Translations under genes and position numbers: made by a program
Notes under the pieces: model-generated
What the model saw: the letters and a program-made list of their open reading frames with translations, nothing else
Told to the model about the DNA's origin: nothing
Database searches by the model: none
Source: an uncultured Gammaproteobacteria bacterium
GTDB taxonomy: Bacteria > Patescibacteriota > Microgenomatia > UBA8517
Direction: 5' to 3'
DNA: 64,000 nucleotides
Assembly (NCBI GenBank): GCA_964396785.1
Contig: CAYNFU010000001.1
Location: forward strand, 943-64,942
In this document: positions 1-64,000 of the stretch, one piece after another
Layout: each line of letters starts with the position of its first letter
Numbering within the stretch: position 1 is the stretch's first letter

Positions 1-304
1 GTGCTCCTACTGCGTGGGCCGGTCCCGTGTCGCGCCTTGCTGGCTCGACTATTATGTTATCAGGGGATAAATGACTTTCTTCCCTGAGAATTTCCTTTTT
101 ATAGGCTTCTGAAACCGTAATCACAAATATTTTCTCCCAAGGCAGAATCTTGTTTAATCTTTCGAGAGTGATTTGGGTGAGGGTTTTTTCTCCAAAAAGT
201 TTGAGAAATTGTTTTGGAGTTTTCTCACGAGATTTCGGCCAAAGTCTTGTACCACCACCTCCAGCGAGAATGAGCGCGAATAAATGTTCTTTGTAACTAT
301 CCAT
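1..304 (-). CDS. NDP-sugar pyrophosphorylase, likely mannose-1-phosphate guanylyltransferase (ManC/CpsB-type). N-terminal fragment only; the gene runs off the left edge.
   Basis: Reverse-strand translation from ATG at 304..302 reads MDSYKEHLFALILAGGGGTRLWPKSREKTPKQFLKLFGEKTL...IVEPARRDTGPAHAVGA. It contains the G-G-x-G-T-R-L-W-P nucleotidyltransferase signature and the EPxxRxTxPA motif typical of GDP-mannose pyrophosphorylases. It is not in the supplied ORF track because it is truncated. Confidence 0.7.
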   Translation of the reverse strand, partial: MDSYKEHLFALILAGGGGTRLWPKSREKTPKQFLKLFGEKTLTQITLERLNKILPWEKIFVITVSEAYKKEILREESHLSPDNIIVEPARRDTGPAHAVGA

Positions 305-1394
305 TAATATTATTGATAAGCTTTAACAATCTCTTTTTAAAGACATCCTTTGAAAATCGCTCGGCGGATTTAACTATTTTACCTCTATTAAACGACATTT
401 TTTCAAATTTCTTTATGGCTTCGGTCAGACTTACCACCGACTGTTTTTCAAAAAAGACTCCATTTACGCCTGGCAAAATAGTATCCTGCGCACCCCCTAC
501 TTTATATGCAACCACCGGGGTACCGGCCGCATGGGCCTCGACAACCACTTTTCCAAAGTCTTCCTCCTGCGGGAAAATCAATGCCCGTGCCTTACTATAG
601 TAGTGAGAAAGCTCTCTATCTGTCAATTCTCCTATAAACTTGACGTTGCCTTTTGCCATCTTTTTTAGCCTACTTTCCTCGCTCCCCTTTCCAATGATAG
701 TAAGTGGTAGACCAAGCTTATTAAAAGCTCGAACCGCCAGATCCACCCTCTTGTAAGGAGTAAGGCGGCCAACCAAAAGATAAAAATCTGACTCATTTCT
801 TTTCCCTTTGAATTTCTCAATATCTACAGGGGGGTATATAACTTCTGACTCGCGACCATAGTACTTTTCGATCCTTTTTTTGACGACGCTTGATATGGCT
901 ATCATCAAATCGGGCCTAGCGCTTGCAATCTTGTCCCAATTCCTAAGATAGCTAACCAGCGGCCTTGAAATGCCCCTAAAGAAGGGGAACGTTTTAAATT
1001 TACTCGGGGGGAACCTGAAATAAAAATCGTGGGCACTCCAAAGGTAGCGCGTGGGCGTAAGGCAATAACAAATATGAACCGTTCCTGGTTTTGTTATTAT
1101 TCCCTTGGCAGCCTCAGAAGTTACTGAAATAACCAAGTCAAAGGCAGAAAAATCGAAACTTTCAAATGCAATAGGAGTAAAAGCTCCTAAAAATTCATGA
1201 TTGGTTTTTGTTAAGGGAATTTTTTGCAAAAAGGAGGGAATAACCGAAGGAAAAACTTTCGCCCAAGGAGCGTCTTTGGGGGAATAAACCGATGTATAAA
1301 GTGGAGCATCGGGGAAAAGTTCATGCAGGGTGAGTAAGTCGCGCTCGGCCCCACCCCATTTGTTGACTCTATCGTATACGAGCGCAACTTTCAT
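297..1394 (-). CDS. Glycosyltransferase, GT4 / group 1 family (GT-B fold)
   Basis: 365 aa. The N-terminus has the GGAER motif. The C-terminal EDFGKVVVEAHAAGTPVV stretch is the EX7E-type nucleotide-sugar binding signature of Glycos_transf_1. Confidence 0.8.
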   Translation of the reverse strand: MKVALVYDRVNKWGGAERDLLTLHELFPDAPLYTSVYSPKDAPWAKVFPSVIPSFLQKIPLTKTNHEFLGAFTPIAFESFDFSAFDLVISVTSEAAKGIITKPGTVHICYCLTPTRYLWSAHDFYFRFPPSKFKTFPFFRGISRPLVSYLRNWDKIASARPDLMIAISSVVKKRIEKYYGRESEVIYPPVDIEKFKGKRNESDFYLLVGRLTPYKRVDLAVRAFNKLGLPLTIIGKGSEESRLKKMAKGNVKFIGELTDRELSHYYSKARALIFPQEEDFGKVVVEAHAAGTPVVAYKVGGAQDTILPGVNGVFFEKQSVVSLTEAIKKFEKMSFNRGKIVKSAERFSKDVFKKRLLKLINNING

Positions 1395-2499
1395 AGATTT
1401 TAAGTGTCTCTTGCGCCATTTTATTCCAAGAGTATCTTTTTACAAAATCGCGTGCTTTAGCAATCCTTTCCTCCCGGGCTTCAGCTCCTATTTCTAAAGC
1501 CAGCTCCATTGTTCTGGCAATTGATGAGAAATCAAAGGGATTAAAATAAATCGCGTGCTCTTTGTAAACCTCCTTAAGAACCAAAATTTCGGATGCCAGT
1601 ACTAAAGTTCCCACCTCCATCGCGTCAAGACCCGGTATCCCAAATCCTTCGGATAAAGTAGGAAAGACAAATGCGGCTGAGTGCCTGTAAAGTGTTCCCA
1701 CCTCCTCATCTGGCAAAAAGCCTAGAACTTTGACAAAAGCGCCAGCTCCCATTTCGGAAATTAACTTCTCAAGTTTTTTGACAAAGAAATTCCTAGCAGA
1801 AACTATTACCAAGTGTGCTTTTATTCTGCGCTCTGTATTAAGAGAGATAATCGCTTCAATTAATCTTTTCAAATTCTTATGGGGATAGGCGTTTCCTGTG
1901 TATATAAAGTAGGGTGTTTCAATACCATACTTTTTCAAAAGCGGGGTAACAGCGCCCCCTCCAGATAAATCACTTACTCCTTCAGGCGTGACTGAAACTT
2001 TATCTGGGTCAAGGCTGTAATAGTCTACCAGTTCTTTTTTGACCGCATGGCTGGGAACAATAATTTTTACGGGCTTTTTAACCGCCCTATCAAATACGGC
2101 TCTATAGCCCAGTCGTTTAATAAGGTACACGATGGGAGCAAGTGTGGTTGCTTCAAACCCTTTTTGCTTATGCATAAGTAAATCGTGAATTGTTACAACA
2201 TAATCTCCTCGATAGAGAATGGGTACGTTGAAGTGGGGAAAATGAACCAAATCGGGCTTCTCATTTTTTAATATCTTGGGAAGAGAAATTTGTTCGCTAA
2301 ATGAATATTGGCGAAAGTCTCCCTTAATTTTCTTGAAATTCGCGGGTAAAGATAAACTTTTAAAATAGTTATTTCTTAAAATGAGAGTGTAATCGTTTTT
2401 TCTGTCAATTTTTGCAAGATTTTGAGTTAGCTCCATAACATACCTACCTATTCCGGTATGTTCAATTCCATACATTCTGGCGTCGATTACGATTTTCAT
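1369..2499 (-). CDS. Glycosyltransferase, GT4 / group 1 family
   Basis: 376 aa. N-terminal MKIVIDARMYGIEHTGIGRY matches the GT4 N-domain. C-terminal FPTLSEGFGIPGLDAMEVGTLVLAS is the EX7E region. Confidence 0.8.
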   Translation of the reverse strand: MKIVIDARMYGIEHTGIGRYVMELTQNLAKIDRKNDYTLILRNNYFKSLSLPANFKKIKGDFRQYSFSEQISLPKILKNEKPDLVHFPHFNVPILYRGDYVVTIHDLLMHKQKGFEATTLAPIVYLIKRLGYRAVFDRAVKKPVKIIVPSHAVKKELVDYYSLDPDKVSVTPEGVSDLSGGGAVTPLLKKYGIETPYFIYTGNAYPHKNLKRLIEAIISLNTERRIKAHLVIVSARNFFVKKLEKLISEMGAGAFVKVLGFLPDEEVGTLYRHSAAFVFPTLSEGFGIPGLDAMEVGTLVLASEILVLKEVYKEHAIYFNPFDFSSIARTMELALEIGAEAREERIAKARDFVKRYSWNKMAQETLKIYESCARIR

Positions 2500-3695
2500 T
2501 TGGAGGAAATTACACTTGCGTAAATAGGGTCGTGAAGTTTAACAACCTCTTTCCAATCAAAGTATCTGTGAACGTGGTTTTGACCTTTTTGTCCTATACG
2601 ATTTGCCAAATCTGGGTTTTTTAGTAGTTTGATAGCTTCCCTGGCAAGGGCTTCATCACTATCTGCAATGAGCGCTTGTTCCCCCTGAGTGATATTAAGA
2701 CCAGCGACTCCAATTGACGTCGAGACAACAGGAAGCCCGGCGGCCATGGCTTCTAATATTTTTAAGCGGGTTCCCCCCGCTCCTTTTATTGGAGCAACCA
2801 TTATGCTCGCACTTCCGTAAGCATCTCTTGCATCAGGAATATTTTCGGTTATTTCAATGCTTTCATCACTTTCTGAAAGTCTCTTAATCCATTCTGGAAT
2901 TTCTCTGCCTACAATCCAAACCTTAGCATTTGGGACCTCCTTTTTAACCTTAGGCCATATTTTTTTTATCAATATTTCTGAAGCCTCTTGATTTTGAAGC
3001 CACTCAAAGTTGCTTACACCATATAATACTTTAGGGGGCAATTTCCTTTCCATCTTTTTTGCCGCATAAAACTCGGTATCAACCCCGTTAGGAATAATAT
3101 CGACTTTTACCCCTGGAATTAGCTTAATCATTTCACTCCTGTCCTCGGCCGAAACTGCCACTAATTTGCTTGCTTTAGTCCAGTAATGTTTTTCCCAATA
3201 CTTAACCTTTAAAACGTCATACATATAAAAAGGCCTCAAGATTCTAGGTACCTTTGTCTCTACGTGGTGTTTATAAACATCGTGCCAAATAGTTTGCTCG
3301 ACGAGTATTGTGGGAACGTCGGTGCGGGCTAAATGCGGCATAACATAGAAAGTCTCGGCGTGGATCAAATCATATTTCTCATTGGCGAGTTCCAGCGAAA
3401 CCGCCCGCCTTTCCTTTAAAGACAAATTTCTAATAACCATAAGCGGGAATGGCCCGAAAAGAGAAAGGAGCACATTTCTTACGGTCCAAGGCTTTTTTGG
3501 CCTATCAAAAACCATTACTTTTTTGCAGTATTTCCTAAGCTCCGGAATGAATTTCTCCTCAGATGTATCTTTTGCGAGGGAAAAAAGGGTAATATCGTGC
3601 TTCTTTGAAAGGTATTTGATTATATTGTACCAGCGTGTTTGTCCACCGCTGGTCTCAGGTTTTGGCAAATAGGGAACTAACATCAATATCTTCAT
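2496..3695 (-). CDS. Glycosyltransferase, GT4 / group 1 family
   Basis: 399 aa. Contains PETSGGQTRW near the N-terminus and APIKGAGGTRLKILEAMAAGLPVVST at the C-terminus. There is a 4-bp overlap with the upstream gene. Confidence 0.8.
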   Translation of the reverse strand: MKILMLVPYLPKPETSGGQTRWYNIIKYLSKKHDITLFSLAKDTSEEKFIPELRKYCKKVMVFDRPKKPWTVRNVLLSLFGPFPLMVIRNLSLKERRAVSLELANEKYDLIHAETFYVMPHLARTDVPTILVEQTIWHDVYKHHVETKVPRILRPFYMYDVLKVKYWEKHYWTKASKLVAVSAEDRSEMIKLIPGVKVDIIPNGVDTEFYAAKKMERKLPPKVLYGVSNFEWLQNQEASEILIKKIWPKVKKEVPNAKVWIVGREIPEWIKRLSESDESIEITENIPDARDAYGSASIMVAPIKGAGGTRLKILEAMAAGLPVVSTSIGVAGLNITQGEQALIADSDEALAREAIKLLKNPDLANRIGQKGQNHVHRYFDWKEVVKLHDPIYASVISSK

Positions 3696-5197
3696 TTTAT
3701 GGGTTTATGTAAATCTGCTATTAAATAAGTATTTGTTTTCTCAACTACTTCAAACCTTGCAATAACGTCTAGAGTATCTGGGTCATTTAGGCTAACAGTA
3801 ACGTAATAATCCGCCCCTTTTTGAATTATTTCATCCACCGATGAATCAATTACCGGCCATCCCCTTCTTTTTGTCTGGTAAAGAAATGCAGTATCCCCAT
3901 TGTAGGGTGCAATTACTATCGCATCCTTGGGAGTCAATCTATCAACGGCTGCCCCTGCCTCCATAATTTCCGGGTGGTTAACTTTATAAAACTCTCTAAC
4001 TTCGGAGGCTCCTGTTGTAAACATAATGAGTATCGAGAATATTGCAACAGATCTGGTAGCTACGAGCGGAAAGTCTCGGGAATTCCACAAATAAATTAGC
4101 CCCTCTGCCAAGGTTAAAGAAATTGCCGGAATAGCAATCGCCTGATAGTAATCGTGCCTTACGTTGGCTGTGGCAAAGACGACAACATAAATGAGCATCC
4201 CTAGTAAAAATGCATGTGTAAATAGGTCTTTCTTGGGTTTAAGAAGTCCAAAGACAAATATTATAATTCCCCAGAATCCCAAAATAAGTTTTGTTAGTCT
4301 CTCCCCAAAAATCCAGCGAAAAAAAGCGGGTTTTAAGCGGATTCCGTCACCATTGAACATCCAAGACCATCCGGGGATGCCTGCTGGAAATTTACTAATC
4401 CAGGCCCGCCAGACAAAGAAAGGAACCAAAATTATATCTACAAAAATAAGGAGTTTAATTAAGAGTTTGGGATTTTGGAAAATTTTCTTAAAAGAATATT
4501 TCTTTGATATTAAATAAATTAAAGGAACTGTATAAAAAATAATAAAGGGCTTAATTAAAAGTCCAAGAGCGATGGAAACCCCTGATAGATATAAAAAGTG
4601 TGCTTTATCTTTGTCGATAAAAAGAATAAAAAGCCAAATTCCCAACAGGCCAAAAAATATTGCCGTAGGTTCGGGCAGTATTACTCTGGTGAAATAAATG
4701 TTAAAAGGCAAAAAGAGGAAAAAAAATGAAGCTAAAACCCCACCCCACTTATTCATAAATCTTGCTCCCAGAAAGTAGAGAATAAACCCTGAACCTAAAG
4801 TAAAAATAATCGAAACTAGCCTCCCCCATACTTCAAAGGACACAACGCCAATATTTTTGGCTAAAACTGCGTGTATTGCGTTATAGAGAGGGAACTCAAC
4901 ATATCGATAGCCTTCTGGGTTTAAAATTCGAGACTGGGTTGAGGATAAATCGTAGTAACGTGGATAAAGTATATTAACACCGTTTTCCACGTAAAGCCTG
5001 GCAACGGCCGCTGTGTCAGCTTGCCTAAAAGAATGCCAATCTGCAATCGGATTATCTATTTTATATAACCTGACTATAAAACCACCAACAAGTATTAATG
5101 CTAACAAATAGTACTCAATACGCTTAACTGAAATAACTCGCGCAACTAATTTATTCAATATATTTCTCATTTCGTACCAGTCCCACCAAAACACCAA
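3692..5197 (-). CDS. Polytopic membrane protein, putative GT-C-fold (ArnT/PMT-like) glycosyltransferase. The start codon is uncertain because the ORF-track start overlaps the upstream gene.
   Basis: 501 aa. The first approx. 400 aa contain more than 10 predicted TM segments, and the first extracytoplasmic loop is WHSFRQADTAAVARLY. The approx. 120 aa C-terminal domain is soluble. This architecture resembles the GT39/GT83 families. Confidence 0.5.
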   Translation of the reverse strand: MVFWWDWYEMRNILNKLVARVISVKRIEYYLLALILVGGFIVRLYKIDNPIADWHSFRQADTAAVARLYVENGVNILYPRYYDLSSTQSRILNPEGYRYVEFPLYNAIHAVLAKNIGVVSFEVWGRLVSIIFTLGSGFILYFLGARFMNKWGGVLASFFFLFLPFNIYFTRVILPEPTAIFFGLLGIWLFILFIDKDKAHFLYLSGVSIALGLLIKPFIIFYTVPLIYLISKKYSFKKIFQNPKLLIKLLIFVDIILVPFFVWRAWISKFPAGIPGWSWMFNGDGIRLKPAFFRWIFGERLTKLILGFWGIIIFVFGLLKPKKDLFTHAFLLGMLIYVVVFATANVRHDYYQAIAIPAISLTLAEGLIYLWNSRDFPLVATRSVAIFSILIMFTTGASEVREFYKVNHPEIMEAGAAVDRLTPKDAIVIAPYNGDTAFLYQTKRRGWPVIDSSVDEIIQKGADYYVTVSLNDPDTLDVIARFEVVEKTNTYLIADLHKPIK

Positions 5198-6506
5198 TTA
5201 ATAACCAGAAGATTATAGCGAATTTTGACGCTTCAAAAACGTCAATAAAAACTGCATTAATTAATACACCAATGCTCCCTCCCAAAAGACCTGCAACAAT
5301 TGGCCTTTGAATTTCTGGTAGCTTTTCCAAGTTAGACTTCACATTTGCTAAAAACAACGATCCAATCCGAAGGAAAATTAAACAAAATGCTGCAAATCCC
5401 AAAATTCCTGTCTCTCCCAATGCCCTTAAATAATCGTTATCTGTGGCAAGTGTAATTGAAGAATAACCAGTACCAAGTAGTGGATTTTTTGCCAATGACC
5501 TTACCGCCCTCGGCCATTCTACATTTATCCTGATTGAAGAAGATCTATCTTCTATGACGGGTGGAGGTGCTGGTGTAGGAGTCACAAAATCTGTCCTTCT
5601 TTGTGGCACTTCCTCTTGTGCGTATACTGTCCATGACGCATCCCCCGTTCTTTTTTTAACCTCGTCAAAAATTCTTAAATATCTGGCCCTTAAGTCTGGG
5701 GAGAATGAGAAAAATATCAAACTAATGATAGTTACAACGAGAACCTCCTTATACTTTCTAAGGATTAGTAGTGCAACACTAACTCCCACCAAATATGAAA
5801 CGATAGAAATTCTTGATACTGAGGCGAGTAGTAACCAAAGGCCAGAAAAGATTGCCCCCGCAATTAATATTTTCCATAATTTCTGTTTGAGGGTATAAAA
5901 GAGAGCTATAAAAATTGGTAAAACGAAAACCAAAAAAGTGGCTAGATCATAGTGCCCTGCGAACGTGGAATTTATGTGACTTCCCGGTAGCCAGCGAAGG
6001 GCAATTCCTTTTGCATACTCTACGTTTTGTGTGACTATTACTGGCCAATAAAGGAAACGCTGCCCCAGTGCATAAACGAAGACAATAAATAATGTAAGTA
6101 AAAGAACCTTGATATAAAAACTCAAATTCTCTCTATTTCGTATTGCGAGAACTCCCAAGAAAAACCCTGAAAAATATTCAATTCTCCTTAAGAAGTGTAG
6201 AAGTCCAATCTCTGGCTCTACCGACTTTGTTATTAAAACTCCCGACAGCAAAGATAGAAGCCCAACTAACGAATAGATTAAAATAGATTTTTCGATTTTT
6301 AAAGAAAATATCCGAAAAAGTTTTGGAAGTAAATATATCCCGCAAATTCCAAAAACCGTCGCCATCAAAAAATCCTCCAATCTTACAGAAACTTGTATTC
6401 CGGGAATCCTAATAAAAGGAAACTTGGGATACAAAATTATTACCATAATAACTGCGGCGGTTAAGTATTTGAAAATGTTATCCGGTGACTTTAAAAGAGT
6501 TCGCAT
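5151..6506 (-). CDS. O-antigen ligase / polymerase family membrane protein (Wzy_C domain)
   Basis: 451 aa with about 10 TM helices. A large loop contains LGTGYSSITLATDNDYLRALGETGILGF, which matches the Wzy_C H/N-x-Y-L-x-x-L-x-E-x-G-x-x-G signature. A Pro-rich linker (PTPAPPPVIEDRSSS) is inserted upstream of the loop. Confidence 0.65.
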   Translation of the reverse strand: MRTLLKSPDNIFKYLTAAVIMVIILYPKFPFIRIPGIQVSVRLEDFLMATVFGICGIYLLPKLFRIFSLKIEKSILIYSLVGLLSLLSGVLITKSVEPEIGLLHFLRRIEYFSGFFLGVLAIRNRENLSFYIKVLLLTLFIVFVYALGQRFLYWPVIVTQNVEYAKGIALRWLPGSHINSTFAGHYDLATFLVFVLPIFIALFYTLKQKLWKILIAGAIFSGLWLLLASVSRISIVSYLVGVSVALLILRKYKEVLVVTIISLIFFSFSPDLRARYLRIFDEVKKRTGDASWTVYAQEEVPQRRTDFVTPTPAPPPVIEDRSSSIRINVEWPRAVRSLAKNPLLGTGYSSITLATDNDYLRALGETGILGFAAFCLIFLRIGSLFLANVKSNLEKLPEIQRPIVAGLLGGSIGVLINAVFIDVFEASKFAIIFWLLIGVLVGLVRNEKYIE

Positions 6507-6511
6507 AATTT

Positions 6512-7057
6512 TTATTTAAGCTCCTTTTTTATATCGATTGCCGCTTGGTAAAGATTCTTTGAAATAAGGAGAGTTAAGCCCAAAGTTAAAAACCCAATTA
6601 ATAGCCTTATTCCAAGGTTGCTCGGTACATATCTTACAATCACTTTTTGTCTCCAATCTTTTTCATCTATTTTTATTGCATCTTGAGCAAGTTTTGGTTC
6701 AAAACCGTTCACAAATATAGACTCTCTAAAAGGGTGTACTATCTCTTCGAGAAAAGTGCTTCTGGCTTGGTCGCGTATGAGAGTCTGCGCTTCTTCTGGC
6801 GGATAATTGAGCCGATAGGTGGGAAGGGGAACTTCAAAGAAGTTTGATTTATTAAACTCTTCCTGATAGTGGGCTAAAACCTCATTTCGCCCATAATCCG
6901 TATAATATCCTCTCCTTAACGGGGTTTCCACGTCCGCCGGTTCATTTGAAACGTACGCATCGTCTAGTTGTTCGGGAAATTCTGGTGAGGGCAAGTATAA
7001 ATAGAGAAGGAAACCTAGGCTGAGTAATAAAAATGCGATCTTTAATGCTACTTTCAT
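6512..7057 (-). CDS. Hypothetical bitopic membrane protein (TM at both ends, acidic extracytoplasmic middle domain)
   Basis: 181 aa ORF with an N-terminal hydrophobic helix (IAFLLLSLGFLLYLYL) and a C-terminal helix (LLIGFLTLGLTLLI). No family was recognised. It is co-directional and tightly packed in the operon. Confidence 0.5.
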   Translation of the reverse strand: MKVALKIAFLLLSLGFLLYLYLPSPEFPEQLDDAYVSNEPADVETPLRRGYYTDYGRNEVLAHYQEEFNKSNFFEVPLPTYRLNYPPEEAQTLIRDQARSTFLEEIVHPFRESIFVNGFEPKLAQDAIKIDEKDWRQKVIVRYVPSNLGIRLLIGFLTLGLTLLISKNLYQAAIDIKKELK

Positions 7058-7066
7058 TTCAAAGAG

Positions 7067-7669
7067 TTACTGGAAAAGCCTTGCCCGGCCCAGGCGATAA
7101 TGAAGATCCTTATGTTTTCTCTCTCCGATAACTTTTGCAGGAACTCCACCGACAATTTCGAAGTCTTGAACACTTTTTGTAACCACTGCTCCGGCTGCTA
7201 CAACCGCTCCTTTACCAATCTTCACACTGGGTAAAATAATTACTCTGGGTCCTATAAACACGTAGTCGCCTATTTCTACAGGAGCTTCAATTGGTGAAAA
7301 GTCGTCCTTCTCAAGGTCGTGCTCAGAGTTATATATCATTACTTCTGAGGCAATATCAACGTGTTTACCTATTATAAGGGGAGCTCTGCCATCCAGGAAA
7401 ACATGGTCTCCGATAATTGTATCTTCTCCAATCTTGATGTTTCGAGGCTGAAAAAATCTAGCCCACATATGAATTACACTATTTCTGCCAATTTGAACTC
7501 CTGCAAGCATATAAAAGAGGGACCTTAGCGAATGAAATGGGATATGGCCTACCCAACGAAGCAACATAAGTTCAAAATCTAGCCAGTAGTTATATAAGCG
7601 GTTTTTTATCTTGGGAAAGGCTTCGAAAAGCGTCAATTCCTTTCCCATTCTGTCCGTAAATAAGGCCAT
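7067..7669 (-). CDS. Hexapeptide-repeat (LbH) O-acetyltransferase, WcaF/colanic-acid acetyltransferase-like
   Basis: 200 aa with tandem [LIV]-G-x-x-x-x repeats: IGEDTIIGDHVFLDGRAPLIIGKHVDIASEVMIYNSEHD ... IGDYVFIGPRVIILPSVKIGKGAVVAAGAVVTKSV. Confidence 0.8.
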   Translation of the reverse strand: MALFTDRMGKELTLFEAFPKIKNRLYNYWLDFELMLLRWVGHIPFHSLRSLFYMLAGVQIGRNSVIHMWARFFQPRNIKIGEDTIIGDHVFLDGRAPLIIGKHVDIASEVMIYNSEHDLEKDDFSPIEAPVEIGDYVFIGPRVIILPSVKIGKGAVVAAGAVVTKSVQDFEIVGGVPAKVIGERKHKDLHYRLGRARLFQ

Positions 7670-7672
7670 ATT

Positions 7673-8803
7673 CTACTTTTGCACTCCTTCTAATACGCTT
7701 AGGGTCTTTCGGGCTGTTTTCTCCCAAGAAAAGCCTTTCACACGAGCTAAACCCTTCTTCACAAGATTATTATACTGCCTTTCTGAGGCGGAAAGCACTT
7801 TTTTAATGCCAGCTGCAATACTCTGAGTGCTATAAGGATCTACCAAAATCCCTGCATCACCAACAACTTCGGGTAAAGCACCCTTATTTGAGGCTACTAC
7901 GGGCACGCCGCAGGCAAATGCGTGCAGTATATCCATTCCGAACCCTTCCCAAAAGGATGGGAGTGTGAAAACCCTAGCTCCCCTTATAAGGGCGGGTTTT
8001 TCTTCTTCAGGGACAAAATCTGTAAAAATAATGTCTTTAGTTAGACCTAAGGCCTGAACTTTTTCAAATATTGACCCATAAAGCCACCCCTTTTTGCCGG
8101 CAACTACAAGAGAATAATTTGGATATTCCTCCTTTAACTGCCTCCAAGCAGTCAGTAGCCCCTCAACGTTCTTACTTGGCTTTAGGGTACTGAGGTATAA
8201 CACATAGTCCTTCACTATAGAGTATTTTTCCTTAATACGTCGCACATCGTCATTAGTGATTGACTGATTAAAGCGTGCACTATCGTATCCATGGTATACA
8301 ACGTGTATTTTTTTTGAGGCAAATGGATAGTGTCGTACAATGTCATTTCTTGTACTAGTTGATACAGCTATGATAGCTTTTGATATAAATATCGAATAAG
8401 CACTCCAATACTTCAGCTGCCAAAAGTCGTATTTTTTAAATTGTTCCGAAAATTCAAGGTAACCCAAGTCATGAATCGTACAAACTACCGGAACTGCCGA
8501 AAAAGGGGGAACATAGTGACTTGGAGAGAAAAAAACATCTGGTCTGGGCCGTCCTATAAAGAGTTCGGGAGTTAACCTCCTTATTATCCACGCCCCGCGA
8601 CCCGAAATTACCTTATAAAAGAAGTTTTTTGTGGCTTTTGGAAGAAATTCTTTAGGTTTTTCTCTTAAAAAGACAATAATCTTGTGTTTACCTTTCCACT
8701 CATCCTCTAGTTTTCGTATGGCGGTAAGAACCTCGAGTGAATATTGGTTAACTCCGACTCGACTTTCTATATTTGCTTCGTTACCGTCTATTCCAATTAT
8801 CAT
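7673..8803 (-). CDS. Glycosyltransferase, GT4 / group 1 family
   Basis: 376 aa. N-terminal MIIGIDGNEANIESRVGVNQY. C-terminal LPSFWEGFGMDILHAFACGVPVVAS carries the EX7E motif. Confidence 0.8.
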   Translation of the reverse strand: MIIGIDGNEANIESRVGVNQYSLEVLTAIRKLEDEWKGKHKIIVFLREKPKEFLPKATKNFFYKVISGRGAWIIRRLTPELFIGRPRPDVFFSPSHYVPPFSAVPVVCTIHDLGYLEFSEQFKKYDFWQLKYWSAYSIFISKAIIAVSTSTRNDIVRHYPFASKKIHVVYHGYDSARFNQSITNDDVRRIKEKYSIVKDYVLYLSTLKPSKNVEGLLTAWRQLKEEYPNYSLVVAGKKGWLYGSIFEKVQALGLTKDIIFTDFVPEEEKPALIRGARVFTLPSFWEGFGMDILHAFACGVPVVASNKGALPEVVGDAGILVDPYSTQSIAAGIKKVLSASERQYNNLVKKGLARVKGFSWEKTARKTLSVLEGVQK

Positions 8804-9888
8804 TTTAATTTGCTCCCTGCCCTTTGGTAAACTTTAATAGTACTTTCGGAAACCCGCGTCCAAGAAAATTCTTTAACTTTCTCTTTCCCTTTTTTTACGA
8901 GATCTTCCCTATCCTTTATGGCACTTTTCACGCCCTCCGAGATAGAATCAACATCCTCCGGGTCAACCAAAACCGCTGCACCATGACCCAACTCCTGCAT
9001 TGTTCCTACTTTTGAAGTGACAACTGGAGTTTCACAAGCAAAAGCCTCGAGGATTGGAAATCCGAAGCCTTCATATAGTGACGGATACAAAAGTGCTTTA
9101 GATCCTGAATACAAGGCAGGAAGGTCGGAAGAGGCAACATGTCCTAGAATTTTCACACCGCGCGTAGGCTCAATTTTCATGAATGGATGGCCCACAATAA
9201 TAAGCTTCATGTCCATTCCCGGCCTTACTTTTTCGAATGCTCTTACTATCCTTTGGGTATTCTTTCTGGGATTGACCCCGATTGACAAAAGATATGAGCC
9301 GCTTATTTGATACTTTCTTTTTACCTTTTCAATTTCGACTTGTGTGGTACGTTTAAAGGCCTGATCCGGAGCTTCTGGGATAACCACTATTCTATCCGTC
9401 TCTACATTAAGCCTCATAATATCATTTTTTGTAGTTTCTGAAGGAACTATAATCACATCTACTTCATTAATAACCCATTTGAGGCGAGCTAGATGTGTTT
9501 TAACTATCTTTGGGTGTGTAAGCTTGGGAAAAAGTAAAGGAAACAAATCGTGTACCGTGGTTACTTTGAAGGCCTTGGAGGGTGGCTGGGTCCAATCGGA
9601 AGAATGAAAAACATCGACCTCCCCGACCAATCTTTCGACCGGCAGGATATGGAGCCTGTTCCAGACAATTGCGGCAAGAGTGGGTGGAAATGGAAAGACC
9701 TTGTCTGTAAAATTACCTTTTAGTGAATTAAAGAAAGCCTTCAGCGTCCCCATTTGCCTAAGGGATCCACCAAATAAGATATAGTCATTTTTGTCGTCAA
9801 ACCGTAATAAGTTCTCACAAAGAAGCTTCGTATAAACAGATACACCGGTGCCGTAGACAACTTGGGAAACGTCAATTGCAATCTTCAT
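8800..9888 (-). CDS. Glycosyltransferase, GT4 / group 1 family
   Basis: 362 aa. C-terminal YPSLYEGFGFPILEAFACETPVVTS is an EX7E motif. There are 4-bp overlaps on both sides. Confidence 0.8.
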   Translation of the reverse strand: MKIAIDVSQVVYGTGVSVYTKLLCENLLRFDDKNDYILFGGSLRQMGTLKAFFNSLKGNFTDKVFPFPPTLAAIVWNRLHILPVERLVGEVDVFHSSDWTQPPSKAFKVTTVHDLFPLLFPKLTHPKIVKTHLARLKWVINEVDVIIVPSETTKNDIMRLNVETDRIVVIPEAPDQAFKRTTQVEIEKVKRKYQISGSYLLSIGVNPRKNTQRIVRAFEKVRPGMDMKLIIVGHPFMKIEPTRGVKILGHVASSDLPALYSGSKALLYPSLYEGFGFPILEAFACETPVVTSKVGTMQELGHGAAVLVDPEDVDSISEGVKSAIKDREDLVKKGKEKVKEFSWTRVSESTIKVYQRAGSKLK

Positions 9889-11294
9889 GGCCGTTTCAGG
9901 TATCTTATAATGCCAACTCCGGGAAAATCAAAGGAAGAAGCTTCAATAAAGCCTTCCTCACCTAAACTTGTCGCTACAATCCGCCCAGGGTCGTGGAGCT
10001 CCCACAAATACTCAAAATAATAAACCCCTTTTGAGTTTAGAGTTTTATCGGTAACTTTTTTCCTTGTGGGAATGGGATTTGCGGCTATTGAATCTGTTAA
10101 GCCTTCGGCATTCATGCTTTGGTTACTATACCATTGGTAGGGTGCAAATGGCTCTGTAAAATTAAAAACAACCATCTCATCACTTGCTACCCTTGATTCT
10201 ACGAAGTGAACTGCCTCTCTCCACTGCTCTCTTTTCTGATAAGGGTCGGTTATATAAATGAGCCAGGAGAAAATATTTCCAAGAATAATTATTCCCAAAA
10301 GAAGTAATTTATTCTTACCTTTATGTTTTTCAATCCCCCAAGCGGCTAAAAGAAAAAAGGCTGGCAAAACATACAAAAATCGGAAATAAATAAATGCCGG
10401 AAAAAATAAAGAGGTGAAAAAACCAAGAAAAATCGGGACAATAAGGTAAAGCCGTACGGGAATGACTTCCCTTCTTTTCCGCCATGCCGCAATAAAAGCG
10501 AGAGCGTAGGGGATAGAGAAAATACCGATAAGAGAATAATACAAAGTCTTATCGGTGATTGATATCCTGCCAAAGACAAACTTTGCCCAAACTAACCCCA
10601 GCTGTTTGGGGGTCGCCCCACCCGCCACTTTTGCCCATGCCGGAAGAGTCTCTAAAAGCCATCTTCCACCTTGGGACTGGATTAAAAAGGTTGGAATCCA
10701 CAAAATTCCTAAAATCAGAAGGGGTAGGAAAGATATAGCCATCTTTTTCCACCAAATTTTTCCTTTCTTTGAAATAAATCCTATTAGCCAAAAAACTGGG
10801 AGAAGAAATACGGGCATATAATCGGTAAATACCAAAGCAACTATTGTTAGGGAAAAGGCCTTCCAGTTCTCTTTAAGGAAGAGGTAGAACGCAAGCGCGG
10901 CTAAAAAGGCCGCCATAGAATACATTCTGGCTTCTTGAGAGTAATAAATATGAAACGGAGATGTGGCTATAAGAATTGCCGCAAGAGCCCCCAAGCGCTT
11001 GCTAAATATGTTTCCTATCTTATATACCATGTAGATGGTTCCAATACCAAAAATGACTGACAAGCTCCTAAGGGCAGCTTCCGAATATCCAAATAGACCA
11101 CTCCAGAGCTTAAGGGTTAAGTAATATAAAGGGGGGTGATTATCGTGCGTAGGAAACTCTGACAAAATCTGCCAAAATGTCTGATTTTTTACTACAAGTG
11201 CCCCTATGCTCTCGTCCAGCCAAAGAGACTGGTTAATTACAACTAGCCTTAAGGCTAGTCCCACAATAAGTATCAAAAGAATGTACTTTTTCAT
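9885..11294 (-). CDS. GT-C-fold membrane glycosyltransferase, GT39 (PMT/ArnT)-like
   Basis: 469 aa with about 11 TM segments. The first loop has WLDESIGA (DE motif) followed by HPPLYY, as in PMT_2 family proteins. The C-terminal soluble domain (EQWREAVHFVESRV...) is homologous to the C-termini of the tandem paralogs at 46.5-64 kb. Confidence 0.7.
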   Translation of the reverse strand: MKKYILLILIVGLALRLVVINQSLWLDESIGALVVKNQTFWQILSEFPTHDNHPPLYYLTLKLWSGLFGYSEAALRSLSVIFGIGTIYMVYKIGNIFSKRLGALAAILIATSPFHIYYSQEARMYSMAAFLAALAFYLFLKENWKAFSLTIVALVFTDYMPVFLLPVFWLIGFISKKGKIWWKKMAISFLPLLILGILWIPTFLIQSQGGRWLLETLPAWAKVAGGATPKQLGLVWAKFVFGRISITDKTLYYSLIGIFSIPYALAFIAAWRKRREVIPVRLYLIVPIFLGFFTSLFFPAFIYFRFLYVLPAFFLLAAWGIEKHKGKNKLLLLGIIILGNIFSWLIYITDPYQKREQWREAVHFVESRVASDEMVVFNFTEPFAPYQWYSNQSMNAEGLTDSIAANPIPTRKKVTDKTLNSKGVYYFEYLWELHDPGRIVATSLGEEGFIEASSFDFPGVGIIRYLKRP

Positions 11295-13120
11295 AGTGCG
11301 GGTACGGCAACCCTAGGATCATGGGTTAGCACCCAGCTTAAGTGTAAAACAAAAAGGAGAGCCAGGAAACTCAATATGGTCAATTTGGACTTTAAGGAAG
11401 ATTTTCTCACAAGCCTATAAATAATTAGCCCCAGGACAATGTGGAGAGCAGGATAGACAATAAAGGTTAAATAGGGGCTTCCCCATACCTTATCAAAATT
11501 AAATCTAAGAAGTGATGAGGCTACATCATTTGGGAAATCCTGGTTAACAAACCTTACTTTGAAAGGTTCTTGGAATTTTAATCCAACGAGCCTTAGAGCA
11601 TCCCAAGCAAAACCAAGATACCTACTTCCGGAAATCTCGGTGTATCTAAGACGGACAACGAGTGCATCGAGCCCAAATGTCAAAGGAAGAATCAGGGACA
11701 TAAGACCTGGTCTTAAAAAATAGAATCCGGCAAAAACTCCAAAAACCAAAAGTGACTGAACTATCTCAAGATTTTGAAATACTGGTCCAAAGTAGACTAT
11801 CCACCCGAATTGCTCGGTCGACCTTAACAAAAGGCCAAAGCCGGCTATTAAAAAAAGTGTTGCTAAAATAGAGTTTAATACTTTCTTTTTAAGGATAAAT
11901 AAAACCGACAACGCCCCCCAGACCAACAGGTAATAGGGGAAATATCTGCCACCCGAGCTAGGCGGGTTCGTTCCAAGTCTTCTATCCAAAAAGTTAGAGG
12001 TATCGGCGACAAAATAATCGGAAAAGGCGTCCTGGGAGTTATAGAAAATTTCATCTCCTAATTTTTGATTCATCCTTTTTTGAGGAGTTAAAATCCACTC
12101 AAAATCTCCACCCTTGAGCCTAACAACATCTGGATTTTGAGAATAATAAGCCATATAACTTTGGGCAAAATCGCTCATCGTTACAAACATCAGGCCCTGA
12201 ATCTTACTAAGGGTAAGAAGTTGGTTCCCATATTCCTCAATAAATGTAGCCCCCTCAATTCCGGTCTCAAGGCCGACTGTGGCCTGTCCTATCTCATTTC
12301 GACAGTCAAGATAATTCCTTACAAGTGTGTCAAAATAATCGGTATTTTTTCCTAAACTCGTGTAATCATTTGCTTGCATTGAATAATTGGAATATGCCGG
12401 CCCTTCCCCATAGGCCAAAGTTAAGTCTCTCTGTGCCCACTGAATAACAACTAAATCCATTTGACTCTCTTTAGAACCCGCCGGAGTTAAAACATTAGCC
12501 TTGCTCGGATAATAGGGAATCCCCCACCACTGACCCCAAACTCCATAGTTGTCGGTAGTTTTTTGGTCGGAAACTATCATGGCGGATACTACTCCATACT
12601 TTTTACTCAAATAGTTCAGGGAGTAGGAATCAATCCACCAGGCTCCCACGGACTTTGGATAATAGCCGAAAGTGTCTTTAAACCGTCTAAAGGTAGTATC
12701 AAGAAGCTTTCTTCGCTCGCTTTCTTGATATCCGGACAAAAACACTGCCCTGGGACTCGCCCAGGGGGTAAATGCAGGATAAATAACCCTCGAATCCCTC
12801 GCAAGATCCGTACTTACCTCAAGAAGTAGCCCAAATTCTTGGTTTGGGCTAAATCCGCGGACCTCAGAAATAACTTCGGAGTCAATGAGCGCGTCGTACT
12901 GCAAAAGCCATGTGGCGGGATACGAATACTTACTTGACAGACTATATTGGTTGAGAAGCGGGTTCACAGACTTGTCGCTCCAAAGCTCCCTTCCGCGTAC
13001 GGGATTTACCAAAGTCAGGTAGCGTCTTTGACAAGAAATATTTTGCTCCTGAGCAAATAAATTTCCGGGAAATACCAGAAAAAGTAAGGCAGTCAAAAGA
13101 AGCGTCCAAAAAAACCTCAT
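11291..13120 (-). CDS. Hypothetical secreted, membrane-anchored protein. It has an N-terminal signal peptide, an approx. 380 aa Trp/Tyr-rich extracytoplasmic domain and a C-terminal multi-TM anchor.
   Basis: 609 aa. MRFFWTLLLTALLFLVFPGNLFAQ is signal-peptide-like. The middle domain contains WWIDSYSLNYL...YGVWGQWWGIPYYPSKANV and many aromatic residues; it is possibly carbohydrate-binding or carbohydrate-modifying. About 5 TM helices lie in the last approx. 200 aa. No family was assigned from memory. Confidence 0.55.
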   Translation of the reverse strand: MRFFWTLLLTALLFLVFPGNLFAQEQNISCQRRYLTLVNPVRGRELWSDKSVNPLLNQYSLSSKYSYPATWLLQYDALIDSEVISEVRGFSPNQEFGLLLEVSTDLARDSRVIYPAFTPWASPRAVFLSGYQESERRKLLDTTFRRFKDTFGYYPKSVGAWWIDSYSLNYLSKKYGVVSAMIVSDQKTTDNYGVWGQWWGIPYYPSKANVLTPAGSKESQMDLVVIQWAQRDLTLAYGEGPAYSNYSMQANDYTSLGKNTDYFDTLVRNYLDCRNEIGQATVGLETGIEGATFIEEYGNQLLTLSKIQGLMFVTMSDFAQSYMAYYSQNPDVVRLKGGDFEWILTPQKRMNQKLGDEIFYNSQDAFSDYFVADTSNFLDRRLGTNPPSSGGRYFPYYLLVWGALSVLFILKKKVLNSILATLFLIAGFGLLLRSTEQFGWIVYFGPVFQNLEIVQSLLVFGVFAGFYFLRPGLMSLILPLTFGLDALVVRLRYTEISGSRYLGFAWDALRLVGLKFQEPFKVRFVNQDFPNDVASSLLRFNFDKVWGSPYLTFIVYPALHIVLGLIIYRLVRKSSLKSKLTILSFLALLFVLHLSWVLTHDPRVAVPAL

Positions 13121-13938
13121 TTTGTCCTCTTGCCCGTAAGAATCATCTCTAGTATCCCAATCAAAATACCAAAGTCATATACCAGCTTGAATACCAAAAA
13201 TTGAGGTAACATGTTTATAAATGCCTTAAATGTGCCGACCATGAAAGATACTGCTAAAGACGCACGGACTATGCCAATCGTCTGTCCAAAGGCCCCAAGC
13301 TTATATCCTCTTTTGCCCACCCACCTGGCGTGATTAAATACTTCTTTTAAGGAAGAAGGATTTTTGTGATAAAAGATGACTCCTGGGGTTGAGACGGCCA
13401 TGTATCCTAATTTGTCATAGAGGCTGTAGTCGTCGGTGTAGCCACCGGGGGTAAAACCCTCAACCTTATCAAATTCTTTTTTTAGAATTGCCCTAAATAC
13501 TTTTTGTTTATCGGGGTAATTTCTGGGATGGCGTTTCCTTTCTTCCCAATTTTGATTAATATTCCAGCACCTTGCCCAAACATTCTCCCAGTTACTTACG
13601 TATTCGTATTTTGAAAAAGTTCCCTTTGCGGATCCCGAAAGAATTGGTTTAACTAGGTTTTTTAGAAAGTTTTTGTCAAAAGTCATGTCAGCGTCGACAA
13701 AAACCAAAATTTCGCCGCTTGCACGCTTTACCCCCAAATTCCTCGCCGCTCCAGCCCCAAGGTGGTTCTGGTGAAGCGTAGTAACTCGTGAGCTTATCTT
13801 TTCAGGGGTTTCGTCGGTAGAGCCGTCATCGACAACAATAATCTCGAAATCGTGATAAGTTTGTTTAGCGAGAGACGCTATACATTCTCCAATTGCGTTA
13901 GACTCATTGTAAGTCGGAATAATAACCGAGATTTTCAT
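13117..13938 (-). CDS. Glycosyltransferase family 2 (GT-A fold)
   Basis: 273 aa. MKISVIIPTYNESNAIGECIASLAKQTY...EIIVVDDGSTDET...GAGAARNLGVKRASGEILVFVDADM is a canonical GT2 N-domain with a DxD motif. Confidence 0.8.
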   Translation of the reverse strand: MKISVIIPTYNESNAIGECIASLAKQTYHDFEIIVVDDGSTDETPEKISSRVTTLHQNHLGAGAARNLGVKRASGEILVFVDADMTFDKNFLKNLVKPILSGSAKGTFSKYEYVSNWENVWARCWNINQNWEERKRHPRNYPDKQKVFRAILKKEFDKVEGFTPGGYTDDYSLYDKLGYMAVSTPGVIFYHKNPSSLKEVFNHARWVGKRGYKLGAFGQTIGIVRASLAVSFMVGTFKAFINMLPQFLVFKLVYDFGILIGILEMILTGKRTK

Positions 13939-14957
13939 TTGATTAGACTTTTGAATAAATCTTCATATTGTTTTGCGATTTTATCCCAATTAAACTTCTC
14001 GGCCTGCTTCCTTGGTTTATCTCCCCAATCCTTGTCTAAAGCTATCTTCAAGGCTGAAGCGTACTCTTTTGAATCTGTCGGGTCAACAAAGCTACCTGCA
14101 TCTCCTACTATTTCTTTCCTTATGTCGTCGTCGTTAACTACCACCGGCAAATTTGTTGCCATGGCCTCAACTATTACCATTTCGAAGGATCTGTACCAAG
14201 GAGAGGCTAGCGTAAGGACGTCCGCTCCCCGATAAACCTGGGGCATCTTATTAAAGTCAAAAGAAGTAATTAGAAACCTCCCTTTAAGAATGCTTTTTGC
14301 CAATCTCTCAAGCTCCAACCTAAGTGGTCCCTTGCCTACAATCACTAAACTTCCTTTTGGCACCTGTGACATTGCCCTTATGACAAGATCCATCCTTTTA
14401 TCTCTATCCAAAGCTCCCACCGCTATAACTACCGGTCTTTCTAATTTGAAATCCATTTTTCCCCCATCGGGCCTAAATACATTGGTATCTACCCCGTTTG
14501 GTATATATTCGATTCGCTTCAAGAGCGGGTTTACTCCCTTTGCCCAATTCATGAGTTTTGTGGAAAGAGCTACAAAGGTATTTGGAAAGCACCAAAGATT
14601 ATTCCTATCGTCCCACCCCTTCCCTGACTGGCCGGAAATAACTATCTTTCCTCCATAAAGCCAGGTAATAATTCTTACGAATGCCGGTTGCCACCCTCCG
14701 TCAATTGGAATAACAACATCATATTTCTCCCTCCACAGCCTACCCAGATTCTTTAGAGTGAATATTGTTACCTGAATTCCAAATGGATCAAGATAAGTAC
14801 GCCAGACAATTGGCCAGCGTACTTTGTATGGCTTATTCGCCGAAATTATATCTACACCAATCCCCTTTTCTTTAAGTCTTTTTGAGAGTTCGTCTACAAA
14901 TCTCTCAGCCCCTCTTTCAACGACCCCGTAGGAAACATTTAGAAAAGCTATTTTCAT
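13935..14957 (-). CDS. Glycosyltransferase, GT4 / group 1 family
   Basis: 340 aa. N-terminal MKIAFLNVSYGVVERGAERFV. C-terminal LTLASPWYRSFEMVIVEAMATNLPVVVND carries the EX7E motif. Confidence 0.75.
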   Translation of the reverse strand: MKIAFLNVSYGVVERGAERFVDELSKRLKEKGIGVDIISANKPYKVRWPIVWRTYLDPFGIQVTIFTLKNLGRLWREKYDVVIPIDGGWQPAFVRIITWLYGGKIVISGQSGKGWDDRNNLWCFPNTFVALSTKLMNWAKGVNPLLKRIEYIPNGVDTNVFRPDGGKMDFKLERPVVIAVGALDRDKRMDLVIRAMSQVPKGSLVIVGKGPLRLELERLAKSILKGRFLITSFDFNKMPQVYRGADVLTLASPWYRSFEMVIVEAMATNLPVVVNDDDIRKEIVGDAGSFVDPTDSKEYASALKIALDKDWGDKPRKQAEKFNWDKIAKQYEDLFKSLIK

Positions 14958-16312
14958 TTCAGCATCCAGATTTCATAACCATCGATTTTATCGGTTAGTT
15001 CATAATTTTCCGAGATAAATTTATTCAGATGAGGAGGCTTATAGGACCCTAGCCCAGACTCTTGATACTCTCCTTGGACTATTAGTTTGGGTTGCGAGAT
15101 CTCCAAGCTCACCGCCATCGCATCCTGAATGAACGGAATTTCCAAATACCAAGGAAGATAGGGCACGTGTGGCCTCGTTCCCGGAATTGTATCGGTTAGT
15201 ACATAAAGACTATCCCAAGCATTAGCCACATAAATTTCATCGTCGCTTTCTGAATTCTCTCGTATGTAGGCTGCTACTTTGAGAACCTCCGCCTCATAAA
15301 AACGAGTTCCTCCACGAAAATCTCTCACAAACTGTCGCGAAATAAAAACTAAGATTAGCGCAAGTCCTATGTAAAATATTGTCCGTTCGATAAACTTCAG
15401 TTTCGACAGATGGAAGAAGGTGATTGCTAAGCCAAGAGCTAAGAAGGGTAAAGCAGGTTGGAAATGAAACAGTCCCCAGCGGGGAAATACGCCTAGCCCA
15501 GCAAATAATACCCAGACTAGAATTAGCCTCGTTTGTTTCAACCTCAAACTGGTTAAAACGATGAGAAGAACGGGCATGATTGCAAGAACAAACTGTCTCG
15601 CTGTCGGAAAACTTATTTGACCGGAAGACGCCGGTAGTCGGGTAATCCCAAATTTAATAGCCCACAACCAAAAATCCCCCCAAATGCCAAGAAGTAATAA
15701 TGAAATAAAGGAGATAATTCCAATTAATCCCGCCCCAATGATAAATTTTTTAACCACCTTTAAGGGCTGCACCTTTAAAGGTGCTCGCAATACTGTAAAG
15801 GCAATTGGAATCAGAAACCAAAATGCGGTTTGTTTTGTAAAAAAAGAAATTCCCCACCAAATTCCAGTCCACAAATAATTTTTTCTTTCTAGGTTGTAAT
15901 AAATTAAAAGTGCTAATGGGGCTAAGGCCAAATCAAACCATAAACCATTTCCTTCATAAAAAATCTGCAAGGGTACATAGAAAAGTACAGCAAGAATTGC
16001 GATTTTTTTATCCCAAACTATCTTTGCCACCCAAAAAAGCAAGAAATCCGTGGCTAGAATTAGTAACCAGGTGTAGACTTTGAGCTGAACTAACCCCAAA
16101 CCGAATATCTTAAAAAAAATTGTTAAATCCGCTAAAAGAAGTGGGGTATGAGCAATTGCAATATCCCGATAAGGGAACCAACCTTTAAGCATCAAATAAG
16201 GCCAAAATGTCATCTCGGGCCAAGCAGTAAATTTGAGAGTTAGAAGTAAAATTAAATGAAATAGTAGGACAAAAAAAATAAGCCATTTAGCACTTAATAG
16301 GGCTTTCAGCAT
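14954..16312 (-). CDS. Polytopic membrane protein of unknown family with a C-terminal soluble domain (possible GT-C-like enzyme)
   Basis: 452 aa with about 11 hydrophobic helices in the first 320 aa. The C-terminal approx. 130 aa are hydrophilic (RFYEAEVLKVAAYIRENSESDDEIYVANAWDSLYVL...). This is the first gene of the minus-strand block downstream of the divergent intergenic region 16313..16380. Confidence 0.55.
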   Translation of the reverse strand: MLKALLSAKWLIFFVLLFHLILLLTLKFTAWPEMTFWPYLMLKGWFPYRDIAIAHTPLLLADLTIFFKIFGLGLVQLKVYTWLLILATDFLLFWVAKIVWDKKIAILAVLFYVPLQIFYEGNGLWFDLALAPLALLIYYNLERKNYLWTGIWWGISFFTKQTAFWFLIPIAFTVLRAPLKVQPLKVVKKFIIGAGLIGIISFISLLLLGIWGDFWLWAIKFGITRLPASSGQISFPTARQFVLAIMPVLLIVLTSLRLKQTRLILVWVLFAGLGVFPRWGLFHFQPALPFLALGLAITFFHLSKLKFIERTIFYIGLALILVFISRQFVRDFRGGTRFYEAEVLKVAAYIRENSESDDEIYVANAWDSLYVLTDTIPGTRPHVPYLPWYLEIPFIQDAMAVSLEISQPKLIVQGEYQESGLGSYKPPHLNKFISENYELTDKIDGYEIWMLK

Positions 16313-16380
16313 TACTCTATTTTAACCCTTTTAGCTTAATTTGACTAAGTAATAGCCAAGGGGCATTATTAGCTTAATTT
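16313..16380. promoter_or_regulatory. Divergent intergenic region between a minus-strand membrane-protein gene and plus-strand asnB. It contains a 12-bp direct repeat TTAGCTTAATTT (16331..16342 and 16369..16380) and a TAAAAT hexamer (minus strand, 16319..16324) 6 nt upstream of the minus-strand ATG.
   Basis: Read directly from the sequence. The second repeat copy abuts the asnB ATG. There is no Shine-Dalgarno sequence on either side. Confidence 0.4.
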
Positions 16381-18267
16381 ATGTGTGGAATAGCCGGAAA
16401 AATATATTTGGACTCAAGATCCGTTAGCCACGAGCATCTTAGGAAAATGTCCGAAAAAATCGTACATCGTGGACCGGACGACGATGGTGTATATATAAGC
16501 CGCGACAAAAAGGTAGGGTTAATTAACCGTCGTCTTGCAATCATTGACTTATCAAAAGCCGGACATCAGCCGATGCTATACAAGGGACGCTACGCAATTA
16601 CCTTTAACGGAGAGGTCTATAATTTCCAGGAAGAAAGACGCAAGTTAGAAAAAGAAGGATACCAATTTAAATCAAACACCGACACTGAAGTGATTTTAGC
16701 CCTCTATGACAAATACGGAGTGTCCTTTTTAAAAAGACTTAGGGGGATGTTTGCTTTTGCAATCTATGATGACAGGGAAAAAACAATTTTTCTTGCCAGA
16801 GATAGAATCGGCAAAAAACCTCTTAAGTATTTCATTAACGGAGGCACTTTTATTTTCGCCTCAGAGCTAAAAGCAATTCTTACCCAATCCGAAGTCAAAA
16901 GGACGATTGACTACAATGCAATTCAGTCTTACTTAGTCTACGGCTATACCCCTTCACCCCTTACTGGTTTTGAAGGTATAAAGAAGCTTCAACCCGGCCA
17001 CTACATAATAATGAACCTGAGGCGAAAAACATTTGAAATCAAAAGATACTGGGAACCGGTTTTCAGAAATAAGCTTCATTTAACCGAGAATGAATGGTGC
17101 GACAGAATTCTTAATACTTTAGAGCAGTCCACCCGACTCCGGATGATCTCGGATGTACCAATTGGGGCTTTTGTGTCGGGTGGGGTTGATTCAAGTGGCG
17201 TCATTTATGCAATGAGTAAATTCTCGGATAAACCCATAAATACTTTCACAATTACCTTTGACGATAAAAAGTGGAGTGAAGCCAAATATGCTCAAAATCT
17301 AGTCAAAAAATTCGGGACGAATCACCACGAGCTTCTGGCTAAACCCGAGAATGTCGAAATCCTTCCTGAACTCGCATACCAATATGAGGAGCCATTTGCG
17401 GATGCAAGCAATGTTGTAACTTATATGGTGAGTCGTCTTGCAAGAAAGTATGTCACTGTCATATTAAACGGAGACGGAGGAGATGAGAATTTTGCGGGTT
17501 ACCCAAACAGATACTTTAGACTTGGCCGTGACGTGAACTTTTACAATTGGATAAACACAATAAGGCCCTTGGCAGTTGCCGGGTTAAAGGCATTAGCTAG
17601 AGTTTCAAAAAGTACTCTTGTTACCAGGCCAACCAATTTTTTTGAAAAATCAAAGCTTCCTCTATATCAGCGCTTCGCCTCCTACAACCAAATATTTTCT
17701 TTTGACGAAATCGTAAGTATGTCAACGGGTGCCTTGGTCGATGTAAACAACACACAAAATCCATACACAATTGTAGAAAACTGTTTCAAAATGTTTAAAG
17801 GCAAAGATCTAAAGGACGCGGGGCTCAAATTTGACCTTTTATACTGGCTACCGGATGACCTTTTGGCCAAAGTTGACATCGCTTCCATGGCCAGCTCACT
17901 TGAAGCCCGCTCTCCTCTACTGGACCATCATATGATAGAGCTTGCAGGTAAAATTCCATTTAGATTAAAGGTAAAAAATGGAGAGAGTAAATATATCCTC
18001 AAAAAGGCTCTTGAGACAGTCATCCCTAGAGAAAATTTATACAGGCCCAAGATGGGCTTCGGAGTTCCCCTCCATCTTTGGTTCTCTGGAAAATTAAATA
18101 GCTATACTAAAGGAGTTCTACTTTCCAAAAAGGCAAAGGTTAAAGGGTTAATTAGACAAGATGCAATCAAAAATATGCTTGAAGGTCATTCGGAAACCAA
18201 CGATTTCGGCCCACGCCTCTGGGCACTACTTTCACTGGAGCTCTGGTTAAAGAGCTTCTTCAACTAA
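16381..18267 (+). CDS. asnB: Asparagine synthetase (glutamine-hydrolysing) family amidotransferase, AsnB-like
   Basis: 628 aa. It starts MCGIAG (Cys2 is the class-II GATase nucleophile). The central VSGGVDSS is the PP-loop ATP pyrophosphatase motif. It is one of only two plus-strand genes in the window. Confidence 0.9.
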   Translation: MCGIAGKIYLDSRSVSHEHLRKMSEKIVHRGPDDDGVYISRDKKVGLINRRLAIIDLSKAGHQPMLYKGRYAITFNGEVYNFQEERRKLEKEGYQFKSNTDTEVILALYDKYGVSFLKRLRGMFAFAIYDDREKTIFLARDRIGKKPLKYFINGGTFIFASELKAILTQSEVKRTIDYNAIQSYLVYGYTPSPLTGFEGIKKLQPGHYIIMNLRRKTFEIKRYWEPVFRNKLHLTENEWCDRILNTLEQSTRLRMISDVPIGAFVSGGVDSSGVIYAMSKFSDKPINTFTITFDDKKWSEAKYAQNLVKKFGTNHHELLAKPENVEILPELAYQYEEPFADASNVVTYMVSRLARKYVTVILNGDGGDENFAGYPNRYFRLGRDVNFYNWINTIRPLAVAGLKALARVSKSTLVTRPTNFFEKSKLPLYQRFASYNQIFSFDEIVSMSTGALVDVNNTQNPYTIVENCFKMFKGKDLKDAGLKFDLLYWLPDDLLAKVDIASMASSLEARSPLLDHHMIELAGKIPFRLKVKNGESKYILKKALETVIPRENLYRPKMGFGVPLHLWFSGKLNSYTKGVLLSKKAKVKGLIRQDAIKNMLEGHSETNDFGPRLWALLSLELWLKSFFN

Positions 18268-28574: not shown

Positions 28575-29648
28575 TTACATTTTCTCGGGCAGAGGATTTA
28601 TTAGGTGAGTCTTAATAGTCTCTATAAGAAAAATCCACATATCTAAAAGTATGACTGTGCCTGCCAATACTATTTCATATTTTAAATAATTGTCGGAAAG
28701 GTAGAAAAAAGAAATTATAGTGATTAAATTAACCATAATAACGATAAAAACCAGGGGCAATTTGTTAATCAATCTTACTATTTTACTTTCCTCTTTATTA
28801 ATAGCGAAGTTTAACATTTTTGCAGCCACAAGCGAGAATGCTAAAACTATTGCCAGCATAAAGAAAAGAAACGATAGACTAAATGAACGATTAAATAGTA
28901 CAATCGCCGTAAGAAAAAGGGCCGACATCGGCATTAATAAAGAATTCGGTTTGATAAGAACGATTGTCTTTAGATTTCGCCACCCGTCTGTAAATCTCGA
29001 CAATCTTGGGGGACTACCCCTCTTGTCTTTATAAAGACTAATAGGCACTTCAGCATACCTTCCTTTATTTAAGGATGTCTTTATTAGTAGCTCACTGTCC
29101 CATTCCATACCAGAGTTTCTCATGTGCAACTTTTCATAAAAGGATTTTTTAACAAGTCTCATTCCAGAGTTCGAATCGGTGGTGTTAATCCCATAGAGCT
29201 TGCGAATTAAAAAAGTAAGTATTGGGGTCCCAATATATCGATTCAAAAATGGCATTGCACCGGGGTGGATTTTCCCTTTGAATCGAGAACCTAACACCAA
29301 GTCGTATTTTTTTACCAAGAATTTCATAAACTTCCCCAGCTCATAAAAATCATAACTCATGTCAGCATCCGCAAAAAAAACATAAACACCACTCGAATTA
29401 AGTATTCCCCAGTGAAGTGCCGCCCCGTATCCCCTGATAGGAACTTTGACCAATTTTGCCTTTTTAGTAGATCTCACTATCTTTAGCGAATTGTCCGTGC
29501 TTCCATTATCGGCAACTATCAATTCGAAAGAATCATTAAAATATCTTTCGGCAGCAGTGTATGCCGCAAAAATCGCATCACGAATAGTCTTTTCTTCATT
29601 AAGGCAAGGAATTACAATTGACAAAATTATTTTTTTACGTTTTCTCAT
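28575..29648 (-). CDS. GT2 polyprenyl-phosphate sugar synthase (GtrB / ArnC / DPM1-like) with C-terminal TM helices
   Basis: 357 aa. ILSIVIPCLNEEKTIRDAIFAAYTAAERYFNDSFELIVADNGSTDNS is a GT2 domain of approx. 230 aa. It is followed by 3-4 hydrophobic helices (LFLTAIVLFNRSF...FMLAIVLAFSLVAAKMLNF...). Confidence 0.8.
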   Translation of the reverse strand: MRKRKKIILSIVIPCLNEEKTIRDAIFAAYTAAERYFNDSFELIVADNGSTDNSLKIVRSTKKAKLVKVPIRGYGAALHWGILNSSGVYVFFADADMSYDFYELGKFMKFLVKKYDLVLGSRFKGKIHPGAMPFLNRYIGTPILTFLIRKLYGINTTDSNSGMRLVKKSFYEKLHMRNSGMEWDSELLIKTSLNKGRYAEVPISLYKDKRGSPPRLSRFTDGWRNLKTIVLIKPNSLLMPMSALFLTAIVLFNRSFSLSFLFFMLAIVLAFSLVAAKMLNFAINKEESKIVRLINKLPLVFIVIMVNLITIISFFYLSDNYLKYEIVLAGTVILLDMWIFLIETIKTHLINPLPEKM

Positions 29649-30993
29649 TAATGAATTTTTCTACTCCCTTTCTTTTCTTATTCGATACTCTCGTAGTAAT
29701 AATGTTCAATAAGATAAAACCAGTTACGGGCACCAAATAGGAAGAGGACCTTGCCAATGATCTACCTACTGTTTCCCACCAATCTGTTTGGAATGATACA
29801 AAATATAGTTGAAATGTGTAGAGGGCTAGACTGAGAAGCACAATAAAGAATAGGAATAGTATCCCCCCGTTTCTTCTTATTTTATGCCAACCAAAAAGAA
29901 CCGCCGCCAAAGTAGTTAGGTGAATTAAAAGGGGAATTCCCCAAGACCTTAGAATGATGACTAAGACATTTACCCAGGACCCGGTAAAAATACCCACGAG
30001 GAGTTCAGTTAGATATAAGCCTGAAAAATTAAGGACACTCGGATTTTCACCTACAACCTTAATAAAATACGACCAAGTGAAATACTCCAATAAACAAAAA
30101 ACAGCTAATAAAATTCCGGGGATTAATACGTTTTTAATAGCCTTTCCTATGAGTGAAGTAATGATAAAGGAAAGTAGAACCACCAGCCAAACAGGTTCAA
30201 GAAATCTTATCCAAATTGAGGTGGAAATAAAAAAGGTCCCGAAAAGTAATTCCCAAAGCTTTTTGTTTCTTAGATAGTTAAAAATCAGGAATATTCCAAA
30301 AACCAGATGTAGTGTATAAGGTAGATTTGTGTATTCCCTTATTGAGATTAAAAAAATGACGTCGTTTGAGGCAACAATCAATGAAAGGAAGGCTGCAGTT
30401 TTCTCACCAAGACTCTTACGTGTCAAAAAGAATACTCCAATAGTAAGAAGCAGTAAGTTTAAAGAATAATATATTCCTACAGGAAACTTGCTTACGTCAA
30501 ATACCTTTTCCCAAAAAAAGTGTGCGATAGATGTATATGGAGGATAGAGAAGATAGTAATACTTATTTAAGTTATCAAAACGAGAAAGAGCTGGCATATC
30601 GGAAAACTTCATCCCAGCCTCTAAAAACTTTGCCCTTGCATCATAGAGGGCAACTGCATCCCAATGAATAGAGTCTTTATTAAGATTCAGATATACCGAG
30701 GTTCCCACGACGACAAAAGTTAAAAGAAGAAAAACCAAAGCCAGAATGTTTATTTTGAAAAAACCCTTTTTAAGCCACTTTATTTGTCCTATATGCAAAG
30801 TTTTAACAAACGCGTAAATACCAAAAATTGCGAGTCCCGCAAGGCTAACTAATTCAACCATTCCAGGAACACTCGAGGCATACTCATCTTCCAGATTAAA
30901 AAAGAATAACTTTTTAAAAAGCATTAAAAATACGATAAGTGTTGAGATAACAAATTGAGGCATACTAGAAATATACTTGATAAACCGAGCCAT
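29635..30993 (-). CDS. Polytopic membrane protein, unknown family
   Basis: 452 aa with about 12 TM helices. No recognised motif. It is co-directional in the operon. Confidence 0.55.
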   Translation of the reverse strand: MARFIKYISSMPQFVISTLIVFLMLFKKLFFFNLEDEYASSVPGMVELVSLAGLAIFGIYAFVKTLHIGQIKWLKKGFFKINILALVFLLLTFVVVGTSVYLNLNKDSIHWDAVALYDARAKFLEAGMKFSDMPALSRFDNLNKYYYLLYPPYTSIAHFFWEKVFDVSKFPVGIYYSLNLLLLTIGVFFLTRKSLGEKTAAFLSLIVASNDVIFLISIREYTNLPYTLHLVFGIFLIFNYLRNKKLWELLFGTFFISTSIWIRFLEPVWLVVLLSFIITSLIGKAIKNVLIPGILLAVFCLLEYFTWSYFIKVVGENPSVLNFSGLYLTELLVGIFTGSWVNVLVIILRSWGIPLLIHLTTLAAVLFGWHKIRRNGGILFLFFIVLLSLALYTFQLYFVSFQTDWWETVGRSLARSSSYLVPVTGFILLNIITTRVSNKKRKGVEKFINEKT

Positions 30994-31948
30994 CCTCAGT
31001 TTTCAAAACCGCATCTAGTCTTTCGTATTTAATTTCCGTTTTTTCGTCAAAAATAATCACTCTACTCTCTTCATGAAAGATAGGCCAATGAGTTGAATCA
31101 GACAAAGGGTCAATTTCAACAAAGTAGGCTACCTTTATTTGCTCTGCCAGCTCCTGATTATCCAAAAGTGCCCCACTTATTAACTCTCTTGGAAAGAGGA
31201 AATATCTCAAAACCGGCTGATTGCCTATTGCAGGCCATTTTTCTCCTTGAGGAGGGTGAATTACTTTTACATCTTCCGGTGAGTTTTCTTTCAAAAGAAC
31301 AATATATTTATAATGAACACCCATCCTACTTTCGAAACCCCCTTTTACTTCTCCCAGTAATCGAGTCCAGCTGACAAATGGAGAAAGAGAGAGAATTATT
31401 AATCCAGAAAGGCCGGTCAAAGCCAATAAAAATGAATATCCTTCCCTTCTTGCTAGCCCACTGGCCCCTTGACTTTTTTGTCTCAAAAGCTTGAAGGATC
31501 GATTGTAAACCAGCATAAATAAAAATACGAAAAGCTCAAGAGCCGTAACAAAGGACATGAGCTCCAATTGAGGAACAGTTAGTCCAAAGTGCCCATAAAG
31601 AAAATTGGGGTAATTCCTCTCCTCTAGAGCTAGAAGAAATCTTGCTAATGTTAAAAAGGTCACACTGGAAATAGAAAGAAAAATCAAAGTTTTTCTTTGG
31701 AGCACTGATATTTTTTTATCAATAAATCTCTTGAACCAAAGAACTATTATCAAAAGCACGATAGAAGAAATAAAAAAAGGAAAATAGTATAAAAGTGTAG
31801 AAAGACCAATTATTCGGAAGTTTTGAAAGTCTTTATTTACAACAAAATAAAGACGAAAGACACTTAAAAGAGGGGACAACAAAAAGGTGAGCCAAAGTAG
31901 CACCAAAAGGACATGACTATAAATAATACGTAGTATTTTTTCTTTCAT
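30965..31948 (-). CDS. Membrane protein with an approx. 130 aa C-terminal soluble domain, unknown family
   Basis: 327 aa with about 6 TM helices, followed by a hydrophilic domain (ESRMGVHYKYIVLLKENSPEDVKVIHPPQGEKWPAIGNQPV...). Confidence 0.5.
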   Translation of the reverse strand: MKEKILRIIYSHVLLVLLWLTFLLSPLLSVFRLYFVVNKDFQNFRIIGLSTLLYYFPFFISSIVLLIIVLWFKRFIDKKISVLQRKTLIFLSISSVTFLTLARFLLALEERNYPNFLYGHFGLTVPQLELMSFVTALELFVFLFMLVYNRSFKLLRQKSQGASGLARREGYSFLLALTGLSGLIILSLSPFVSWTRLLGEVKGGFESRMGVHYKYIVLLKENSPEDVKVIHPPQGEKWPAIGNQPVLRYFLFPRELISGALLDNQELAEQIKVAYFVEIDPLSDSTHWPIFHEESRVIIFDEKTEIKYERLDAVLKTEDGSVYQVYF

Positions 31949-33528
31949 ATTTCAAGGCTACGAATCTCCCAATAATATCTAAACCCTTCGTTTAAAAAGG
32001 GGGGATTTTTCAAGGTTTGAATTGGTCTGGACCCAAAATTATTCCTAAAGGCGTTCGGATCGATCCGAGAAACATGATAGGCTTTCGAATCTAAAAGAGT
32101 ATAGTTTGAGTTTGAAAGACTTTCTAAATTTATAACCGACTCCAAAGATGACCTGGTAAATAAATCTCCTTCAGAAGGGGGTGGTAGTTTAAGTCTCTCT
32201 ACCTCGGGTTTACCTCCATGGAAATAATTAAGATGCATTGGAATCTCATAAACTACTTCCCAGTTGTCAATTGTTTCCTTGGCGTTTAAATAAACGGTGC
32301 CCTCCTTAACTTTTGCTATTGCGTCGACCTGGTCTTTTTCAAACTGAATAAATGTTGCAAACCAGTTTCTGTAATTTAAAGTTCTTGCGATATTTAAGGG
32401 TGCTTCCACGAAAAAAAGGTTACAAAGGGTAAAAATTGCTAGAAACTGAAAAGCAACTTTCTTCCAACCTGAAAAAACACTCATTTTTTCAATCTCATTC
32501 ATCACTCTTGAAATTAGTATCGTTACCAGGATAGAAAATGCATAAATCGATGGAAGAAGATACCTATCTAGTACATATCTCCATGGAAATAGTATTACTG
32601 TAAATGAGACAAAAACCAAAAGCCAATAAACAAAATGGGATCCTGCTATCCCCTGCCGGAACTTTTTAATAATCAAGGTAAAAGGAGCTGCAATAAGAAA
32701 AATTTCAAAGAAGGGACTTAAGGAATTTGAAAGAAGTTTTAAGAAATTTAGGCCATTTTGAAGAATAAACAATAGGTTAAGCCTGTAATTACTTGAGTAG
32801 TTAGGTCCTGTCTGAGCTCCACCGAGGAACATTTTTACTAAAATAAATATTGCCCCCGATACAATTAACATGGTAATTAAAGCTTTTTTATGAAGTACTT
32901 TTGGAAATAGTATTCCCAAAATAAACACCGCAGGCAAGATCGCAATTGATGCTTCCTTAAGCAAAAGCAAAAAAATTAGAGTCAGACTCAAAATGATAAT
33001 TGCAGGTCCTCTCAACTTTTTAGATATATGCTCAAGATTCAAAAAAAGTAAGGAAAATATTCCCAAAAATAGCACCATATATGGCTCGATAGGGCCTAGC
33101 CTTATCATATTTTCGCTAAAAGAATAATTGGTGACAAAAAGGGCGGCACCCAAGGTAACGGCAATAGCATGGGATCTTGCCGAGAGCGCCGACAAGACAA
33201 AAAGTATTACCAGGGCAAGTCCAAATCCGTAAATCCTGAGTTCGTGTTGAAATTGTGCGTCAACTCTTGGAGGCTGATATAAAATACCTTGAATGAGCCA
33301 GTAACCAGTTCTTGATAAACCAACGTCTGGAAGTACTTCGATAATCTGAGACTTAAAACTAGTACATTTACGCTCGACTAAACATTCTCTTACGTAAATC
33401 CCATACTTAATTGATTGACCGTCGTCAATAAGAGAGAAGTTTTTGAAAATTTGGGGGCTCAAAACATACCTTGCATAAAAAAGATAAGCTAACGCTACAA
33501 AAATCAAGAAAAATATTTTTTTACCCAT
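31945..33528 (-). CDS. Polytopic membrane protein, unknown family. Paralog of the protein at 35013..36623.
   Basis: 527 aa. It shares NFSLIDDGQ, ATNYSFSENMIRLGPIEPY and a C-terminal EIPMHLNYFHGGKPEVERLKLPP region with the 35013..36623 protein (NFSLVDDGQ / ATNYSLSENIIRLGTNEPY / EVPIHLKFFYGIEPNLEILKETIP). Confidence 0.6.
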   Translation of the reverse strand: MGKKIFFLIFVALAYLFYARYVLSPQIFKNFSLIDDGQSIKYGIYVRECLVERKCTSFKSQIIEVLPDVGLSRTGYWLIQGILYQPPRVDAQFQHELRIYGFGLALVILFVLSALSARSHAIAVTLGAALFVTNYSFSENMIRLGPIEPYMVLFLGIFSLLFLNLEHISKKLRGPAIIILSLTLIFLLLLKEASIAILPAVFILGILFPKVLHKKALITMLIVSGAIFILVKMFLGGAQTGPNYSSNYRLNLLFILQNGLNFLKLLSNSLSPFFEIFLIAAPFTLIIKKFRQGIAGSHFVYWLLVFVSFTVILFPWRYVLDRYLLPSIYAFSILVTILISRVMNEIEKMSVFSGWKKVAFQFLAIFTLCNLFFVEAPLNIARTLNYRNWFATFIQFEKDQVDAIAKVKEGTVYLNAKETIDNWEVVYEIPMHLNYFHGGKPEVERLKLPPPSEGDLFTRSSLESVINLESLSNSNYTLLDSKAYHVSRIDPNAFRNNFGSRPIQTLKNPPFLNEGFRYYWEIRSLEI

Positions 33529-33552
33529 GGCTACCTAATTATGCAACAGGTC

Positions 33553-34197
33553 TTACTCCCTTGCGTATTGGCGCATGTTGCTTTTAGCCTTTTTCTTTTC
33601 GAGAACAAAAATTCCCAATCTGAATGGGAATCCTGCACAAATGAGTCTGAATTTTTCAAAATGCAAAACATTAAATTTTCTATTTTTGAATACATTAAAC
33701 CACCCCGCCTCAGTTTTATTGCTATGGGGGTGTCCCTTGAATTCCCAATTAACAATACTGTCTTCTATTAATGTAAGCCATTTTTCAACAGGGCTCTCGA
33801 AAAGATCTTCCATAATGATTATCCTCTTTGACGATACACGAATAGCCTCGTCTAAAACTGATAAAGGTTTCTTACAATGATGCAAAACTGCAATAAGTAA
33901 AGATGTATCAAAACTTTCATCGGGAAACGGGAGTTTCTTACCATCGTAAATTATCACTGGTATCGACTTGCACAAAGGATTTAAGCGAACGTCAATACAG
34001 GTAATATTCTTATTTTTCGCCTCCATAATCCCCTTAGCGACAAAACCTGTTCCGGTTCCAATGTCCAAGATTTTTTCTTTTTTGTCTATAAATGGAGAAA
34101 TTCTTTTGACAATTTGCTTTGCCCGCTTTTTATATTCATCCTCCATAATCTTGCGGGTGAAGGAAATTTTTTCTAAGAGGTAAAATGGAGAAGACAT
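33553..34197 (-). CDS. Class I SAM-dependent methyltransferase
   Basis: 214 aa. ILDIGTGTGFVAKGI (motif I), FDTSLLIAVLHHCKKPLSVLDEAIRVSSKRIIIME. Confidence 0.8.
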   Translation of the reverse strand: MSSPFYLLEKISFTRKIMEDEYKKRAKQIVKRISPFIDKKEKILDIGTGTGFVAKGIMEAKNKNITCIDVRLNPLCKSIPVIIYDGKKLPFPDESFDTSLLIAVLHHCKKPLSVLDEAIRVSSKRIIIMEDLFESPVEKWLTLIEDSIVNWEFKGHPHSNKTEAGWFNVFKNRKFNVLHFEKFRLICAGFPFRLGIFVLEKKKAKSNMRQYARE

Positions 34198-34224
34198 TTT
34201 TTAAAACCTTTTCTAATTCAATCT

Positions 34225-34911
34225 TTAGTTATTTTTTTCTTTGGTCACCAGATATCCCTGATGAATCATTAGATATTTCAAAAAACTAAATTTTTCGAAT
34301 TGATCAAAAAATGGGTTGGGTAAGATAAAGTTAAAATGATATTTCTTGGTAACTTTTCCTCTTCTTTCTAGTGCTCGCCTTATTTCCCAAGGATAGTACC
34401 AATATTCGTTTCCGTGATATGGCCTCACTCCGATACTGCATAGTAAGGTATATAAAGGCTTGAATAATTTATTTGGAGTAGTTAAGACAAGATAGCCGCC
34501 TTTTTTAAGCACCCGGAAAAGCTCACTTAATACCTTGTTCTGTTTGTTGACGTGCTCGATAACTTCAGTGCATAAAACTAAGTCGAAAGAATTATCTTTA
34601 TAAGGTAATTTTTGAGCGGGAGCTACAACAAACTTACCTCTTGGATATCTTTTGCTACTAATATTTATTAGCCTTTTTCCGATATCAATCCCGTGTACCT
34701 CTGCACCAAGTTTACCTGCTCGAAAAGCAAAATAACCTAGACCACATCCAACATCTAAAAATTTTTTTCCTTTTAGGGGAATTTCATCGAACAAAGTTTT
34801 ATAAACAACTCTCAATCTTTTATTTGTTTCGGGTTTATGGATCTTTTCTTCCCAATCTTCAGCAATACTGTCATAAAAAAGTTCTTTATTTTTGGTGCCA
34901 TTAATTTTCAT
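34225..34911 (-). CDS. Class I SAM-dependent methyltransferase
   Basis: 228 aa. FLDVGCGLGYFAFRAGKLGAEVHGIDIGKRLI, FDLVLCTEVIEHVNKQNKVLSELFRVLKKGGYLVLTTPN. Confidence 0.85.
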   Translation of the reverse strand: MKINGTKNKELFYDSIAEDWEEKIHKPETNKRLRVVYKTLFDEIPLKGKKFLDVGCGLGYFAFRAGKLGAEVHGIDIGKRLINISSKRYPRGKFVVAPAQKLPYKDNSFDLVLCTEVIEHVNKQNKVLSELFRVLKKGGYLVLTTPNKLFKPLYTLLCSIGVRPYHGNEYWYYPWEIRRALERRGKVTKKYHFNFILPNPFFDQFEKFSFLKYLMIHQGYLVTKEKNN

Positions 34912-35012
34912 TTTTTATGCTTAAACAATTTTTGAGCACGACTAACTATACCAGAAGGTATGGTCAAGAAACTACTGACAGATATTTCGCAGTAAAATAA
35001 CTGAAAATCTTA
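34912..35012 (-). promoter_or_regulatory. Candidate extended -10 TGGTATAGT (minus strand, 34945..34953) in the 101-bp gap upstream of the methyltransferase gene at 34225..34911
   Basis: The minus-strand sequence reads ...TTGACCATACCTTCTGGTATAGTTAGTCG...(approx. 30 nt)...ATG. It shares the GGTATA[AG]T core with the elements at 24926 and 38144. Confidence 0.35.
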
Positions 35013-36623
35013 TTAATCAACCTTTCCTATTTCCCAGTAGTACTCCTGATAATCACTGACAGGCGGGTTAATTATAGTAGAGATTGGCTGAGAAAAGAAT
35101 CTGCTACGAAATTCTAAAGGATCTATCCAGAGAACAAGATATTTTTTACTCTCTAAAACTTCATAACCTACTTTTTTCAGCTCATCCCCAGAATATTTTT
35201 TGTCAAAAGTAACCTGAGAAAAAATATATCCCTTACTCGGGATTGTTTCTTTGAGAATTTCTAAGTTAGGTTCAATTCCATAGAAAAATTTTAAATGAAT
35301 TGGAACCTCATAGAGCCACTCCCAATTGTTTATATTTTCTTTTGCATTAACAAATATTTTTTCTCCATTGTATTTTGCTATTAGCCTAACCTGTTCCCTT
35401 TCGAATTGTGTAACCAGAAGAAACCGGCTCTGATAGTTTACAGTTTTGGCCAGATTTAAAGGAAAACCCCTCAAAAAAAGTCCCAATACAATAACTATTA
35501 AAGCAGCATTGAAAAAAACACGCATTTTCTCATTTTTTACTTGGAAGAAATATTTCCGAAAGATTTTTACAGCTTGGTCAAACAAAAACATTGTAAAAAT
35601 AATTATTCCGAAAACCGCTACAAGCTGATATCTCTCCAAAACAAATTCCCACGGAAAAAGGATCACTGTAAAAAATAATGCAAAAAAACCCCAAAAATAC
35701 ACTCTGCCAACCTTAAATTCCACCCTCGCTGTTTTATTAAGCATTAAGAGTACTAACAAAATAAGGGATATCTTAAAAAATGGGGATAGAGAATTTGAAA
35801 GAAGCACCAAGTTTTCCTTTGATTTTGCAATAATTGCTCCCAAGCTAGTTACGTAGTTACTCGTATAGAGTGGTATCTCTGTTGAAATAGTCGAAGACAA
35901 AAATCTAGTAATAGTTATTCCTGCAAGAAGAATAATAAAAGGTATGCCAGCTAATAAACTTGCCCTTTTAAAAGCTTTTTTGCCAAAAACCAAGATTTCA
36001 GTAATGAAAATTGTCGGCAAAATGGCGATATTACTCTCCTTTATTAAAACAGTAATGGTTAGAATAAAAATCGGGACCCAAGGGATTTTAGTTCTTCTAT
36101 CTCTTCTCACCAAAGTGTGAAGATAAATAAGAGAAAATGCTGCAAGAAACAATATCTGGTATGGCTCATTTGTACCAAGACGAATTATGTTCTCACTAAG
36201 AGAATAATTAGTTGCAAATAGGAGTGCTCCGCCGATAACGAATACGGAGCTCACACTCAAATCGAGTAGGGCTAGTGACAGTAGTATTACTGCGGCATAT
36301 CCGACCACATATACTCTAAAAATGTGGTGCAGCTGAGCATTATTTCGAAACACCTCATAGACAATATTATTTATAAGCCAATAAGTCGGCCTGAACCGAC
36401 TTGTCCCGAACTCAAAAGTCTGGTCTATAAATTTGGAGCATTTTAATCTTAAAACACAATCTTCTAAATATGAGGAGCTTTGAATTAAAACTTGCCCGTC
36501 ATCTACCAGAGAAAAATTGGTGAGCTTCCATGGTTTAAGAAAAATCGATGCGTATAAGAAATAAAAAACTGTAATAATCATCAACACCAGAAGGTTATTT
36601 TTTACTAGAGGTGGAATTCTCAC
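35013..36623 (-). CDS. Polytopic membrane protein, unknown family. Paralog of the protein at 31945..33528.
   Basis: 536 aa. See the shared motifs listed for 31945..33528. It has about 12 TM helices and a C-terminal soluble domain. Confidence 0.6.
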   Translation of the reverse strand: MRIPPLVKNNLLVLMIITVFYFLYASIFLKPWKLTNFSLVDDGQVLIQSSSYLEDCVLRLKCSKFIDQTFEFGTSRFRPTYWLINNIVYEVFRNNAQLHHIFRVYVVGYAAVILLSLALLDLSVSSVFVIGGALLFATNYSLSENIIRLGTNEPYQILFLAAFSLIYLHTLVRRDRRTKIPWVPIFILTITVLIKESNIAILPTIFITEILVFGKKAFKRASLLAGIPFIILLAGITITRFLSSTISTEIPLYTSNYVTSLGAIIAKSKENLVLLSNSLSPFFKISLILLVLLMLNKTARVEFKVGRVYFWGFFALFFTVILFPWEFVLERYQLVAVFGIIIFTMFLFDQAVKIFRKYFFQVKNEKMRVFFNAALIVIVLGLFLRGFPLNLAKTVNYQSRFLLVTQFEREQVRLIAKYNGEKIFVNAKENINNWEWLYEVPIHLKFFYGIEPNLEILKETIPSKGYIFSQVTFDKKYSGDELKKVGYEVLESKKYLVLWIDPLEFRSRFFSQPISTIINPPVSDYQEYYWEIGKVD

Positions 36624-37378
36624 TTTTTTCTAAGAAATATTTGTACAGACCCTCCCAGGTATTTTACAAGAGGAATGAATTTAAGGTTATCGAATATTTT
36701 ATCAACTATCTTAAGAATACTTAGTGGTATAAATCTCGCAGGATATATAAACTCAGACATTGAAATATTGATAACTTTAAAGTCTTTAAAAACACTATTT
36801 AAACCTAGGGGATTAACTGCCCATTCGTCTTTCGAATCACCAACTAAACTTTTTAGCTTCCTATTAGACTTTATTATATAAACGACTGGGTTAAGGATGT
36901 TGGGTTCATAAAAAAATGCTAACCCCCTTTTTTTTAGAACTCTCAATAGCTCATTTTTAAATCGAGGTATGTCTAAATGATGTAAAACGTAGAATCCGAA
37001 GACTACGTCAAAAAAGTCAGATTTGAACCCGCTACTATATGCACTTCGGGCAAGAAACCGAACATTTTTGACTCCTGCGCATTTCTTCTTTGCCACCTGC
37101 AAAATCTTCTCAGAAATATCTATGGCAATAATTTTTGACTTGGGAAAGTAATTACATATTCTTTTGGTATACTCTCCTGTACCACACCCAATTTCAAGAA
37201 TTGATATCGGTTTGTTCCCTAAACTTCTTCGAATTGAACTGACAAATTCCAAAACTTTCTTGTCAATTTTGTATTTTGTAAAGTCACCTTCATACCCATA
37301 ATTTGTGTCGTAAGCCAGAGCGGCTTCATTAAAATGTTCTTTTTCGCGAGCTTCCAGTTTTTTAATATTTAATTTCAT
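36620..37378 (-). CDS. Class I SAM-dependent methyltransferase
   Basis: 252 aa. ILEIGCGTGEYTKRI, FDVVFGFYVLHHLDIPRFKNELLRVLKKRGLAFFYEPN. Confidence 0.85.
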   Translation of the reverse strand: MKLNIKKLEAREKEHFNEAALAYDTNYGYEGDFTKYKIDKKVLEFVSSIRRSLGNKPISILEIGCGTGEYTKRICNYFPKSKIIAIDISEKILQVAKKKCAGVKNVRFLARSAYSSGFKSDFFDVVFGFYVLHHLDIPRFKNELLRVLKKRGLAFFYEPNILNPVVYIIKSNRKLKSLVGDSKDEWAVNPLGLNSVFKDFKVINISMSEFIYPARFIPLSILKIVDKIFDNLKFIPLVKYLGGSVQIFLRKK

Positions 37379-38136
37379 GGGACGCTTAGCTTTGCAACAA
37401 CTGAAATTCCTAACGGATATTTAAAATATTTGACCATTCGAACCTCGCTGGTAAATAAAAACTTGAGTAATTCATTTATAAGACTCACGTGGGCGACGTC
37501 GAAATTAACACTATTATCATAGTTGCTTAAACTCCTTAAGGGTTTAAGTCTGCTCAAAAGCCTCATTGAAATTATTGGTAGGGAAAAAAGGAAATTGAAA
37601 TAACTAATAAAATCTACTTTCAATCCTGCTTTTTTCGCCAACATTCTAAACCTTCTTCTTGTGTATCTTCTCTCGTGTCCTTGATTAGTATCGTGCCCAG
37701 ACCAAATAAAGGGAAGTGCCGGGCTTGTAATAATAATTTTCCCTTTCTTCCTCAAAACTCTTGCCGCCTCTTTAACAACCCCAGCATCATCTTCAATATG
37801 TTCAATCACATCAAGAATTAACACTACGTCAAAGAAACCATTCTTGAAAGGTAAATTTAAAGCGTTAGCCTTAAAAATATTTTTGTGTCCCCTTTTTTTT
37901 GAAAACTGAATCGCTTTTTGAGAAGTATCAATGCCATAAAGTTCGGCTTTTGGAAATGAAGTTTTAAGGAATGAAAGAGTCTCACCAGTGCCACAACCAA
38001 CATCTAAAATTCTCTTATATTCCAATCCGCCAAGTAGTCCTTTAATTAGTTCTCGCCTACCTTCCCACCACCAATGAATTTTTTCAATCTCGTTGAATTT
38101 CTCAAGAAGGAAGTCGTCCATGCTCTTTGTTCTCAT
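37375..38136 (-). CDS. Class I SAM-dependent methyltransferase
   Basis: 253 aa. ILDVGCGTGETLSFL, FDVVLILDVIEHIEDDAGVVKEAARVLRKKGKIIITSP. Confidence 0.85.
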   Translation of the reverse strand: MRTKSMDDFLLEKFNEIEKIHWWWEGRRELIKGLLGGLEYKRILDVGCGTGETLSFLKTSFPKAELYGIDTSQKAIQFSKKRGHKNIFKANALNLPFKNGFFDVVLILDVIEHIEDDAGVVKEAARVLRKKGKIIITSPALPFIWSGHDTNQGHERRYTRRRFRMLAKKAGLKVDFISYFNFLFSLPIISMRLLSRLKPLRSLSNYDNSVNFDVAHVSLINELLKFLFTSEVRMVKYFKYPLGISVVAKLSVP

Positions 38137-38181
38137 AAAAAAGATTATACCGATAGAGCTACCAAGTTAGAAGAGGAGCGG
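38137..38181 (-). promoter_or_regulatory. Candidate -10 promoter GGTATAAT (minus strand, 38144..38151), 7 nt upstream of the ATG of the methyltransferase gene at 37375..38136
   Basis: The minus-strand sequence reads CTCTATCGGTATAATCTTTTTT-ATGAGAACA. 45-bp gap. Confidence 0.4.
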
Positions 38182-39666
38182 TTAATAACCTAAAAATTGT
38201 CTTGATTTAAGTCTGATGCCTCCTTCTTGAGAACCTTCTAAACTTGAATAACTTGCGCTAATTTCTCCTTTCCAAAACACTTCAAAATAATTCTGGTCGG
38301 ATAAAACTACTTTAAGCAATGCCGTAGGGCTCCAGGGCAAATCTCTATCTTCTTGAGTATCGTAAAAAGCAACACTCTTAACACCCGATACTAATTCCTT
38401 GTTTTTCAATAAGTAGTCATGCACATTTTTGGCAGTATAACCTCCTCTGGTAATCCAATGTGTTTTCTTTGTGAGACCAATTGTCATAAAAGAAAGTATA
38501 AGCCAGATAATCATAAATAGGGATGCAACAAAATACTGTCTTTTAGCGGTAAGGAGATAGGAAATAATGATTACTATTCCTATTAGGGGTAAGGTCAGAT
38601 AAAAGGTGAACTTGTGAAGGGGAAGAAAAAGAACAGGAAGCAAAGTAACAAAAAACCAGGCTATACAAAAGATAAACAAATTTAATAAATTGCGCTTTGT
38701 AAACAAATTCTTGATGTTCCTAAAAACTTTGTAGAGAAGAATTATTACTGCTCCGGAGAATAAAATAAAAATCGGAATTATCTCCTTTGACCAGAATTTA
38801 AAGAGATTGGGATTAAACTTTAGACCAGGTCCTACAAAATCCACGAGCATCTCAGGCAAATTGAATGCCCAGAGGCCGTACCAACCAAAGGTATTAAAAA
38901 GTCTTCTGATTGAGAAGTCCCAAAGGTAACTGTCTCCCGTGGCAAAGCCGTAATAGCTTACGCGCATATAGAGATAGACTGCAAGAATTAAGAGAAAGGG
39001 TATGAGTGAGGTCAGGAGTTCACCAAGCTTCAATTTATTTTTCTTTTGTTTTTTCATTAACCAATAAATAGGGATAAATATCATGGGCAAAACAACGGCG
39101 GTTTCCTTTGAAAGTAAGCTCAAAATAAATGTCATAATACTAAAAACTAAATGCTTTTTATCAGACTTCTCTAGAAATTCAATAAAAAATAATACCGAAA
39201 GAATGAAAAACAACGTCATCCCTAACTCCTGAAACGTGGCTAAATAATAAAGATGGCCGAAGTGGGAAGCACTTGTTGCATACAAAAACGCAGCAATTAA
39301 TGGGATTTTATCCGTTGTCCGAGGTTCGAAGTTAGACAATAACATTTTGGTCAATCTGTAGGTAAGATAGGTAACTGCAAAAAATACAATAAAAGAAATT
39401 ATATGAAGGCCGAGTGGATAAAAGTTAAAAAGCTTCCAAGCCAGAAAATAAAAAACTTGAGTGGTTAAAGGCCGATACATTCCCAAACCGTCTGGTCCCT
39501 GGGTCAGATTAAAGAAGTTCAAAAATTCTTTGAGAGAGCCTGCTTGGGAAATTTTGAGTAAGAAAAAATCGTCATGGGTGTAAAAAGTAAACAGTGAAGG
39601 AAAATAAAGAACAAAGGAAATGAAAAGGATAATAAATAGGTATTTAGTCGACCGAAAAAATTTCAT
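38182..39666 (-). CDS. Polytopic membrane protein, unknown family (possible GT-C-like)
   Basis: 494 aa with about 12 TM helices. The first loop is FYTHDDFFLLKISQAGSLKEF. The short C-terminal soluble domain is GEISASYSSLEGSQEGGIRLKSRQ. Confidence 0.5.
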   Translation of the reverse strand: MKFFRSTKYLFIILFISFVLYFPSLFTFYTHDDFFLLKISQAGSLKEFLNFFNLTQGPDGLGMYRPLTTQVFYFLAWKLFNFYPLGLHIISFIVFFAVTYLTYRLTKMLLSNFEPRTTDKIPLIAAFLYATSASHFGHLYYLATFQELGMTLFFILSVLFFIEFLEKSDKKHLVFSIMTFILSLLSKETAVVLPMIFIPIYWLMKKQKKNKLKLGELLTSLIPFLLILAVYLYMRVSYYGFATGDSYLWDFSIRRLFNTFGWYGLWAFNLPEMLVDFVGPGLKFNPNLFKFWSKEIIPIFILFSGAVIILLYKVFRNIKNLFTKRNLLNLFIFCIAWFFVTLLPVLFLPLHKFTFYLTLPLIGIVIIISYLLTAKRQYFVASLFMIIWLILSFMTIGLTKKTHWITRGGYTAKNVHDYLLKNKELVSGVKSVAFYDTQEDRDLPWSPTALLKVVLSDQNYFEVFWKGEISASYSSLEGSQEGGIRLKSRQFLGY

Positions 39667-40451
39667 CGAATCCCTAAAATGTTTAGAGTAATTATGCGTC
39701 CTAAATTATGTAAATAATGGAGCATAAGAATAACTTGATTACTAGTATGTTTCTCTACAATCTTCTCGTCCTCAAATAATATCTTCTTAAATTCGGTCGT
39801 CGATATTGAACCTCTTGAAAGACGAAAACCAGATAAAACGTTATCCAGTATTTTTGGCATCTTAGCTTTCCCCAATCTTAACCACATTTCATACTCCGTG
39901 ACTCCAGTAGCTGTTCCTGTAAAAGGTCCATAATTTTTATAAGCACTTTTACTTAAAAAGACAGATGGTTGAAAAAGGTAGTTGACACAAAGTAGCCAGG
40001 AATAATTATTTAGCTTCAAAAGATAATTTTTGTAGGAATCTACCCAAGAAGCAATTTCGTTCCCATTCTCGTCTATCGTTTTTCCCCTTCCTGCAAGCCA
40101 CAAGGTATTTGGATGTTTTGCAAAATACTCTCCAACTTCTCTTAAGACGCCATCCTGATAAACGTCGTCGGCATTAAGATAGGTTAATATTTCTCCACTT
40201 ACCTCCTTAAGTCCTTTGTTTATTGCATCCTTCTGCCCTTCTCCTCTCTTTTCTAGCCAGCTGATAAGTTTAGGGTATTTTTGAGCGTATTTTTTTATAA
40301 CTTCCTGGGTTCCGTCATTCGAGCCTCCGTCCCGGATTATTACTTCCAGATTTGGATATTTCTGGTCAATAATTGACTGAAAGGTAGAACCAATAAAGTC
40401 TACTTTATTAAATGAAGGAATTACTATAGAAATTTTGGGTAAAGCTGCCAT
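39663..40451 (-). CDS. Glycosyltransferase family 2
   Basis: 262 aa. ISIVIPSFNKVDFIGSTFQSIIDQKYPNLEVIIRDGGSNDGT ... YLNADDVY (DxD). Confidence 0.8.
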   Translation of the reverse strand: MAALPKISIVIPSFNKVDFIGSTFQSIIDQKYPNLEVIIRDGGSNDGTQEVIKKYAQKYPKLISWLEKRGEGQKDAINKGLKEVSGEILTYLNADDVYQDGVLREVGEYFAKHPNTLWLAGRGKTIDENGNEIASWVDSYKNYLLKLNNYSWLLCVNYLFQPSVFLSKSAYKNYGPFTGTATGVTEYEMWLRLGKAKMPKILDNVLSGFRLSRGSISTTEFKKILFEDEKIVEKHTSNQVILMLHYLHNLGRIITLNILGIR

Positions 40452-40454
40452 TCA

Positions 40455-40796
40455 TTACTCGTTCTTCTTTTTTAATCCCTTAAGGGCTTCTTTTCTAATA
40501 AATCTTTCGAATTTCTTTTCTATTCTTCTAGTCCTTACATAGGCTAATGCTACCATGGTAATCACCAAAACTAGCCCTCCCATTATCATTAGATCAAGAA
40601 GTCTTGAGATAAAAAACGTTTGAGCAATGCCCCGCAGTGTATCAGGAAAAAGAACCGTATAAAGGGCACTTCCCCATGCTCCCATCCAAATGGTTATCTC
40701 AATTTTATTTAGTTCTTTTCTCCTGAAGTTCACATAAGCTAAGTAGACCATGACCATGGCAAAAATTATCGCAACAAATTGTAGGCCTAATATCAT
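40455..40796 (-). CDS. Small membrane protein (2-3 TM) sandwiched between GT2 genes. DUF2304/GtrA-like candidate.
   Basis: 113 aa. MILGLQFVAIIFAMVMVYLAYVNF ... LLDLMIMGGLVLVITMVALAYV. It ends in a basic tail (RRIEKKFERFIRKEALKGLKKKNE). Its position directly downstream of a GT2 gene is typical of small accessory membrane proteins that partner polyprenyl-P-sugar synthases. Confidence 0.45.
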   Translation of the reverse strand: MILGLQFVAIIFAMVMVYLAYVNFRRKELNKIEITIWMGAWGSALYTVLFPDTLRGIAQTFFISRLLDLMIMGGLVLVITMVALAYVRTRRIEKKFERFIRKEALKGLKKKNE

Positions 40797-41440
40797 CTTA
40801 ATTTAAACTGAATAATTTCAAATATAATTCCAAACCCCTGTTCAATGCTTAAACCCTTAAACTTATCATAGTATAGTGTAGCCACGGGCACCTCGCAATT
40901 TTTGAGATGGTGTTTGCCAGTTAAAGCTACGATTTCAGTTTCGACACTATAACCCGAAGAATACCATCTAATTTTCTCGAAAGACCTCCTGGTAAAAGCT
41001 TTAAACCCACAGAGAATATCTTGGGCATTAATCCCATAAAGAATACTTACAATAGTAGTTATCAATTTGTTACCCAAGAGTCTAACCAGGGGGATTTTCC
41101 CAAAATTCCTTACCCCAAAAACAACGTCGCATATTTTAAGGGCTTTAACAAACTTCGGAAGATCGCTAGCCTTGTGCTGTCCATCTGAGTCCATAAGAAT
41201 AACTGCTTCCGCCCCAAGCTTAAATGCAGCCAGGCAACCCGTTTTTAATGCAGCCCCCTTACCAAGGTTAATAGAATGCCTTAGAACGTAGGGAGTATAT
41301 CTTTTAGCAATTTGCGAGGTTTTATCCTTCGACCCATCGTCTATTACAATAAACGGAAATTTCTGATCTTTAACATCTGATAACACTTTCCCAATTCTTT
41401 TCTCTTCATTAAATGCCGGAATTACAATAAATATTTTCAT
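40793..41440 (-). CDS. Glycosyltransferase family 2 (DPM1/GtrB-like soluble domain)
   Basis: 215 aa. MKIFIVIPAFNEEKRIGKVLSDV...FIVIDDGSKDKT ... VILMDSDGQH (DxD-Q motif typical of DPM1-like GT2). Confidence 0.8.
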   Translation of the reverse strand: MKIFIVIPAFNEEKRIGKVLSDVKDQKFPFIVIDDGSKDKTSQIAKRYTPYVLRHSINLGKGAALKTGCLAAFKLGAEAVILMDSDGQHKASDLPKFVKALKICDVVFGVRNFGKIPLVRLLGNKLITTIVSILYGINAQDILCGFKAFTRRSFEKIRWYSSGYSVETEIVALTGKHHLKNCEVPVATLYYDKFKGLSIEQGFGIIFEIIQFKLR

Positions 41441-42195
41441 TTCTTTAATCTAAAAAATAAGCCTACTGTGTCAATAAACATTTTTATAGAAGCACTAAAA
41501 ATCTTAGAAGAAGTGTCAAGGGTTGAAGACTTCTCCGCCTTAACCATTTTGACAAATATCGGGGCTTCATGAATTTTCTTATAACCCAAAATATTCGCCT
41601 GCATCAGTACCTCTATATCGAAAGCGAATCCGTTTATATGAAGACGGGGAAGTATTTTTTTAACTACACTTCCTTTGAAGATTTTTACTCCAGCTTGGGT
41701 ATCTGTCACCTTTGGCCTAAAAAGAATCTTAACCAGGAAATAATAAATAACTGAAATAATTTGCCTAAGGGTAGGATATTCAACTTTTGAGTTTGGGTGT
41801 CTTTTTGAACCAACAACAATATCAGCGTTTTCCTTTTTTTGAACCTCAAGAAGCTTAACTATACTTTCTGGATCTATCTCAAGTCCCGCGTCAATAAAAC
41901 CTACCAATTTCCCCCGAGCTTTCATCATTCCATATCTCACCGCATATCCCTTGCCCCTATTATTTTTATAACTCAAAACTTTGATTTTTCGATTTTTCTC
42001 AGTAAGTTCTTTTACCAAACTAAAAGTATCGTCAACTTTTCCGTCAACTACACAAATTATTTCGTAGCTATTCGTAAGCCTTCCCAGTACTAAATCAACT
42101 TCCTTAACACTTTTTACAATAAAGCTCTCGGCTTTATATGCAGGAATAATGATAGACAAGTGGGGCTTATGTAATAATCCCTTTCCCATGCCCAA
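41437..42195 (-). CDS. Glycosyltransferase family 2 (DPM1-like)
   Basis: 252 aa. LSIIIPAYKAESFIVKSVKEV...YEIICVVDGKVDDT ... GFIDAGLE. Confidence 0.8.
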   Translation of the reverse strand: MGMGKGLLHKPHLSIIIPAYKAESFIVKSVKEVDLVLGRLTNSYEIICVVDGKVDDTFSLVKELTEKNRKIKVLSYKNNRGKGYAVRYGMMKARGKLVGFIDAGLEIDPESIVKLLEVQKKENADIVVGSKRHPNSKVEYPTLRQIISVIYYFLVKILFRPKVTDTQAGVKIFKGSVVKKILPRLHINGFAFDIEVLMQANILGYKKIHEAPIFVKMVKAEKSSTLDTSSKIFSASIKMFIDTVGLFFRLKK

Positions 42196-42205
42196 AGTAT
42201 ATCAC

Positions 42206-43354
42206 TTAGGAAACCCAATAGCCTCGGCTGAAGAGAGCACAAGCGAGAGCAAGAAGGACTCCCGAAATGCAATATACTGCTATTTTTAACCCCCTCGGCT
42301 TTTTATTGAGCCAAATCGCCGAAAGTAAAAAAGCCGGAAAAAGAATAAGAACATAACGAGGAAAAGATGAAAAGCTTCCTGAAAGAGGGGGGATTAAATA
42401 TCCTACAGCAAAAAACAAAGAGTAACTAAGTCTTAATTTAAAAAACGACCATATTCCAAGAATCCCAAATATAATTCCAGAAGCAATCTCTAGATATGTG
42501 GTGAACACTATCGGAAAATAATTGTAATTAAGGTTTGGCAAAACCTTGAAAAAATATCTATAAAAAACTTGGGGTAAAAGAATTATCTCGCTTGAGCGCT
42601 GCTCGCCAAAAATTGAAACGTTGTGAAAAAATTCCAAAGGGTCTCCAACTGTTACATATAAATAGTACATATAAAGGATTAGTCCCATTGGAACAAGTGC
42701 TAATGATATGAGTGGTACTACCCAACTGCCCTTCCTATGCTTAAGAAACTTCCAAACTTCATAGCCAATAGCCGGAATTAAAGCAAGAGCTGTAATTCTT
42801 GTTGCTGTTGCAAAAGCTCCAAGAACTCCTGCAAAAATCCAACTGCCTTTTCTTGCAAAGAAAAAAGACCAAATAATCAGCGCAAATACCAACCCCTCAG
42901 TATAGAAGGCACCGAAATAAAATGACGTCGGAAAAAAGATTAGTAAAAGTATAGTCATTTTTGCAATATTCTCTTTATAATCCAGACGAATTAATTTCCA
43001 CAAGCCAAAAAGACCAATTAAAAACGCTAGGTTCGATACCAATAATCCCGATATAGCTATTGTTATGAATTCGCTACTTACCAAAAATGCAATCAGTCTG
43101 GTGAGAATTGGGAGGAGGGGAAAAAAGAAATAAGTCAGAGGCTGATAGCCTAGATGTGCAATTGCCGCATAGTGTTCTCCATCAAAGTTCAAAAAACTCC
43201 AAAAATAAGGATTTTGTAAATAGTTTGTTAGTCCCCCACCGAGGAAATCTTTTTGGAGAGGAAAAAGGGCAATCCCCAAAAATACAATCAAAAAAAGTGC
43301 TATCCTCCATAAGATAAAGGAGGTAAGAATGAATTTACTTCCCTCAAGTCTCAT
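42206..43354 (-). CDS. Polytopic membrane protein, putative GT-C mannosyltransferase of the PIG-V/GT76-like type
   Basis: 382 aa with about 10 TM helices. The first loop is WSFLNFDGEHYAAIAHLGYQP, which resembles the W-x-x-F-D-x-x-H-[FY]-x-x-I-A-x-x-G-Y motif of Mannosyl_trans2 (PIG-V) proteins. It lies immediately downstream of two DPM1-like GT2 genes. Confidence 0.5.
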   Translation of the reverse strand: MRLEGSKFILTSFILWRIALFLIVFLGIALFPLQKDFLGGGLTNYLQNPYFWSFLNFDGEHYAAIAHLGYQPLTYFFFPLLPILTRLIAFLVSSEFITIAISGLLVSNLAFLIGLFGLWKLIRLDYKENIAKMTILLLIFFPTSFYFGAFYTEGLVFALIIWSFFFARKGSWIFAGVLGAFATATRITALALIPAIGYEVWKFLKHRKGSWVVPLISLALVPMGLILYMYYLYVTVGDPLEFFHNVSIFGEQRSSEIILLPQVFYRYFFKVLPNLNYNYFPIVFTTYLEIASGIIFGILGIWSFFKLRLSYSLFFAVGYLIPPLSGSFSSFPRYVLILFPAFLLSAIWLNKKPRGLKIAVYCISGVLLALACALFSRGYWVS

Positions 43355-44397
43355 TTGGTTAAAACTTTTTTGTATACTTCGAGTGTCTCTTTGGCTGTTT
43401 TATCCCAAGAATAATTTTTAACTAATGCCTTGCCTCTTTCTACCAATTGGTCCTTGAGCTCTCTATCATTCGACACTTGAGAAATTTTTTCTGCAATATC
43501 TTTTGGGTCTTTGGGGTCAGCAAAGTAAGCCGCTGGTTCTCCTATCTCAACCAAAGCCTGGGTTCTGCTCGCAACCACAGGGCATTCGGAAGCATATGCC
43601 TCAAGTACCGGGAGTCCAAATCCTTCATAAAAAGATGGCTGGCAATAGAGGCTTGCCAAATTGTAAATGGCAGCCAAATCATCATCCGGCACAAAACCCA
43701 CCCTCATAATATCTTTATCCTCCCCGTACTTTTGTAGAAGATTAGCTAATGGTTTATTTTCGGGGTGATTCCTATCGAAATCTTCTTTTGCCGCCTGCTT
43801 ACCGGCAATCACAAGCGGAATTTTTGCAATTTTGCACGCTTGGGCTAGTCCCAACAAATTTTTATTGTAATTAACGTCACCCACGTAAAGCACGAATTTT
43901 TGGGGGAGTTTATATTTCACTACGATACTACTTAATATCGTAGTATTTGTCATCTTCTTGAAAATTTCTCGTGGGGCTAAGTAGACCACATGAATTTTTT
44001 CTTGGGGAATACCCAAGAATCTGACTATATCTTTCTTTGAAGTTTCTGAAACGGTAATTATGGCATCCATCTTCTTAACCAGCTCCCTTTGAATTAAAAA
44101 TCTTAATTTACCCTTGATTCCCGCTGGATAGTGTTTAGGATAAATAAGATAAATCAGGTCGTGGATGGTAAGAATAGATGGAATGGATTTTGTGAAGGGA
44201 ACGCTAAAAAAATAGGGGTGAAATTTTTGATAATGGACGATATCGTACTTTGTTAAATCGTTCCTGGCCGCATCTACCAAATCCAAATCAACATCTTTTA
44301 ATTTTTTAAGATGTTTAACCAACTGCTCTGTGTAGAAACCTATTCCCCTCCCCACATCGCCTTTTGACATGGGTCCGGCGTCAATTGCTATCTTCAT
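43351..44397 (-). CDS. Glycosyltransferase, GT4 / group 1 family. The start is reassigned to the internal ATG (MKIAIDAG) so that it overlaps the upstream stop by 4 bp.
   Basis: The ORF track gives 43351..44517, but the first 40 codons overlap the upstream gene. MKIAIDAGPMSKGDVGRGIGFYTEQL is a typical GT4 N-terminus. C-terminal CQPSFYEGFGLPVLEAYASECPVVAS carries the EX7E motif. Confidence 0.75.
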   Translation of the reverse strand: MKIAIDAGPMSKGDVGRGIGFYTEQLVKHLKKLKDVDLDLVDAARNDLTKYDIVHYQKFHPYFFSVPFTKSIPSILTIHDLIYLIYPKHYPAGIKGKLRFLIQRELVKKMDAIITVSETSKKDIVRFLGIPQEKIHVVYLAPREIFKKMTNTTILSSIVVKYKLPQKFVLYVGDVNYNKNLLGLAQACKIAKIPLVIAGKQAAKEDFDRNHPENKPLANLLQKYGEDKDIMRVGFVPDDDLAAIYNLASLYCQPSFYEGFGLPVLEAYASECPVVASRTQALVEIGEPAAYFADPKDPKDIAEKISQVSNDRELKDQLVERGKALVKNYSWDKTAKETLEVYKKVLTK

Positions 44398-45251
44398 TTT
44401 CTTAAATATCTTAGGTATGCTCGCGGAAATCTTAATGCCGAAAAAAATGAAAATATTATTCCCTGAAACCCATCCAAAATTCCTTTGTGTCGGAAAAGAG
44501 TAAGGAAAAACCACCAAATTGGTTTAACCAAAACATAATTTAAAAATTGCCAGACACTTTTCCCTAAATTCTCATTTTTCATATCGTCCGCTATTAAATC
44601 TATATAGTAACTATTTCTTTGTAAGTATCGGGAGAAAGTAGGATCCGCCATGTGTATAAGGTCGTTTTGAAGCCAGCCTACCTTTCCGTCAACTTTGATA
44701 AGTTCATGAACACTTTTTTGAGGAAAATGGGCTTTCTCCTTTTTAACTAATCTTATTACTCCGTCCGGATAAACCCCTCCGTAGCGCAAGTATTTGCCCA
44801 GAAAGTAATTTAGCCTGGGAATAAAAAATCCTGCGAACTCCCCTTCCTTAATAAATGCTCCGTCTCTTTTCTCAATTAACCTCTTGTGTCTCGCAAAAAG
44901 TCTCTGGTTTTTTAAAGTTTTTTGATATTCATCTATTTTATTATCCGGCATCTCAATTACTCTTCGGATTTCTTCGGCAAGCTTTGGTGTAACCCTCTCA
45001 TCCGCATCAAGCTGGAGTATCCATTCACCATTAGCTTCCTCAAGCGCCTTTTGTTTAGATATATGAAAAATTGGCGAGTGTTTGACCCTAATAATTTTCG
45101 CCCCAAAAGACCTCACAATTTCTATAGTATTATCTTTCGACTCCTCGTCCACCACAACAATCTCGTCGGCTGTCCCTTTGATCGAGGAAAGGCACTCCCC
45201 AATGTTTTTCTCTTCGTTTCTCACTGCCAAGACTACGGATAATTTCGTCAT
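44394..45251 (-). CDS. Glycosyltransferase family 2
   Basis: 285 aa. LSVVLAVRNEEKNIGECLSSIKGTADEIVVVDEESKDNT ... LQLDADE (DxD). Confidence 0.75.
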   Translation of the reverse strand: MTKLSVVLAVRNEEKNIGECLSSIKGTADEIVVVDEESKDNTIEIVRSFGAKIIRVKHSPIFHISKQKALEEANGEWILQLDADERVTPKLAEEIRRVIEMPDNKIDEYQKTLKNQRLFARHKRLIEKRDGAFIKEGEFAGFFIPRLNYFLGKYLRYGGVYPDGVIRLVKKEKAHFPQKSVHELIKVDGKVGWLQNDLIHMADPTFSRYLQRNSYYIDLIADDMKNENLGKSVWQFLNYVLVKPIWWFFLTLFRHKGILDGFQGIIFSFFSALRFPRAYLRYLRK

Positions 45252-45252
45252 G

Positions 45253-46530
45253 TTATCTCGATTGTATCACCATATTTGCTACTTTTTCTCCAAGCTCAAC
45301 TGCATAATTGGTCCCTCTATCCCAAGGATAAACCTGCTGGATATTTGCAAGATATAGTCCCTCAATAGGAGTTATCATTCCTGGCATGAATTTTGAGTAA
45401 TTTAAAGGAATTACCGGTTGGGCGAAGGGGGCCATAAACTTATTGGCTTCTATTACCCAATTTTGCCTAAACTCCGGGTTTATCTTCTGCAAATAGGGTA
45501 AAAATAATTCAAGAAGTTCTCCCGGCTCTTTGGAGTAGAAAGGATGGTCGTGGGGAAGGTAGTTTCCAACATAGATAATGTGATCACCTCCGTAATACCT
45601 CTTATCCATAAAATTGGTGTGCTCCACAACCGCCAAAAAAGGAAACTTTTCTTCACCTACATTTAGCCAATATGTGCCGTTTTTAAGAAACTCTCTCTTT
45701 AGAATAAGCATCAGGTTAACCGCCCCAATTGCTTTAAAAGAAAGAAGTTTCTGAAGATAATCATCAGGAAAGCCCTGCACGATTTTTGCAAAAGGGGCGT
45801 AGGGAAGCGTACAGATAACTTTGTCAAATTCGAATCTTCCTTTATCGGTCAAAATTTCCAGTTTAGAATCCACCTTGGTTATTTTTTCAACCCTGGTATT
45901 GTATAAGATCCTTCCTTTATTCTGCCTGATTAATGCGTCAAGCCGCATCGCAAATTTTAAAAATCCTCCCTCGGGGTATCCAAGATTTGAGCTTCTTTTT
46001 TTAATTCTTGCCCAAAACCACGAGGCTGGTATCTGGTCTGCAAAATGACTGAATTTTTTTTCAAAAAGTGGCCTCCATAGCGTATCCCAGGCTTTCTTGC
46101 CATTATATTTTGTCAGAAACTCCTTCGCGGTTACTTTTTCAAGAGGTTTCCAAAAAGGGGTAAGCTTTAAATAAGCCAAAATTGCCCCCGTGCGAATTCT
46201 ATCGGGAAGTGACAGCTTATCAAATAGCATAAGGCTTTGAGGGGAGTCTATCTGGTAGATTGAGCCGTCAATGAAGGTCGAAGTTTTAGTCGGCAAATAA
46301 ATATATTTCTGTCCCGTCTCTTTAGCCAAATTTCGAATTGCGAAGTCCGAATAAAACCAATGATGATAATGCTTCTCCAAGCTCCATTTCCAACCCTTCT
46401 TAGTAAAGCCCACTGCAAGTCCGCCGGGATATCCTTCCCCTTCAAAGATAGTTACGTCAAGTCCTTGCTTAGTTAGTCTATAGGCTGCGGCCAACCCAGT
46501 GAATCCCGCACCGATTATTCCAATATTCAT
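45253..46530 (-). CDS. FAD/NAD(P)-binding oxidoreductase (amine-oxidase / protoporphyrinogen-oxidase-like fold)
   Basis: 425 aa. N-terminal MNIGIIGAGFTGLAAAYRLTKQGLDVTIFEGEGYPGGLA is the GxGxxG dinucleotide-binding fold followed by the GG motif of flavin amine oxidases. The substrate is unknown. Confidence 0.7.
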   Translation of the reverse strand: MNIGIIGAGFTGLAAAYRLTKQGLDVTIFEGEGYPGGLAVGFTKKGWKWSLEKHYHHWFYSDFAIRNLAKETGQKYIYLPTKTSTFIDGSIYQIDSPQSLMLFDKLSLPDRIRTGAILAYLKLTPFWKPLEKVTAKEFLTKYNGKKAWDTLWRPLFEKKFSHFADQIPASWFWARIKKRSSNLGYPEGGFLKFAMRLDALIRQNKGRILYNTRVEKITKVDSKLEILTDKGRFEFDKVICTLPYAPFAKIVQGFPDDYLQKLLSFKAIGAVNLMLILKREFLKNGTYWLNVGEEKFPFLAVVEHTNFMDKRYYGGDHIIYVGNYLPHDHPFYSKEPGELLELFLPYLQKINPEFRQNWVIEANKFMAPFAQPVIPLNYSKFMPGMITPIEGLYLANIQQVYPWDRGTNYAVELGEKVANMVIQSR

Positions 46531-46535
46531 TTTTT

Positions 46536-48149
46536 CTAGTTAGCGACAGCCTCGAAATAAAGATATCCGTTTTCTCCGTATATCCTTTTAACAATATTTG
46601 CCTCATTCGGTATTTCCTCGTCGGTTCCGACAATTAAGCTTCCTAGGTTTTGGGGCTTTAGGCTGTCAAAGTCTATCGGGACAAATTCGTAATTACCAAA
46701 ACTCCTCACCGTTGAAAATCCATATTTATCTTTGGCCGAAAGGCTATGCTCCTCCTGGAATCTTTGGGGTGGGTATTTTAAATAAAAAAGAAAAAGAATA
46801 TAAGGCTGGTCGTAGCGATCCGTAACTATTATCTTCTGGTTCTCTTTCTCCTTAATATAGTCTACCAACTCCTTTACCCCATACTGCGAGGAGAAGGGAA
46901 ACTCTTTGGCCATATGGACCCAATACATGTGTTCGTACCTAGCAAAACCCCAGATAATAAGAAGGGAAAGCGCCAAATAACCCCAAGATCGAATTTTCCT
47001 AAGGCCCCTAAACCATGAGAGGATTGTAATAAGCCCGTATGCACTGATTACTGTTAGTGGAATCACCATGTTTTGGGCTCTTAGGGCGTGGGGAGATTGA
47101 AAAGTGAGAGCAGCTGCCGTTGGAGCCAGAACTAGCCACATCAAAATCGCTCCCCACCCTCTGGGTCTAACGGCAATTGCCATAAGACCGAAAGTTAAGA
47201 AAATTAAGTCAAATAAATACATCTGCCCGGTCTCGGGCACCTTATTTCTCTCTATTTTATCCCCAGTAAGAAATAGAAATTCACCCCAGAAATGCTGTGA
47301 ATAGTTTAAGCCGAATGCCAATGAATAGTTAACCACCTTGTTGTGAAGGACTTTTGGCAAAAGAGCTAAATAGTCTGGGTGTTCCCCTCGCTGTTCATTT
47401 ATTCTTGCAAGTGGCCCAGGGTCTGCAAAAAGCCCAACCCCTGCCGCACGCGACCTGACCTCACCTTTGGCAAAATCGGCTCCTAAAGGAAGAAGCAGGA
47501 TAAGCGCAACCAAGCCGGAAACGGCAAATTTTCTGATATTGGGTTGTATTTCCTTTCGATAAATAAAACTAAGTCCGATAACAAGGAGAGGCACAACTAC
47601 TCTTGCGGCGTGGTAGGTATAGAAAGCGCTTACGAAGGCGAGTGTGCTAAAAACATATAATTTTGGATTATTTAAGGCCTTTAAAAATAACCATAAGCCT
47701 AGTGTAATGAAAAAAGTCGCAACATTAACCTCCCAGGCTCCTCTTGAGAAATGAATGTGCCAAGGAGAAATTGCCAGGAACAGGCTTGAGGCGAGTGCAA
47801 GTTTTTCATTTTTGAAAAGCTCCTTTACCAGAAGATAAAGGATTAGTACCGTCCCTACCCCAAGTGCTGCCCCCGGAATCCTAACCGCCCACTCGTTTAA
47901 TCCCAACACTTTTACAAAAGGCAGAACAAGATAAAAATAAAACCCTGGTTTGTAATCGTTGAACGACTGAAAATGGATGGGCCAGGCATTCCCGTGCTCG
48001 TCTTTTCCTGTTTCTACTAGAGAGTAGGCATTATAGCCAATTGCAGCCTCATCTGCGTTAAGTGCCGGAAAAGAATCAAGCCTCCAAAACCGTAAAAAGG
48101 AAGCTAACAGTAATATTAAAAAAAGTAGTAACCTTGTTTTTCTTAACAT
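46536..48149 (-). CDS. GT-C-fold membrane glycosyltransferase, GT39 (PMT/ArnT)-like. Tandem paralog 1.
   Basis: 537 aa with about 11 TM helices. The first loop is NADEAAIGYNAYSLVETGKDEHGNAWP. The conserved C-terminal soluble domain is WVHMAKEFPFSSQYGVKELVDYIKEKENQKIIVTDRYDQPYILFLFY. Confidence 0.75.
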   Translation of the reverse strand: MLRKTRLLLFLILLLASFLRFWRLDSFPALNADEAAIGYNAYSLVETGKDEHGNAWPIHFQSFNDYKPGFYFYLVLPFVKVLGLNEWAVRIPGAALGVGTVLILYLLVKELFKNEKLALASSLFLAISPWHIHFSRGAWEVNVATFFITLGLWLFLKALNNPKLYVFSTLAFVSAFYTYHAARVVVPLLVIGLSFIYRKEIQPNIRKFAVSGLVALILLLPLGADFAKGEVRSRAAGVGLFADPGPLARINEQRGEHPDYLALLPKVLHNKVVNYSLAFGLNYSQHFWGEFLFLTGDKIERNKVPETGQMYLFDLIFLTFGLMAIAVRPRGWGAILMWLVLAPTAAALTFQSPHALRAQNMVIPLTVISAYGLITILSWFRGLRKIRSWGYLALSLLIIWGFARYEHMYWVHMAKEFPFSSQYGVKELVDYIKEKENQKIIVTDRYDQPYILFLFYLKYPPQRFQEEHSLSAKDKYGFSTVRSFGNYEFVPIDFDSLKPQNLGSLIVGTDEEIPNEANIVKRIYGENGYLYFEAVAN

Positions 48150-49004
48150 CTATTTGACTAACAATAAACCCAAAAAACCCAAAAAGGATCCTGCAATCTT
48201 CCAAATAATTCTCTTTCTTTCATTAAGAAAAAGAATCGCAAAAATCACAGTTACAACAACACCTATGGAATTTAAAGAAATTACTTGTGATGAATTTTCC
48301 GCAATCTGCAACGCATAGAAAAACAAAATTGCAGACGCTGCATAGAATAAACTTAAAGTCGCCATTCTAACAAATGTCCCCTTCACTAGAAAAACTTTCA
48401 TTTTTTTAATACTGCCGGAGTAAAATACTAGAACCGACAATGCTGGAAGGACAAATGCAAGGAATGAGTAAGGGAAAACATCAAAGTGCCCAAGGAGAAA
48501 TCTGTCGTTAACCACAGAGAACCCGAAAAACATTGCAGCCAGAAGAGAATAAATTTCTTTAAAAGAGAATTTAATTTTCCTTTTTTCCAAAGATACAATT
48601 ACTGCAGCAGAAAGGATAAGCAACGTACCTATCCATTGTGAAACTGTAAGACTTTCTTTCATTAAAAGCGAAAAAGCCAAAATTGCAAAAATTGCTCTGG
48701 AACTAAAGATAACAGAAAATTTTGACGCTTCGGTTCTTTTTAGTGCTTTAAACACAAAAATATTACCAAGTGCATAAAGAACTATCATTATTAAAAAGTT
48801 TAATATCAAAGGCTTGAAATCAGGGTACTTCATTGTGGTAAATAAATATCCAAAAATCCCTATCATAAGGCCTGTTAAAAGTTGGAAGAAAGAAGCATAA
48901 GCCACCGGATCACTATCCTTCTCCCTGACCAGTATTCTCTGCAGTAATACAGAGATAGAATAACAAATAACGCTCAAGATAATTAGTATTTGCCAAGTCA
49001 CCAT
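48150..49004 (-). CDS. EamA / DMT-superfamily transporter (10 TM, two EamA repeats)
   Basis: 284 aa. The two approx. 140 aa halves each carry an EamA-type helix pattern (…ALGNIFVFKALKRTEASKFSVIFSSRAIFAILAFSLL… / …LFYAASAILFFYALQIAENSSQVISLNSIGVVVTVIFAILFL…). It lies inside the GT-C paralog array. Confidence 0.7.
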   Translation of the reverse strand: MVTWQILIILSVICYSISVLLQRILVREKDSDPVAYASFFQLLTGLMIGIFGYLFTTMKYPDFKPLILNFLIMIVLYALGNIFVFKALKRTEASKFSVIFSSRAIFAILAFSLLMKESLTVSQWIGTLLILSAAVIVSLEKRKIKFSFKEIYSLLAAMFFGFSVVNDRFLLGHFDVFPYSFLAFVLPALSVLVFYSGSIKKMKVFLVKGTFVRMATLSLFYAASAILFFYALQIAENSSQVISLNSIGVVVTVIFAILFLNERKRIIWKIAGSFLGFLGLLLVK

Positions 49005-50671
49005 TATTTGGCCTCCATTATTAAATATGCCAGTGACCCGTCTGGCCTAAGAACTTCTTTAAGAATTGAATAGTCGCTTATAACTTGTTTTCTTGGGGCA
49101 ACTATCTCATCGGCAACAACGATAGTTCCAGTCGGATACTTGTATGGCCAACTCAAATACTGAAACTTTAGGTGTTTAAACTCACTTACAAGCCCCACGT
49201 CGCCGACGCTGCTTGACTCATAAACTGCGCTCTCCCAAAATTCTTGAGGGTCCCTTTTATCGTAAAAAAGAAAATATATAAAGGGCTGGGCGTATGACTG
49301 CTGGAAAACTACTTGTCGTGAATTAAGGTTCGACTCTTTTAAATATTGAACCGCCTCCCTGTAACCGAATTCCCAATATTTAGCCCCGTGCTTTGGAAGA
49401 TGTACGTAATAGGAATCTAGGTAGTATATATAGTTAAGAAAATATAATGCCACAAATCCCCATATAGCAATTCTTTTCAAATAATTCTTAGACAAATTGG
49501 CAAATAAGCCATGAAGGGCAAGCGAAGAAATAATAATCAAGGGAATTGCCATATGAAGACTCCTTACCCCATGAACGGGGTCTCTCGACAATATTGAAGG
49601 AACGGGTGCCAAAACAAGCCACAAAAGGAGGAATAAGAAATATTTGTTCTTAAGGCTTCGGATAAATAATATAAGTCCTGCAAGAATTAGAACGGAGTCT
49701 GCCAGAAGAAACATTCCCATATTTATCGAATTGTGTCTCGGGTTATTCCAATCACCCTCAAAAAAAAGAAATCTTCCCGAAAAATGGTTAAACCACTTTC
49801 CCATTATTACCCTAACCCAGTTAAGAGACTCCGAATGAAAAGCCAAATAAGTAGCTCCTCCTGGCTTCTCGCCACCCTGCTCCAGTATTTCTTTTATATC
49901 TGTCTCACTTCTCGGATATGAGAATGTGCTTACCACCGTAAGCCTTCCTGCGTAACCGGTGTAAACGCTTATTAAAATTGGCAAACTAATAATAATTCCT
50001 ACCCCAAAAGACCCCAGAAGCACTTTTTTGTCAAATCTTATTAAATTTTTGAAAAATAGTAGTCCGAGAAGTAAAACTACAATTGGAGTTGAAAGCTTGG
50101 CCCCCTGATAGCTAATGAGTGTTAGTCCGAAAAAAATTGCAGAGGCAAAAAGAAATCTGTTCTTTTCAAAAGATTTCATGAAGAAATAAATGCCGATAAG
50201 GGTCAGGCAAAAGGCGAGGTTAGGTACCCAGGCACCTCTGGAAAAATGTATAAGCCAGGGGTTGGTAGCTGCCAAGAAACCGGAAAATAGGGCAATACTC
50301 TCGAAATTTTTGTATTTAGCCTTTTCAAAAATTATCCTGGCTAAATGGAAGACAAAATAAACAATTATTACCCCGAAAATGGCGTTAGGGAGCCGAACGC
50401 TCAATTCATTTAAACCCATCACCCCAATAAACGGTGCAGCCAAATAGACGTAGAGCCCCGGAGTGTAATCTCCAAAAGACTTAAACACGATTGGCAAAGA
50501 CTCTCCCCAGAAATCTTTGCCTGTTTTTAATATTGAATAAGCGTTATATCCCAAAGCTACCTCATCGGAAGTCAGATGAGGAGGTATCGTCCCCAACTTC
50601 CAAAGCCTAAGAAATGCCGCCAAAAAAAGTATAAATAGGAGAATGGTTGTTGTATTAATAAATCGCTTCAT
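49004..50671 (-). CDS. GT-C-fold membrane glycosyltransferase, GT39-like. Tandem paralog 2.
   Basis: 555 aa. The first loop is HLTSDEVALGYNAYSILKTGKDFWGESLP. The C-terminal domain is YVHLPKHGAKYWEFGYREAVQYLKESNLNSRQVVFQQSYAQPFIYFLFY. Confidence 0.75.
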   Translation of the reverse strand: MKRFINTTTILLFILFLAAFLRLWKLGTIPPHLTSDEVALGYNAYSILKTGKDFWGESLPIVFKSFGDYTPGLYVYLAAPFIGVMGLNELSVRLPNAIFGVIIVYFVFHLARIIFEKAKYKNFESIALFSGFLAATNPWLIHFSRGAWVPNLAFCLTLIGIYFFMKSFEKNRFLFASAIFFGLTLISYQGAKLSTPIVVLLLGLLFFKNLIRFDKKVLLGSFGVGIIISLPILISVYTGYAGRLTVVSTFSYPRSETDIKEILEQGGEKPGGATYLAFHSESLNWVRVIMGKWFNHFSGRFLFFEGDWNNPRHNSINMGMFLLADSVLILAGLILFIRSLKNKYFLFLLLWLVLAPVPSILSRDPVHGVRSLHMAIPLIIISSLALHGLFANLSKNYLKRIAIWGFVALYFLNYIYYLDSYYVHLPKHGAKYWEFGYREAVQYLKESNLNSRQVVFQQSYAQPFIYFLFYDKRDPQEFWESAVYESSSVGDVGLVSEFKHLKFQYLSWPYKYPTGTIVVADEIVAPRKQVISDYSILKEVLRPDGSLAYLIMEAK

Positions 50672-50680
50672 CGAATCATT

Positions 50681-52453
50681 CTAATTTTCTAAAATCTCAA
50701 AGGCGGGTTTGCCGTCTAAGAAATTTATGGTTTTTAGTTTATTCCAGTTAGCTCTGTAACTCCCTGGGCTTGTAATTAACAAACATCTGGTTTCTTGCGC
50801 CTTACAGCTGACAATTCCGCCACTTTCGAGCGTAAAATCATCATTTGGCCCGGGAGTAATTTGCCAATCGTTTACGAAATAAAATTTATCGAATCTATCC
50901 ACCCAATACCAGTCTGATTGATGAAATCGTATCAGATTTGGGTCAGCTTTATATTTGGCCGGGTCCCAAGGCCAAAAGAACAAGAAGAATTCGTGGGGTT
51001 CTCCGTATTTCTTTGTAATTATTATTTTATCGTACTTTTGATAATTGTCCCTAGCATAATCAACTGCTTGCCTATATCCGTATTGCCAGGACCAAGAATA
51101 TTCTTCGGGATAGAGAGTAAAATAGTTCGTTAAATAACTTTTGGCAAGGAAAAATATTCCGACACAATAAAGTGTAAAAAAAATAAACTTAGTCGCGGGG
51201 TTTCCCTTTTTAGTTATTAAATCGTAGACAAAAAATAACCCAATTGCGGCTAAGATCTGAGGTAAGGGAAGCATGACAGAGGCGCGAGTCACGGCAAAAT
51301 GTTCACTAGTTATACTTCCGGCAATAGGGGAAAGCGCAAGCCAGGCCAAAAGTAACAGGTAGTCTTTATCTCCCTTAAAAGATTTCTTAAGAAGAATATA
51401 AATTCCCAAATAAAAAAACGGCAAATTGATTAAATAGGAGAGACCTTTCCCAGGAAGGCTATATTGAAACTGTGTTCCGCCGGATAAAAAGAGAAACTGC
51501 GGCGATAAATATTCTAGATAATTACGGCTAAAATGATAAATAAGATAGGTTGGTCTGTTGTAAATAAGTTTGGGGAGGGGTTGAGGTAAGGAAGAGGAGA
51601 GCCTGCCTTCCTCAATACTTGCAATCGCCCCCTCATTTATAATAAAAAGCCACTTGGCTCTCGCTCTTGCGGAGGGTTCTAAAAGAATTGCCCCGGCCAA
51701 GACGAAAAAGGCAATTAGCGCCGATATAGAAACTATGGGGATGAAGCTTTCCCTTTTTATTAAATTTTTAAATTCGCCACGATATATAACCAGGGTCGCA
51801 ACTAGTATAAGTGGAGAAAATATTCTGGTTGAGTGATAGGAAAAAAGCGACAGAAAAAGAAAGGCAAGTGAAAGTGGAAGTAAGTATTTCTTTTTATCTC
51901 TATTAAAAAAGGCAGCCGCCGACGCAGTAAGCAAAAAAATCGAAAGGTTTTGTTGTAAAACTACTCTTGAGGTAAATAATGTCCACGGCTCAATAGCTAC
52001 TAGAAAAGAAGAAAGAAGGGCTAATTCCCTGCGTTTAGTTAGTCCCATTGCAAGGAAATACGTGGCAACTGTCGTAAGAACGCCTAAAACTGCATGGGGA
52101 AATCTGATTGCAAATTCGTTAAGCCCAAAAACCAGTATTGAAGGGATGGTCATATAGAGATTTAGGGGCAAAGGATAATCGCCGTAGGCTCGAAAATTGA
52201 CAACGGGTAAGGCCTGCCCCCATTCGTCTGCTCCCGTTTTCAATATCGAATAGGCGTTATAGCCGTGCGAAACCTCATCCCAATTAACTGCAGGGGGGAA
52301 ATCTGAAAGGTTAATGAGCCTAAGGGCGGCCGCCAAGACCAAGACCAGAAAAAGGAGCTTGTTTTCCAAAAACAAACCCCAACCCTTCTTAAAAAGAGTC
52401 CTCATAGCAAAATTATATCTTCGCAAAGTCAAAAAGTCGAAGAAGTAGTACAA
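50681..52453 (-). CDS. GT-C-fold membrane glycosyltransferase, GT39-like. Tandem paralog 3. The true start is probably the internal ATG (MRTLFKK, approx. 52405).
   Basis: 590 aa ORF. The first loop is NWDEVSHGYNAYSILKTGADEWGQALP. The C-terminal domain is YPEEYSWSWQYGYRQAVDYARDNYQKYDKIIITKKYGEPHEFFLFFW. The ORF-track start overlaps the upstream gene by 25 nt. Confidence 0.75.
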   Translation of the reverse strand: MYYFFDFLTLRRYNFAMRTLFKKGWGLFLENKLLFLVLVLAAALRLINLSDFPPAVNWDEVSHGYNAYSILKTGADEWGQALPVVNFRAYGDYPLPLNLYMTIPSILVFGLNEFAIRFPHAVLGVLTTVATYFLAMGLTKRRELALLSSFLVAIEPWTLFTSRVVLQQNLSIFLLTASAAAFFNRDKKKYLLPLSLAFLFLSLFSYHSTRIFSPLILVATLVIYRGEFKNLIKRESFIPIVSISALIAFFVLAGAILLEPSARARAKWLFIINEGAIASIEEGRLSSSLPQPLPKLIYNRPTYLIYHFSRNYLEYLSPQFLFLSGGTQFQYSLPGKGLSYLINLPFFYLGIYILLKKSFKGDKDYLLLLAWLALSPIAGSITSEHFAVTRASVMLPLPQILAAIGLFFVYDLITKKGNPATKFIFFTLYCVGIFFLAKSYLTNYFTLYPEEYSWSWQYGYRQAVDYARDNYQKYDKIIITKKYGEPHEFFLFFWPWDPAKYKADPNLIRFHQSDWYWVDRFDKFYFVNDWQITPGPNDDFTLESGGIVSCKAQETRCLLITSPGSYRANWNKLKTINFLDGKPAFEILEN

Positions 52454-54108
52454 TAAATGCTTTTGACCTTTTCTGATTTACATTTTAGGAAAGGATTTGT
52501 CCTATAAACTTGGAAGACAACTTCCCCAAGAGGCTCCTTAATCTCAAGTGCTTTTTCGAGCTTGTGTTCTTGGGCCTGCTCTGGGGAAATTGCAAGACTA
52601 TCCCCCACTAAAAATTGCTCTTTATAAATATCTTTTTCCCAAATAATTGCCCTTGTTTCTATATTCGCAAACTTAAAGTTTTGATCGAAAGGAGGGTTTT
52701 CATAATAGTTTTTTCTGATTGTGGGATCTACCGAATTCTGAAACTCCTGGGGTGGAACCTTGAGGAAAAACGCCAACTCTATGTAGGGGATGGGAATCCT
52801 TACCCTATCAATAACAAAATGCGAGTCGGGATTCTTTTTGATAAATTGAGATAGTTCTGCGTATCCATATGCCCAATATTTAGCCTTTTCAACGGGAAAA
52901 ATTACAAAATAAGACCGCCAAAAAAGTATTAGGGAAAAACAAAATACGACTATTCCCAAGATTACCCAAAAACCCCGGTTAATAAGTTTTCTTTTGAATA
53001 TTTTTGTCGAAATTATCTTATCTAATCCCAAAGCTATAGCTAAAAAGATGGGAAGAATAAGGGCTAATGTTCGATGAACAGGAAACGGGTCCTTGGTAAG
53101 CGATGCTGTGATTGGTGCTGAGAGGGCCAATAGAAAAATAAATTTTGAACGATCGCTCTGCCTTTTCTTCCACAGTAAATAAATTCCAATTAAATAAGGA
53201 ACAAGCATCCATTGATAAAAAAGCGTAAGACCCGGCAGGTCTTTGTAGCCAGCTAAAAATAGCGATTTTGGCGAGAAATAATTCGCAAACTGTGATGAAA
53301 ACTCCCTAATAAAGGAAAGTAAAATGGCTAAAGGGGCAGGTATGAAGCCTTTCAATTTTTCGGATTGCATCAAAATATTTTGAAGTCCTGTTTCTTCGGT
53401 TTTAGGCAAAAATACAGGGGTAGTAAGAAGGTACAAATGCGGAATCTGAGTCAAAATTAAAACCCCTAAAGCGTACAAGAAATTTTTCCTGTTCGATTGA
53501 GCTAAAAGGAGCTTTCTAAAAAATAAAAAGTAAAAGACAAGCACAAAAGGAACTGTAAACCTTTGGGCATACGCGGCGTAAGTTGAAAGGGAAAGAACAA
53601 AAAATGCTGGGATGAGCCAATTTTGTTTTTTTACAGACAACCAGAGAAAATAACTTCCCAAACAAAAAAGTGTGAATGCTAGACCTATCTCGTCTCCAAC
53701 TCTCGCACGAAATACAACCACGGGTGTTATCGCGAAAAACAAACTTCCGATAGTTGAGATTTTCATACTTTTCAAAAAAGCATAAATTATGAATATTAAG
53801 GCTAAGCCCGAAAGCGCCGCGATACTCCTTACAGAAAAAGCAGTCAAACCCCATATCTTGATTGGCAAAGTAGTGAGGTATACATAAAGAGGTTCATTGT
53901 AAGAGCCATACATTCGAAAGACCATAGGGAAGGCTTTTCCATATTCGTCTTTCCCGGTTTCTAAAATCGAATATGCCGAATACCCGTGTAAGGCTTCGTC
54001 TACATAAAAGCCTGGCGGGATTACATCGAGTTTATGAAAGAACATAAAAATCCCGACTATAAGAAGTAGCGATAAAAATATTATTTGTTTAAAAGAAATT
54101 TTCGGCAT
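52429..54108 (-). CDS. GT-C-fold membrane glycosyltransferase, GT39-like. Tandem paralog 4.
   Basis: 559 aa. The first loop is FYVDEALHGYSAYSILETGKDEYGKAFP. The C-terminal soluble domain is VIFPVEKAKYWAYGYAELSQFIKKNPDSHFVIDRVRIPIPYIELAFFL. Confidence 0.75.
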   Translation of the reverse strand: MPKISFKQIIFLSLLLIVGIFMFFHKLDVIPPGFYVDEALHGYSAYSILETGKDEYGKAFPMVFRMYGSYNEPLYVYLTTLPIKIWGLTAFSVRSIAALSGLALIFIIYAFLKSMKISTIGSLFFAITPVVVFRARVGDEIGLAFTLFCLGSYFLWLSVKKQNWLIPAFFVLSLSTYAAYAQRFTVPFVLVFYFLFFRKLLLAQSNRKNFLYALGVLILTQIPHLYLLTTPVFLPKTEETGLQNILMQSEKLKGFIPAPLAILLSFIREFSSQFANYFSPKSLFLAGYKDLPGLTLFYQWMLVPYLIGIYLLWKKRQSDRSKFIFLLALSAPITASLTKDPFPVHRTLALILPIFLAIALGLDKIISTKIFKRKLINRGFWVILGIVVFCFSLILFWRSYFVIFPVEKAKYWAYGYAELSQFIKKNPDSHFVIDRVRIPIPYIELAFFLKVPPQEFQNSVDPTIRKNYYENPPFDQNFKFANIETRAIIWEKDIYKEQFLVGDSLAISPEQAQEHKLEKALEIKEPLGEVVFQVYRTNPFLKCKSEKVKSIYCTTSSTF

Positions 54109-54957
54109 TTAGGGTCTAGTATTTAAAAATATCTGAATGACTATTAGAAAATAAAAGAGAATAAATACTGAAGTTGCTGCAATCTTTAGCCTCGTATTTT
54201 TATTTTTCAACACTAAAGACGAAACGTATTCAATTCCCAAAATCCCACAAGCCGCAATGAAGGGGAACAAAATAAAAGGCTCTATATTTGGAGAAAAGTT
54301 CCCTACTACTAAATATATAATTGGTAAAACAAATCCCAGAGCTATCAAACTTAAGTTTTTTCGAAAGTTAATTGCGAAAAATCCAATAAGAAAAAGGGGT
54401 AGGAGTATATACGGAAATTTTTCCAACTCGGTAATCCCCACTCTCTCATTGGGATGGTTTGCAAAAAAATATAAATTGGGATCAAGAACCTCACCCAAAT
54501 TATGTTGAAGTCGATAAAAAGTTAGGGTCTCTGGCCTTTCTTCCAACCAATGGGCGGCAGGGATCCAAATGGTTCGTGTCCCGATTGTTATTTTTACAGG
54601 AGGATATAATTTAAGTCTTTGTATCTGCAAGACTTCCTGTTGTTTATTAAGCTTAGTAAGACTTGTAAGATTTAAACCCTTTAGGCTAAAGAGAAAAAGA
54701 ACAAGATAACAAATAATTAAGAGTTTATTTAGTTTTGATTTACCTAAAGAAGTCAGTATTAAGTATGTCGATAAAATAAGGATAACTCCCACAATAAAAT
54801 TAAGAGTAAATATTCTCCAAATCCAGATGTTTCCCAAAACAACTAGAGGAAAAACGGGAGTGATACCAAGTTTTTTTACTTTCCCAAGAAAACTAAAGTT
54901 CATTTGCGTCAACAAGAATGTATGAAGGTGCGCCGTCCAGGTAGGTAAATGTCGCAA
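54109..54957 (-). CDS. Hypothetical membrane protein (approx. 6 TM) inside the GT-C array. The start is probably the internal ATG near 54903.
   Basis: 282 aa ORF. It has hydrophobic helices at both ends and a loop containing TIGTRTIWIPAAHWLEERPETLTFYRL. The ORF-track start overlaps the upstream gene by 65 nt. Confidence 0.45.
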   Translation of the reverse strand: MRHLPTWTAHLHTFLLTQMNFSFLGKVKKLGITPVFPLVVLGNIWIWRIFTLNFIVGVILILSTYLILTSLGKSKLNKLLIICYLVLFLFSLKGLNLTSLTKLNKQQEVLQIQRLKLYPPVKITIGTRTIWIPAAHWLEERPETLTFYRLQHNLGEVLDPNLYFFANHPNERVGITELEKFPYILLPLFLIGFFAINFRKNLSLIALGFVLPIIYLVVGNFSPNIEPFILFPFIAACGILGIEYVSSLVLKNKNTRLKIAATSVFILFYFLIVIQIFLNTRP

Positions 54958-56578
54958 GGGGGGCTACATGAGATGGAAATTCTTCGGGCCGGCCCACAAC
55001 CAAATAGTTCATACCTTTAAGGTCCGAAATCACGATATCTCCGAAAGTAAATTCAGCCATAGAATATTCGTTCAACTGGTCCAAATATTTTATTCCTAAT
55101 TTCTCATATCTTAACCAAACACGAGACGCATCTTGAACTTCGCTTGGGTCGACCTGCATATAAAACTGAGCCCAAATGTTGGGAACAGAAAGGGTCCTAC
55201 TTAATACCACTCCTTCATAATTTCCCTCGATACTATTTATAGTAGCCATTATGTCCTTCATGCCGTATTGCATGGCCTTAGAAGCCCTGAGCGGAGCGTG
55301 ATAGCGGTAATCTTCCAAGAAACCGGCCAGGGAACCAAGTAAAATAATTAAAACTCCCCAAGCAAACCCTTTTGCCAAGCCGTTGCCGTACCTCCCTTTC
55401 AGCTTCTCATAAAGATATACTCCACCCCAGACTGATATTACCTGTATCGCTGGTATCATTACGGCAGCGCGGTTTGCCGCAAAGCCAGGGCCCTTGGTAA
55501 GAGCAGCGGCAATGGGAGAAATCAAAATCCAAAGAAGAAATAGCCCCATTTTGTTAAACCCTTCCTTTTTGGCAAAAGAAAAAATGGCGGCTAAAACAAA
55601 AATCACCTCAAAAACGTAAAGTACTCCCCTTCCGGGTATTAATCCATAGCTCCATTCTCCGGCTCCCTCGCTAAATAGAAACGAGGATGAAAAATATGAA
55701 AGGTAATTTTTGCTGAAGGTCTCAAAAACATAACTTACTTTGTTGGAAAATATTCGAGCGTAAAAATCAGGGAAGCCCTGAAGTGTAGCCTCATAGCGCC
55801 TGTCGGCAACCGCAGCCCAATTGTCGGTAGGGCTAATAATTGTAATATCCAAACCCCTTTTGGCCCCACCCGTAAACATGGTAAATATAGCGGTTGCCAA
55901 GAAAACACTGAATATAAGTAGCCCCCATTTATACTTGGACAATATTATCCCTTGTACCTTTGCCCCCATTTGTTTTAATTCCTTTAAGTAACTTCCAACT
56001 AGAACAAGGATAAGTACTGGGGTAAAAAGTCTTGCGGAATGGTAAGAAAACAAATTTAGGCCAAAGGAAATTGCCGCCAAGACCATAAAACGGGGTTTTT
56101 CGATGGCTGTAACAAATGCCCAGACGCCCAAGGGAATAAAAAAGGTTGTCAAATTGGCCTCAAACGCGCCCCTAGAAAGACCTATATGCCAAGGTGAGAC
56201 CGCCAGAAAAAGAGCTGATAAAAGACCAAGCTCCTTCCTTTTGGTTATTTTGGAAACCATAAGGAAAGTGGTCAGAACCGCCAATGAGCCTAAAATAGCG
56301 TTGGGAAGCCGCACGCTAAATTCGTTCAGTCCTAATAAATAAACCGAGGGGATTGCTAAATATGAATAAAGGGGCATTTTAAAGTCCCCGAAAGAGCGTA
56401 AAACCAAAGGCAGAGACTTTCCCCATTGGTCCTTGCCGGTAAGGAGCAGTGAGTATGCGTCGTATCCCAAGCCCGCCTCGTCCTGGGTAAAACCCACGGG
56501 GAAGGAGGAAATGCCAACGACCCTCAAAAGAAGGGCTCCAATAAAGATGAAGGATAAAAGTATTAAGTATTTTTTCAT
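54893..56578 (-). CDS. GT-C-fold membrane glycosyltransferase, GT39-like. Tandem paralog 5.
   Basis: 561 aa. The first loop is FTQDEAGLGYDAYSLLLTGKDQWGKSLP. The C-terminal domain is YHAPLRASKAMQYGMKDIMATINSIEGNYEGVVLSRTLSVPNIWAQFYM. Confidence 0.75.
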   Translation of the reverse strand: MKKYLILLSFIFIGALLLRVVGISSFPVGFTQDEAGLGYDAYSLLLTGKDQWGKSLPLVLRSFGDFKMPLYSYLAIPSVYLLGLNEFSVRLPNAILGSLAVLTTFLMVSKITKRKELGLLSALFLAVSPWHIGLSRGAFEANLTTFFIPLGVWAFVTAIEKPRFMVLAAISFGLNLFSYHSARLFTPVLILVLVGSYLKELKQMGAKVQGIILSKYKWGLLIFSVFLATAIFTMFTGGAKRGLDITIISPTDNWAAVADRRYEATLQGFPDFYARIFSNKVSYVFETFSKNYLSYFSSSFLFSEGAGEWSYGLIPGRGVLYVFEVIFVLAAIFSFAKKEGFNKMGLFLLWILISPIAAALTKGPGFAANRAAVMIPAIQVISVWGGVYLYEKLKGRYGNGLAKGFAWGVLIILLGSLAGFLEDYRYHAPLRASKAMQYGMKDIMATINSIEGNYEGVVLSRTLSVPNIWAQFYMQVDPSEVQDASRVWLRYEKLGIKYLDQLNEYSMAEFTFGDIVISDLKGMNYLVVGRPEEFPSHVAPLATFTYLDGAPSYILVDANEL

Positions 56579-58266
56579 TGGCTTTTTGAGTAGATGTAAA
56601 AAAGCGGCGTATGTTCTGGAGAATAAATAATGTCTAACAAAGTGAGCTCGGGGTTATCAAAAATGTAGGGGTTACTCACGTCTTTTTCAGTGGATGCAAC
56701 TATCAAATTTCCTTCTTTCGCCAGAGTCTCGATAGGTTTAACCAGCTCCCCAAAATAATATTTTTCTCCAAGCTTGAATCCATTAAACCCCGGGTATATG
56801 CCTCCGATGTGTTTATCGTCCTCAAAAGTTTTCTGGAAAAGTTCCATATCATATCCGTACCAAAATAAAAATCGGGTCAGCATGGGTTCGTAGGTGTTGT
56901 TTAAAAACACCCTTTCATATCTTCCCTCATTTGCCCTAACATAGCTTCCAACCTCCTTAAATCCATACTGCCAGGCCCGCCAGCTCTCCTTAGGCCAAAT
57001 CACGAAAAAGCCGTGGAAAAAACGCGATACTTCATAAAGCATTAAAAGAATAAATACCCCTAGCAATAACTTTCCTTTAAGTTTACCGGAGTACCCAAGG
57101 ATTGAGCTAAAACCCAAGGCAGAAAGGGCGATCAAAGGAGGCAACATGAGTATCAGCCTCGACGCGTGGGTTCCACCTCCTTCGGTTAGAACAGATGGAA
57201 GTGGGGCAAGAATTAACCATATGCCGATAACTTTAAAAATTCTCTTTTTTTCCTCAGATAGCTTCGAATGGGTGGAAGCCCATATGAAGAGCCCAATAAG
57301 AATAAGAACTAGGTCGAAATAGTAAAAAACTCCGTAGCCCTTAACCGATTGTCTCGGGTTGGGATCCCCTTCCGAGAAAAGAAAACTCGGGGAGAAAGAC
57401 TTAAGATAATTTTGAAGGATTCTTTCTGTAACCACTGTCGCTTTATTGTTAAAAATTCTCGAAAGGGTCGTGTTTGAGAATTTGCGCCCTTCCTCAACCT
57501 CAAGAATAATATCCCTCTTGGGAGCAATTGTAATATAAGAAAACCTCTGGGTTGTTCTACCGCTGACTGACTGGGCGATGTATGGAGCTAGAAGAACCAG
57601 CGAGACAAAAGCCAAAGACAGAAGCTTTTTTGGTCCATATGCAAAAATTTTCTTTCTATAAATGGCAACTAGAAAAAGAACAAAAAGAGGGACAAATAAT
57701 GAGGCTATCGCATAGGTATAAATCCCGAGAGCAAAAAAAACTGCAGAGAGTATCAGGAATTTAAACTCTTTTACTCCTTTAACAAAATAGAGCGTTCCCA
57801 AAATTATAAAGGGGAGAAGAATTCCTGCGTCATTTGCCTGCCTTGAATAAAGAAAATGCCAGGGAGAAATTGCCAAAAATATCGCGGCAACTGTCGCCAC
57901 TTTCTTGTCAAAAAATTCTTTTACCAAAAAATATAAGGCAATAATTGAGATAAAACCCATAATGACCGACGGGGCCCTTACCCCCCACTCACTTAGTCCC
58001 AAGATTTTAATAAATGGGGCGTCTAAATAAAGCTGCATTGGGAGCCTATATTCGGCAAAGCTGTGGAATAAAATGGGCAGCTTATTTCCGAAATAATCCC
58101 TGCCGGTTTGGGCAATCGAATTCGCCTGAAGGCCGACGTCAATCTCGTCTCCAAATAACGAAACGGGGACTTTATCAACCTGCCAGAATCGCAAAAAAAT
58201 CGCTACAAAAAAAACAAGCGCTGCAAAAATAAAGAGAGGATTTTTAAGATATTTCCTCATACCCAA
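56575..58266 (-). CDS. GT-C-fold membrane glycosyltransferase, GT39-like. Tandem paralog 6.
   Basis: 563 aa. The first loop is LFGDEIDVGLQANSIAQTGRDYFGNKLP. The C-terminal domain is WPKESWRAWQYGFKEVGSYVRANEGRYERVFLNNTYEPMLTRFLFWY. Confidence 0.75.
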   Translation of the reverse strand: MGMRKYLKNPLFIFAALVFFVAIFLRFWQVDKVPVSLFGDEIDVGLQANSIAQTGRDYFGNKLPILFHSFAEYRLPMQLYLDAPFIKILGLSEWGVRAPSVIMGFISIIALYFLVKEFFDKKVATVAAIFLAISPWHFLYSRQANDAGILLPFIILGTLYFVKGVKEFKFLILSAVFFALGIYTYAIASLFVPLFVLFLVAIYRKKIFAYGPKKLLSLAFVSLVLLAPYIAQSVSGRTTQRFSYITIAPKRDIILEVEEGRKFSNTTLSRIFNNKATVVTERILQNYLKSFSPSFLFSEGDPNPRQSVKGYGVFYYFDLVLILIGLFIWASTHSKLSEEKKRIFKVIGIWLILAPLPSVLTEGGGTHASRLILMLPPLIALSALGFSSILGYSGKLKGKLLLGVFILLMLYEVSRFFHGFFVIWPKESWRAWQYGFKEVGSYVRANEGRYERVFLNNTYEPMLTRFLFWYGYDMELFQKTFEDDKHIGGIYPGFNGFKLGEKYYFGELVKPIETLAKEGNLIVASTEKDVSNPYIFDNPELTLLDIIYSPEHTPLFYIYSKSQ

Positions 58267-60086
58267 TTATCGAGCCAGCCAGATAACATTACAAGCATCC
58301 AGATAGCCCCCGCATTATTTTCTTTCCCTTTCTGATGGGCAGTCCAAATACTCTTAATTTTTTTTTTCTCGACATAGTTTTCGAGTTTCTTATTCATAAG
58401 TATTGTATACGCAAAATCTTTTAGTTCATTTCGTAACCATTTTTTTAGTGGTATTCCAAATCCTTTCTTTGGTCTTTTGGCTACTTCCGGAAGCCTACTC
58501 TCCAAAAGCTTTCTAAGTTGAAGTTTCGTTTTAAATAAGTTCAAATGGGGCTCTCGGGTTGAAAATGCCCAGGCAAGCACATTGTTATCTAGATAGGGAA
58601 CTCTAACCTCGAGACTATTAAGCATCGAAGCGCGGTCTGTTTTAACCAAAAAATCGTCGCGCAGGTAGGTATAAAAATCGACAACTTGACCTACACGACT
58701 TTTATCAAATCTATCTAAATTCGGTATCATTTTTGATAAAAATGACATATCGGGTTTTTCAAATAAATTGTTCTCTCCAATAAAAAACGTCCTCATCCAA
58801 TAAAGTTGTCTTTCCAAATCGCCAAATTTCATACCCTTAAGGACTATTTTCGCAAGATGCTTTTTGGGGTAGTCTTTGAATGACGTCGGAAATAGGTTAA
58901 CGACAGATTCGGGTAATCCCTCAAGAAGTCCCGAAAGAAGGGTATTCGGTAAAAATTTAAGTAAATTAGCATAAAGGTGGGCTTGGTGGGTCGGATATCC
59001 CCCAAAAAGCTCATCGCCCCCGTCACCCGACAGGGCAACGGTCACATGCTGCCTTGCCAGCTGACTCACCTTATAAGTCGGGAAGAGTGACGCATCCGCT
59101 AGTGGCTCATCCAATTTCGGAATTATTTTCTCATAAATATCGACGACGTCTTTTGGGCTAAATTCATCACTAAAATGCTCTGTCCCTATTTTTTTAGCAA
59201 CACTGTGCGCGTATTTTGCTTCGTCAAAACCTTCTTCTTTAAAACCTATCGAGAAGGATTTGAGTTTTTTAAATTTGGCTACATAGTAAGCTATTAAACT
59301 TGAGTCGAGGCCCCCGCTCAAAAAAACGCCAACTGGAACGTCGGAAACAAGCTGGCTTTTAACTGCGGTCTCTAATAGTTTGTCTATATTGTCAGTTTTA
59401 TTTTCCGAGCTGGAATTAAGTTCAAAATACTTAGCAACTTTCATTCCAGATTTCTTGAAGCTCAAGGTATGTCCCGGAAGCAGCTTTTTAATTCCAGAAA
59501 ACATGACTTGGTCTCCAGGAAGAAATCCTAGATAACCATACATGCTAAGGGCCTTACTATCTGTTTTCTTTTTATATAAAGGGTGGGAAAGAATTACTTT
59601 CGGTTCAGAACCAAATATCAAAAGATTTGAGGCTACATAATAATAAAGAGGTTTTATCCCAACTCTGTCACGTCCCAGAAAAATCTTGTGCCCCTTCTCG
59701 TCCCAAAGAGCAAAGGCAAACATACCGTTTAATTTAGGAACAAAGCCTTCACCGTATTCTTCATATCCGTGTACCAAGACCTCGGTGTCGGTTTGGGTTT
59801 TAAATTTATGTCCCCTTTTCTCGAGTTCCTCTCGAAGCGGCTTATAATTATAAATTTCTCCGTTATAAATAACGACGACGCTCCCGTCTTCATTTTTAAT
59901 CGGCTGATCCCCAGTTGTTAGGTCAATAATTCGAAGTCTACGAATTCCAAGTGCGGCAACATTATCTCGACTCCTATATATTCCTGTCGAATCCGGTCCC
60001 CGATAAATAATCTTTTTCGTCATTTCGCCAATGACCGAAGGACCCGTTCTTCCTGAAAAATCAACGTACCCGGCAATCCCGCACAT
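58257..60086 (-). CDS. asnB: Asparagine synthetase (glutamine-hydrolysing) family amidotransferase, AsnB-like. Second copy.
   Basis: 609 aa. It starts MCGIAGYV (Cys2 nucleophile). LSGGLDSS is the PP-loop. It is embedded in the glycan locus between GT-C paralogs. Confidence 0.9.
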   Translation of the reverse strand: MCGIAGYVDFSGRTGPSVIGEMTKKIIYRGPDSTGIYRSRDNVAALGIRRLRIIDLTTGDQPIKNEDGSVVVIYNGEIYNYKPLREELEKRGHKFKTQTDTEVLVHGYEEYGEGFVPKLNGMFAFALWDEKGHKIFLGRDRVGIKPLYYYVASNLLIFGSEPKVILSHPLYKKKTDSKALSMYGYLGFLPGDQVMFSGIKKLLPGHTLSFKKSGMKVAKYFELNSSSENKTDNIDKLLETAVKSQLVSDVPVGVFLSGGLDSSLIAYYVAKFKKLKSFSIGFKEEGFDEAKYAHSVAKKIGTEHFSDEFSPKDVVDIYEKIIPKLDEPLADASLFPTYKVSQLARQHVTVALSGDGGDELFGGYPTHQAHLYANLLKFLPNTLLSGLLEGLPESVVNLFPTSFKDYPKKHLAKIVLKGMKFGDLERQLYWMRTFFIGENNLFEKPDMSFLSKMIPNLDRFDKSRVGQVVDFYTYLRDDFLVKTDRASMLNSLEVRVPYLDNNVLAWAFSTREPHLNLFKTKLQLRKLLESRLPEVAKRPKKGFGIPLKKWLRNELKDFAYTILMNKKLENYVEKKKIKSIWTAHQKGKENNAGAIWMLVMLSGWLDNWV

Positions 60087-60131
60087 ATGTAGATTATCTC
60101 AATATTTAGTAGAATATACTACTTATAAGCT
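60087..60131. promoter_or_regulatory. Divergent intergenic region between asnB (minus) and the HD hydrolase gene (plus). GATAAT (minus strand, 60093..60098) lies 6 nt upstream of the asnB ATG. TATACT/TATAAG hexamers lie on the plus strand upstream of the HD gene.
   Basis: The minus-strand sequence reads AAATATTGAGATAATCTACAT-ATGTGCGGG. The plus-strand sequence reads TAGAATATACTACTTATAAGCT-GTG. Confidence 0.35.
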
Positions 60132-60731
60132 GTGAAAAAGAAATATCTAAAAATTTTTCTCTTAGCCTCACCATTCTATCTCAAGGGAAGAAGCGCCGAT
60201 AAGTTGCACCACCTGGTCGTAGCCAGAATGATGGAAAAAATCCTTAAAGAAAACCCCAAATTAGATTCTGATGTAATGATGGCTGTTGCTCTACTTCACG
60301 ACATAGGCTATGCCAAAATTCCAAAGCATAAAATTGGGAGTTTCTGGGCAAAAAAGATAAAAAAGGACCATATGAGGTTGGGAGCAGAGCTTGCACAAGA
60401 TATCTTAGGCAGGATCAATTTCCCTCAAGGAAAAATAGAAAGGGTTTGCGAAATCATCGCAACTCACGATAATCCCGAATTGGGCCTACCGATATACTCT
60501 TATGAAGCGGAGGTTCTAAAAGAAGCAGACATTCTTTGGATGACGACCGAAGAAGCATTTTGGCTGGATATTGGCAGAAGGCAAATTCAACCAGAGGAGT
60601 GGCTTACTACTTTAGAAAAAAGATTCAGCAAAGATCCTGAGTATAAGCCCTATATTAAGACAAAATTTGGCAAAGGCCGAGTCAGGAATTTTCTAAGGCA
60701 AATGCGAAAGAAATTAAGGGGACAGCCTTAA
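60132..60731 (+). CDS. HD-domain metal-dependent phosphohydrolase. GTG start as in the ORF track; the true start is uncertain.
   Basis: 199 aa. It contains H...HD...H...D elements: KLHHLVVAR, AVALLHDIGY, IATHDNPE, LKEADILW. It is one of only two plus-strand genes. Its stop overlaps the stop of the convergent GT2 gene by 4 bp. Confidence 0.65.
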   Translation: MKKKYLKIFLLASPFYLKGRSADKLHHLVVARMMEKILKENPKLDSDVMMAVALLHDIGYAKIPKHKIGSFWAKKIKKDHMRLGAELAQDILGRINFPQGKIERVCEIIATHDNPELGLPIYSYEAEVLKEADILWMTTEEAFWLDIGRRQIQPEEWLTTLEKRFSKDPEYKPYIKTKFGKGRVRNFLRQMRKKLRGQP

Positions 60732-61684
60732 AACTTCTCAATATCTTTAACTTCGTAAATAGATTTTCCTTGGGATTCGAAATAGGTACGCACCTGAAGT
60801 TCAGCCAAAAATCCCATTAGCATAAATTGCACCCCCAAAAAGCCCAAGAAAATGGCTATTAGAAAAACCGGATTCCTATGGACAAAAACTCCAAGGAAGA
60901 GCTTTTGATAAGTGGTCAAGATTAAGGCCAAAGCCCCGAGCGCCATACTCCCCAACCCGAACGACCCAAAAACATAAGCCGGTTTGGTTCCGTAAGAGCT
61001 TATAAATTTCACTGTAATAATGTCAATTAACGTCTTTACTATTCGGTTAAATCCGTATTTTGACTGACCCGCCATCCTGGGTCTATGCTGTACCACAATC
61101 TCTCCAATTTTTGCTCCCTTAAGGTATATGAGTACTGGGAGTATTCGGTGGAGTTCCCCGTAGAGTGGCATATCTTTCAAAAAGGACCTTTTGACTACCC
61201 TCGCAGAACAACCCACATCGTGGTAGGGATATGAGAATACAAAATTAATAACTCTATTAGCTGCACCTGAATAAAAACGTCTCGCTCTTGAGAATTTTTT
61301 TTCTTTGCGCCAACCAAAAACCGCGTCGTACCCTTCGTCCATCTTCTCTAAAAATCTAGGAATGTCGAAGGGATCGTTTTGTAAGTCTGCGTCCAAAAAA
61401 GAAATTAAATTACCTTCAGAGTTTTCTATTCCTGCGGCAACCGCACCTGTTTGGCCAAAGTTCCTAAGAAGTGTGACCACCTTGACAGAAACTTTTCCAT
61501 TTCCCTTTCTAACTGCTCTTTTTACTTCTTCGGCGGATGAATCGGTACTCCCGTCATTTACATATATTACCTCCGAGGGGGAAGAGAGGCCTTCCAATAC
61601 TTTTACGAGCTCTTCGTGAAGCTTAGGTAAATTACTCTCTTCATTAAAAAAAGGAACTACCACCGAAAGGTTAATGTTACTCAT
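60728..61684 (-). CDS. GT2 polyprenyl-phosphate sugar synthase (GtrB / ArnC / DPM1-like) with two C-terminal TM helices
   Basis: 318 aa. LSVVVPFFNEESNLPKLHEELVKVL...VIYVNDGSTDSS, FLDADLQND (DxD). C-terminal PAYVFGSFGLGSMALGALALILT...FLIAIFLGFLGVQFMLMGFLAELQVR is typical of the GtrB family. Confidence 0.8.
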   Translation of the reverse strand: MSNINLSVVVPFFNEESNLPKLHEELVKVLEGLSSPSEVIYVNDGSTDSSAEEVKRAVRKGNGKVSVKVVTLLRNFGQTGAVAAGIENSEGNLISFLDADLQNDPFDIPRFLEKMDEGYDAVFGWRKEKKFSRARRFYSGAANRVINFVFSYPYHDVGCSARVVKRSFLKDMPLYGELHRILPVLIYLKGAKIGEIVVQHRPRMAGQSKYGFNRIVKTLIDIITVKFISSYGTKPAYVFGSFGLGSMALGALALILTTYQKLFLGVFVHRNPVFLIAIFLGFLGVQFMLMGFLAELQVRTYFESQGKSIYEVKDIEKF

Positions 61685-61685
61685 G

Positions 61686-63002
61686 TTACCTCTTTAATGT
61701 TAGCACGTGAGACTCTTGCTTTCTTCCAGATATAGAAAATCTACTTGCCATTAAATACTTTTTATACATGGCAATATAAATCATAAAGCTACCTAACCCC
61801 AAAACCCTCGTTGCCAGCCTGTCTTGGTACGAAAGCAGTCGTATCAATAAGTCTATTTTCGGAATCCACCAAAAATTATATAGATTCAAAAGGTTAATGG
61901 CACTAAGAAGATAGTAGTACACAGAAGCTCCTTTCTCCAAAACCGCTACAACTATAAAGGTAGTAAAAAATGGATATAAGTACCTTTCGTGCATGTTTGT
62001 AAGTAGCATAAATGAGGAAAGAGTAACTATCGAAAGGGACCAAAAAGTGGACGTAGTATCCTTTTTCTTGGCTAAAACAAAAAGTACAGGGATGTAGCTT
62101 AAGAAAAATAAGATATATCCCCAAATTTTAAATGGTAGAGGTCCAAATAATAGATCATGGGGGCGCGCATGTATTCCTTTTATGGCAGCCCAAATATTAA
62201 ACGCATTGGCTGTAATAAGTTGTAATTGCTCAGTCATGACTTTACTTTTGTAGAAATCGTAAATCCAATAGAAGGTATTATTTTTGGAAAAGGGCAGAAA
62301 AAGAAGAAATACAGTAACTAAAATCACAATTAAAGCAGTAAAATACTTTCTCGGTTTATATTTCTGGGCTAAGGCCACAATAAGAAAAACAGGAACGTAG
62401 ATTAATAATGAAATTTTTATATAAAGTGAGATTATTAGAGAAACTATTGCCCAGTTGAGGTTCTTTCTAAATAACAAATAAAAGGCAAGAACCGCAAAGA
62501 AATTGTTTACCGATTCATACTGACCCCAAACGACCGAGTTATAAATTATTACCGGGTTTAACAAAAATAGGAGTGCTCCAATTTGGGCCTTTTTCTTATC
62601 TGAAAGCTTTAATATTATTTTGTAAATCAAGAGGGCTATTCCGAAATCTGCCAATATTGTAGGTATTTTTGCCACAAAGTAGATAAAGTCCCTCTCGAAG
62701 TAAAACATCAAATTCGAGGGAAATACTGGGATATTAACATTTAAAAACCAGAAGAAAGAATAAAAAAGTTCAAATAATTTTCTAATTCCCGCGTAAAGAA
62801 GAATCGTACCCGGAGGCTGGTTGGGCCAATCGAAGCTCCAGACGTTACTTTCAAAGAATAGTTTTGGGCCATACTGCCAAAACCTGGTCCCCCAGTCGAG
62901 TGAGTTTCTTAAATCCGTATGGACTGGGGTTGGCAGTAAGGCAATTATTAGTCTTAATAGAAGGGCGGCGAGAATTATGTATAAAAACTTTTTTGCAGTC
63001 AT
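61686..63002 (-). CDS. Polytopic membrane protein, unknown family (possible GT-C-like glycosyltransferase)
   Basis: 438 aa with about 12 TM helices. The first loop is FWQYGPKLFFESNVWSFDWPNQPPGTILLY. No soluble C-terminal domain. Confidence 0.5.
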   Translation of the reverse strand: MTAKKFLYIILAALLLRLIIALLPTPVHTDLRNSLDWGTRFWQYGPKLFFESNVWSFDWPNQPPGTILLYAGIRKLFELFYSFFWFLNVNIPVFPSNLMFYFERDFIYFVAKIPTILADFGIALLIYKIILKLSDKKKAQIGALLFLLNPVIIYNSVVWGQYESVNNFFAVLAFYLLFRKNLNWAIVSLIISLYIKISLLIYVPVFLIVALAQKYKPRKYFTALIVILVTVFLLFLPFSKNNTFYWIYDFYKSKVMTEQLQLITANAFNIWAAIKGIHARPHDLLFGPLPFKIWGYILFFLSYIPVLFVLAKKKDTTSTFWSLSIVTLSSFMLLTNMHERYLYPFFTTFIVVAVLEKGASVYYYLLSAINLLNLYNFWWIPKIDLLIRLLSYQDRLATRVLGLGSFMIYIAMYKKYLMASRFSISGRKQESHVLTLKR

Positions 63003-64000
63003 TTAATTTTTTGTAAGAAATAAAAAGCGGGTTCACCGGATGGATATTGAACGACTTTAACGAGTTTTAATCCCTCGGGAGTGTATTGTGGTTCCATTAC
63101 CAAATTCCCTTTAATTTCTCTTGCGGAGGCTACATATAAAGTGTCATTATCTAAATAATCACCCAGACCACCCAGTCCGACTTTTCCATCTACCTGTCCA
63201 AAGTAAGTTTTAGCGAAGTACTCTAGCTCTCCAAACCCGTTTACCTTCTCTTTAGAAAGTCCTTTTTGCCACTCTTCGGGGTCAGCGAGGTAATAGGCAG
63301 CAAAAAATATTCTAGGATCGTCGTTCGCGTTTGTGAGAATAATCTTTCTATACTGCCCTTGTTTGTCTCTTAGGGTATCTACTACTTCCTTATACCCGGC
63401 ATGCCAGGAACGCTCAGAATACCAAATGTTGTGCGTCCAGTAGTTATGCTCGTAATAGACAAAACTTATAAAATACAGAAAAACGAAACTTGCGGTGAGT
63501 ATTATGCGCTTTTTACCTAACAAGGAGTGAAATGCTTCGAAAATGCCATAGGAGATTAAAAAAACCAAAGGGGGCAAAATAATAACAAGTCTTGTAGCGT
63601 GGGTTCCCCCGTCTCTTGTTATTGCTGAAGGTAAAATCCCTATGAAGATCCAAAACAACATCAAGAATTTAATCTTTCTGTCTTTGAATCTGGTAAAAAA
63701 CAAAGCAACACCCAATAAAAGCGCCACTACCTCAAACTTATAAAACTGTCCCATCCCCGCAATTGAATGTCTTAGGTTTGGATCTCCCTTTAAAAATAAA
63801 AATTCGAAGGATAAAGAAGAAAGGGAGTTATTGATAACCTTGGAGCCCCAAAAGCTAAATTTGTTATGAATAACCCTTGTTAATACTTTCGAGACAATAC
63901 CCCCACCATAAACATTTCTTACCTGGGCGTCATATAAAATTGAGTAATCGACTTCGGATTTCGTGGTGGGGTCGGTAAAAATACTCAAGTATTCGGCACG
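62999..64000 (-). CDS. C-terminal part of a further GT39-like GT-C paralog (tandem paralog 7). The 5' end lies beyond the right edge of the window.
   Basis: The reading frame is open to the window edge. The translated region (…FLFLKGDPNLRHSIAGMGQFYKFEVVALLLGVALFF… ERSWHAGYKEVVDTLRDKQGQYRKIILTNANDDPRIFFAAYY…) aligns with the last TM helices and the C-terminal soluble domain of paralogs 1-6. Confidence 0.6.
   Translation of the reverse strand, partial: RAEYLSIFTDPTTKSEVDYSILYDAQVRNVYGGGIVSKVLTRVIHNKFSFWGSKVINNSLSSLSFEFLFLKGDPNLRHSIAGMGQFYKFEVVALLLGVALFFTRFKDRKIKFLMLFWIFIGILPSAITRDGGTHATRLVIILPPLVFLISYGIFEAFHSLLGKKRIILTASFVFLYFISFVYYEHNYWTHNIWYSERSWHAGYKEVVDTLRDKQGQYRKIILTNANDDPRIFFAAYYLADPEEWQKGLSKEKVNGFGELEYFAKTYFGQVDGKVGLGGLGDYLDNDTLYVASAREIKGNLVMEPQYTPEGLKLVKVVQYPSGEPAFYFLQKIK

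Follow-up and report, generated by a model that had tools for sequence, protein, structure and literature searches.

By what route, and from which primer, does a very large glycan-assembly locus build its product? The question is raised by a 64-kb stretch of DNA, analysed here as a whole and referred to as the window, in which no priming phosphoglycosyl transferase (PGT) is encoded. The host is a member of Candidatus Woesebacteria (Microgenomates, CPR), a groundwater bacterium with a tiny genome; complete Woesebacteria genomes measure 0.9-1.08 Mb. GenBank proteins for this host are those of strain GW2011_GWA1_39_12. The window's 64 kb form the middle of a larger cell-envelope glycan locus, conserved among relatives, that runs past both edges and has a total length of at least 78 kb, so that the single very large locus proposed in a previous sequence-only reading is borne out and continues on both sides. 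Considering ORFs of at least 100 aa, 52 minus-strand ORFs tile positions 297-63988, a 53rd minus-strand gene is truncated by the left edge, and 99.5% of the window lies within ORFs. Gene spacing is operon-like throughout, with 19 four-base start/stop overlaps (18 ATGA and one GTGA), close to the 20 or so that had been estimated. The previous count of at least 55 co-directional genes was, on the other hand, overstated: 53 genes are co-directional and two (g40 and g04) lie on the opposite strand. Because these two interrupt the string, the single operon that had been implied is unsupported.

When all 54 ORFs were scanned against Pfam and NCBIfam, the enzyme classes previously proposed were recovered (Table 1). 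The glycosyltransferases comprise 18 GT-C membrane enzymes (four of them assigned on PMT_2 scores below the Pfam cut-off) plus one further candidate, seven GT4 and nine GT2 enzymes, accompanied by six methyltransferases, two AsnB-type amidotransferases and a single Wzx, Wzy_C protein, carbamoyltransferase and acetyltransferase. The further candidate, g33, keeps that status because an hhalign comparison gave no match. For the g25 family, a GT-C fold is computationally established, and GT2 and GT-C activities are linked in it, since distant members carry an N-terminal GT2 domain fusion. The best family match of g40 is an EPS-associated amidotransferase. g17 was also considered as a WecA/MraY-type PGT and rejected, as it is devoid of DD or DGxDG motifs and its homologues carry the families given in Table 1.

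Table 1. Genes of the window, with coordinates, strand and the match, motif or remark on which each assignment draws.
Gene	Assignment	Coordinates	Strand	Match, motif or remark
(partial)	ManC-like mannose-1-phosphate guanylyltransferase (370 aa)	1..304	-	GMP_PMI 1.9e-85; first 101 codons, off left edge
g54	GT4, conserved tail module	297..1394	-	Glycos_transf_1 1.4e-30; position conserved in relatives
g53	GT4	1369..2499	-	9e-25; position conserved in relatives
g52	GT4	2496..3695	-	Glyco_trans_1_4 3.6e-25; position conserved in relatives
g51	GT-C (PMT_2), conserved beside Wzy	3692..5197	-	PMT_2 9e-13; ~11 TM
g50	Wzy_C-domain protein	5151..6506	-	Wzy_C 4.2e-13; ~11 TM; conserved
g49	Conserved bitopic protein, 181 aa	6512..7057	-	no Pfam/NCBIfam family; in relatives between acetyltransferase and Wzy
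g48	WcaF-family hexapeptide O-acetyltransferase	7067..7669	-	Hexapep 2.1e-19; WcaF family 1.4e-28
g47	GT4	7673..8803	-	4.8e-36
g46	GT4	8800..9888	-	3.9e-23
g45	GT-C (PMT_2)	9885..11294	-	PMT_2 7e-09; loop-1 motif LDES
g44	Membrane protein, extracytoplasmic deacetylase/GH57-like barrel	11291..13120	-	6 C-terminal TM
g43	GT2	13117..13938	-	1.4e-34
g42	GT4	13935..14957	-	7.5e-22
g41	GT-C, weak PMT_2	14954..16312	-	PMT_2 2.7e-05, under curated cut-off; ~9 TM
g40	AsnB-type glutamine amidotransferase	16381..18267	+	Asn_synthase 1.1e-89; TIGR01536 above cut-off
g39	GT-C (PMT_2)	18247..19719	-	3.2e-06; loop-1 motif SDDF
g38	SAM methyltransferase	19724..20512	-	Methyltransf_11 1.7e-26
g37	GT2	20488..21327	-	9.9e-14
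g36	Wzx-type MOP flippase	21324..22604	-	Polysacc_synt 4.7e-16; ~13 TM
g35	SAM methyltransferase	22635..23378	-	Methyltransf_11 2.1e-07
g34	GT-C, weak PMT_2	23375..24919	-	3.8e-05; BLAST link to GT-C cluster
g33	607-aa polytopic membrane protein, candidate GT-C only	24967..26790	-	LIC_10190 family 1.1e-08, below cut-off; WDEVVYHE motif
g32	NodU/NolO-type carbamoyltransferase	26783..28558	-	Carbam_trans_C 5.1e-64, Carbam_trans_N 9.9e-48; GenBank name NolO
g31	GT2 + C-terminal TM, resembles polyprenyl-phosphate-sugar synthase	28575..29648	-	AglJ 8.9e-24, PpgS 1.7e-17, Dol-P-hexose transferase 2.4e-17
g30	GT-C, weak PMT_2, conserved g25-module partner	29635..30993	-	3e-04; collinear in L080 and L081
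g29	Membrane protein, 327 aa	30965..31948	-	no Pfam/NCBIfam family; conserved downstream of g25-family genes
g28	GT-C of g25 family, g25 paralogue	31945..33528	-	38% identity to g25 over 532 aa; DD motif
g27	SAM methyltransferase	33553..34197	-	2.2e-12
g26	SAM methyltransferase	34225..34911	-	9.7e-27
g25	GT-C-fold enzyme, small family	35013..36623	-	no Pfam/NCBIfam match
g24	SAM methyltransferase	36620..37378	-	1.4e-19
g23	SAM methyltransferase	37375..38136	-	4.1e-23
g22	GT-C, weak PMT_2	38182..39666	-	1.5e-05; loop-1 motif HDDF
g21	GT2	39663..40451	-	4.2e-29
g20	DUF2304 small membrane protein, GacJ/Rv3632 family	40455..40796	-	DUF2304 1.8e-14
g19	PpgS/GacI-like GT2, candidate polyprenyl-phosphate-sugar synthase	40793..41440	-	PpgS 2.7e-33 full length, AglJ 3.1e-28
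g18	GT2	41437..42195	-	1.8e-24
g17	PIG-V/Gpi18-like GT-C mannosyltransferase	42206..43354	-	homologues carry PF04188, PF13231, PF09594
g16	GT4	43351..44517	-	2.3e-30
g15	GT2	44394..45251	-	4.9e-18
g14	FAD-dependent oxidoreductase, amine-oxidase/phytoene-desaturase type	45253..46530	-	Amino_oxidase 3.7e-27; PRK07233 3.2e-125
g13	GT-C (PMT/PMT_2)	46536..48149	-	loop-1 DE motif
g12	EamA/DMT 10-TM transporter, candidate flippase/sugar transporter	48150..49004	-	EamA 3.2e-26
g11	GT-C (PMT_2)	49004..50671	-	3.8e-08
g10	GT-C (PMT)	50681..52453	-	7.7e-11
g09	GT-C, paralogue of g11 and g10	52429..54108	-	no Pfam match; BLAST 2e-38 to g11; DE motif
g08	Polytopic membrane protein, 282 aa	54109..54957	-	no Pfam/NCBIfam family; no PGT motifs
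g07	GT-C (PMT_2/PMT)	54893..56578	-	3.7e-10
g06	GT-C (PMT_2, weak STT3)	56575..58266	-	1.4e-19
g05	AsnB-type glutamine amidotransferase	58257..60086	-	Asn_synthase 9.2e-87
g04	HD-domain phosphohydrolase	60132..60731	+	HD 4.4e-12
g03	ArnC/GtrB/PgfS-like GT2 + C-terminal TM, candidate synthase	60728..61684	-	ArnC 1e-49 full length, PgfS 5.5e-37
g02	GT-C-like membrane protein, 438 aa	61686..63002	-	BLAST link; hhalign vs GT-C profile: probability 88.8%, E 2.5e-06
g01	PMT_2 GT-C (573 aa), C-terminal ~333 codons	62999..64000	-	start beyond right edge; L006 1721-3442

The lack of a PGT inside the window, already pointed out in the sequence-only reading, was confirmed: no window ORF matches PF02397 or PF00953, and a search of the six-frame translation with a profile of the flanking PGT described below, made from 64 of its orthologues, gave no hit (best E 0.67), whereas the same profile retrieved that PGT, as positive control, at 9e-119. 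The absence is an effect of the position of the window's edge. Contig L002 is 100% identical to the window, the translation of the truncated ManC-like gene being identical to 11091-12203, and there the left flank reads ManC, PGT, DUF4012 and RecO. The PGT, a PF02397 protein of 217 aa, is encoded on the same strand 831-1484 nt outside the window, two genes past its left edge. It matches the WbaP/WcaJ catalytic domain (NCBIfam EPS_sugtrans 1.7e-73), and the Ser-Pro re-entrant helix and the KFRSM, SIDExPQ and PGITGxWQV motifs are kept in its 64 orthologues. Among related loci, the PGT is the gene immediately preceding DUF4012 in 61 of 63 and follows ManC in 59, and RecO follows DUF4012 in 64 of 66. 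The first of the two alternatives originally offered, a primer lying outside the window, thus holds. The second, that the missing primer favours protein or lipid glycosylation, loses its basis because the PGT adjoins the window in the gene string. In that primer-less scheme, GT-C enzymes would move single sugars from GtrB-type polyprenyl-phosphate monosaccharides onto proteins or lipids, in keeping with the abundance of GtrB-like GT2 and GT-C genes and a 64-kb window free of PGT. It is very improbable, being already contradicted by the flanking PGT and its conserved position, and the locus also carries genes for Wzx and Wzy_C, whose substrates are lipid-PP-linked units. In the EPS cluster of Bifidobacterium longum, too, DUF4012 comes after a priming GT (PMC5412050), a pairing common to both loci. 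In addition, genes for an LCP and a LytR_C protein are found within 6 kb downstream; the former gene lies on the opposite strand, and its linkage in relatives is loose.

The previously proposed hybrid route, in which lipid-linked Wzx/Wzy assembly is combined with extracytoplasmic GT-C action, is supported by the domain content of g03, g19/g20, g31 and the 18 GT-C genes. It has been established that GacJ, of the DUF2304 family, stimulates the Und-P-GlcNAc synthase GacI, whose donor is then taken by the GT-C enzyme GacL (bioRxiv 10.1101/180810); likewise, the PpgS/GacI-like g19 is adjoined by its DUF2304/GacJ-like partner g20. Neither a GtrA-family flippase nor a Wzz/PCP chain-length regulator was found in the window or its 10-kb flanks. 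The many GT-C genes, the polyprenyl-phosphate-sugar synthases, ManC and the PIG-V/Gpi18-like mannosyltransferase would also suit a lipid-anchored lipoglycan like mycobacterial LM/LAM, built by GT-C enzymes mostly outside the membrane on a glycolipid primer and devoid of peptidoglycan attachment. Such a product seems distinctly unlikely, however, as the conserved PGT, Wzx and Wzy_C point to a lipid-PP-linked route, no lipid-anchor acyltransferase was seen, and no PimA/PimB-type or Emb/Aft family sequence matches were found, the similarity being at the level of fold only.

The Wzy_C domain (PF04932) is common to O-oligosaccharyltransferases of the PglL/PilO protein type and to WaaL ligases. g50 could therefore act as polymerase, ligase or O-oligosaccharyltransferase, and polymerisation remains a candidate role. 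If g50 were PglL/PilO-like, the lipid-PP-linked glycan might be transferred en bloc to surface proteins such as pilins or the S-layer, and, in addition or instead, PMT-like GT-C enzymes might O-mannosylate secreted proteins from polyprenyl-phosphate-mannose. The PMT/PMT_2 and weak STT3 matches of the GT-C genes, the presence of ManC within the locus and the abundance of type IV pili in CPR bacteria (PMC6744442) are consistent with this scheme. Nevertheless, it appears unlikely: the approximately 18 GT-C paralogues far exceed the number in known protein O-mannosylation systems, the locus contains no acceptor protein gene, and both the EPS-like PGT-DUF4012 pairing and the nearby LCP and LytR_C genes argue against it, while the acceptor is not readable from GT-C fold similarity.

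Gene content, gene order, PGT position and conservation across relatives are computationally established, and the latter reveals a modular organisation. The tail block (AcT-h181-Wzy-GT-C-GT4x3-ManC-PGT-DUF4012) and the head block (Wzx2-TM571-GT2-GT2-GT4-GT-C-MT) are conserved separately, and a Polysacc_synt_3 gene upstream of the window encodes a second MOP flippase besides g36. Across the middle, gene order follows that of the nearest species, with identities of 57-90% (90% for the counterpart of g12), and cassettes have been gained and lost mid-locus among relatives. The two flippases, the separate blocks, the variable cassettes and the string broken by two opposite-strand genes might reflect at least two envelope-glycan pathways placed end to end with different products, for instance a Wzy-dependent wall polysaccharide from the tail and, from head and middle, a different glycan or lipoglycan built by GT-C enzymes. 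We regard this as a real but lesser possibility, given that no more than a single PGT gene and a single Wzy_C gene were seen across the 78 kb covered, the middle is collinear and operon-like spacing is maintained throughout.

From its domain content, the locus would, with reasonable probability, make a PGT-primed Wzx/Wzy-type wall glycan that is heavily extended or decorated outside the membrane by GT-C enzymes. In this model, ManC would supply GDP-mannose, and the flanking small monotopic PGT would load a sugar-1-phosphate onto polyprenyl phosphate. At the cytoplasmic face, seven soluble GT4 and some six soluble GT2 enzymes would assemble the lipid-PP-linked unit, to be tailored there by the SAM methyltransferases, the WcaF-type acetyltransferase, the NodU-type carbamoyltransferase and the AsnB-type amidotransferases. 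Wzx would then export the unit, and the Wzy_C protein would polymerise or transfer it. In a parallel branch, g03, g31 and g19, the last with g20, would generate polyprenyl-phosphate monosaccharides; once flipped, perhaps via g12 or the second Wzx, these would be spent outside the membrane by some 18-19 GT-C enzymes for polymer extension and branching. With the assistance of the bitopic DUF4012 protein, the product would probably be passed on to the wall, in line with the LCP ligase gene nearby. Given two opposite-strand genes, two Wzx genes and head and tail modules that are conserved independently, the locus might also yield more than one product. This kind of locus is already known, and what is new is its very large form.

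The sequence-only reading took the absence of a priming phosphoglycosyl transferase (PGT) as a clue to mechanism and, as one of two alternatives, argued from it for protein or lipid glycosylation. Within the window the absence itself is confirmed: no ORF matches PF02397 or PF00953, and a profile built from 64 orthologues of the flanking PGT gave a best E-value of 0.67 against the six-frame translation of the window (control, 9e-119). The sole window ORF of WecA/MraY-like size and topology, g17, is a membrane glycosyltransferase of the GT-C class; as a hidden WecA/MraY-type PGT it was rejected, lacking DD or DGxDG-type motifs and having PIG-V/PMT_2/GT87 proteins as homologues. A groundwater scaffold of 83,324 bp (ENA ERZ28564339 scaffold_269) matches the window at 100% identity, and on it the same strand carries, beyond window position 1, a gene for a ManC-like GDP-mannose pyrophosphorylase followed, after 21 nt, by one for a PF02397 protein of 217 aa. 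The suggestion that the primer might lie outside the window was therefore right, whereas its use as evidence on mechanism fails: 'no primer' is true of the coordinates and false of the locus. What looked like a missing primer results from where the window ends, and the primer-less model is contradicted by the PGT in the left flank. When a gene is absent from a window, its flanks need checking before a mechanism is chosen.

To judge from its sequence, the flank gene encodes a monotopic PGT of the PF02397 family (PglC/WbaP type), with a predicted function in the transfer of sugar-1-phosphate to polyprenyl phosphate. It aligns to the C-terminal catalytic domain of the EPS, WbaP and WcaJ models (1.7e-73, 4.1e-67 and 2e-59, respectively) and, being a short form, scores below the full-length equivalog cut-offs. 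At its N terminus the protein has a single hydrophobic segment, which contains Ser-Pro. The motifs KFRSM, SIDExPQ, GPR and PGITGxWQV are conserved across its orthologues, FSP and SIDExPQ being kept at 95% or more over the 64. By analogy with PglC, we take these last two motifs to represent the re-entrant helix Ser-Pro and the Asp-Glu catalytic dyad.

The PGT is followed by genes for a DUF4012 protein (669 aa), RecO, a LytR_C protein and MsrB, with an LCP (LytR_cpsA_psr) gene on the other strand. A search with DUF4012 of species-representative genomes returned 71 loci, nearly all from Woesebacteria or Microgenomates, the best match being RBG_16_42_24 (84% identity). Nearly every Woesebacteria locus has DUF4012 fixed in place between the PGT and RecO: the PGT lies directly upstream of it in 61 of the 63 loci with enough sequence and RecO downstream in 64 of 66 related loci, while ManC precedes the PGT in 59. 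In two related loci (L060 and L062) ManC abuts DUF4012 and tblastn detected no PGT; in these genomes the primer may come from elsewhere, or its gene may be lost. The DUF4012 protein is bitopic: a single TM segment separates about 50 residues in the cytoplasm from about 600 outside. A PF02397 PGT followed immediately by DUF4012 is likewise found in the EPS cluster of Bifidobacterium longum 105-A, which has the order cpsD (priming GT)-DUF4012-wzz (PMC5412050), and DUF4012 has been listed by Méheust et al. among the families common to CPR and Gram-positive bacteria (PMC6744442). Neither a Wzz/PCP protein nor a tyrosine kinase was found among the window ORFs or the called flank genes, and DUF4012 may substitute for the absent chain-length regulator.

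Within the window, 52 minus-strand ORFs of at least 100 aa tile positions 297-63988 nearly without gaps, with an ORF coverage of 99.5% and four-base start/stop overlaps at 19 junctions (18 ATGA, 1 GTGA). A further co-directional gene enters at the left edge; at the right edge, a 573-aa gene that starts beyond the window contributes only its C-terminal part. The large co-directional string recognized earlier thus stands, while its count of at least 55 genes has to be corrected to 53 co-directional and two opposed. The two opposed genes are wedged into the string. The stop of the AsnB gene overlaps its convergent neighbour by 21 nt and that of the HD gene by 4 nt, and on their other side divergent spacers of 68 and 45 nt, respectively, are left. 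This leaves two ways for the minus-strand string: a restart within these spacers, or read-through antisense to AsnB and HD. Promoter and terminator consensus scans of the whole window gave counts that did not exceed those of shuffled controls; two consensus matches fall in the 68-nt spacer. The window contains no tRNA, no Rfam match and, by tandem-repeat scan and self-BLASTN, no DNA repeat. Its paralogues are at most 38% identical in amino-acid sequence, which marks them, on sequence grounds, as old.

Coordinates of the features discussed (window positions unless another reference is named)
Feature	Coordinates	Strand	Remarks
Further co-directional gene	1-304		first 101 codons
Wzy_C protein g50	5151-6506		Wzy_C 4.2e-13; domain common to polymerase, ligase and O-oligosaccharyltransferase
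Divergent spacer at AsnB	16313-16380		68 nt
AsnB-type amidotransferase	16381-18267	+	
Wzx-type flippase g36	21324-22604		Polysacc_synt 4.7e-16
Block g23-g30	about 29635-38136		8.5 kb
GT-C protein g28	31945-33528	-	
GT-C protein g25	35013-36623	-	
g16	43351-44517		longest ORF, TTG start
g15	44394-45251		
FAD oxidoreductase g14	45253-46530	-	between a GT-C and a GT2; NCBIfam PRK07233 ('hypothetical protein') 3.2e-125
Divergent spacer at HD	from 60087		45 nt
HD-domain protein	60132-60731	+	
NodU/NolO-type carbamoyltransferase g32			
WcaF-family acetyltransferase g48			
EamA transporter g12			
DUF2304 protein g20			
Flank PGT	831-1484 nt outside left window edge		
DUF4012 protein	12888-14897 of left-flank contig L002		
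571-aa polytopic protein	1339-3054 of right-flank contig L005		

The Pfam scan covered all 54 ORFs, and an NCBIfam scan those unassigned or of key interest. Besides a large set of polytopic membrane proteins, the window encodes seven GT4 and nine GT2 glycosyltransferases, six SAM methyltransferases and two AsnB-type glutamine amidotransferases, which share 35% identity, both score above the TIGR01536 cut-off and have EPS-associated amidotransferases as nearest relatives. The FAD oxidoreductase g14 has a collinear orthologue in the nearest species that is 88% identical; that it acts on a polyprenyl-linked sugar or on polyprenol itself is speculation. As regards gene starts, the longest ORF of g16 overlaps g15 by 124 nt and the nearest-species orthologue has 360 aa, the true start of g16 probably lying downstream of the TTG; g51 resembles this case, with a TTG start, a 47-nt overlap and an ENA call of 492 aa.

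Three of the window's GT2 proteins (g03, g19 and g31) resemble synthases of polyprenyl-phosphate sugars, not chain-building enzymes. An end-to-end alignment with the ArnC model (1e-49) is obtained for g03, which also matches PgfS (5.5e-37), while g31 matches AglJ, PpgS and Dol-P-hexose transferase, and both carry C-terminal TM segments; g19 gives a full-length PpgS match (2.7e-33). The scores of all three against the synthase models are below the equivalog cut-offs. The start of g20 overlaps the 3′ end of g19 by 4 nt, its DUF2304 match (1.8e-14) is above the cut-off, and the g19/g20 arrangement is collinear in the nearest species (L162) and in two related loci (L080 and L081). GacJ, a member of the DUF2304 family, binds the Und-P-GlcNAc synthase GacI and activates it strongly; the GT-C enzyme GacL uses the product of GacI, and Rv3632 of M. 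tuberculosis does for PpgS what GacJ does for GacI (bioRxiv 10.1101/180810). For the polyprenyl-phosphate sugars, no GtrA (PF04138) homologue was found, and the flippase candidates are the EamA protein g12 and two Wzx genes. The candidacy of g12 rests on its position among GT-C genes and its 90% identity in the nearest species; ArnE and ArnF are EamA-type proteins too.

PMT or PMT_2 matches were obtained for 13 ORFs, those of g22, g30, g34 and g41 being below Pfam's cut-off. Most PMT/PMT_2-type ORFs have an acidic motif after the first TM helix, which reads '...DE..GY.AY' in g01, g06, g07, g09, g10, g11 and g13, LDES in g45, and DD in g22 and g39. Although g09 has no Pfam match, it is a clear paralogue (BLAST 2e-38 to g11). 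Four Pfam-negative proteins, g17 and g02 among them, were taken further through the domains of their homologues or by profile comparison. Many of the 1295 homologues of g17 carry PF04188 (PIG-V), PF13231 or PF09594, and the name given to these homologues in the sources is 'Gpi18-like mannosyltransferase'; g02 aligned with the window GT-C profile in hhalign with a probability of 88.8% (E 2.5e-6). In total, 18 GT-C genes make up 42% of the window. A further protein, g33, is only a candidate GT-C, with a weak LIC_10190-family match and a WDEVVYHE motif and no hhalign support.

The proteins g25 and g28 match nothing in Pfam or NCBIfam at E 0.01 or better, and their family reached only 44% probability against the window PMT_2 group in hhalign. 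Both show the GT-C transmembrane fold, that of g25 resembling AftA, AftB, AftD, PimE and EmbA, and their first extracytoplasmic loop carries an acidic pair, D41-D42, kept in at least 90% of 27 sequences. Searches of PDB sequences with profiles of the g25 and g44 families returned no match; fold searches were needed. One UniRef cluster member bears the label 'RgtA/B/C/D-like domain-containing protein' and some distant members match PMT_2; the family is thus a divergent and rare branch of GT-C, not an unrecognisable one. Among 1.84 billion sequences, g25 and g28 had 69 representatives at E 1e-30 or better. In the distant members P0327 and P0370 an N-terminal GT2 domain is fused to the GT-C domain, tying the two activities together. 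The PMT-like character of the GT-C genes, together with the occurrence of the Wzy_C domain in PglL/PilO, is compatible with a glycan attached to proteins, which may be the product of the locus. A lipid-anchored lipoglycan is another, somewhat less probable, candidate product.

To the right of the window, co-directional glycan genes reach the end of the scaffold: the rest of g01, two methyltransferases, a 511-aa PMT_2 protein, a GT4, a GT2, a 571-aa membrane protein and a MOP flippase, so that the MOP-family Wzx is represented both by g36 and by a second copy beyond the window edge. Dozens of metagenome contigs share this conserved head block, and the closest of them (72% identity to the 571-aa protein) has another GT2 and three or four GT-C-like genes upstream. 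The 571-aa polytopic protein has no family match and lies directly downstream of the second Wzx; its position is kept in more than 40 metagenome contigs at 53-72% identity, and it is possibly another GT-C-like enzyme. At the opposite end, relatives have a tail block, AcT-h181-Wzy-GT-C-GT4-GT4-GT4-ManC-PGT-DUF4012, collinear with window positions 1-8803. The locus is thus at least 78 kb long, its upstream end lying beyond the source contig and those of its relatives, and it would take up about 7-8% of the genome, as complete Woesebacteria chromosomes measure 0.90-1.08 Mb. The presence of two Wzx genes, the separate conservation of head and tail blocks and the two strand breaks count in favour of a rival reading, in which the locus would be a supercluster with more than one product.

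The middle of the locus varies by cassettes. In the nearest species g09 to g22 are collinear (57-90% amino-acid identity), and the order then jumps from the g22 orthologue directly to g31 and g32, g23-g30 being absent. This block, which has the lowest GC of the window (0.33-0.36), looks like cassette gain or loss as in O-antigen loci. More distant relatives have a sub-module GT2-DUF2304-GT2-(GT-C)-MT-MT-g25-g29-g30, where MT stands for methyltransferase, and the MT-MT-GT-C triplet occurs twice in the window (g23-25 and g26-28) and once each in L080 and L081. The missing block and the differing triplet number liken this region to O-antigen and capsule loci. Recent tandem duplication of the triplet was rejected, given that the GT-C pair is 38% identical and the methyltransferases only 25-35%; the latter values imply that the duplication is ancient or that the second triplet was acquired separately.

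On balance, we favour a PGT-primed, Wzx/Wzy-type glycan that is extended outside the membrane by GT-C enzymes, inferring the enzymatic steps, the sugar identities and the acceptor from the observed gene content, order, conservation and folds. The flank PGT would prime polyprenyl phosphate, on which soluble GT4 and GT2 enzymes would build a lipid-PP-linked unit subject to cytoplasmic methylation, acetylation, carbamoylation and amidation; Wzx would flip the unit, and the Wzy_C protein would polymerise or transfer it. In parallel, polyprenyl-phosphate sugars made by g03, g19/g20 and g31 would feed the approximately 18 GT-C enzymes, which would extend and branch the glycan outside the membrane. 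DUF4012 and the LCP ligase are candidates for its handling and wall attachment.

By analogy, the working of the locus resembles a combination of two known schemes, the Wzx/Wzy-dependent polysaccharide cluster of Gram-positive bacteria and Gac/Gtr-type extracytoplasmic glycosylation. With Wzx/Wzy-dependent capsule, EPS and O-antigen loci it shares Wzx, Wzy_C, sets of GT4 and GT2 genes and an acetyltransferase, as well as mosaic cassettes between relatives and a lower GC in the variable part. Such loci typically span 15-30 kb; this one is far longer, the GT-C genes take up the share of the window given above, and the PGT is the short, catalytic-domain-only form. As Wzz/PCP was not found, it does not belong to the textbook Wzy-dependent class. 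The Group A carbohydrate of Streptococcus pyogenes, a Gram-positive cell-wall polysaccharide that receives its side chains from a GT-C enzyme outside the membrane, is made with the primer GacO, the Und-P-GlcNAc synthase GacI/GacJ, the flippase GacK, the GT-C GacL and an LCP ligase (bioRxiv 10.1101/180810). Both systems have a lipid-PP primer enzyme, cytoplasmic glycosyltransferases, a MOP-family flippase, an extracytoplasmic GT-C, an LCP gene nearby and a DUF2304 protein as partner of a GT2 synthase of polyprenyl-phosphate sugars (here the predicted pair g19/g20). They differ in that the primer is a PF02397 monotopic PGT here and the WecA-type GacO there, in export (Wzx/Wzy-type versus an ABC transporter) and in the number of GT-C genes (about 18 versus one); the present locus, known from sequence alone, has no rhamnose genes and is about four times larger.

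With Gtr-type systems (GtrA flippase, GtrB GT2 and GT-C; ArnC/ArnEF/ArnT) the locus has in common the GtrB/ArnC-like g03, GT-C enzymes and an EamA-type protein, but its GT-C genes per donor synthase are far more numerous, about six to one, and since it has no GtrA it is not of the Gtr class in the strict sense. A comparable number of GT-C paralogues is otherwise found only in the mycobacterial arabinogalactan and LM/LAM machinery, which uses a WecA primer, DPA and PPM donors, PpgS-Rv3632 and many GT-C enzymes (Emb, Aft, PimE, Mpt). The principle is alike, a lipid-linked primer being elaborated outside the membrane by many GT-C paralogues from few polyprenyl-phosphate sugars, as are the PpgS-like GT2 with its DUF2304 partner and the fold of g25. 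Unlike in mycobacteria, there is no Emb/Aft family membership at the sequence level, the genes form one locus instead of being dispersed, Wzx/Wzy components are present and the host is a CPR bacterium of about 1 Mb.

Proteins identical to those of the window are in GenBank under Candidatus Woesebacteria bacterium GW2011_GWA1_39_12, the sequence having been public since the 2015 Rifle genomes; in the library available, the literature on glycosyltransferases of Woesebacteria, CPR/Patescibacteria and Microgenomates held no account of such a locus. A broader picture can be offered only tentatively: a single conserved locus in Woesebacteria might work as an assembly line for an envelope glycan that is very large, branched and modified by methylation, carbamoylation and amidation, most of it being built outside the membrane by about 20 GT-C enzymes, at the scale of mycobacterial arabinogalactan/LAM. 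Exchange of cassettes in mid-locus would diversify the surface, and among the enzymes of the line would be those of a GT-C family not described before (g25) and, for processing, the deacetylase-like, membrane-anchored g44.

Attachment to other cells is the presumed mode of life of CPR bacteria, whose envelope chemistry is, to our knowledge, almost undescribed. Targets offered by the locus are the PGT, the three donor synthases, the rare g25 family of GT-C enzymes and a cassette in which closely related species differ. Its size, conservation, GT-C density and cassette variation are distinctive in a genome of about 1 Mb, and the share of that genome it occupies, together with the 42% of the window given to GT-C genes, makes the surface glycan a major investment for these organisms.

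Follow-up and report, generated by a model that had tools for sequence, protein, structure and literature searches.

Surface glycans probably mediate host attachment in the CPR/Patescibacteria, which are ultra-small episymbionts, and to our knowledge almost nothing is known of the enzymology of their envelopes. The stretch of DNA analyzed here (the window, 64 kb in full length) raises a question of this kind. Between a GT2 gene and a GT-C gene lies a gene for a 609-aa protein (the target), and the source annotation of every homolog of this protein reads "hypothetical protein". What does it contribute to the glycan pathway around it? The gene, its parts, and its two neighbors are as follows.

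13117..13938 (-): GT2 gene upstream of the target, 273 aa with a hydrophobic C-terminus (Pfam Glycos_transf_2, E 1.4e-34), possibly a polyprenyl-phosphate sugar synthase
11291..13120 (-): target gene, an open reading frame that starts with ATG and encodes 609 aa
13052..13120 (-): predicted signal peptide, residues 1-23, with a hydrophobic core and predicted cleavage between LFA and QEQ (hydropathy)
12131..13051 (-): predicted extracytoplasmic, DUF3863-like β/α barrel of the glycoside hydrolase/deacetylase superfamily, residues 24-330, with a probable C30-C273 disulfide
11945..12130 (-): β-strand-rich sub-domain and linker between barrel and membrane, residues 331-392 (DSSP on the model, invariant columns)
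11294..11944 (-): C-terminal membrane module, residues 393-609, with six predicted transmembrane (TM) helices, a putatively extracytoplasmic hairpin (435-443), and a four-strand meander (491-528)
11537..11650 (-): this four-strand β-meander, located on the predicted outer face, between TM4 and TM5
9885..11294 (-): GT-C (PMT_2) glycosyltransferase gene downstream of the target (Pfam PMT_2, E 7e-9), probably encoding its physical partner

Judged by its predicted gene content, the whole window is one glycan locus. It has 55 non-overlapping open reading frames, of which the minus strand carries 53; 23 encode polytopic proteins. The products include many PMT_2/PMT GT-Cs, six GT4s, several GT2s, a Wzy_C protein, a Wzx flippase, a hexapeptide acyltransferase, a carbamoyltransferase, methyltransferases, two AsnB paralogs, an EamA protein, and a DUF2304 protein. 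The target itself is single-copy in the window. Two other products of similar length (approximately 607-609 aa) were considered as paralogs and rejected: 24967-26790 encodes an unrelated 14-TM protein, and 58257-60086 encodes an AsnB paralog.

The target is a real gene, given its 567 homologs at E ≤ 1e-3 in a word-indexed search (the best 99% identical) and its 755 matches at E ≤ 1e-3, with 290 at E ≤ 1e-30, obtained when 1.84 billion representatives of 50%-identity clusters were scanned exhaustively with HMMER. The top 120 homologs in the word-indexed search are all approximately 590-655 aa in length and 45-99% identical. The open reading frame is as described in a first-pass annotation of this DNA, including the ATG start, and has an AGAGGA-like ribosome-binding site 5-6 nt upstream. 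Its start overlaps the stop of the GT2 gene, and its stop overlaps the start of the GT-C gene, each by 4 nt (ATGA); translation of the three genes is therefore probably coupled. No NCBIfam model matched the protein, and the family profile, run against PDB sequences, returned spurious PotB matches alone (E approximately 5).

Where does the protein reside? The first-pass annotation had proposed a signal-peptide-like N-terminus, an aromatic-rich extracytoplasmic domain, and a C-terminal cluster of about five TM helices. The first two proposals hold. The hydrophobic segment ends in Ala23 at position -1 to the predicted cleavage site, which is at least 90% conserved in an alignment of 31 family members (A1), and W and Y make up 10.1% of the ectodomain compared with 3.6-6.9% of six cytoplasmic enzymes encoded in the window. 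One peptide quoted for this domain was misread, as YYLDCRNE is in fact NYLDCRNE. For the membrane module, hydropathy and two AlphaFold models place six rather than five helices (396-410, 414-433, 451-467, 473-488, 549-572, and 576-598). The Lys/Arg-rich loops (KKK at 410-412, LRPG at 468-471, and RLVRKSSLKSK at 569-579) share one side, which is consistent with an outside position for the large domain as well as for the hairpin at 435-443 and the meander at 491-528.

The outside location of the barrel is independently supported by three observations. First, C30 and C273 co-occur perfectly: both are present in 134 barrels and just one in none, as predicted for a disulfide, which makes such a bond probable. 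Second, among 244 relatives whose barrel is N-terminal, 238 have a hydrophobic leader. Third, in a relative fused to a GT-C (P0121), the match to the target begins at query residue 22, immediately after approximately 11 predicted GT-C TM segments, so the leader is dispensable in that protein. These features also bear on the earlier suggestion of a chain-length regulator or export component. The membrane anchor, the large outside domain, and the Wzx and Wzy_C genes in the locus would suit a polysaccharide co-polymerase (PCP/Wzz) or an export role. However, the architecture of signal peptide, barrel, and six TM helices argues against it, and no Wzz match was found in Pfam or among the top fold matches. 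We therefore consider this assignment very improbable.

The fold of the ectodomain narrows the possibilities further. An AlphaFold2 model built from A1 (pLDDT 86.4, pTM 0.86) matched 3lm3 in Foldseek at E 3e-13, and the fold test showed agreement with this DUF3863 structure. The sequence link is weaker. The DUF3863 model (PF12979) scores 11.2 bits against the target (E 0.15; Pfam gathering score 27 bits) and matches 15 of 31 family members, all below threshold (best E 2.9e-5). An hhalign comparison of A1 with BDI_3119, the Parabacteroides distasonis protein of 3lm3, gave E 9.7e-5 and a probability of 58% over 181 columns, with the full BDI_3119 sequence stitched across two frameshifts in a Logan contig such that junction residues are approximate. 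In this alignment with the stitched sequence, R42, T70, W71, D80, E101, Q186, and D190 are identical, D164 and D185 are opposite Ser, and R231, D252, and E285 are beyond the aligned span, which ends at residue 226. A search with the 84-aa 3lm3 fragment found gene fragments of up to 146 aa alone. From the fold match and the weak sequence link together, the barrel is best read as belonging to the DUF3863 group as a distant branch, in the superfamily of seven-stranded-barrel glycoside hydrolases and deacetylases. Thus, the earlier idea of a hydrolase- or deacetylase-like processing enzyme stands at the level of fold, and the overall interpretation is supported in part.

Which chemistry does the barrel favor? 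When 257 barrels of every architecture were aligned, at 34-99% identity to the query, 15 positions proved to be 96-100% conserved: R42, E95, E101, Y131, R136, D164, D185, Q186, D190, W228, R231, S247, Q249, D252, and E285. Conserved aromatic residues include W71, W161, and W195 (at least 94%), W199 (87%), Y114, Y192, and Y253, and W195-G200 forms a conserved WGQWWG motif. When sequence positions are compared with DSSP strands of the model, the conserved residues are located at or just after the C-terminal strand ends, namely, the catalytic face of β/α barrels. Both D164 (after strand 157-160) and E285 (after strand 278-282) are invariant. Beyond the barrel, the sub-domain has strands within 333-359 and conserved W342, R349, Y360, D368, and R380.

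Histidine is the exception to this conservation. No His column exceeds 23% in the 257 barrels, and no His in the ectodomain is invariant or at least 90% conserved among the 31 sequences. CE4 deacetylases are recognized by the motifs TFDD, H[ST]xxH, and LxH, with an Asp-His-His metal triad and a catalytic His; the lack of a conserved His means that this triad and catalytic His are absent from the target. The protein might instead be a non-canonical CE4-like de-N-acetylase, esterase, or amidohydrolase that works without the metal site and takes an acetyl, carbamoyl, or similar group off a surface glycan or lipid-linked sugar. We regard this as rather unlikely. In addition to the missing His, no deacetylase Pfam model (Polysacc_deac_1 and relatives) matched any of the 31 members at E ≤ 10, and hhalign to Escherichia coli ArnD, intended to map CE4 residues, was null (probability 0.3%). 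Furthermore, a dense Trp/Tyr lining with multiple carboxylates is more typical of glycosidases. Because His is absent and carboxylates and aromatics are dense, these patterns favor a glycosidase, transglycosylase, or similar activity over Zn-dependent deacetylation.

The barrel might also have no catalytic role. As a pseudo-enzyme, it could serve the adjacent GT-C as an acceptor-binding or scaffolding subunit that holds the glycan or a lipid-linked intermediate, by analogy with the soluble periplasmic domains found in other GT-C enzymes. Against this, the family retains six carboxylates and three arginines at 96-100% in sequences that span 34-99% identity, and it does so in unrelated architectures, soluble ones among them. 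Catalysis fits such conservation better than binding alone, and we consider a purely binding role improbable.

A connection to GT-C enzymes is indicated by the genomic distribution. We found 57 loci of this family in a scan of GTDB species genomes, and those with informative titles are all from CPR bacteria: Woesebacteria (76% identity), Daviesbacteria, Levybacteria, Shapirobacteria, WWE3, and one Parcubacteria. The family is widespread in Microgenomates. A GT-C or other protein with at least seven TM helices is located within three genes of the target homolog in 26 of 35 loci, and the most common downstream neighbor is a GT4. The exact GT2-target-GT-C order is limited to the window and the 76%-identical Woesebacteria locus (L004), so a conserved three-gene cassette was rejected. 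Members of an approximately 40%-identical Shapirobacteria clade are often found outside glycan clusters. Also, the proposal that the barrel is almost always carried on a polytopic module was rejected, as 41 of approximately 147 representatives have tails without TM helices.

There are also gene fusions. Three relatives have an N-terminal PMT_2 domain (P0121, P0122, and P0143), and one has an N-terminal Wzx (P0168). In P0121, the GT-C part is most similar to the adjacent GT-C (9885-11294), at E 2.6e-90, and appears to be its orthologue-like counterpart; the second-ranked protein among the 21 polytopic window proteins compared scored 5e-17. The GT-C part of P0122 matches another GT-C of the window (38182-39666) at E 1.9e-68. 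P0121 is a single uninterrupted open reading frame in a similar locus on a 33-kb contig, and its domain order (GT-C, then target-like) is the reverse of the gene order in the window, which means that the fusion is not accounted for by read-through between neighboring genes. The tails of the approximately 1000-1160-aa relatives had no similarity to window GT-Cs in phmmer. These fusions, with P0121 matching the adjacent enzyme, are good evidence for a functional and probably physical partnership with GT-C enzymes.

Taken together, we infer that the target processes glycans outside the cytoplasm as a membrane-anchored, DUF3863-like enzyme and works with GT-C transferases, and give this combined reading an even chance of being correct; confidence is higher for fold, location, and partnership and lower for glycosidase-type chemistry. 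After cleavage of the signal peptide, the disulfide-braced barrel would sit just outside the membrane on its six-helix anchor, with the β-meander and hairpin of the anchor on the same outer face. It would work beside PMT_2 GT-Cs, in particular the one encoded immediately downstream. The most likely reaction would be to cleave, trim, or transglycosylate a glycosidic (or sugar-phosphate) bond in a lipid-linked or nascent cell-surface glycan made by the locus. Catalysis may be of the carboxylate acid/base type (candidates E101, D164, D185/D190, D252, and E285), with an aromatic platform to bind sugar and the three conserved arginines for an anionic group; Zn-dependent de-N-acetylation would not be expected.

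The membrane module may add a further element. It is confidently modeled as six helices, and the model has no structural relative in the PDB and no known fold. Its invariant residues are S434, R492, D507, D528, P557, H560, and D601-P602. No GtrA or DMT similarity was found, and an argument that the module supplies a missing flippase is weakened because the locus also encodes EamA/DMT-type and DUF2304 proteins. A bolder and, in our view, doubtful proposal is that barrel and module act together at the outer leaflet to edit lipid-linked sugars, as an unrecognized fourth component of extracytoplasmic GT-C systems. Invariant R492, D507, D528, H560, and D601 near this leaflet would then bind a polyprenyl-phosphate-linked sugar or glycan, and at the membrane surface the barrel would cleave this ligand or edit it chemically before transfer to a docked GT-C. 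If true, this would be an outside-cell counterpart of the ArnC-ArnD-ArnT logic, with a new membrane fold and histidine-free chemistry.

Irrespective of that proposal, the family ties a DUF3863-like branch to GT-C glycosyltransferases through gene overlap and fusion, and the target may be a new accessory component of extracytoplasmic glycosylation. What is new is the six-TM module, whereas the barrel belongs to an already known superfamily. Its soluble domain is experimentally tractable and could provide a first function for the DUF3863 branch, which is also present in polysaccharide-utilization loci (PULs) of gut Bacteroidetes.

Among known systems, DUF3863 is represented by BDI_3119 (PDB 3lm3, "putative glycoside hydrolase/deacetylase"). 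We know of no function for this group, and a literature search for DUF3863, PF12979, BDI_3119, and 3LM3 found nothing relevant. BDI_3119 is soluble and has a DUF3864 tail, and its gene is flanked by SusD-like and GH2 genes in a PUL, a degradative glycan context, whereas the target has a six-TM module and belongs to a biosynthetic locus in CPR bacteria. CE4 and CE4-like deacetylases (HP0310 3qbu, 3rxz, 1z7a/PuuE-like, SpPgdA, and chitin deacetylases) and ArnD (8t0j) are also among the closest systems. The distorted β/α barrel of CE4 enzymes is present in the target, but their His-based site and Pfam signature are not. ArnD works on the cytoplasmic face and has no profile similarity to the target, whose barrel is predicted outside the cell. 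PelA, Agd3, and PgaB, which modify exopolysaccharides in the periplasm, have much weaker structural similarity; these are metal-dependent deacetylases with or without separate glycoside hydrolase domains, and none has a comparable polytopic anchor. PCP/Wzz regulators differ in having two TM helices that flank a largely helical periplasmic domain.

The seven-stranded (β/α)7 barrel is shared with GH57 and the related GH38 and GH119. In GH57, the nucleophile is a Glu on β4 and the proton donor an Asp on β7, and the family is further marked by five conserved sequence regions and by a bundle of four helices that follows the barrel (PMC6037648). D164 and E285 of the target, compared by sequence order on model strands, have these residue types swapped, with Asp after the putative β4 and Glu after the putative β7, and two helices followed by four β-strands (333-359) replace the bundle. 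The five regions were undetectable in the target, and no Glyco_hydro_57 match was found in Pfam at E ≤ 10. The likeness is therefore a resemblance rather than membership. Finally, as two papers describe it, three-component GT-C glycosylation combines a GT2 polyprenyl-phosphate-sugar synthase, a flippase, and a GT-C (PMC11127046, PMC8035078). Compared with that scheme, the target is neither a GT2 nor a GT-C and does not resemble GtrA or DMT proteins; it would be an extra, fourth component encoded between the GT2 and the GT-C.

The window (1-64000) is essentially a single co-directional glycan locus, has a coding density of ~100%, and carries 53 of its 55 non-overlapping ORFs on the minus strand. 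At least six transmembrane (TM) segments are predicted in 23 of its proteins, many of which are PMT_2/PMT-type membrane glycosyltransferases (GT-Cs). This GT-C expansion is unusually large given the small-genome CPR organism. Genes with a putative part in sugar modification or transport include the following:

16381-18267, plus strand, asparagine synthase (AsnB-type glutamine amidotransferase), paralogue 1, inside the glycan locus
58257-60086, minus strand, asparagine synthase (AsnB-type glutamine amidotransferase), paralogue 2, inside the glycan locus
26783-28558, minus strand, NodU/CmcH-type carbamoyltransferase, within the glycan locus
39663-40796, minus strand, pair of GT2 and DUF2304 small-membrane-protein genes
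48150-49004, minus strand, EamA/DMT-type transporter

The two AsnB-type paralogues match each other with an E-value of 1.4e-109 and may function in the amidation of sugar carboxylates. The first of them is among the only plus-strand genes of the window. The presence of the carbamoyltransferase implies that the glycan is carbamoylated, and the EamA/DMT-type transporter is a candidate flippase for the polyprenyl-phosphate sugars that supply the many GT-Cs.

Several other genes have no Pfam assignment:

6512-7057, minus strand, ~181-aa protein without a Pfam family, between a hexapeptide acyltransferase gene and a Wzy_C gene
24967-26790, minus strand, polytopic protein, 14 predicted TM segments
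42206-43354, minus strand, polytopic protein, 11 predicted TM segments
54109-54957, minus strand, polytopic protein, seven predicted TM segments
61686-63002, minus strand, polytopic protein, six predicted TM segments

ORFs of 182 aa also come next after the hexapeptide gene at two distantly related loci (L001, 17328-17857; L002, 16486-17034), in the latter again directly ahead of Wzy_C. Gene position and ORF length thus suggest a candidate conserved trio of hexapeptide acyltransferase, ~181-aa ORF, and Wzy_C. Pfam searches returned no match for any of the four polytopic proteins. The 607-aa product of 24967-26790 was rejected as a relative of the 609-aa target, which it resembles in length but to which it is unrelated.

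The DUF3863-like barrel of the target also occurs in other architectures. In the 1639-aa homologue P0168, a giant fusion, an N-terminal Wzx-type flippase (Polysacc_synt_3, E-value 9.5e-55) is followed by the barrel at residues ~489-815 and ~12 further predicted TM segments. The same N-terminal barrel is found in P0154, P0164, P0181, and ~25 more cluster representatives of 830-1170 aa, which have in common a tail of 6-19 TM segments. No Pfam match was found in the tails of P0154 and P0164, and phmmer detected no similarity between the tails of this group and the GT-Cs of the window. These proteins may represent another uncharacterised class of membrane enzymes.

Many genome records with a CPR-type target-family gene are titled "uncultured Gammaproteobacteria bacterium" (L013, L014, L016, L019, L021, and about 20 other loci, from third-party bulk assemblies). 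Judging from the gene content and from the 40-50% identity of the proteins to those of Daviesbacteria and Shapirobacteria, the taxonomy in these titles seems to be either a placeholder or incorrect.

A genuine DUF3863/DUF3864 gene was found in a Parabacteroides-like Logan contig:

L062, 871-5811, DUF3863/DUF3864 gene, 100% identical over the fragment tested to 3lm3, the structure of BDI_3119 from Parabacteroides distasonis

Two Logan assemblies, independent of each other, both show this gene broken into the same two pieces of 101 and 234 aa; either it is truly a pseudogene, or the break may be an assembly error that recurs systematically. It sits within a polysaccharide-utilisation locus, in the order SusD-like, a 560-aa protein without a Pfam family, DUF3863, and GH2.

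Follow-up and report, generated by a model that had tools for sequence, protein, structure and literature searches.

The 64,000-nucleotide stretch of DNA analyzed here (hereafter, the window) comes from a glycosylation (sugar-transfer) gene cluster of Candidatus Woesebacteria (CPR/Microgenomates), an uncultured groundwater bacterium. It raises the question of what the -10-like hexamers located almost flush with several start codons are for, and whether the genes behind them are transcribed into leaderless mRNAs. Intergenic gaps are rare in the window, as pointed out in a preliminary description of the sequence: only 9 gaps of at least 16 nt occur among its 54 genes. A co-directional array of roughly 42 kb runs from 60086 to 18247, and a second array, from 16312 to 297, is headed by the 16312 gene. 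Scans of the gaps for Rfam families, tRNAs, terminators and significant RNA structure all came back empty, no recognizable intrinsic terminators were found in the array, and a scan for canonical -35/-10 pairs detected no excess of promoter-like sites.

Hexamers at a fixed distance from start codons

All six strings reported in the preliminary description exist on the minus strand, and five of these are -10-like hexamers that end exactly 6-7 nt upstream of a start codon, with hexamer, spacer and start as quoted; for the 38136 site, however, the 7-mer TTATACC on the plus strand starts at 38145, not at 38144. Three of the sites are located in gaps inside the long array and are candidate internal promoters. 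The methyltransferase gene (37375-38136) follows a 45-nt gap that holds a GG-TATAAT element with G at -14 (GGTATAAT, 38144..38151), separated by CTTTTTT (7 nt) from the ATG at 38136. The GT-C glycosyltransferase gene (23375-24919) follows a 47-nt gap with a consensus extended -10, TGG-TATAAT (TGGTATAAT, 24926..24934), then CTGGCT (6 nt) and the GTG at 24919. The gene at 21324-22604 codes for a 426-aa multi-pass membrane protein, a putative Wzx-type flippase by its position and topology; its 30-nt upstream gap contains TACAAT (22612..22617), preceded by GGC with G at -14 and followed by TTGACTA (7 nt) and the GTG at 22604. Upstream of the asparagine synthase-like (AsnB) gene (58257-60086), the extended -10 TGA-GATAAT (60093..60101, hexamer 60093-98) is followed by CTACAT (6 nt) and the ATG at 60086. 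Finally, the membrane protein gene at 14954-16312 is preceded by TAAAAT (16319..16324), with GGT before it (G at -14) and AGAGTA (6 nt) between the hexamer and the ATG at 16312.

The sixth site, in a 101-nt gap, is an extended -10, TGG-TATAGT (TGGTATAGT, 34945..34953, minus strand), which lies 33 nt upstream of the ATG at 34911 and was described as having a conventional leader. It would be a leadered promoter, the predicted leader being roughly 26 nt long and lacking a Shine-Dalgarno (SD) sequence. No comparable upstream -10 was found in the four orthologues examined (L012, L041, L073, L045). The site sits inside an imperfect palindrome, CATACC-ttct-GGTATAG.

A hexamer was counted if it matched TATAAT at 5/6 positions or more (window rate, 0.0091 per position). 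Five of the 11 gapped starts have one at offset 6-7, whereas 0.2 would be expected (P=2e-6); raising the expectation 3-fold to allow for the AT-richness of the gaps (expectation range, 0.2-0.6) still leaves P=4e-4. Up to 45 nt upstream of the same starts there are 13 such hexamers, 5 of which fall at 2 of the ~40 offsets (P=3e-4). Across the window, TATAAT is depleted (44 observed vs 68 +/- 8.7 in shuffles), and GGTATAAT is present in two copies, both strands counted, each at one of the quoted sites. In the flanks, G occupies -14 at all six sites (P=5e-5), as part of a full TG at -15/-14 at 24919, 34945 and 60086, and alone at 38136, 22604 and 16312. Among the five start-adjacent sites, the canonical scan identified a -35 with at least 4/6 matches only for 16312 (TAGTCA, 16342-16347, minus strand, with a 17-nt spacer to TAAAAT), and none for 24919, 38136, 22604 and 60086.

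One additional match was rejected as fortuitous. A TAGAAT (50678..50683, minus strand), 6 nt upstream of the ATG at 50671, overlaps the upstream gene's stop codon, and the closest relative, L007, has TAGAGG (SD-like GAGGA) in its place; about one chance match is expected among 54 starts.

Conservation among orthologues and across the lineage

In orthologues of the GT-C, flippase and methyltransferase genes (45-75% amino acid identity), TAnnnT lies 6-8 nt upstream of the aligned start, with varying spacers. Among 35 orthologous flippase loci, TAnAAT is found 6-8 nt upstream of a position-conserved GTG in 27, and 9 nt upstream in 3 more; the GTG adjoining the hexamer coincides with residue 1 in the family alignment. 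Many of the 63 loci related to the GT-C gene carry TGnTATAAT or TGnTAGAAT 5-8 nt upstream of the start, for example, TGGTATAAT-CTAAAG-GTG, TGATATAAT-CAGATC-ATG and TGATAGAAT-TTAGGT-ATG, with a hexamer of at least 5/6 at offset 6 in 11 loci and an exact TATAAT in 7. All four methyltransferase loci L089-L092 (63-70% identity) have TATAAT or TATTAT 6-7 nt upstream of the first in-frame ATG, and the AsnB orthologue in L093 (78%) has TGAGATAAT-TTAGAT-ATG. These counts are not independent, since orthologous sites share descent. Spacers of 9-14 nt, implying short leaders, occur in a few orthologues.

Such conservation bears directly on the possibility that the hexamers are chance matches in AT-rich intergenic DNA, to which we assign next to no probability. 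The gaps are indeed AT-rich, the pattern class is degenerate, the extra match at 50671 is evidently random, and promoter-like sites are not in excess in the canonical scan. Against this stand the window statistics (P from 3e-4 to 2e-6) and, above all, the persistence of hexamer and distance across orthologues at 45-78% identity despite divergent spacers, which effectively refutes chance.

We also examined ~0.9 Mb of related contigs, with starts taken from crude longest-ORF calls. The offset histogram for all gapped genes peaks at 6-7 (36 vs 8.7 expected, P=4e-12); for 154 genes unrelated to the finding the enrichment is modest (14 vs 7.1 expected at offsets 6-7, P=0.014; 32 vs 17.8 at offsets 5-9, P=0.0015). 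TATAAT (17), TAAAAT (13) and TAGAAT (9) rank among the most frequent hexamers that end 5-8 nt upstream of the 202 gapped starts, whereas overlapping genes show A-rich hexamers only and no offset peak. Among 55 lineage sites, G is found at -14 in 31 and T at -15 in 27, with enrichment of T/T/(A or G) at -35 to -33, which appears in the logo as a weak TTG. By these crude start calls, the start-adjacent -10 is a minority mode in the lineage.

Divergent junctions and dependence on gene context

Although all five start-adjacent sites were initially described as internal promoters, this does not hold for two of these, 16312 and 60086, which head divergent transcription units. The 60093 site would be the primary promoter of the ~42-kb array rather than an internal one. 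The MCGI (Met-Cys) N-terminus pins down the AsnB start codon; Cys2 is the catalytic nucleophile in this class of asparagine synthase-like enzymes. The 45-nt AsnB gap is identical at 45/45 positions in L007, the 90%-identity relative, compared with ~91.5% in the flanks. On the plus strand of the same gap, back to back with the 60093 promoter, TATACT (60115..60120) is a candidate -10 of the divergent HD-domain gene, with the GTG at 60132 located 11 nt downstream. The HD-domain gene starts with GTG in the window and with ATG in L007.

The AsnB hexamer is retained where the gene diverges from the HD gene (the window, L007 and L093) and a consensus-class hexamer is absent at that distance where AsnB is operon-internal (L094-L097, with a co-directional neighbor and a 0-27 nt gap), L095 having a borderline AATAAT at 6 nt. 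The hexamer of the 16312 gene is not conserved: its orthologues are mostly operon-internal, those that are internal lack the hexamer, and some have an AAGGAGG SD. The divergent partner of this gene, a second AsnB paralogue starting with the ATG at 16381, is preceded at 11 nt by a candidate promoter, TTGACT-17 nt-CATTAT (16341..16369, plus strand), with a predicted leader of ~4-5 nt; two close orthologues have CATTAT ~12 nt upstream of the ATG, and others have TACAAT at 8-11 nt. The sites at 38136, 24919 and 22604 and the leadered 34945 site would be internal promoters adding entry points within the array; 60086 and 16312 would head long co-directional arrays at divergent junctions.

Could the hexamers act in RNA, as A/U-rich, non-SD enhancers of translation initiation on read-through polycistronic mRNA, rather than as promoters? 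The lack of terminators in the gaps implies that read-through transcripts probably include these sequences, upstream regions are A-rich everywhere, and SD-like pairing is not enriched at starts in either the window or the lineage. Pairing of -6 kcal/mol or stronger, scored against an anti-SD assumed to be canonical (the loci include no 16S rRNA), is found upstream of 9 of the 53 window starts scored (17%), compared with 16.6% of random coding-strand positions; in the lineage gene classes the rate is 2-11%, similar to control regions. Accordingly, the earlier observation that none of these genes has an SD is true but uninformative, because SD-like pairing is not enriched upstream of any gene class here. 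However, overlapping, operon-internal genes lack the motif, and the same gene loses it on becoming internal; no translational role is served by T at positions -12 and -7, by G at -14 or by the weak -35; and the fixed distance is what polymerase geometry predicts. GeneMarkS-2 separates group B, with an RBS at all genes, from group C in the same manner (PMC6028130). We therefore regard action as RNA-level enhancers as improbable, and these observations support the interpretation of the hexamers as promoter -10 elements held at a set distance from the start codon.

Class of promoter

The extended -10 promoters (TGnTATAAT) of sigma-70/SigA holoenzymes are -35-independent and common in Firmicutes. 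The window sites resemble these in having TG at -15/-14 in three cases and G at -14 in six; unlike extended -10 promoters with a 5'-UTR downstream, the element here is fused to the start codon. The shared core GGTATA[AG]T that had been proposed dissolves among orthologues: these show TGG, TGC or TGA upstream of TATAAT, so G at -13 is not conserved. What is conserved is TGn, G being invariant at -14 in the window sites, and this corresponds to the generic extended -10 of housekeeping sigma-70-family factors, with recognition by sigma region 3.0 as an assumption. Likewise, the suggestion of a special shared sigma-factor specificity found no support, the conserved TGn being the classic housekeeping extended -10. 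It is very improbable that GGTATA[AG]T defines a regulon of an alternative sigma factor or of a dedicated regulator coordinating the glycosylation cluster. Three window sites do share the motif, and the 34945 copy is palindromic, albeit imperfectly; yet G at -13 varies in orthologous promoters, the motif coincides with the housekeeping consensus, and TGnTAnnnT is also found upstream of unrelated genes in related contigs.

Predicted transcription and translation starts

It appears probable that these gaps hold start-adjacent sigma-70-type extended -10 promoters (TGn-TAnnnT) whose -35 is weak or absent, and that leaderless mRNAs result; the most likely sigma factor to recognize these promoters is the housekeeping one. 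The analysis shows that the motif exists, where it lies, that it exceeds chance, and that it is conserved and depends on gene context; that the sites are active as promoters, where exactly transcription begins and that translation initiates at the 5' end are inferred. Because the hexamer ends 6-7 nt from the start codon, RNA polymerase would be expected to begin on the opening base (A or G) of the ATG/GTG or 1-2 nt upstream of it; with a 7-nt spacer, the transcript could begin 1 nt upstream of the codon. The products would be mRNAs with a 5'-terminal AUG or GUG that are translated without an SD interaction. Two of the five start-adjacent sites have a GTG start. As a leaderless initiator, GTG works poorly in E. 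coli but is accepted in mycobacteria.

The methyltransferase presents a further choice. A second in-frame ATG (Met6; 38119..38121, minus strand) lies five codons downstream, and the predicted transcript would reach it after 15 nt. Nearly all orthologues retain it (N-termini of P0121-P0174), gene callers choose either ATG, and many orthologues are annotated from Met6. Translation could instead begin at Met6, leaving a 15-nt leader. More broadly, the promoters could be real and some transcripts short-leadered, with translation from a downstream start codon, such as Met6, or transcription from a few nucleotides upstream. In addition to the conservation and frequent annotation of Met6, such an arrangement would fit the neighboring hexamers 9-13 nt upstream of 33528, 28558, 16381 and 60132 and the longer spacers of some orthologues. 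It is nevertheless unlikely to be the main explanation: all five methyltransferase loci have an in-frame ATG 6-7 nt past the hexamer (chance, ~1/64 per site), and for AsnB and the flippase the hexamer-adjacent codon aligns with residue 1 of the family.

Comparison with known leaderless systems

The pattern corresponds to the known "-10 box adjacent to ORF" leaderless arrangement, here in a CPR lineage. Bacterial leaderless genes have been surveyed in silico by Zheng et al. in 2011 (PMC3160421), and a leaderless transcriptome has been described in Mycobacterium tuberculosis (PMC3898074). In GeneMarkS-2 group C (Actinobacteria, Deinococcus-Thermus), leaderless genes have a Pribnow box 6-8 nt from the gene start (PMC6028130), and the '-10-motif' TANNNT of Deinococcus radiodurans has been validated experimentally (PMC12340547). 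The similarities to group C and Deinococcus include TAnnnT 6-8 nt upstream of ATG/GTG with no SD in between, confinement of the signal to the first genes after a gap and its lack at operon-internal genes, a weak or dispensable -35, and the coexistence of leadered genes. A gene of this kind is expected to have its transcription start on the opening base of the start codon or within ~2-5 nt of it; here, the start is predicted from the 6-7 nt distance.

There are also differences. Internal genes in group C use an RBS (dual model), whereas no SD enrichment is seen here, with the anti-SD assumed to be canonical. Unlike known leaderless systems, the host is a member of CPR/Microgenomates with an AT-rich rather than GC-rich genome, the pattern is predicted from sequence, and it occurs in a modest fraction of gapped genes. 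The Bacteroidota (GeneMarkS-2 group B) share AT-rich, in their case non-SD A-rich, motifs near starts and little SD usage; however, in group B the motifs are found ahead of every gene, operon-internal genes included, whereas TAnnnT here is found only at gapped starts and has promoter-specific flanks. Within the literature library searched, no paper ties leaderless transcription to CPR, Patescibacteria or Saccharibacteria.

We tentatively propose, as a reading with somewhat less than even prospects, that Microgenomates, under near-zero SD selection, use start-fused extended -10 promoters to deliver mRNAs with a 5'-terminal AUG or GUG for key envelope-glycosylation genes. If so, CPR would gain their first documented leaderless regime. 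Both the retention of a leaderless GUG across the flippase family and the conserved pair of in-frame AUGs in the methyltransferase, one 5'-terminal and the other 3-5 codons downstream, would be notable. Such a regime would also offer a lead on how the reduced ribosomes of CPR bacteria choose start codons.

Gene content and host of the cluster

Minus-strand coding fills nearly all of the 64-kb window. The majority of the 54 genes (ORFs of at least 100 aa) overlap a neighbor by 4 nt (ATGA) or lie less than 10 nt from it, and there are only nine gaps of at least 16 nt. The products are mostly GT-C/PMT_2 glycosyltransferases, GT2/GT4 transferases and methyltransferases, together with two asparagine-synthase (AsnB) paralogs and a putative flippase, so labeled from its position and membrane topology. 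Exact protein matches come from Rifle aquifer metagenomes and the MAG GCA_001792925.1; the window belongs to one species with MGGX01000044.1 of that MAG and with the ANAN16 scaffold_269 contigs. The closest species-level relative is Candidatus Woesebacteria RBG_16_42_24 (90% amino-acid identity); the host is therefore a CPR/Microgenomates bacterium. The roughly 60-kb cluster, with its many tandem GT-C (PMT_2/PMT) genes, probably builds the cell envelope. The tandem GT-C paralogs, ~540–590 aa each, occupy 46536–60086 and 62999–63988 (minus strand) and share 25–29% identity, as measured in L007, a 90%-identity relative; along with an AsnB paralog, they form an unusually large glycosylation array.

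Hexamers adjoining start codons in the window

The preliminary description reported –10-like hexamers immediately upstream of several genes that follow intergenic gaps. This observation is confirmed: every string is found on the coding strand, with one plus-strand coordinate corrected by one (38145, not 38144). On the minus strand, TAAAAT precedes the ATG of a membrane protein gene at 16312 by 6 nt, TACAAT the GTG of the flippase gene at 22604 by 7 nt, TGGTATAAT the GTG of a GT-C gene at 24919 by 6 nt, GGTATAAT the ATG of a methyltransferase gene at 38136 by 7 nt, and GATAAT the ATG of AsnB at 60086 by 6 nt. At a sixth, leadered site (34945), TGGTATAGT lies 33 nt upstream of the minus-strand ATG at 34911.

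Hexamers matching TATAAT at five or more of the six bases have a density of 0.0091 per position in the window. At offsets of 6–7 nt between hexamer and start codon, 5 are seen upstream of the 11 starts preceded by a gap, against 0.2 expected (P = 2e-6), and the excess persists (P = 4e-4) when the expectation is tripled to allow for AT-rich gaps. Altogether, 13 such hexamers lie no more than 45 nt upstream of gapped starts, 5 of them at offsets 6–7 (P = 3e-4). A seventh candidate, TAGAAT 6 nt before 50671, was rejected as the roughly one chance hit expected across 54 starts; L007 reads TAGAGG at this position. Also rejected was GGTATAAT as a specific motif (2 copies vs 2.4 by chance on both strands, 128 kb); its placement is non-random, both window copies falling at these sites. 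TATAAT is depleted on both strands of the window (44 vs 68 ± 8.7 in dinucleotide shuffles), and TGNTANNNT is likewise under-represented (119 vs 145 ± 11.5), as would be expected if coding DNA is selected to avoid spurious promoters.

The arrangement across the lineage

The enrichment over controls that the preliminary description anticipated upstream of starts appears, as a peak at 6–7 nt, in ~0.9 Mb of non-redundant related contigs with crude longest-ORF gene calls. Among the commonest hexamers ending 5–8 nt before 202 gapped starts are TATAAT (17), TAAAAT (13) and TAGAAT (9); overlapping genes in these contigs yield A-rich hexamers only. For all gapped lineage genes, 36 hexamers fall at offsets 6–7 against 8.7 expected (P = 4e-12). 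When all orthologs of the genes at our sites were removed, leaving 154 gapped genes, 14 hexamers were found at offsets 6–7 vs 7.1 expected (P = 0.014) and 32 vs 17.8 at offsets 5–9 (P = 0.0015). Because the excess persists in unrelated genes, the arrangement is real in this lineage, although the present measurements make it a minority mode. A count that does not depend on gene calls finds 18 copies of TATAAT with the opening start codon of a long ORF 6–7 nt downstream, compared with 0–5 for six permuted control hexamers.

Gene-by-gene comparison of relatives

A scan of genome contigs with AsnB gave two loci only, and the lineage sample was taken from a metagenome scan. For the GT-C gene at 24919, 80 related metagenome loci were collected. 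Its orthologs (45–72% identity) often carry TGnTATAAT or TGnTAGAAT 5–8 nt ahead of the ORF's first start codon, and the spacers between hexamer and start are unrelated, as in TGGTATAAT-CTAAAG-GTG, TGCTATAAT-CGGAGCT-ATG, TGATATAAT-CAGATC-ATG and TGATAGAAT-TTAGGT-ATG. A hexamer with at least 5/6 matches is found at offset 6 in 11 of 63 orthologs, vs 0–3 at other offsets.

The flippase start codon (22602–22604, minus strand) was compared in 35 orthologous loci. In 27 of these, a GTG in exact register with residue 1 of the window protein is preceded by TAnAAT at 6–8 nt, and in three more the distance is 9 nt. With kinship ignored, the start is GTG in 28 of the 30 orthologs with an adjacent –10 (offset 6–9 nt) and ATG in four of the five that lack it; lineage-wide, again ignoring kinship, GTG starts 34% of genes with an adjacent –10 vs ~9% of other gapped genes.

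Targeted contexts were fetched for orthologs of the methyltransferase and AsnB genes. For the methyltransferase, the gap and flanking gene order are syntenic, and all four fetched orthologs have TATAAT or TATTAT 6–7 nt before the first in-frame ATG. A second Met, 3–5 codons downstream of the first ATG, is nearly invariant (window 38119–38136, minus strand; orthologs L089–L092). In the window protein it lies five codons on; many orthologs are annotated from there, gene callers picking either ATG, so translation may start at either AUG or both. This double-ATG architecture could be a sign of dual initiation or of a backup start.

The 45-nt divergent gap upstream of AsnB is identical in L007 at 45/45 positions, vs ~91.5% in the 300-nt flanks. 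A more distant ortholog (L093, 78% amino-acid identity) retains TGAGATAAT-TTAGAT-ATG with an altered spacer. In four others (L094–L097), AsnB is preceded by a co-directional gene with a gap of 0–27 nt; a hexamer at this distance is missing from three and no better than borderline in L095 (AATAAT at 6 nt). In L095 (~1440–1475), AATAAT-6 nt-ATG comes after a 7-bp hairpin without mismatches (CTCCGAT-TAA-ATCGGAG) and a TTTG, and the whole looks like a compact terminator-plus-promoter junction. The 16312 site is confined to the window species, its orthologs being mostly operon-internal, several with an AAGGAGG Shine-Dalgarno (SD) sequence.

Probable promoter type

The shared GGTATA[AG]T core was initially taken as a sign of a shared sigma-factor specificity. 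This core does not point to a dedicated sigma factor. When 55 lineage sites are aligned on the hexamer, G occupies –14 in 31 and T occupies –15 in 27, with a weak preference for T/T/(A or G) at –35 to –33; in the window, all six sites have G at –14 (P = 5e-5), and TG is complete in three. Among orthologs, –13 can be G, C or A. Given this variability and the common TGn, GGTATA[AG]T is a local instance of TGnTATAAT, the generic extended –10 of housekeeping sigma-70-family factors.

A scan for the canonical –35/–10 consensus over 16–64 kb of the window, uninformative for –35-independent promoters, gave promoter-like sites at or below shuffle expectation (38 vs 52, 52 vs 49, 33 vs 31). It recovered only 16312 (TAGTCA-17-TAAAAT) and the plus-strand promoter of 16381; the recovery of 16312 alone among the five sites fits extended –10 promoters that do not need a –35. 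At 30–47 nt, each gap would accommodate roughly one promoter, and nothing else was identified in these gaps: no intrinsic terminators on the coding strand, no Rfam match, no tRNA and no significant structure (folding z-scores from –0.86 to +0.67). An 8-bp stem, CGAAAGAA/TTCTTTCG, upstream of TACAAT at 22604 is not significant (z = –0.86), and look-alike stems at its orthologs are part of the upstream gene, where it encodes a conserved C terminus. An archaeal-type TATA box at about –26 does not apply, the organism being bacterial and the distance wrong.

Translation signals

The absence of SD sequences before these genes had been offered in support of leaderless expression. The argument does not discriminate: pairing of –6 kcal/mol or stronger to an assumed canonical anti-SD is found at 9 of 53 window starts (17%) vs 16.6% of random coding-strand 20-mers. 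The anti-SD was taken as canonical, there being no rRNA in the collected loci. Strict SD motifs occur in 2–11% of genes across lineage gene classes (L009–L088), no more than in control regions, and positions –1 to –8 are A-rich instead. In a published survey, the anti-SD motif was less often detected only in a subgroup of Parcubacteria (PMC9297842).

With SD-like pairing no commoner before starts than in controls, in the window or the lineage classes, attention is due to the main rival explanation, in which the hexamer is an A/U-rich element that enhances translation of read-through mRNA. However, the motif is missing before operon-internal genes, AsnB loses it on becoming operon-internal, and its G at –14 and –35 features play no part in translation. 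For these reasons, the enhancer is disfavored relative to a promoter.

Predicted transcription units

A –10 element spans –12 to –7, and A and G are both favored initiating nucleotides. A six-base spacer would therefore place +1 on the first base of the start codon; a seven-base spacer would place it there or on the preceding base. The predicted products are leaderless mRNAs or mRNAs with a 1-nt leader. The leaderless reading appears largely right, without the special sigma factor. The description of all sites as internal promoters applies in part. The sites at 38136, 24919 and 22604, and leadered 34945, would be internal promoters in an array without recognizable terminators; 60086 and 16312 lie at divergent junctions and would be the primary promoters of long arrays.

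Both divergent partners are on the plus strand, each with a predicted leader of ~4–5 nt: TTGACT-17-CATTAT 11 nt before the start of the second AsnB paralog at 16381, opposite 16312, and TATACT 11 nt before that of the HD-domain gene at 60132, opposite 60086. The 68-nt gap of the former pair contains a 12-nt direct repeat, TTAGCTTAATTT, at 16331–16342 and 16369–16380 (plus strand), the second copy adjoining the ATG at 16381; the counterpart in close relatives is TTGACTTA/TTGGCTTA. This repeat is a possible regulator site. An imperfect palindrome, GTAGAATATACTAC, at 60109–60122, between the back-to-back –10s of the 45-nt gap, is a possible operator. At the leadered site, a GTG 5 nt after the TGGTATAGT –10 opens a 12-codon ORF, VLKNCLSIKNEN (34901–34939, minus strand), with its stop 8–10 nt into the main gene, which begins with the ATG at 34911. 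The short ORF is perhaps a leaderless uORF with coupling to the main gene, or else a chance occurrence (about 12% expected).

Relation to known leaderless systems

Leaderless expression is best known from Actinobacteria, Deinococcus-Thermus and archaea, and to our knowledge, the promoters and translation signals of the Candidate Phyla Radiation are almost uncharacterized. In GeneMarkS-2 group C, frequent in Actinobacteria and Deinococcus-Thermus, a Pribnow box lies 6–8 nt from gene starts (PMC6028130), and the Deinococcus '-10-motif' TANNNT is a pattern validated experimentally (PMC12340547). As in both, the hexamer described here adjoins the start; unlike group C, internal genes show no SD enrichment. 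A full-text literature search found no account of leaderless expression in CPR bacteria, Patescibacteria or Saccharibacteria. The mechanism is an ordinary one, not new in itself; the lineage is new.

If transcription start site mapping bears this out, leaderless gene expression would reach the Candidate Phyla Radiation. Start calls disagree at exactly these genes, and CPR annotations would gain from a start model that allows for leaderless genes. The promoter positions would also provide a transcription-unit map for the roughly 60-kb glycosyltransferase cluster.

Follow-up and report, generated by a model that had tools for sequence, protein, structure and literature searches.

Two divergent AsnB-family proteins, probably WbpS-like glycan amidotransferases, in a presumed Woesebacteria glycan locus

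WbpS of Pseudomonas aeruginosa O6, WbqG of Escherichia coli O121, PGN_1234 of Porphyromonas gingivalis, and the WbpS of Helicobacter pullorum are two-domain amidotransferases of ~610-630 aa. WbpS, WbqG, and PGN_1234 have been assigned to eps_aminotran_1, and deletion of PGN_1234 abolishes the uronamide (PMC7468200). Deletion of wbpS in H. pullorum likewise abolishes the uronamide (PMC6025236). The two proteins described here share this architecture and size. A literature search returned no paper on AsnB homologues in CPR bacteria.

The window, which is the whole 64-kb stretch of DNA analysed, comes from a bacterium that we take to be Candidatus Woesebacteria, a tiny-genome groundwater bacterium. 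More than 64 kb is given to one glycan locus in this host. The window encodes two AsnB-family proteins:

16381..18267, plus strand: copy 1 (asn1), 628 aa, predicted WbpS-like glutamine-dependent amidotransferase of the N/I subtype
58257..60086, minus strand: copy 2 (asn2), 609 aa, predicted WbpS-like glutamine-dependent amidotransferase of the S/R subtype

Both ORFs have the coordinates and lengths given in an earlier note on this DNA, and both begin with MCGIAG. Pfam places GATase_7/GATase_6 and Asn_synthase domains in each (E 1e-89 for copy 1 and 9e-87 for copy 2), and the PP-loops read FVSGGVDSS (copy 1) and FLSGGLDSS (copy 2). The catalytic signatures are intact, as that note had said, with C1, R49, N74, E76, D98, and the PP-loop present in both. 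Across an alignment of ~235 full-length orthologues, R49, N74, E76, D98, and the PP-loop are invariant, with C1 and G236 nearly so (the few sequences without C1 have gapped N-termini in the alignment), while D351, E352, Y357, K429, and K449 are conserved. The description of the copies as distantly similar is borne out by 35% identity over their full length. No further AsnB-like genes were found in the 64-kb window by tblastn; other ~600-aa ORFs were ruled out as extra copies, since the tblastn matches correspond to these two genes only.

Each copy has its own set of orthologues. Those of copy 1 are 60-77% identical to it and occur in more than 100 Microgenomates clusters, and those of copy 2 are 46-79% identical and occur in Woesebacteria and Daviesbacteria. 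The tiny genomes have two to three AsnB-like paralogues each. For a variable glycan gene, copy 1 is conserved to an unusual degree in many genomes, and a core cell-wall function would fit this too. The N/I subtype of copy 1 is marked by L-N-GDGGDE-N-FAGY and KVD-I-ASMA, and the S/R subtype of copy 2, to which WbpS itself belongs, by SGDGGDELF and K-T-D-R.

The authentic WbpS used for comparison (L101:8001-9884) was identified by its place in a P. aeruginosa O6-type locus. Both copies align with it end to end by BLASTP, at 99% coverage (copy 1, 36.6% identity and 389 bits; copy 2, 35.8% and 359 bits). WbpS is as close to the PGAP-certified XrtA/PEP-CTERM amidotransferase (35%, 373 bits) as either copy is to WbpS. 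Against the models TIGR03108 (eps_aminotran_1), TIGR01536, TIGR03104, and NF006949, WbpS scores 553, 458, 357, and 275 bits and copy 1 scores 551, 467, 424, and 274 bits, respectively. Of the NCBIfam models, TIGR03108 gives both copies their highest score (476 bits for copy 2). Both miss its cutoff of 816.9, which defines an XrtA-linked equivalog and not WbpS function, because authentic WbpS fails it too. The copies are also 37% identical to a certified XrtA/PEP-CTERM amidotransferase (L100), with which they share motifs. Membership in an XrtA system was nevertheless rejected, as the cutoff is missed and no exosortase, PEP-CTERM protein, or XrtA-system gene (glycosyltransferase, deacetylase, FemAB) is present among the window's Pfam-annotated gene calls. 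The function of the XrtA/PEP-CTERM amidotransferase family is itself only inferred.

Like WbpS, both copies have a G-D-G-G-D-E motif and a K at the R387 position, and both are encoded inside a glycan locus. Unlike WbpS, each forms its own Microgenomates orthogroup, only 36% identical to WbpS, and neither adjoins a WbpO/WbpP-type dehydrogenase or epimerase. Copy 1 differs further in its distinct N/I motif subtype. Copy 2 differs in being wired to an ArnC-like GT2 and GT-C enzymes and not to a Wzx/Wzy O-antigen pathway.

The G-D-G-G-D-E motif, a signature derived empirically in this analysis, is replaced by G-E-G-S-D-E in E. coli and Bacillales AsnB. Among plasmid matches, which were not selected by motif, G-D-[GA]-G-D-E is present in 6/6 long homologues from annotated glycan loci, whereas 3/3 Bacillales copies that lack glycan neighbours show G-E-G-[SA]-D-E and 0/3 the GDGGDE type; this correlation of motif with context covers 9 sequences, and taxonomy is a confounder. 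A scan of genome contigs, seeded with GDGGDE[LN]F and returning few Microgenomates, placed GT2/GT4 genes within 10 kb of 36 of the 48 motif-bearing loci, across phyla. Because it was seeded with the motif, the scan cannot test the motif itself, and the plasmid matches were used for that instead. In a simple NJ tree with 100 bootstraps, each orthogroup is monophyletic (bootstrap 100) and copies 1 and 2 are sisters in none of the 100 replicates. The earlier note had named branching within housekeeping asparagine synthetase B as the result that would tell against its reading. In this tree, the G-D-G-G-D-E set is separate from E. coli and Bacillus AsnB (bootstrap 85).

From their domain integrity, family placement, motifs, and conserved synteny, copies 1 and 2 are probably WbpS-like PP-loop amidotransferases for cell-surface glycan synthesis and not housekeeping asparagine synthesis. 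The earlier proposal of glycan amidation is supported for the WbpS kind, which is favoured by the score profile, the G-D-G-G-D-E motif, the failed model for AsnB proper, the change of two AsnB acceptor-site residues, and a place in glycan loci that is kept across Microgenomates. Its analogy to PseA and acetamidino groups was dropped: no N-acetyl-sugar amidotransferase family appears among the NCBIfam matches at E<=0.01, and both copies have the Cys1 glutaminase domain. To our knowledge, PseA/WbuX-type enzymes are PP-loop proteins without an N-terminal Cys glutaminase domain. The suggestion of two different amidation steps is supported in the sense that two non-sister subtypes are found in two different conserved modules.

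Once Met is removed, the Ntn glutaminase domain would use its N-terminal Cys to hydrolyse glutamine, and the ammonia would pass to the C-terminal synthetase domain. There, with ATP at the PP-loop (SGGxDSS), the carboxylate would be adenylated, and attack by ammonia would yield the carboxamide. These steps follow AsnB-family chemistry; what we infer is the substrate, including which carboxylate is amidated, when this happens, and what the acceptor is. The most likely acceptor would be the C6 carboxylate of a UDP-hexuronate or UDP-HexNAc-uronate, or of a lipid-linked form, which would become a uronamide as for WbpS, WbqG, and PGN_1234. Copy 1 would act within a Wzx/Wzy-type heteropolysaccharide block, whose genes are as follows:

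5151..14957, minus strand: block of Wzy_C, 181-aa, hexapeptide acetyltransferase, GT4, GT4, PMT_2, (609-aa), GT2, and GT4 genes, from gene calls and Pfam
14954..16312, minus strand: GT-C (weak PMT_2), divergent from copy 1 across a 68-bp intergenic region
18247..19719, minus strand: GT-C (PMT_2), convergent with copy 1, 3' ends overlapping by 21 nt
20488..21327, minus strand: GT2 of 279 aa (Pfam Glycos_transf_2)
21324..22604, minus strand: Wzx-type flippase (Pfam Polysacc_synt)

The convergent overlap of 21 nt that had been reported for copy 1 was found in the stop codons, which lie at 18265-18267 (TAA) for copy 1 and at 18247-18249 (TTA on the plus strand) for its neighbour. Copy 1 is also, as previously claimed, one of only two genes that run against the direction of the locus, the other being the HD-domain gene at 60132..60731 on the plus strand. 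A third plus-strand ORF (22984..23478) was rejected; it falls within genes of the minus strand and is absent from the gene calls.

This arrangement is conserved. In 4/4 genomes (the window, L015, L016, and L105), the copy 1 orthologue is the lone antisense gene and is convergent with its neighbour, and the neighbours are orthologous among those loci. The convergent partner is a flippase in L015, L016, and L105 and a PMT_2 GT-C in the window. The window's own flippase is 49-50% identical to this convergent, overlapping neighbour, and the GT2 at 20488..21327 is 51-59% identical to the directly upstream, divergent neighbour in the same three loci. The block at 5151..14957 is syntenic with other Microgenomates copy 1 loci, and its order is identical in L016 and L105. 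Promoter and terminator matches around antisense copy 1 are not above shuffled expectation, and the intergenic region upstream of it has no conservation among the orthologous loci. Outside Microgenomates, the closest relatives of copy 1 have the N/I subtype motifs and an NDP-sugar 6-dehydrogenase nearby. In L021 the stop of the dehydrogenase gene adjoins the start of the amidotransferase gene, in L020 a TviB/WbpO-like gene is found two genes upstream of the amidotransferase, and in L026 the dehydrogenase gene is 402 nt downstream of it. The window locus is also rich in genes for unusual modifiers, including many SAM methyltransferases, a NodU-like carbamoyltransferase, and an FAD oxidoreductase.

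Copy 2 is found in a different setting. Its module contains the following genes:

54893..56578, minus strand: second GT-C (Pfam PMT_2 and PMT)
56575..58266, minus strand: GT-C (Pfam PMT_2, E 1.4e-19), immediately downstream of copy 2
60132..60731, plus strand: HD/HDIG-domain phosphohydrolase (Pfam HD, NCBIfam HDIG), between the ArnC-like GT2 and copy 2
60728..61684, minus strand: ArnC/GtrB-like GT2, predicted polyprenyl-phosphate sugar synthase and conserved upstream partner of copy 2

The GT2 matches the ArnC structures 9BHC/8VXH over its full length (152 bits) and GtrB 5EKP (110 bits), and a reading of its translation suggests two C-terminal membrane helices. Its NCBIfam scores for ArnC (169 bits, cutoff 529) and PgfS (128 bits) are both below cutoff. 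In L017, L018, L103, and L104, the gene directly upstream of the copy 2 orthologue is a GT2 orthologue of 49-64% identity. The HD gene is specific to the window lineage and is absent from this position in those four loci, where the GT2 abuts the amidotransferase. On the downstream side, the junction read in the sequence is ATGA, in which the stop of copy 2 and the start of the GT-C gene (ATG at 58260) overlap. This GT-C has orthologues of 44-53% identity in the equivalent position in L017, L103, and L104, and the second GT-C has orthologues of 35-49% identity in the same three loci. A sequence search for a solved-structure relative of the GT-C at 56575..58266 returned none. Thus, the ArnC-like GT2 is upstream of copy 2 in 5/5 genomes and the orthologous GT-C pair is downstream in 4/5, whereas such a GT2 is beside only 1 of 103 other AsnB-like genes examined.

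In the Arn (ArnC/ArnD/ArnT), Gtr (GtrA/B/V), and Rhizobium Rgt-type pathways, a polyprenyl-phosphate sugar is modified, flipped, and transferred by a GT-C enzyme. The copy 2 module resembles them in its ArnC/GtrB-like GT2 and PMT_2-type GT-C enzymes, with the gene for a predicted cytoplasmic sugar-modifying enzyme between these genes. The likeness to Arn is one of pathway logic only. The GT2 scores far under the ArnC equivalog cutoff, the module has no ArnA, ArnB, or ArnD homologues (no formyltransferase, aminotransferase, or deacetylase), and its modifier is an AsnB-family amidotransferase. A literature search for an AsnB-like enzyme combined with ArnC/ArnT-like enzymes returned no paper. In the proposed pathway, the ArnC/GtrB-like enzyme would load the sugar on polyprenyl phosphate, copy 2 would neutralise the sugar carboxylate before or just after this loading, and, after flipping, the two GT-C enzymes would transfer the sugar to an extracytoplasmic acceptor. 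We suggest, tentatively, that the copy 2 module could be a previously undescribed envelope-decoration pathway of Woesebacteria and Daviesbacteria, in which cytoplasmic amidation would act on a sugar acid while it is bound to a nucleotide or to polyprenyl phosphate, and the GT-C enzymes would install the uronamide on an extracytoplasmic acceptor.

A source of the sugar acid was sought in these loci. By tblastn, neither an NDP-sugar 6-dehydrogenase (WbpO) nor a WbpP-like epimerase has a match in the 64-kb window, L001, L007, or L015-L018, and the gene calls of L103-L105 include no dehydrogenase. Nonulosonic-acid and pyruvyl-transferase genes, as other sources of a carboxylate, are likewise absent from the window's gene calls. 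The absence of the dehydrogenase is not specific, because the window locus is without any precursor-synthesis genes. A database search with a CPR NDP-sugar dehydrogenase as query gave no named Microgenomates among the best 120 matches listed.

Stem-peptide amidation is a function of the AsnB proteins of B. subtilis and Listeria, AsnB1 of L. plantarum, and LtsA of C. glutamicum. CPR bacteria have a Gram-positive-like wall, the genes surrounding both copies are all envelope genes, and the conservation of copy 1 resembles that of a core envelope gene. It is nonetheless unlikely that one or both copies amidate a stem-peptide carboxylate (the meso-DAP epsilon-carboxyl, or D-Asp/D-Glu) on a cytoplasmic lipid-linked precursor. 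The mDAP-amidating enzymes are of the long form, with an extra loop before the R387 position and R387 replaced (PMC8554201). Both copies have these features, but the loop and the R to K change do not discriminate, as every long form has them, WbpS included. In the Bacillales long forms that were compared, the motifs are G-E-G-[SA]-D-E and K-A-D-K, in contrast to the WbpS-type G-D-G-G-D-E of both copies; the mDAP comparison was drawn from these Bacillales homologues. TIGR03108 outscores TIGR01536 for both copies, as it does for WbpS, and the order is reversed for the Bacillus copy. In 9 loci, neither orthogroup had mur/fem-type genes beside it.

It is quite improbable that the copies are genuine, possibly promiscuous asparagine synthetases that provide an Asn route in a CPR bacterium of minimal biosynthesis, with a position in the glycan locus that is historical. 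Both exceed the cutoff of 267 for TIGR01536, 'asparagine synthase (glutamine-hydrolyzing)' (467 for copy 1 and 460 for copy 2), but this model is generic, since authentic WbpS passes it equally. Copy 1 is strongly conserved, and a common fold and chemistry with E. coli AsnB and human ASNS is evident in the Cys1 Ntn glutaminase, the PP-loop, D351, E352, and K449, with Y357 and K429 also kept. Moreover, all three B. subtilis homologues, with long forms among them, complement an E. coli Asn auxotroph (PMC8554201). Against this reading, the copies align with E. coli AsnB only in part (141-166 bits), have a longer C-terminus, and score far under the cutoff of 499 for NF006949, the model for AsnB proper (274 for copy 1 and 303 for copy 2; E. 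coli AsnB, 1050). The acceptor site also differs. Roles in this site were taken from published work for E348, D384, and R387, which are E364, D400, and R403 in the human enzyme (PMC6748925; PMC8554201). Human ASNS with E364A or E364Q is inactive (PMC6748925). In both orthogroups, E348 is invariantly D and R387 invariantly K, and the 'TTIR' segment of E. coli is 'FADAS' in the copies. The register of D384 is ambiguous in both, with a 7-residue insertion before K387. Furthermore, the places in glycan modules are kept across Woesebacteria and Daviesbacteria with reading frames that overlap or abut glycosyltransferase genes, and the number of paralogues per tiny genome is hard to explain by Asn supply.

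Amidation of a non-uronate carboxylate on the glycan or carrier (an amino-acid, lactyl, or pyruvyl substituent), or another nitrogen transfer such as hydroxamate formation by TsnB9, would accord with the absence of tblastn matches for a uronic-acid pathway in the locus, the wealth of unusual modifiers there, and the best solved-structure match of copy 1, the hydroxyamidotransferase 7YLZ (180 bits versus 136 for E. coli AsnB), a match that speaks for the chemical versatility of the fold, but it is very unlikely, given that no genes for such substituents were recognised in the window, that 7YLZ, unlike both copies, has Glu at the E348 position (SGEAADE), and that the nearest non-Microgenomates relatives of copy 1 are operon-linked to NDP-sugar 6-dehydrogenases.

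If copies 1 and 2 are WbpS-like glycan amidotransferases, the two 'asparagine synthase' genes most likely form sugar amides and should be left out when amino-acid biosynthesis capacity is counted. The distinction between G-D-G-G-D-E and G-E-G-S-D-E may help annotation pipelines to recognise glycan amidotransferases as distinct from Asn synthetases and from amidotransferases of the cell wall. The conserved ArnC-like GT2, amidotransferase, and GT-C module is a candidate for a new route of lipid-linked sugar decoration. If this is correct, amidation would neutralise the charge of the sugar acid before flipping, and the pathway would follow the logic of Arn and Rgt, the sugar being modified by amidation. 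Members of the CPR, Woesebacteria among them, are uncultivated bacteria with ~1-Mb genomes that depend on other cells. Their surface, the chemistry of which is almost undescribed, is probably where this dependence plays out, and the prediction from this locus is that charge-neutralised (amidated) sugar acids would be found on it.

The window holds two genes of the AsnB family of glutamine amidotransferases, both annotated as asparagine synthase:

16381..18267, plus strand, copy 1, 628 aa, starting MCGIAG
58257..60086, minus strand, copy 2, 609 aa, starting MCGIAG

Pfam assigns each copy two domains, a class II glutamine amidotransferase domain and, after it, an Asn_synthase domain (E values of 1e-89 and 9e-87). 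Full-length identity between them is 35%, and no third AsnB-like copy was found in the window by tblastn. Sequence, Pfam and residue mapping confirmed the two ORFs described in the earlier note, with their positions, lengths, MCGIAG starts and intact catalytic signatures. The gene calls also bear out that copy 1 is one of two genes running against the locus direction; the only plus-strand genes across the window are copy 1 and an HD-domain gene (60132..60731).

The earlier note had proposed that the two copies serve the glycan rather than housekeeping Asn synthesis. At the level of sequence, this is supported by family scores, residues, comparison with WbpS, a motif, and conserved glycan modules. 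An analogy to PseA, also put forward, was not supported by the family model search of both proteins. Both copies pass the generic model TIGR01536 (467 and 460 bits; cutoff 267) and fail NF006949, the model for AsnB proper (274 and 303 bits; cutoff 499). The top model for both is TIGR03108, eps_aminotran_1 (551 and 476 bits, under the cutoff of 816.9). This family takes in WbpS, WbqG, and PGN_1234, and deletion of PGN_1234 abolishes glucuronamide (PMC7468200). In H. pullorum, a wbpS knockout results in installation of HexNAcA instead of HexNAcAN (PMC6025236).

Comparison proteins were taken from plasmid records by tblastn: a P. aeruginosa WbpS (L101), an amidotransferase named XrtA/PEP-CTERM by PGAP (L100), and a long-form AsnB of B. 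cereus (L102). The gene order in L101 is ihfB, wzz, UDP-GlcNAc 6-dehydrogenase, C4-epimerase, flippase, GT4, the asnB homologue, GT4, SDR, GT4, and a large 'polysaccharide biosynthesis protein', which reads as WbpM-like from its place in this order. Because this is the order of an O6-type O-antigen locus, the asnB homologue is in the WbpS position. The L101 record (CP075839.1) was deposited as a plasmid. Along with rpsA and ihfB it has all of an O6-type O-antigen cluster, broken up by an IS1595-family element, and it looks like chromosomal sequence or a misassembly.

Copy 1 is 36.6% identical to both WbpS (389 bits) and the XrtA enzyme (390 bits), and copy 2 is 35.8% identical to WbpS (359 bits) and 37.3% to the XrtA enzyme (375 bits). 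WbpS and the XrtA enzyme are themselves 35.5% identical (373 bits), whereas either copy gives only a partial alignment with E. coli AsnB (141-166 bits). The scores of copy 1 on TIGR03108, TIGR01536, TIGR03104, and NF006949 (551/467/424/274) are practically the same as those of WbpS (553/458/357/275). In contrast, the B. cereus protein scores higher on TIGR01536 (550) than on TIGR03108 (477).

Active-site residues were mapped from E. coli AsnB through an alignment that included 119 orthologues of copy 1 and 116 of copy 2. The glutaminase-site residues C1, R49, N74, E76, and D98, the PP-loop, and D351, E352, Y357, K429, and K449 are kept in both copies and are invariant or nearly so across the orthologues. 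E348 is replaced by Asp and R387 by Lys in every sequence of both groups (119 + 116). The equivalent of E348 in human ASNS is E364, of which the E364A and E364Q variants are inactive, and the equivalents of D384 and R387 are D400 and R403 (PMC6748925). The E. coli TTIR segment becomes F/L-ADAS in the copies, and seven residues are inserted before the R387 position. Homologues that do not make Asn are marked by loss of the Asp-binding D and R and by an extra loop (PMC8554201). The copies may have residual Asn-forming or peptidoglycan-amidating activity, for which the retention of D351 and E352 and the promiscuity of the Bacillus long-form homologues (PMC8554201) both speak. Taken together, the findings place both genes among the WbpS-type glycan amidotransferases.

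One motif reads S-G-D-G-G-D-E in WbpS, the XrtA enzyme, and copy 2, N-G-D-G-G-D-E in copy 1, and S-G-E-G-S-D-E in the AsnB of E. coli and B. cereus. Because GDGGDE[LN]F served as the seed of the genome scan, that scan is unable to show how this motif relates to gene context, and plasmid matches not chosen by motif were used instead. Here, G-D-[GA]-G-D-E and K-V-D-R occur in all six long-form homologues among annotated glycan genes (Halorussus, Haematospirillum, Sulfitobacter, Sphingomonas, P. aeruginosa WbpS, and the Vibrio XrtA enzyme). In Sulfitobacter the homologue lies with TviB, and in Sphingomonas its companion is a UDP-glucose/GDP-mannose dehydrogenase. The three Bacillales copies that lack glycan neighbours all carry G-E-G-[SA]-D-E, with K-A-D-K as the second motif in both copies where it was matched. 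At 6 + 3 sequences this sample is small, and it is confounded with taxonomy. Of the motif-selected loci, which come from many phyla, 48 have at least 8 kb of flank; 36 of these have GT2/GT4 genes within 10 kb, and eight have an NDP-sugar dehydrogenase.

In a neighbor-joining tree (107 sequences, 624 columns, 100 bootstraps), the copy 1 and copy 2 orthogroups are each monophyletic (bootstrap 100) and are never sisters (bootstrap 0). All G-D-G-G-D-E sequences split from E. coli and B. cereus AsnB (bootstrap 85). This evidence adds that the copies represent two separate lineages, each in its own conserved module.

Copy 1 has relatives in more than 100 Microgenomates clusters at 60-77% identity. 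In three other genomes (L015, L016, and L105), its orthologue is the sole plus-strand gene of a minus-strand locus. Upstream is a divergent GT2, 51-59% identical to that at 20488..21327 of the window, and the convergent, overlapping partner is a flippase, 49-50% identical to that at 21324..22604. The sequence itself confirms the 21-nt convergent overlap reported earlier (copy 1 TAA at 18265-18267; neighbour end at 18247-18249), and the overlaps in L015, L016, and L105 are 20, 4, and 17 nt. The partner differs, being a PMT_2 gene in the window and a Wzx flippase elsewhere. The overlap may serve regulation, for example through convergent transcription; scans for promoters and terminators around copy 1, and a check of its upstream region for conservation, gave nothing. 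In the window, copy 1 is separated from the GT2/flippase pair by the PMT_2 gene and a gene for a methyltransferase. Compared with L016 (9108-13143), the window is locally rearranged at 18247-21327, with the 279-aa GT2 on the opposite side of copy 1. L105 also has a third AsnB-like gene (15842-17644, 600 aa), ~6 kb from the copy 1 orthologue, with a 340-aa GT2 immediately before it; its identity to both window copies is 31-34%, and it does not match the G-D/E-G-x-D-E pattern.

Copy 1 is of an 'N/I' motif subtype (L-N-GDGGDE-N-FAGY and KVD-I-ASMA), common to its nearest relatives outside Microgenomates, L020 (49%), L021 (47%), and L026. The amidotransferase of L021 starts at the very base where a nucleotide-sugar dehydrogenase (TIGR03026, 421 bits) ends. 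A TviB/WbpO-like dehydrogenase (49% identical to WbpO) is two genes upstream in L020, and in L026 a dehydrogenase lies 402 nt downstream.

Copy 2 is of the 'S/R' subtype, as is WbpS. Upstream is a 318-aa GT2 that matches ArnC structures (152 bits) and GtrB (110 bits), the ArnC match being full length, and that appears from its sequence to have two C-terminal membrane helices. Downstream are two GT-C genes of ~560 aa each; the ATG of the first shares bases with the copy 2 stop, as ATGA. In L017, L018, L103, and L104, the GT2 (49-64% identical) again comes immediately before the copy 2 orthologue, and the two GT-C genes also follow in L017, L103, and L104 (44-53% and 35-49% identical). Such a GT2 is upstream of only one of 103 other AsnB-like genes examined. 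The sole non-CPR case of an ArnC/GtrB-like GT2 immediately upstream (41 nt) is in Desulfovibrionales (L088 6928-8808), where the paired gene has another AsnB-like gene as its neighbour; the pairing possibly arose more than once. In the window, one further gene separates the ArnC-like GT2 from copy 2:

60132-60731, plus strand (opposite to its neighbours), HD/HDIG phosphohydrolase

It is found there only in the window's lineage; L017 instead has a NUDIX/HAD fusion, placed after the amidotransferase. Both belong to hydrolase types that act on nucleotides or phospho-sugars, a hint that an accessory step varies.

By the chemistry of the family, Cys1 likely hydrolyses glutamine and ammonia passes on to the PP-loop site, where a carboxylate would be adenylated and the amide formed. 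The substrate is likely an activated sugar acid. By tblastn, neither the window nor the Microgenomates loci searched gave an NDP-sugar 6-dehydrogenase or another source of a carboxylate, and the gene calls of L103-L105 include no NDP-sugar 6-dehydrogenase. A database query with a CPR NDP-sugar dehydrogenase gave no named Microgenomates among the best 120 matches. The gene order around copy 2 suggests an Arn/Gtr-like logic, in which a sugar would be loaded on polyprenyl phosphate, flipped, and transferred by GT-C enzymes, with amidation as a cytoplasmic modification step.

The window (GC 38.5%) matches positions 620-64619 of a 73.6-kb Rifle-aquifer scaffold, and the same sequence is in GCA_001792925.1 (Candidatus Woesebacteria; Microgenomates, CPR). 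By gene calls and Pfam/NCBIfam, all 64 kb are one almost entirely minus-strand glycan locus. It encodes at least 11 paralogous PMT_2/PMT-type GT-C membrane glycosyltransferases, many GT2 and GT4 enzymes, ~10 SAM methyltransferases, a Wzy_C polymerase, a Wzx-type flippase, an EamA transporter, and the following:

26783-28558, minus strand, NodU/CmcH-type carbamoyltransferase (Carbam_trans_N/C; NodU model 122 bits)
45253-46530, minus strand, FAD-dependent oxidoreductase (NCBIfam PRK07233 'hypothetical protein', 418 bits, cutoff 252)

The carbamoyltransferase implies O-carbamoylated sugars. The oxidoreductase, of the amine-oxidase/phytoene-desaturase fold, sits amid GT2/GT4 genes and was not seen near amidotransferases in the other genomes examined. 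Nucleotide-sugar precursor genes were not recognisable among the window gene calls. Several large membrane proteins without a Pfam match (for example, 11291..13120, 24967..26790, 31945..33528, 35013..36623, 52429..54108, and 61686..63002) may be further divergent GT-Cs. A 501-aa PMT-type ORF (3692-5197), intact in the window, is split into two gene calls (256 + 222 aa) on the contig of a close strain (L014 2355-4004), which suggests that one GT-C paralogue has been disrupted at strain level.

AsnB-family amidotransferases in glycan loci are already well known. Neither the conserved ArnC-like/amidotransferase/GT-C module nor the conserved antisense position of copy 1 turned up in the literature searched, and these are the parts worth following up. 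For a CPR genome of ~1 Mb, the size of the locus and the number of its GT-C enzymes represent a very large investment.
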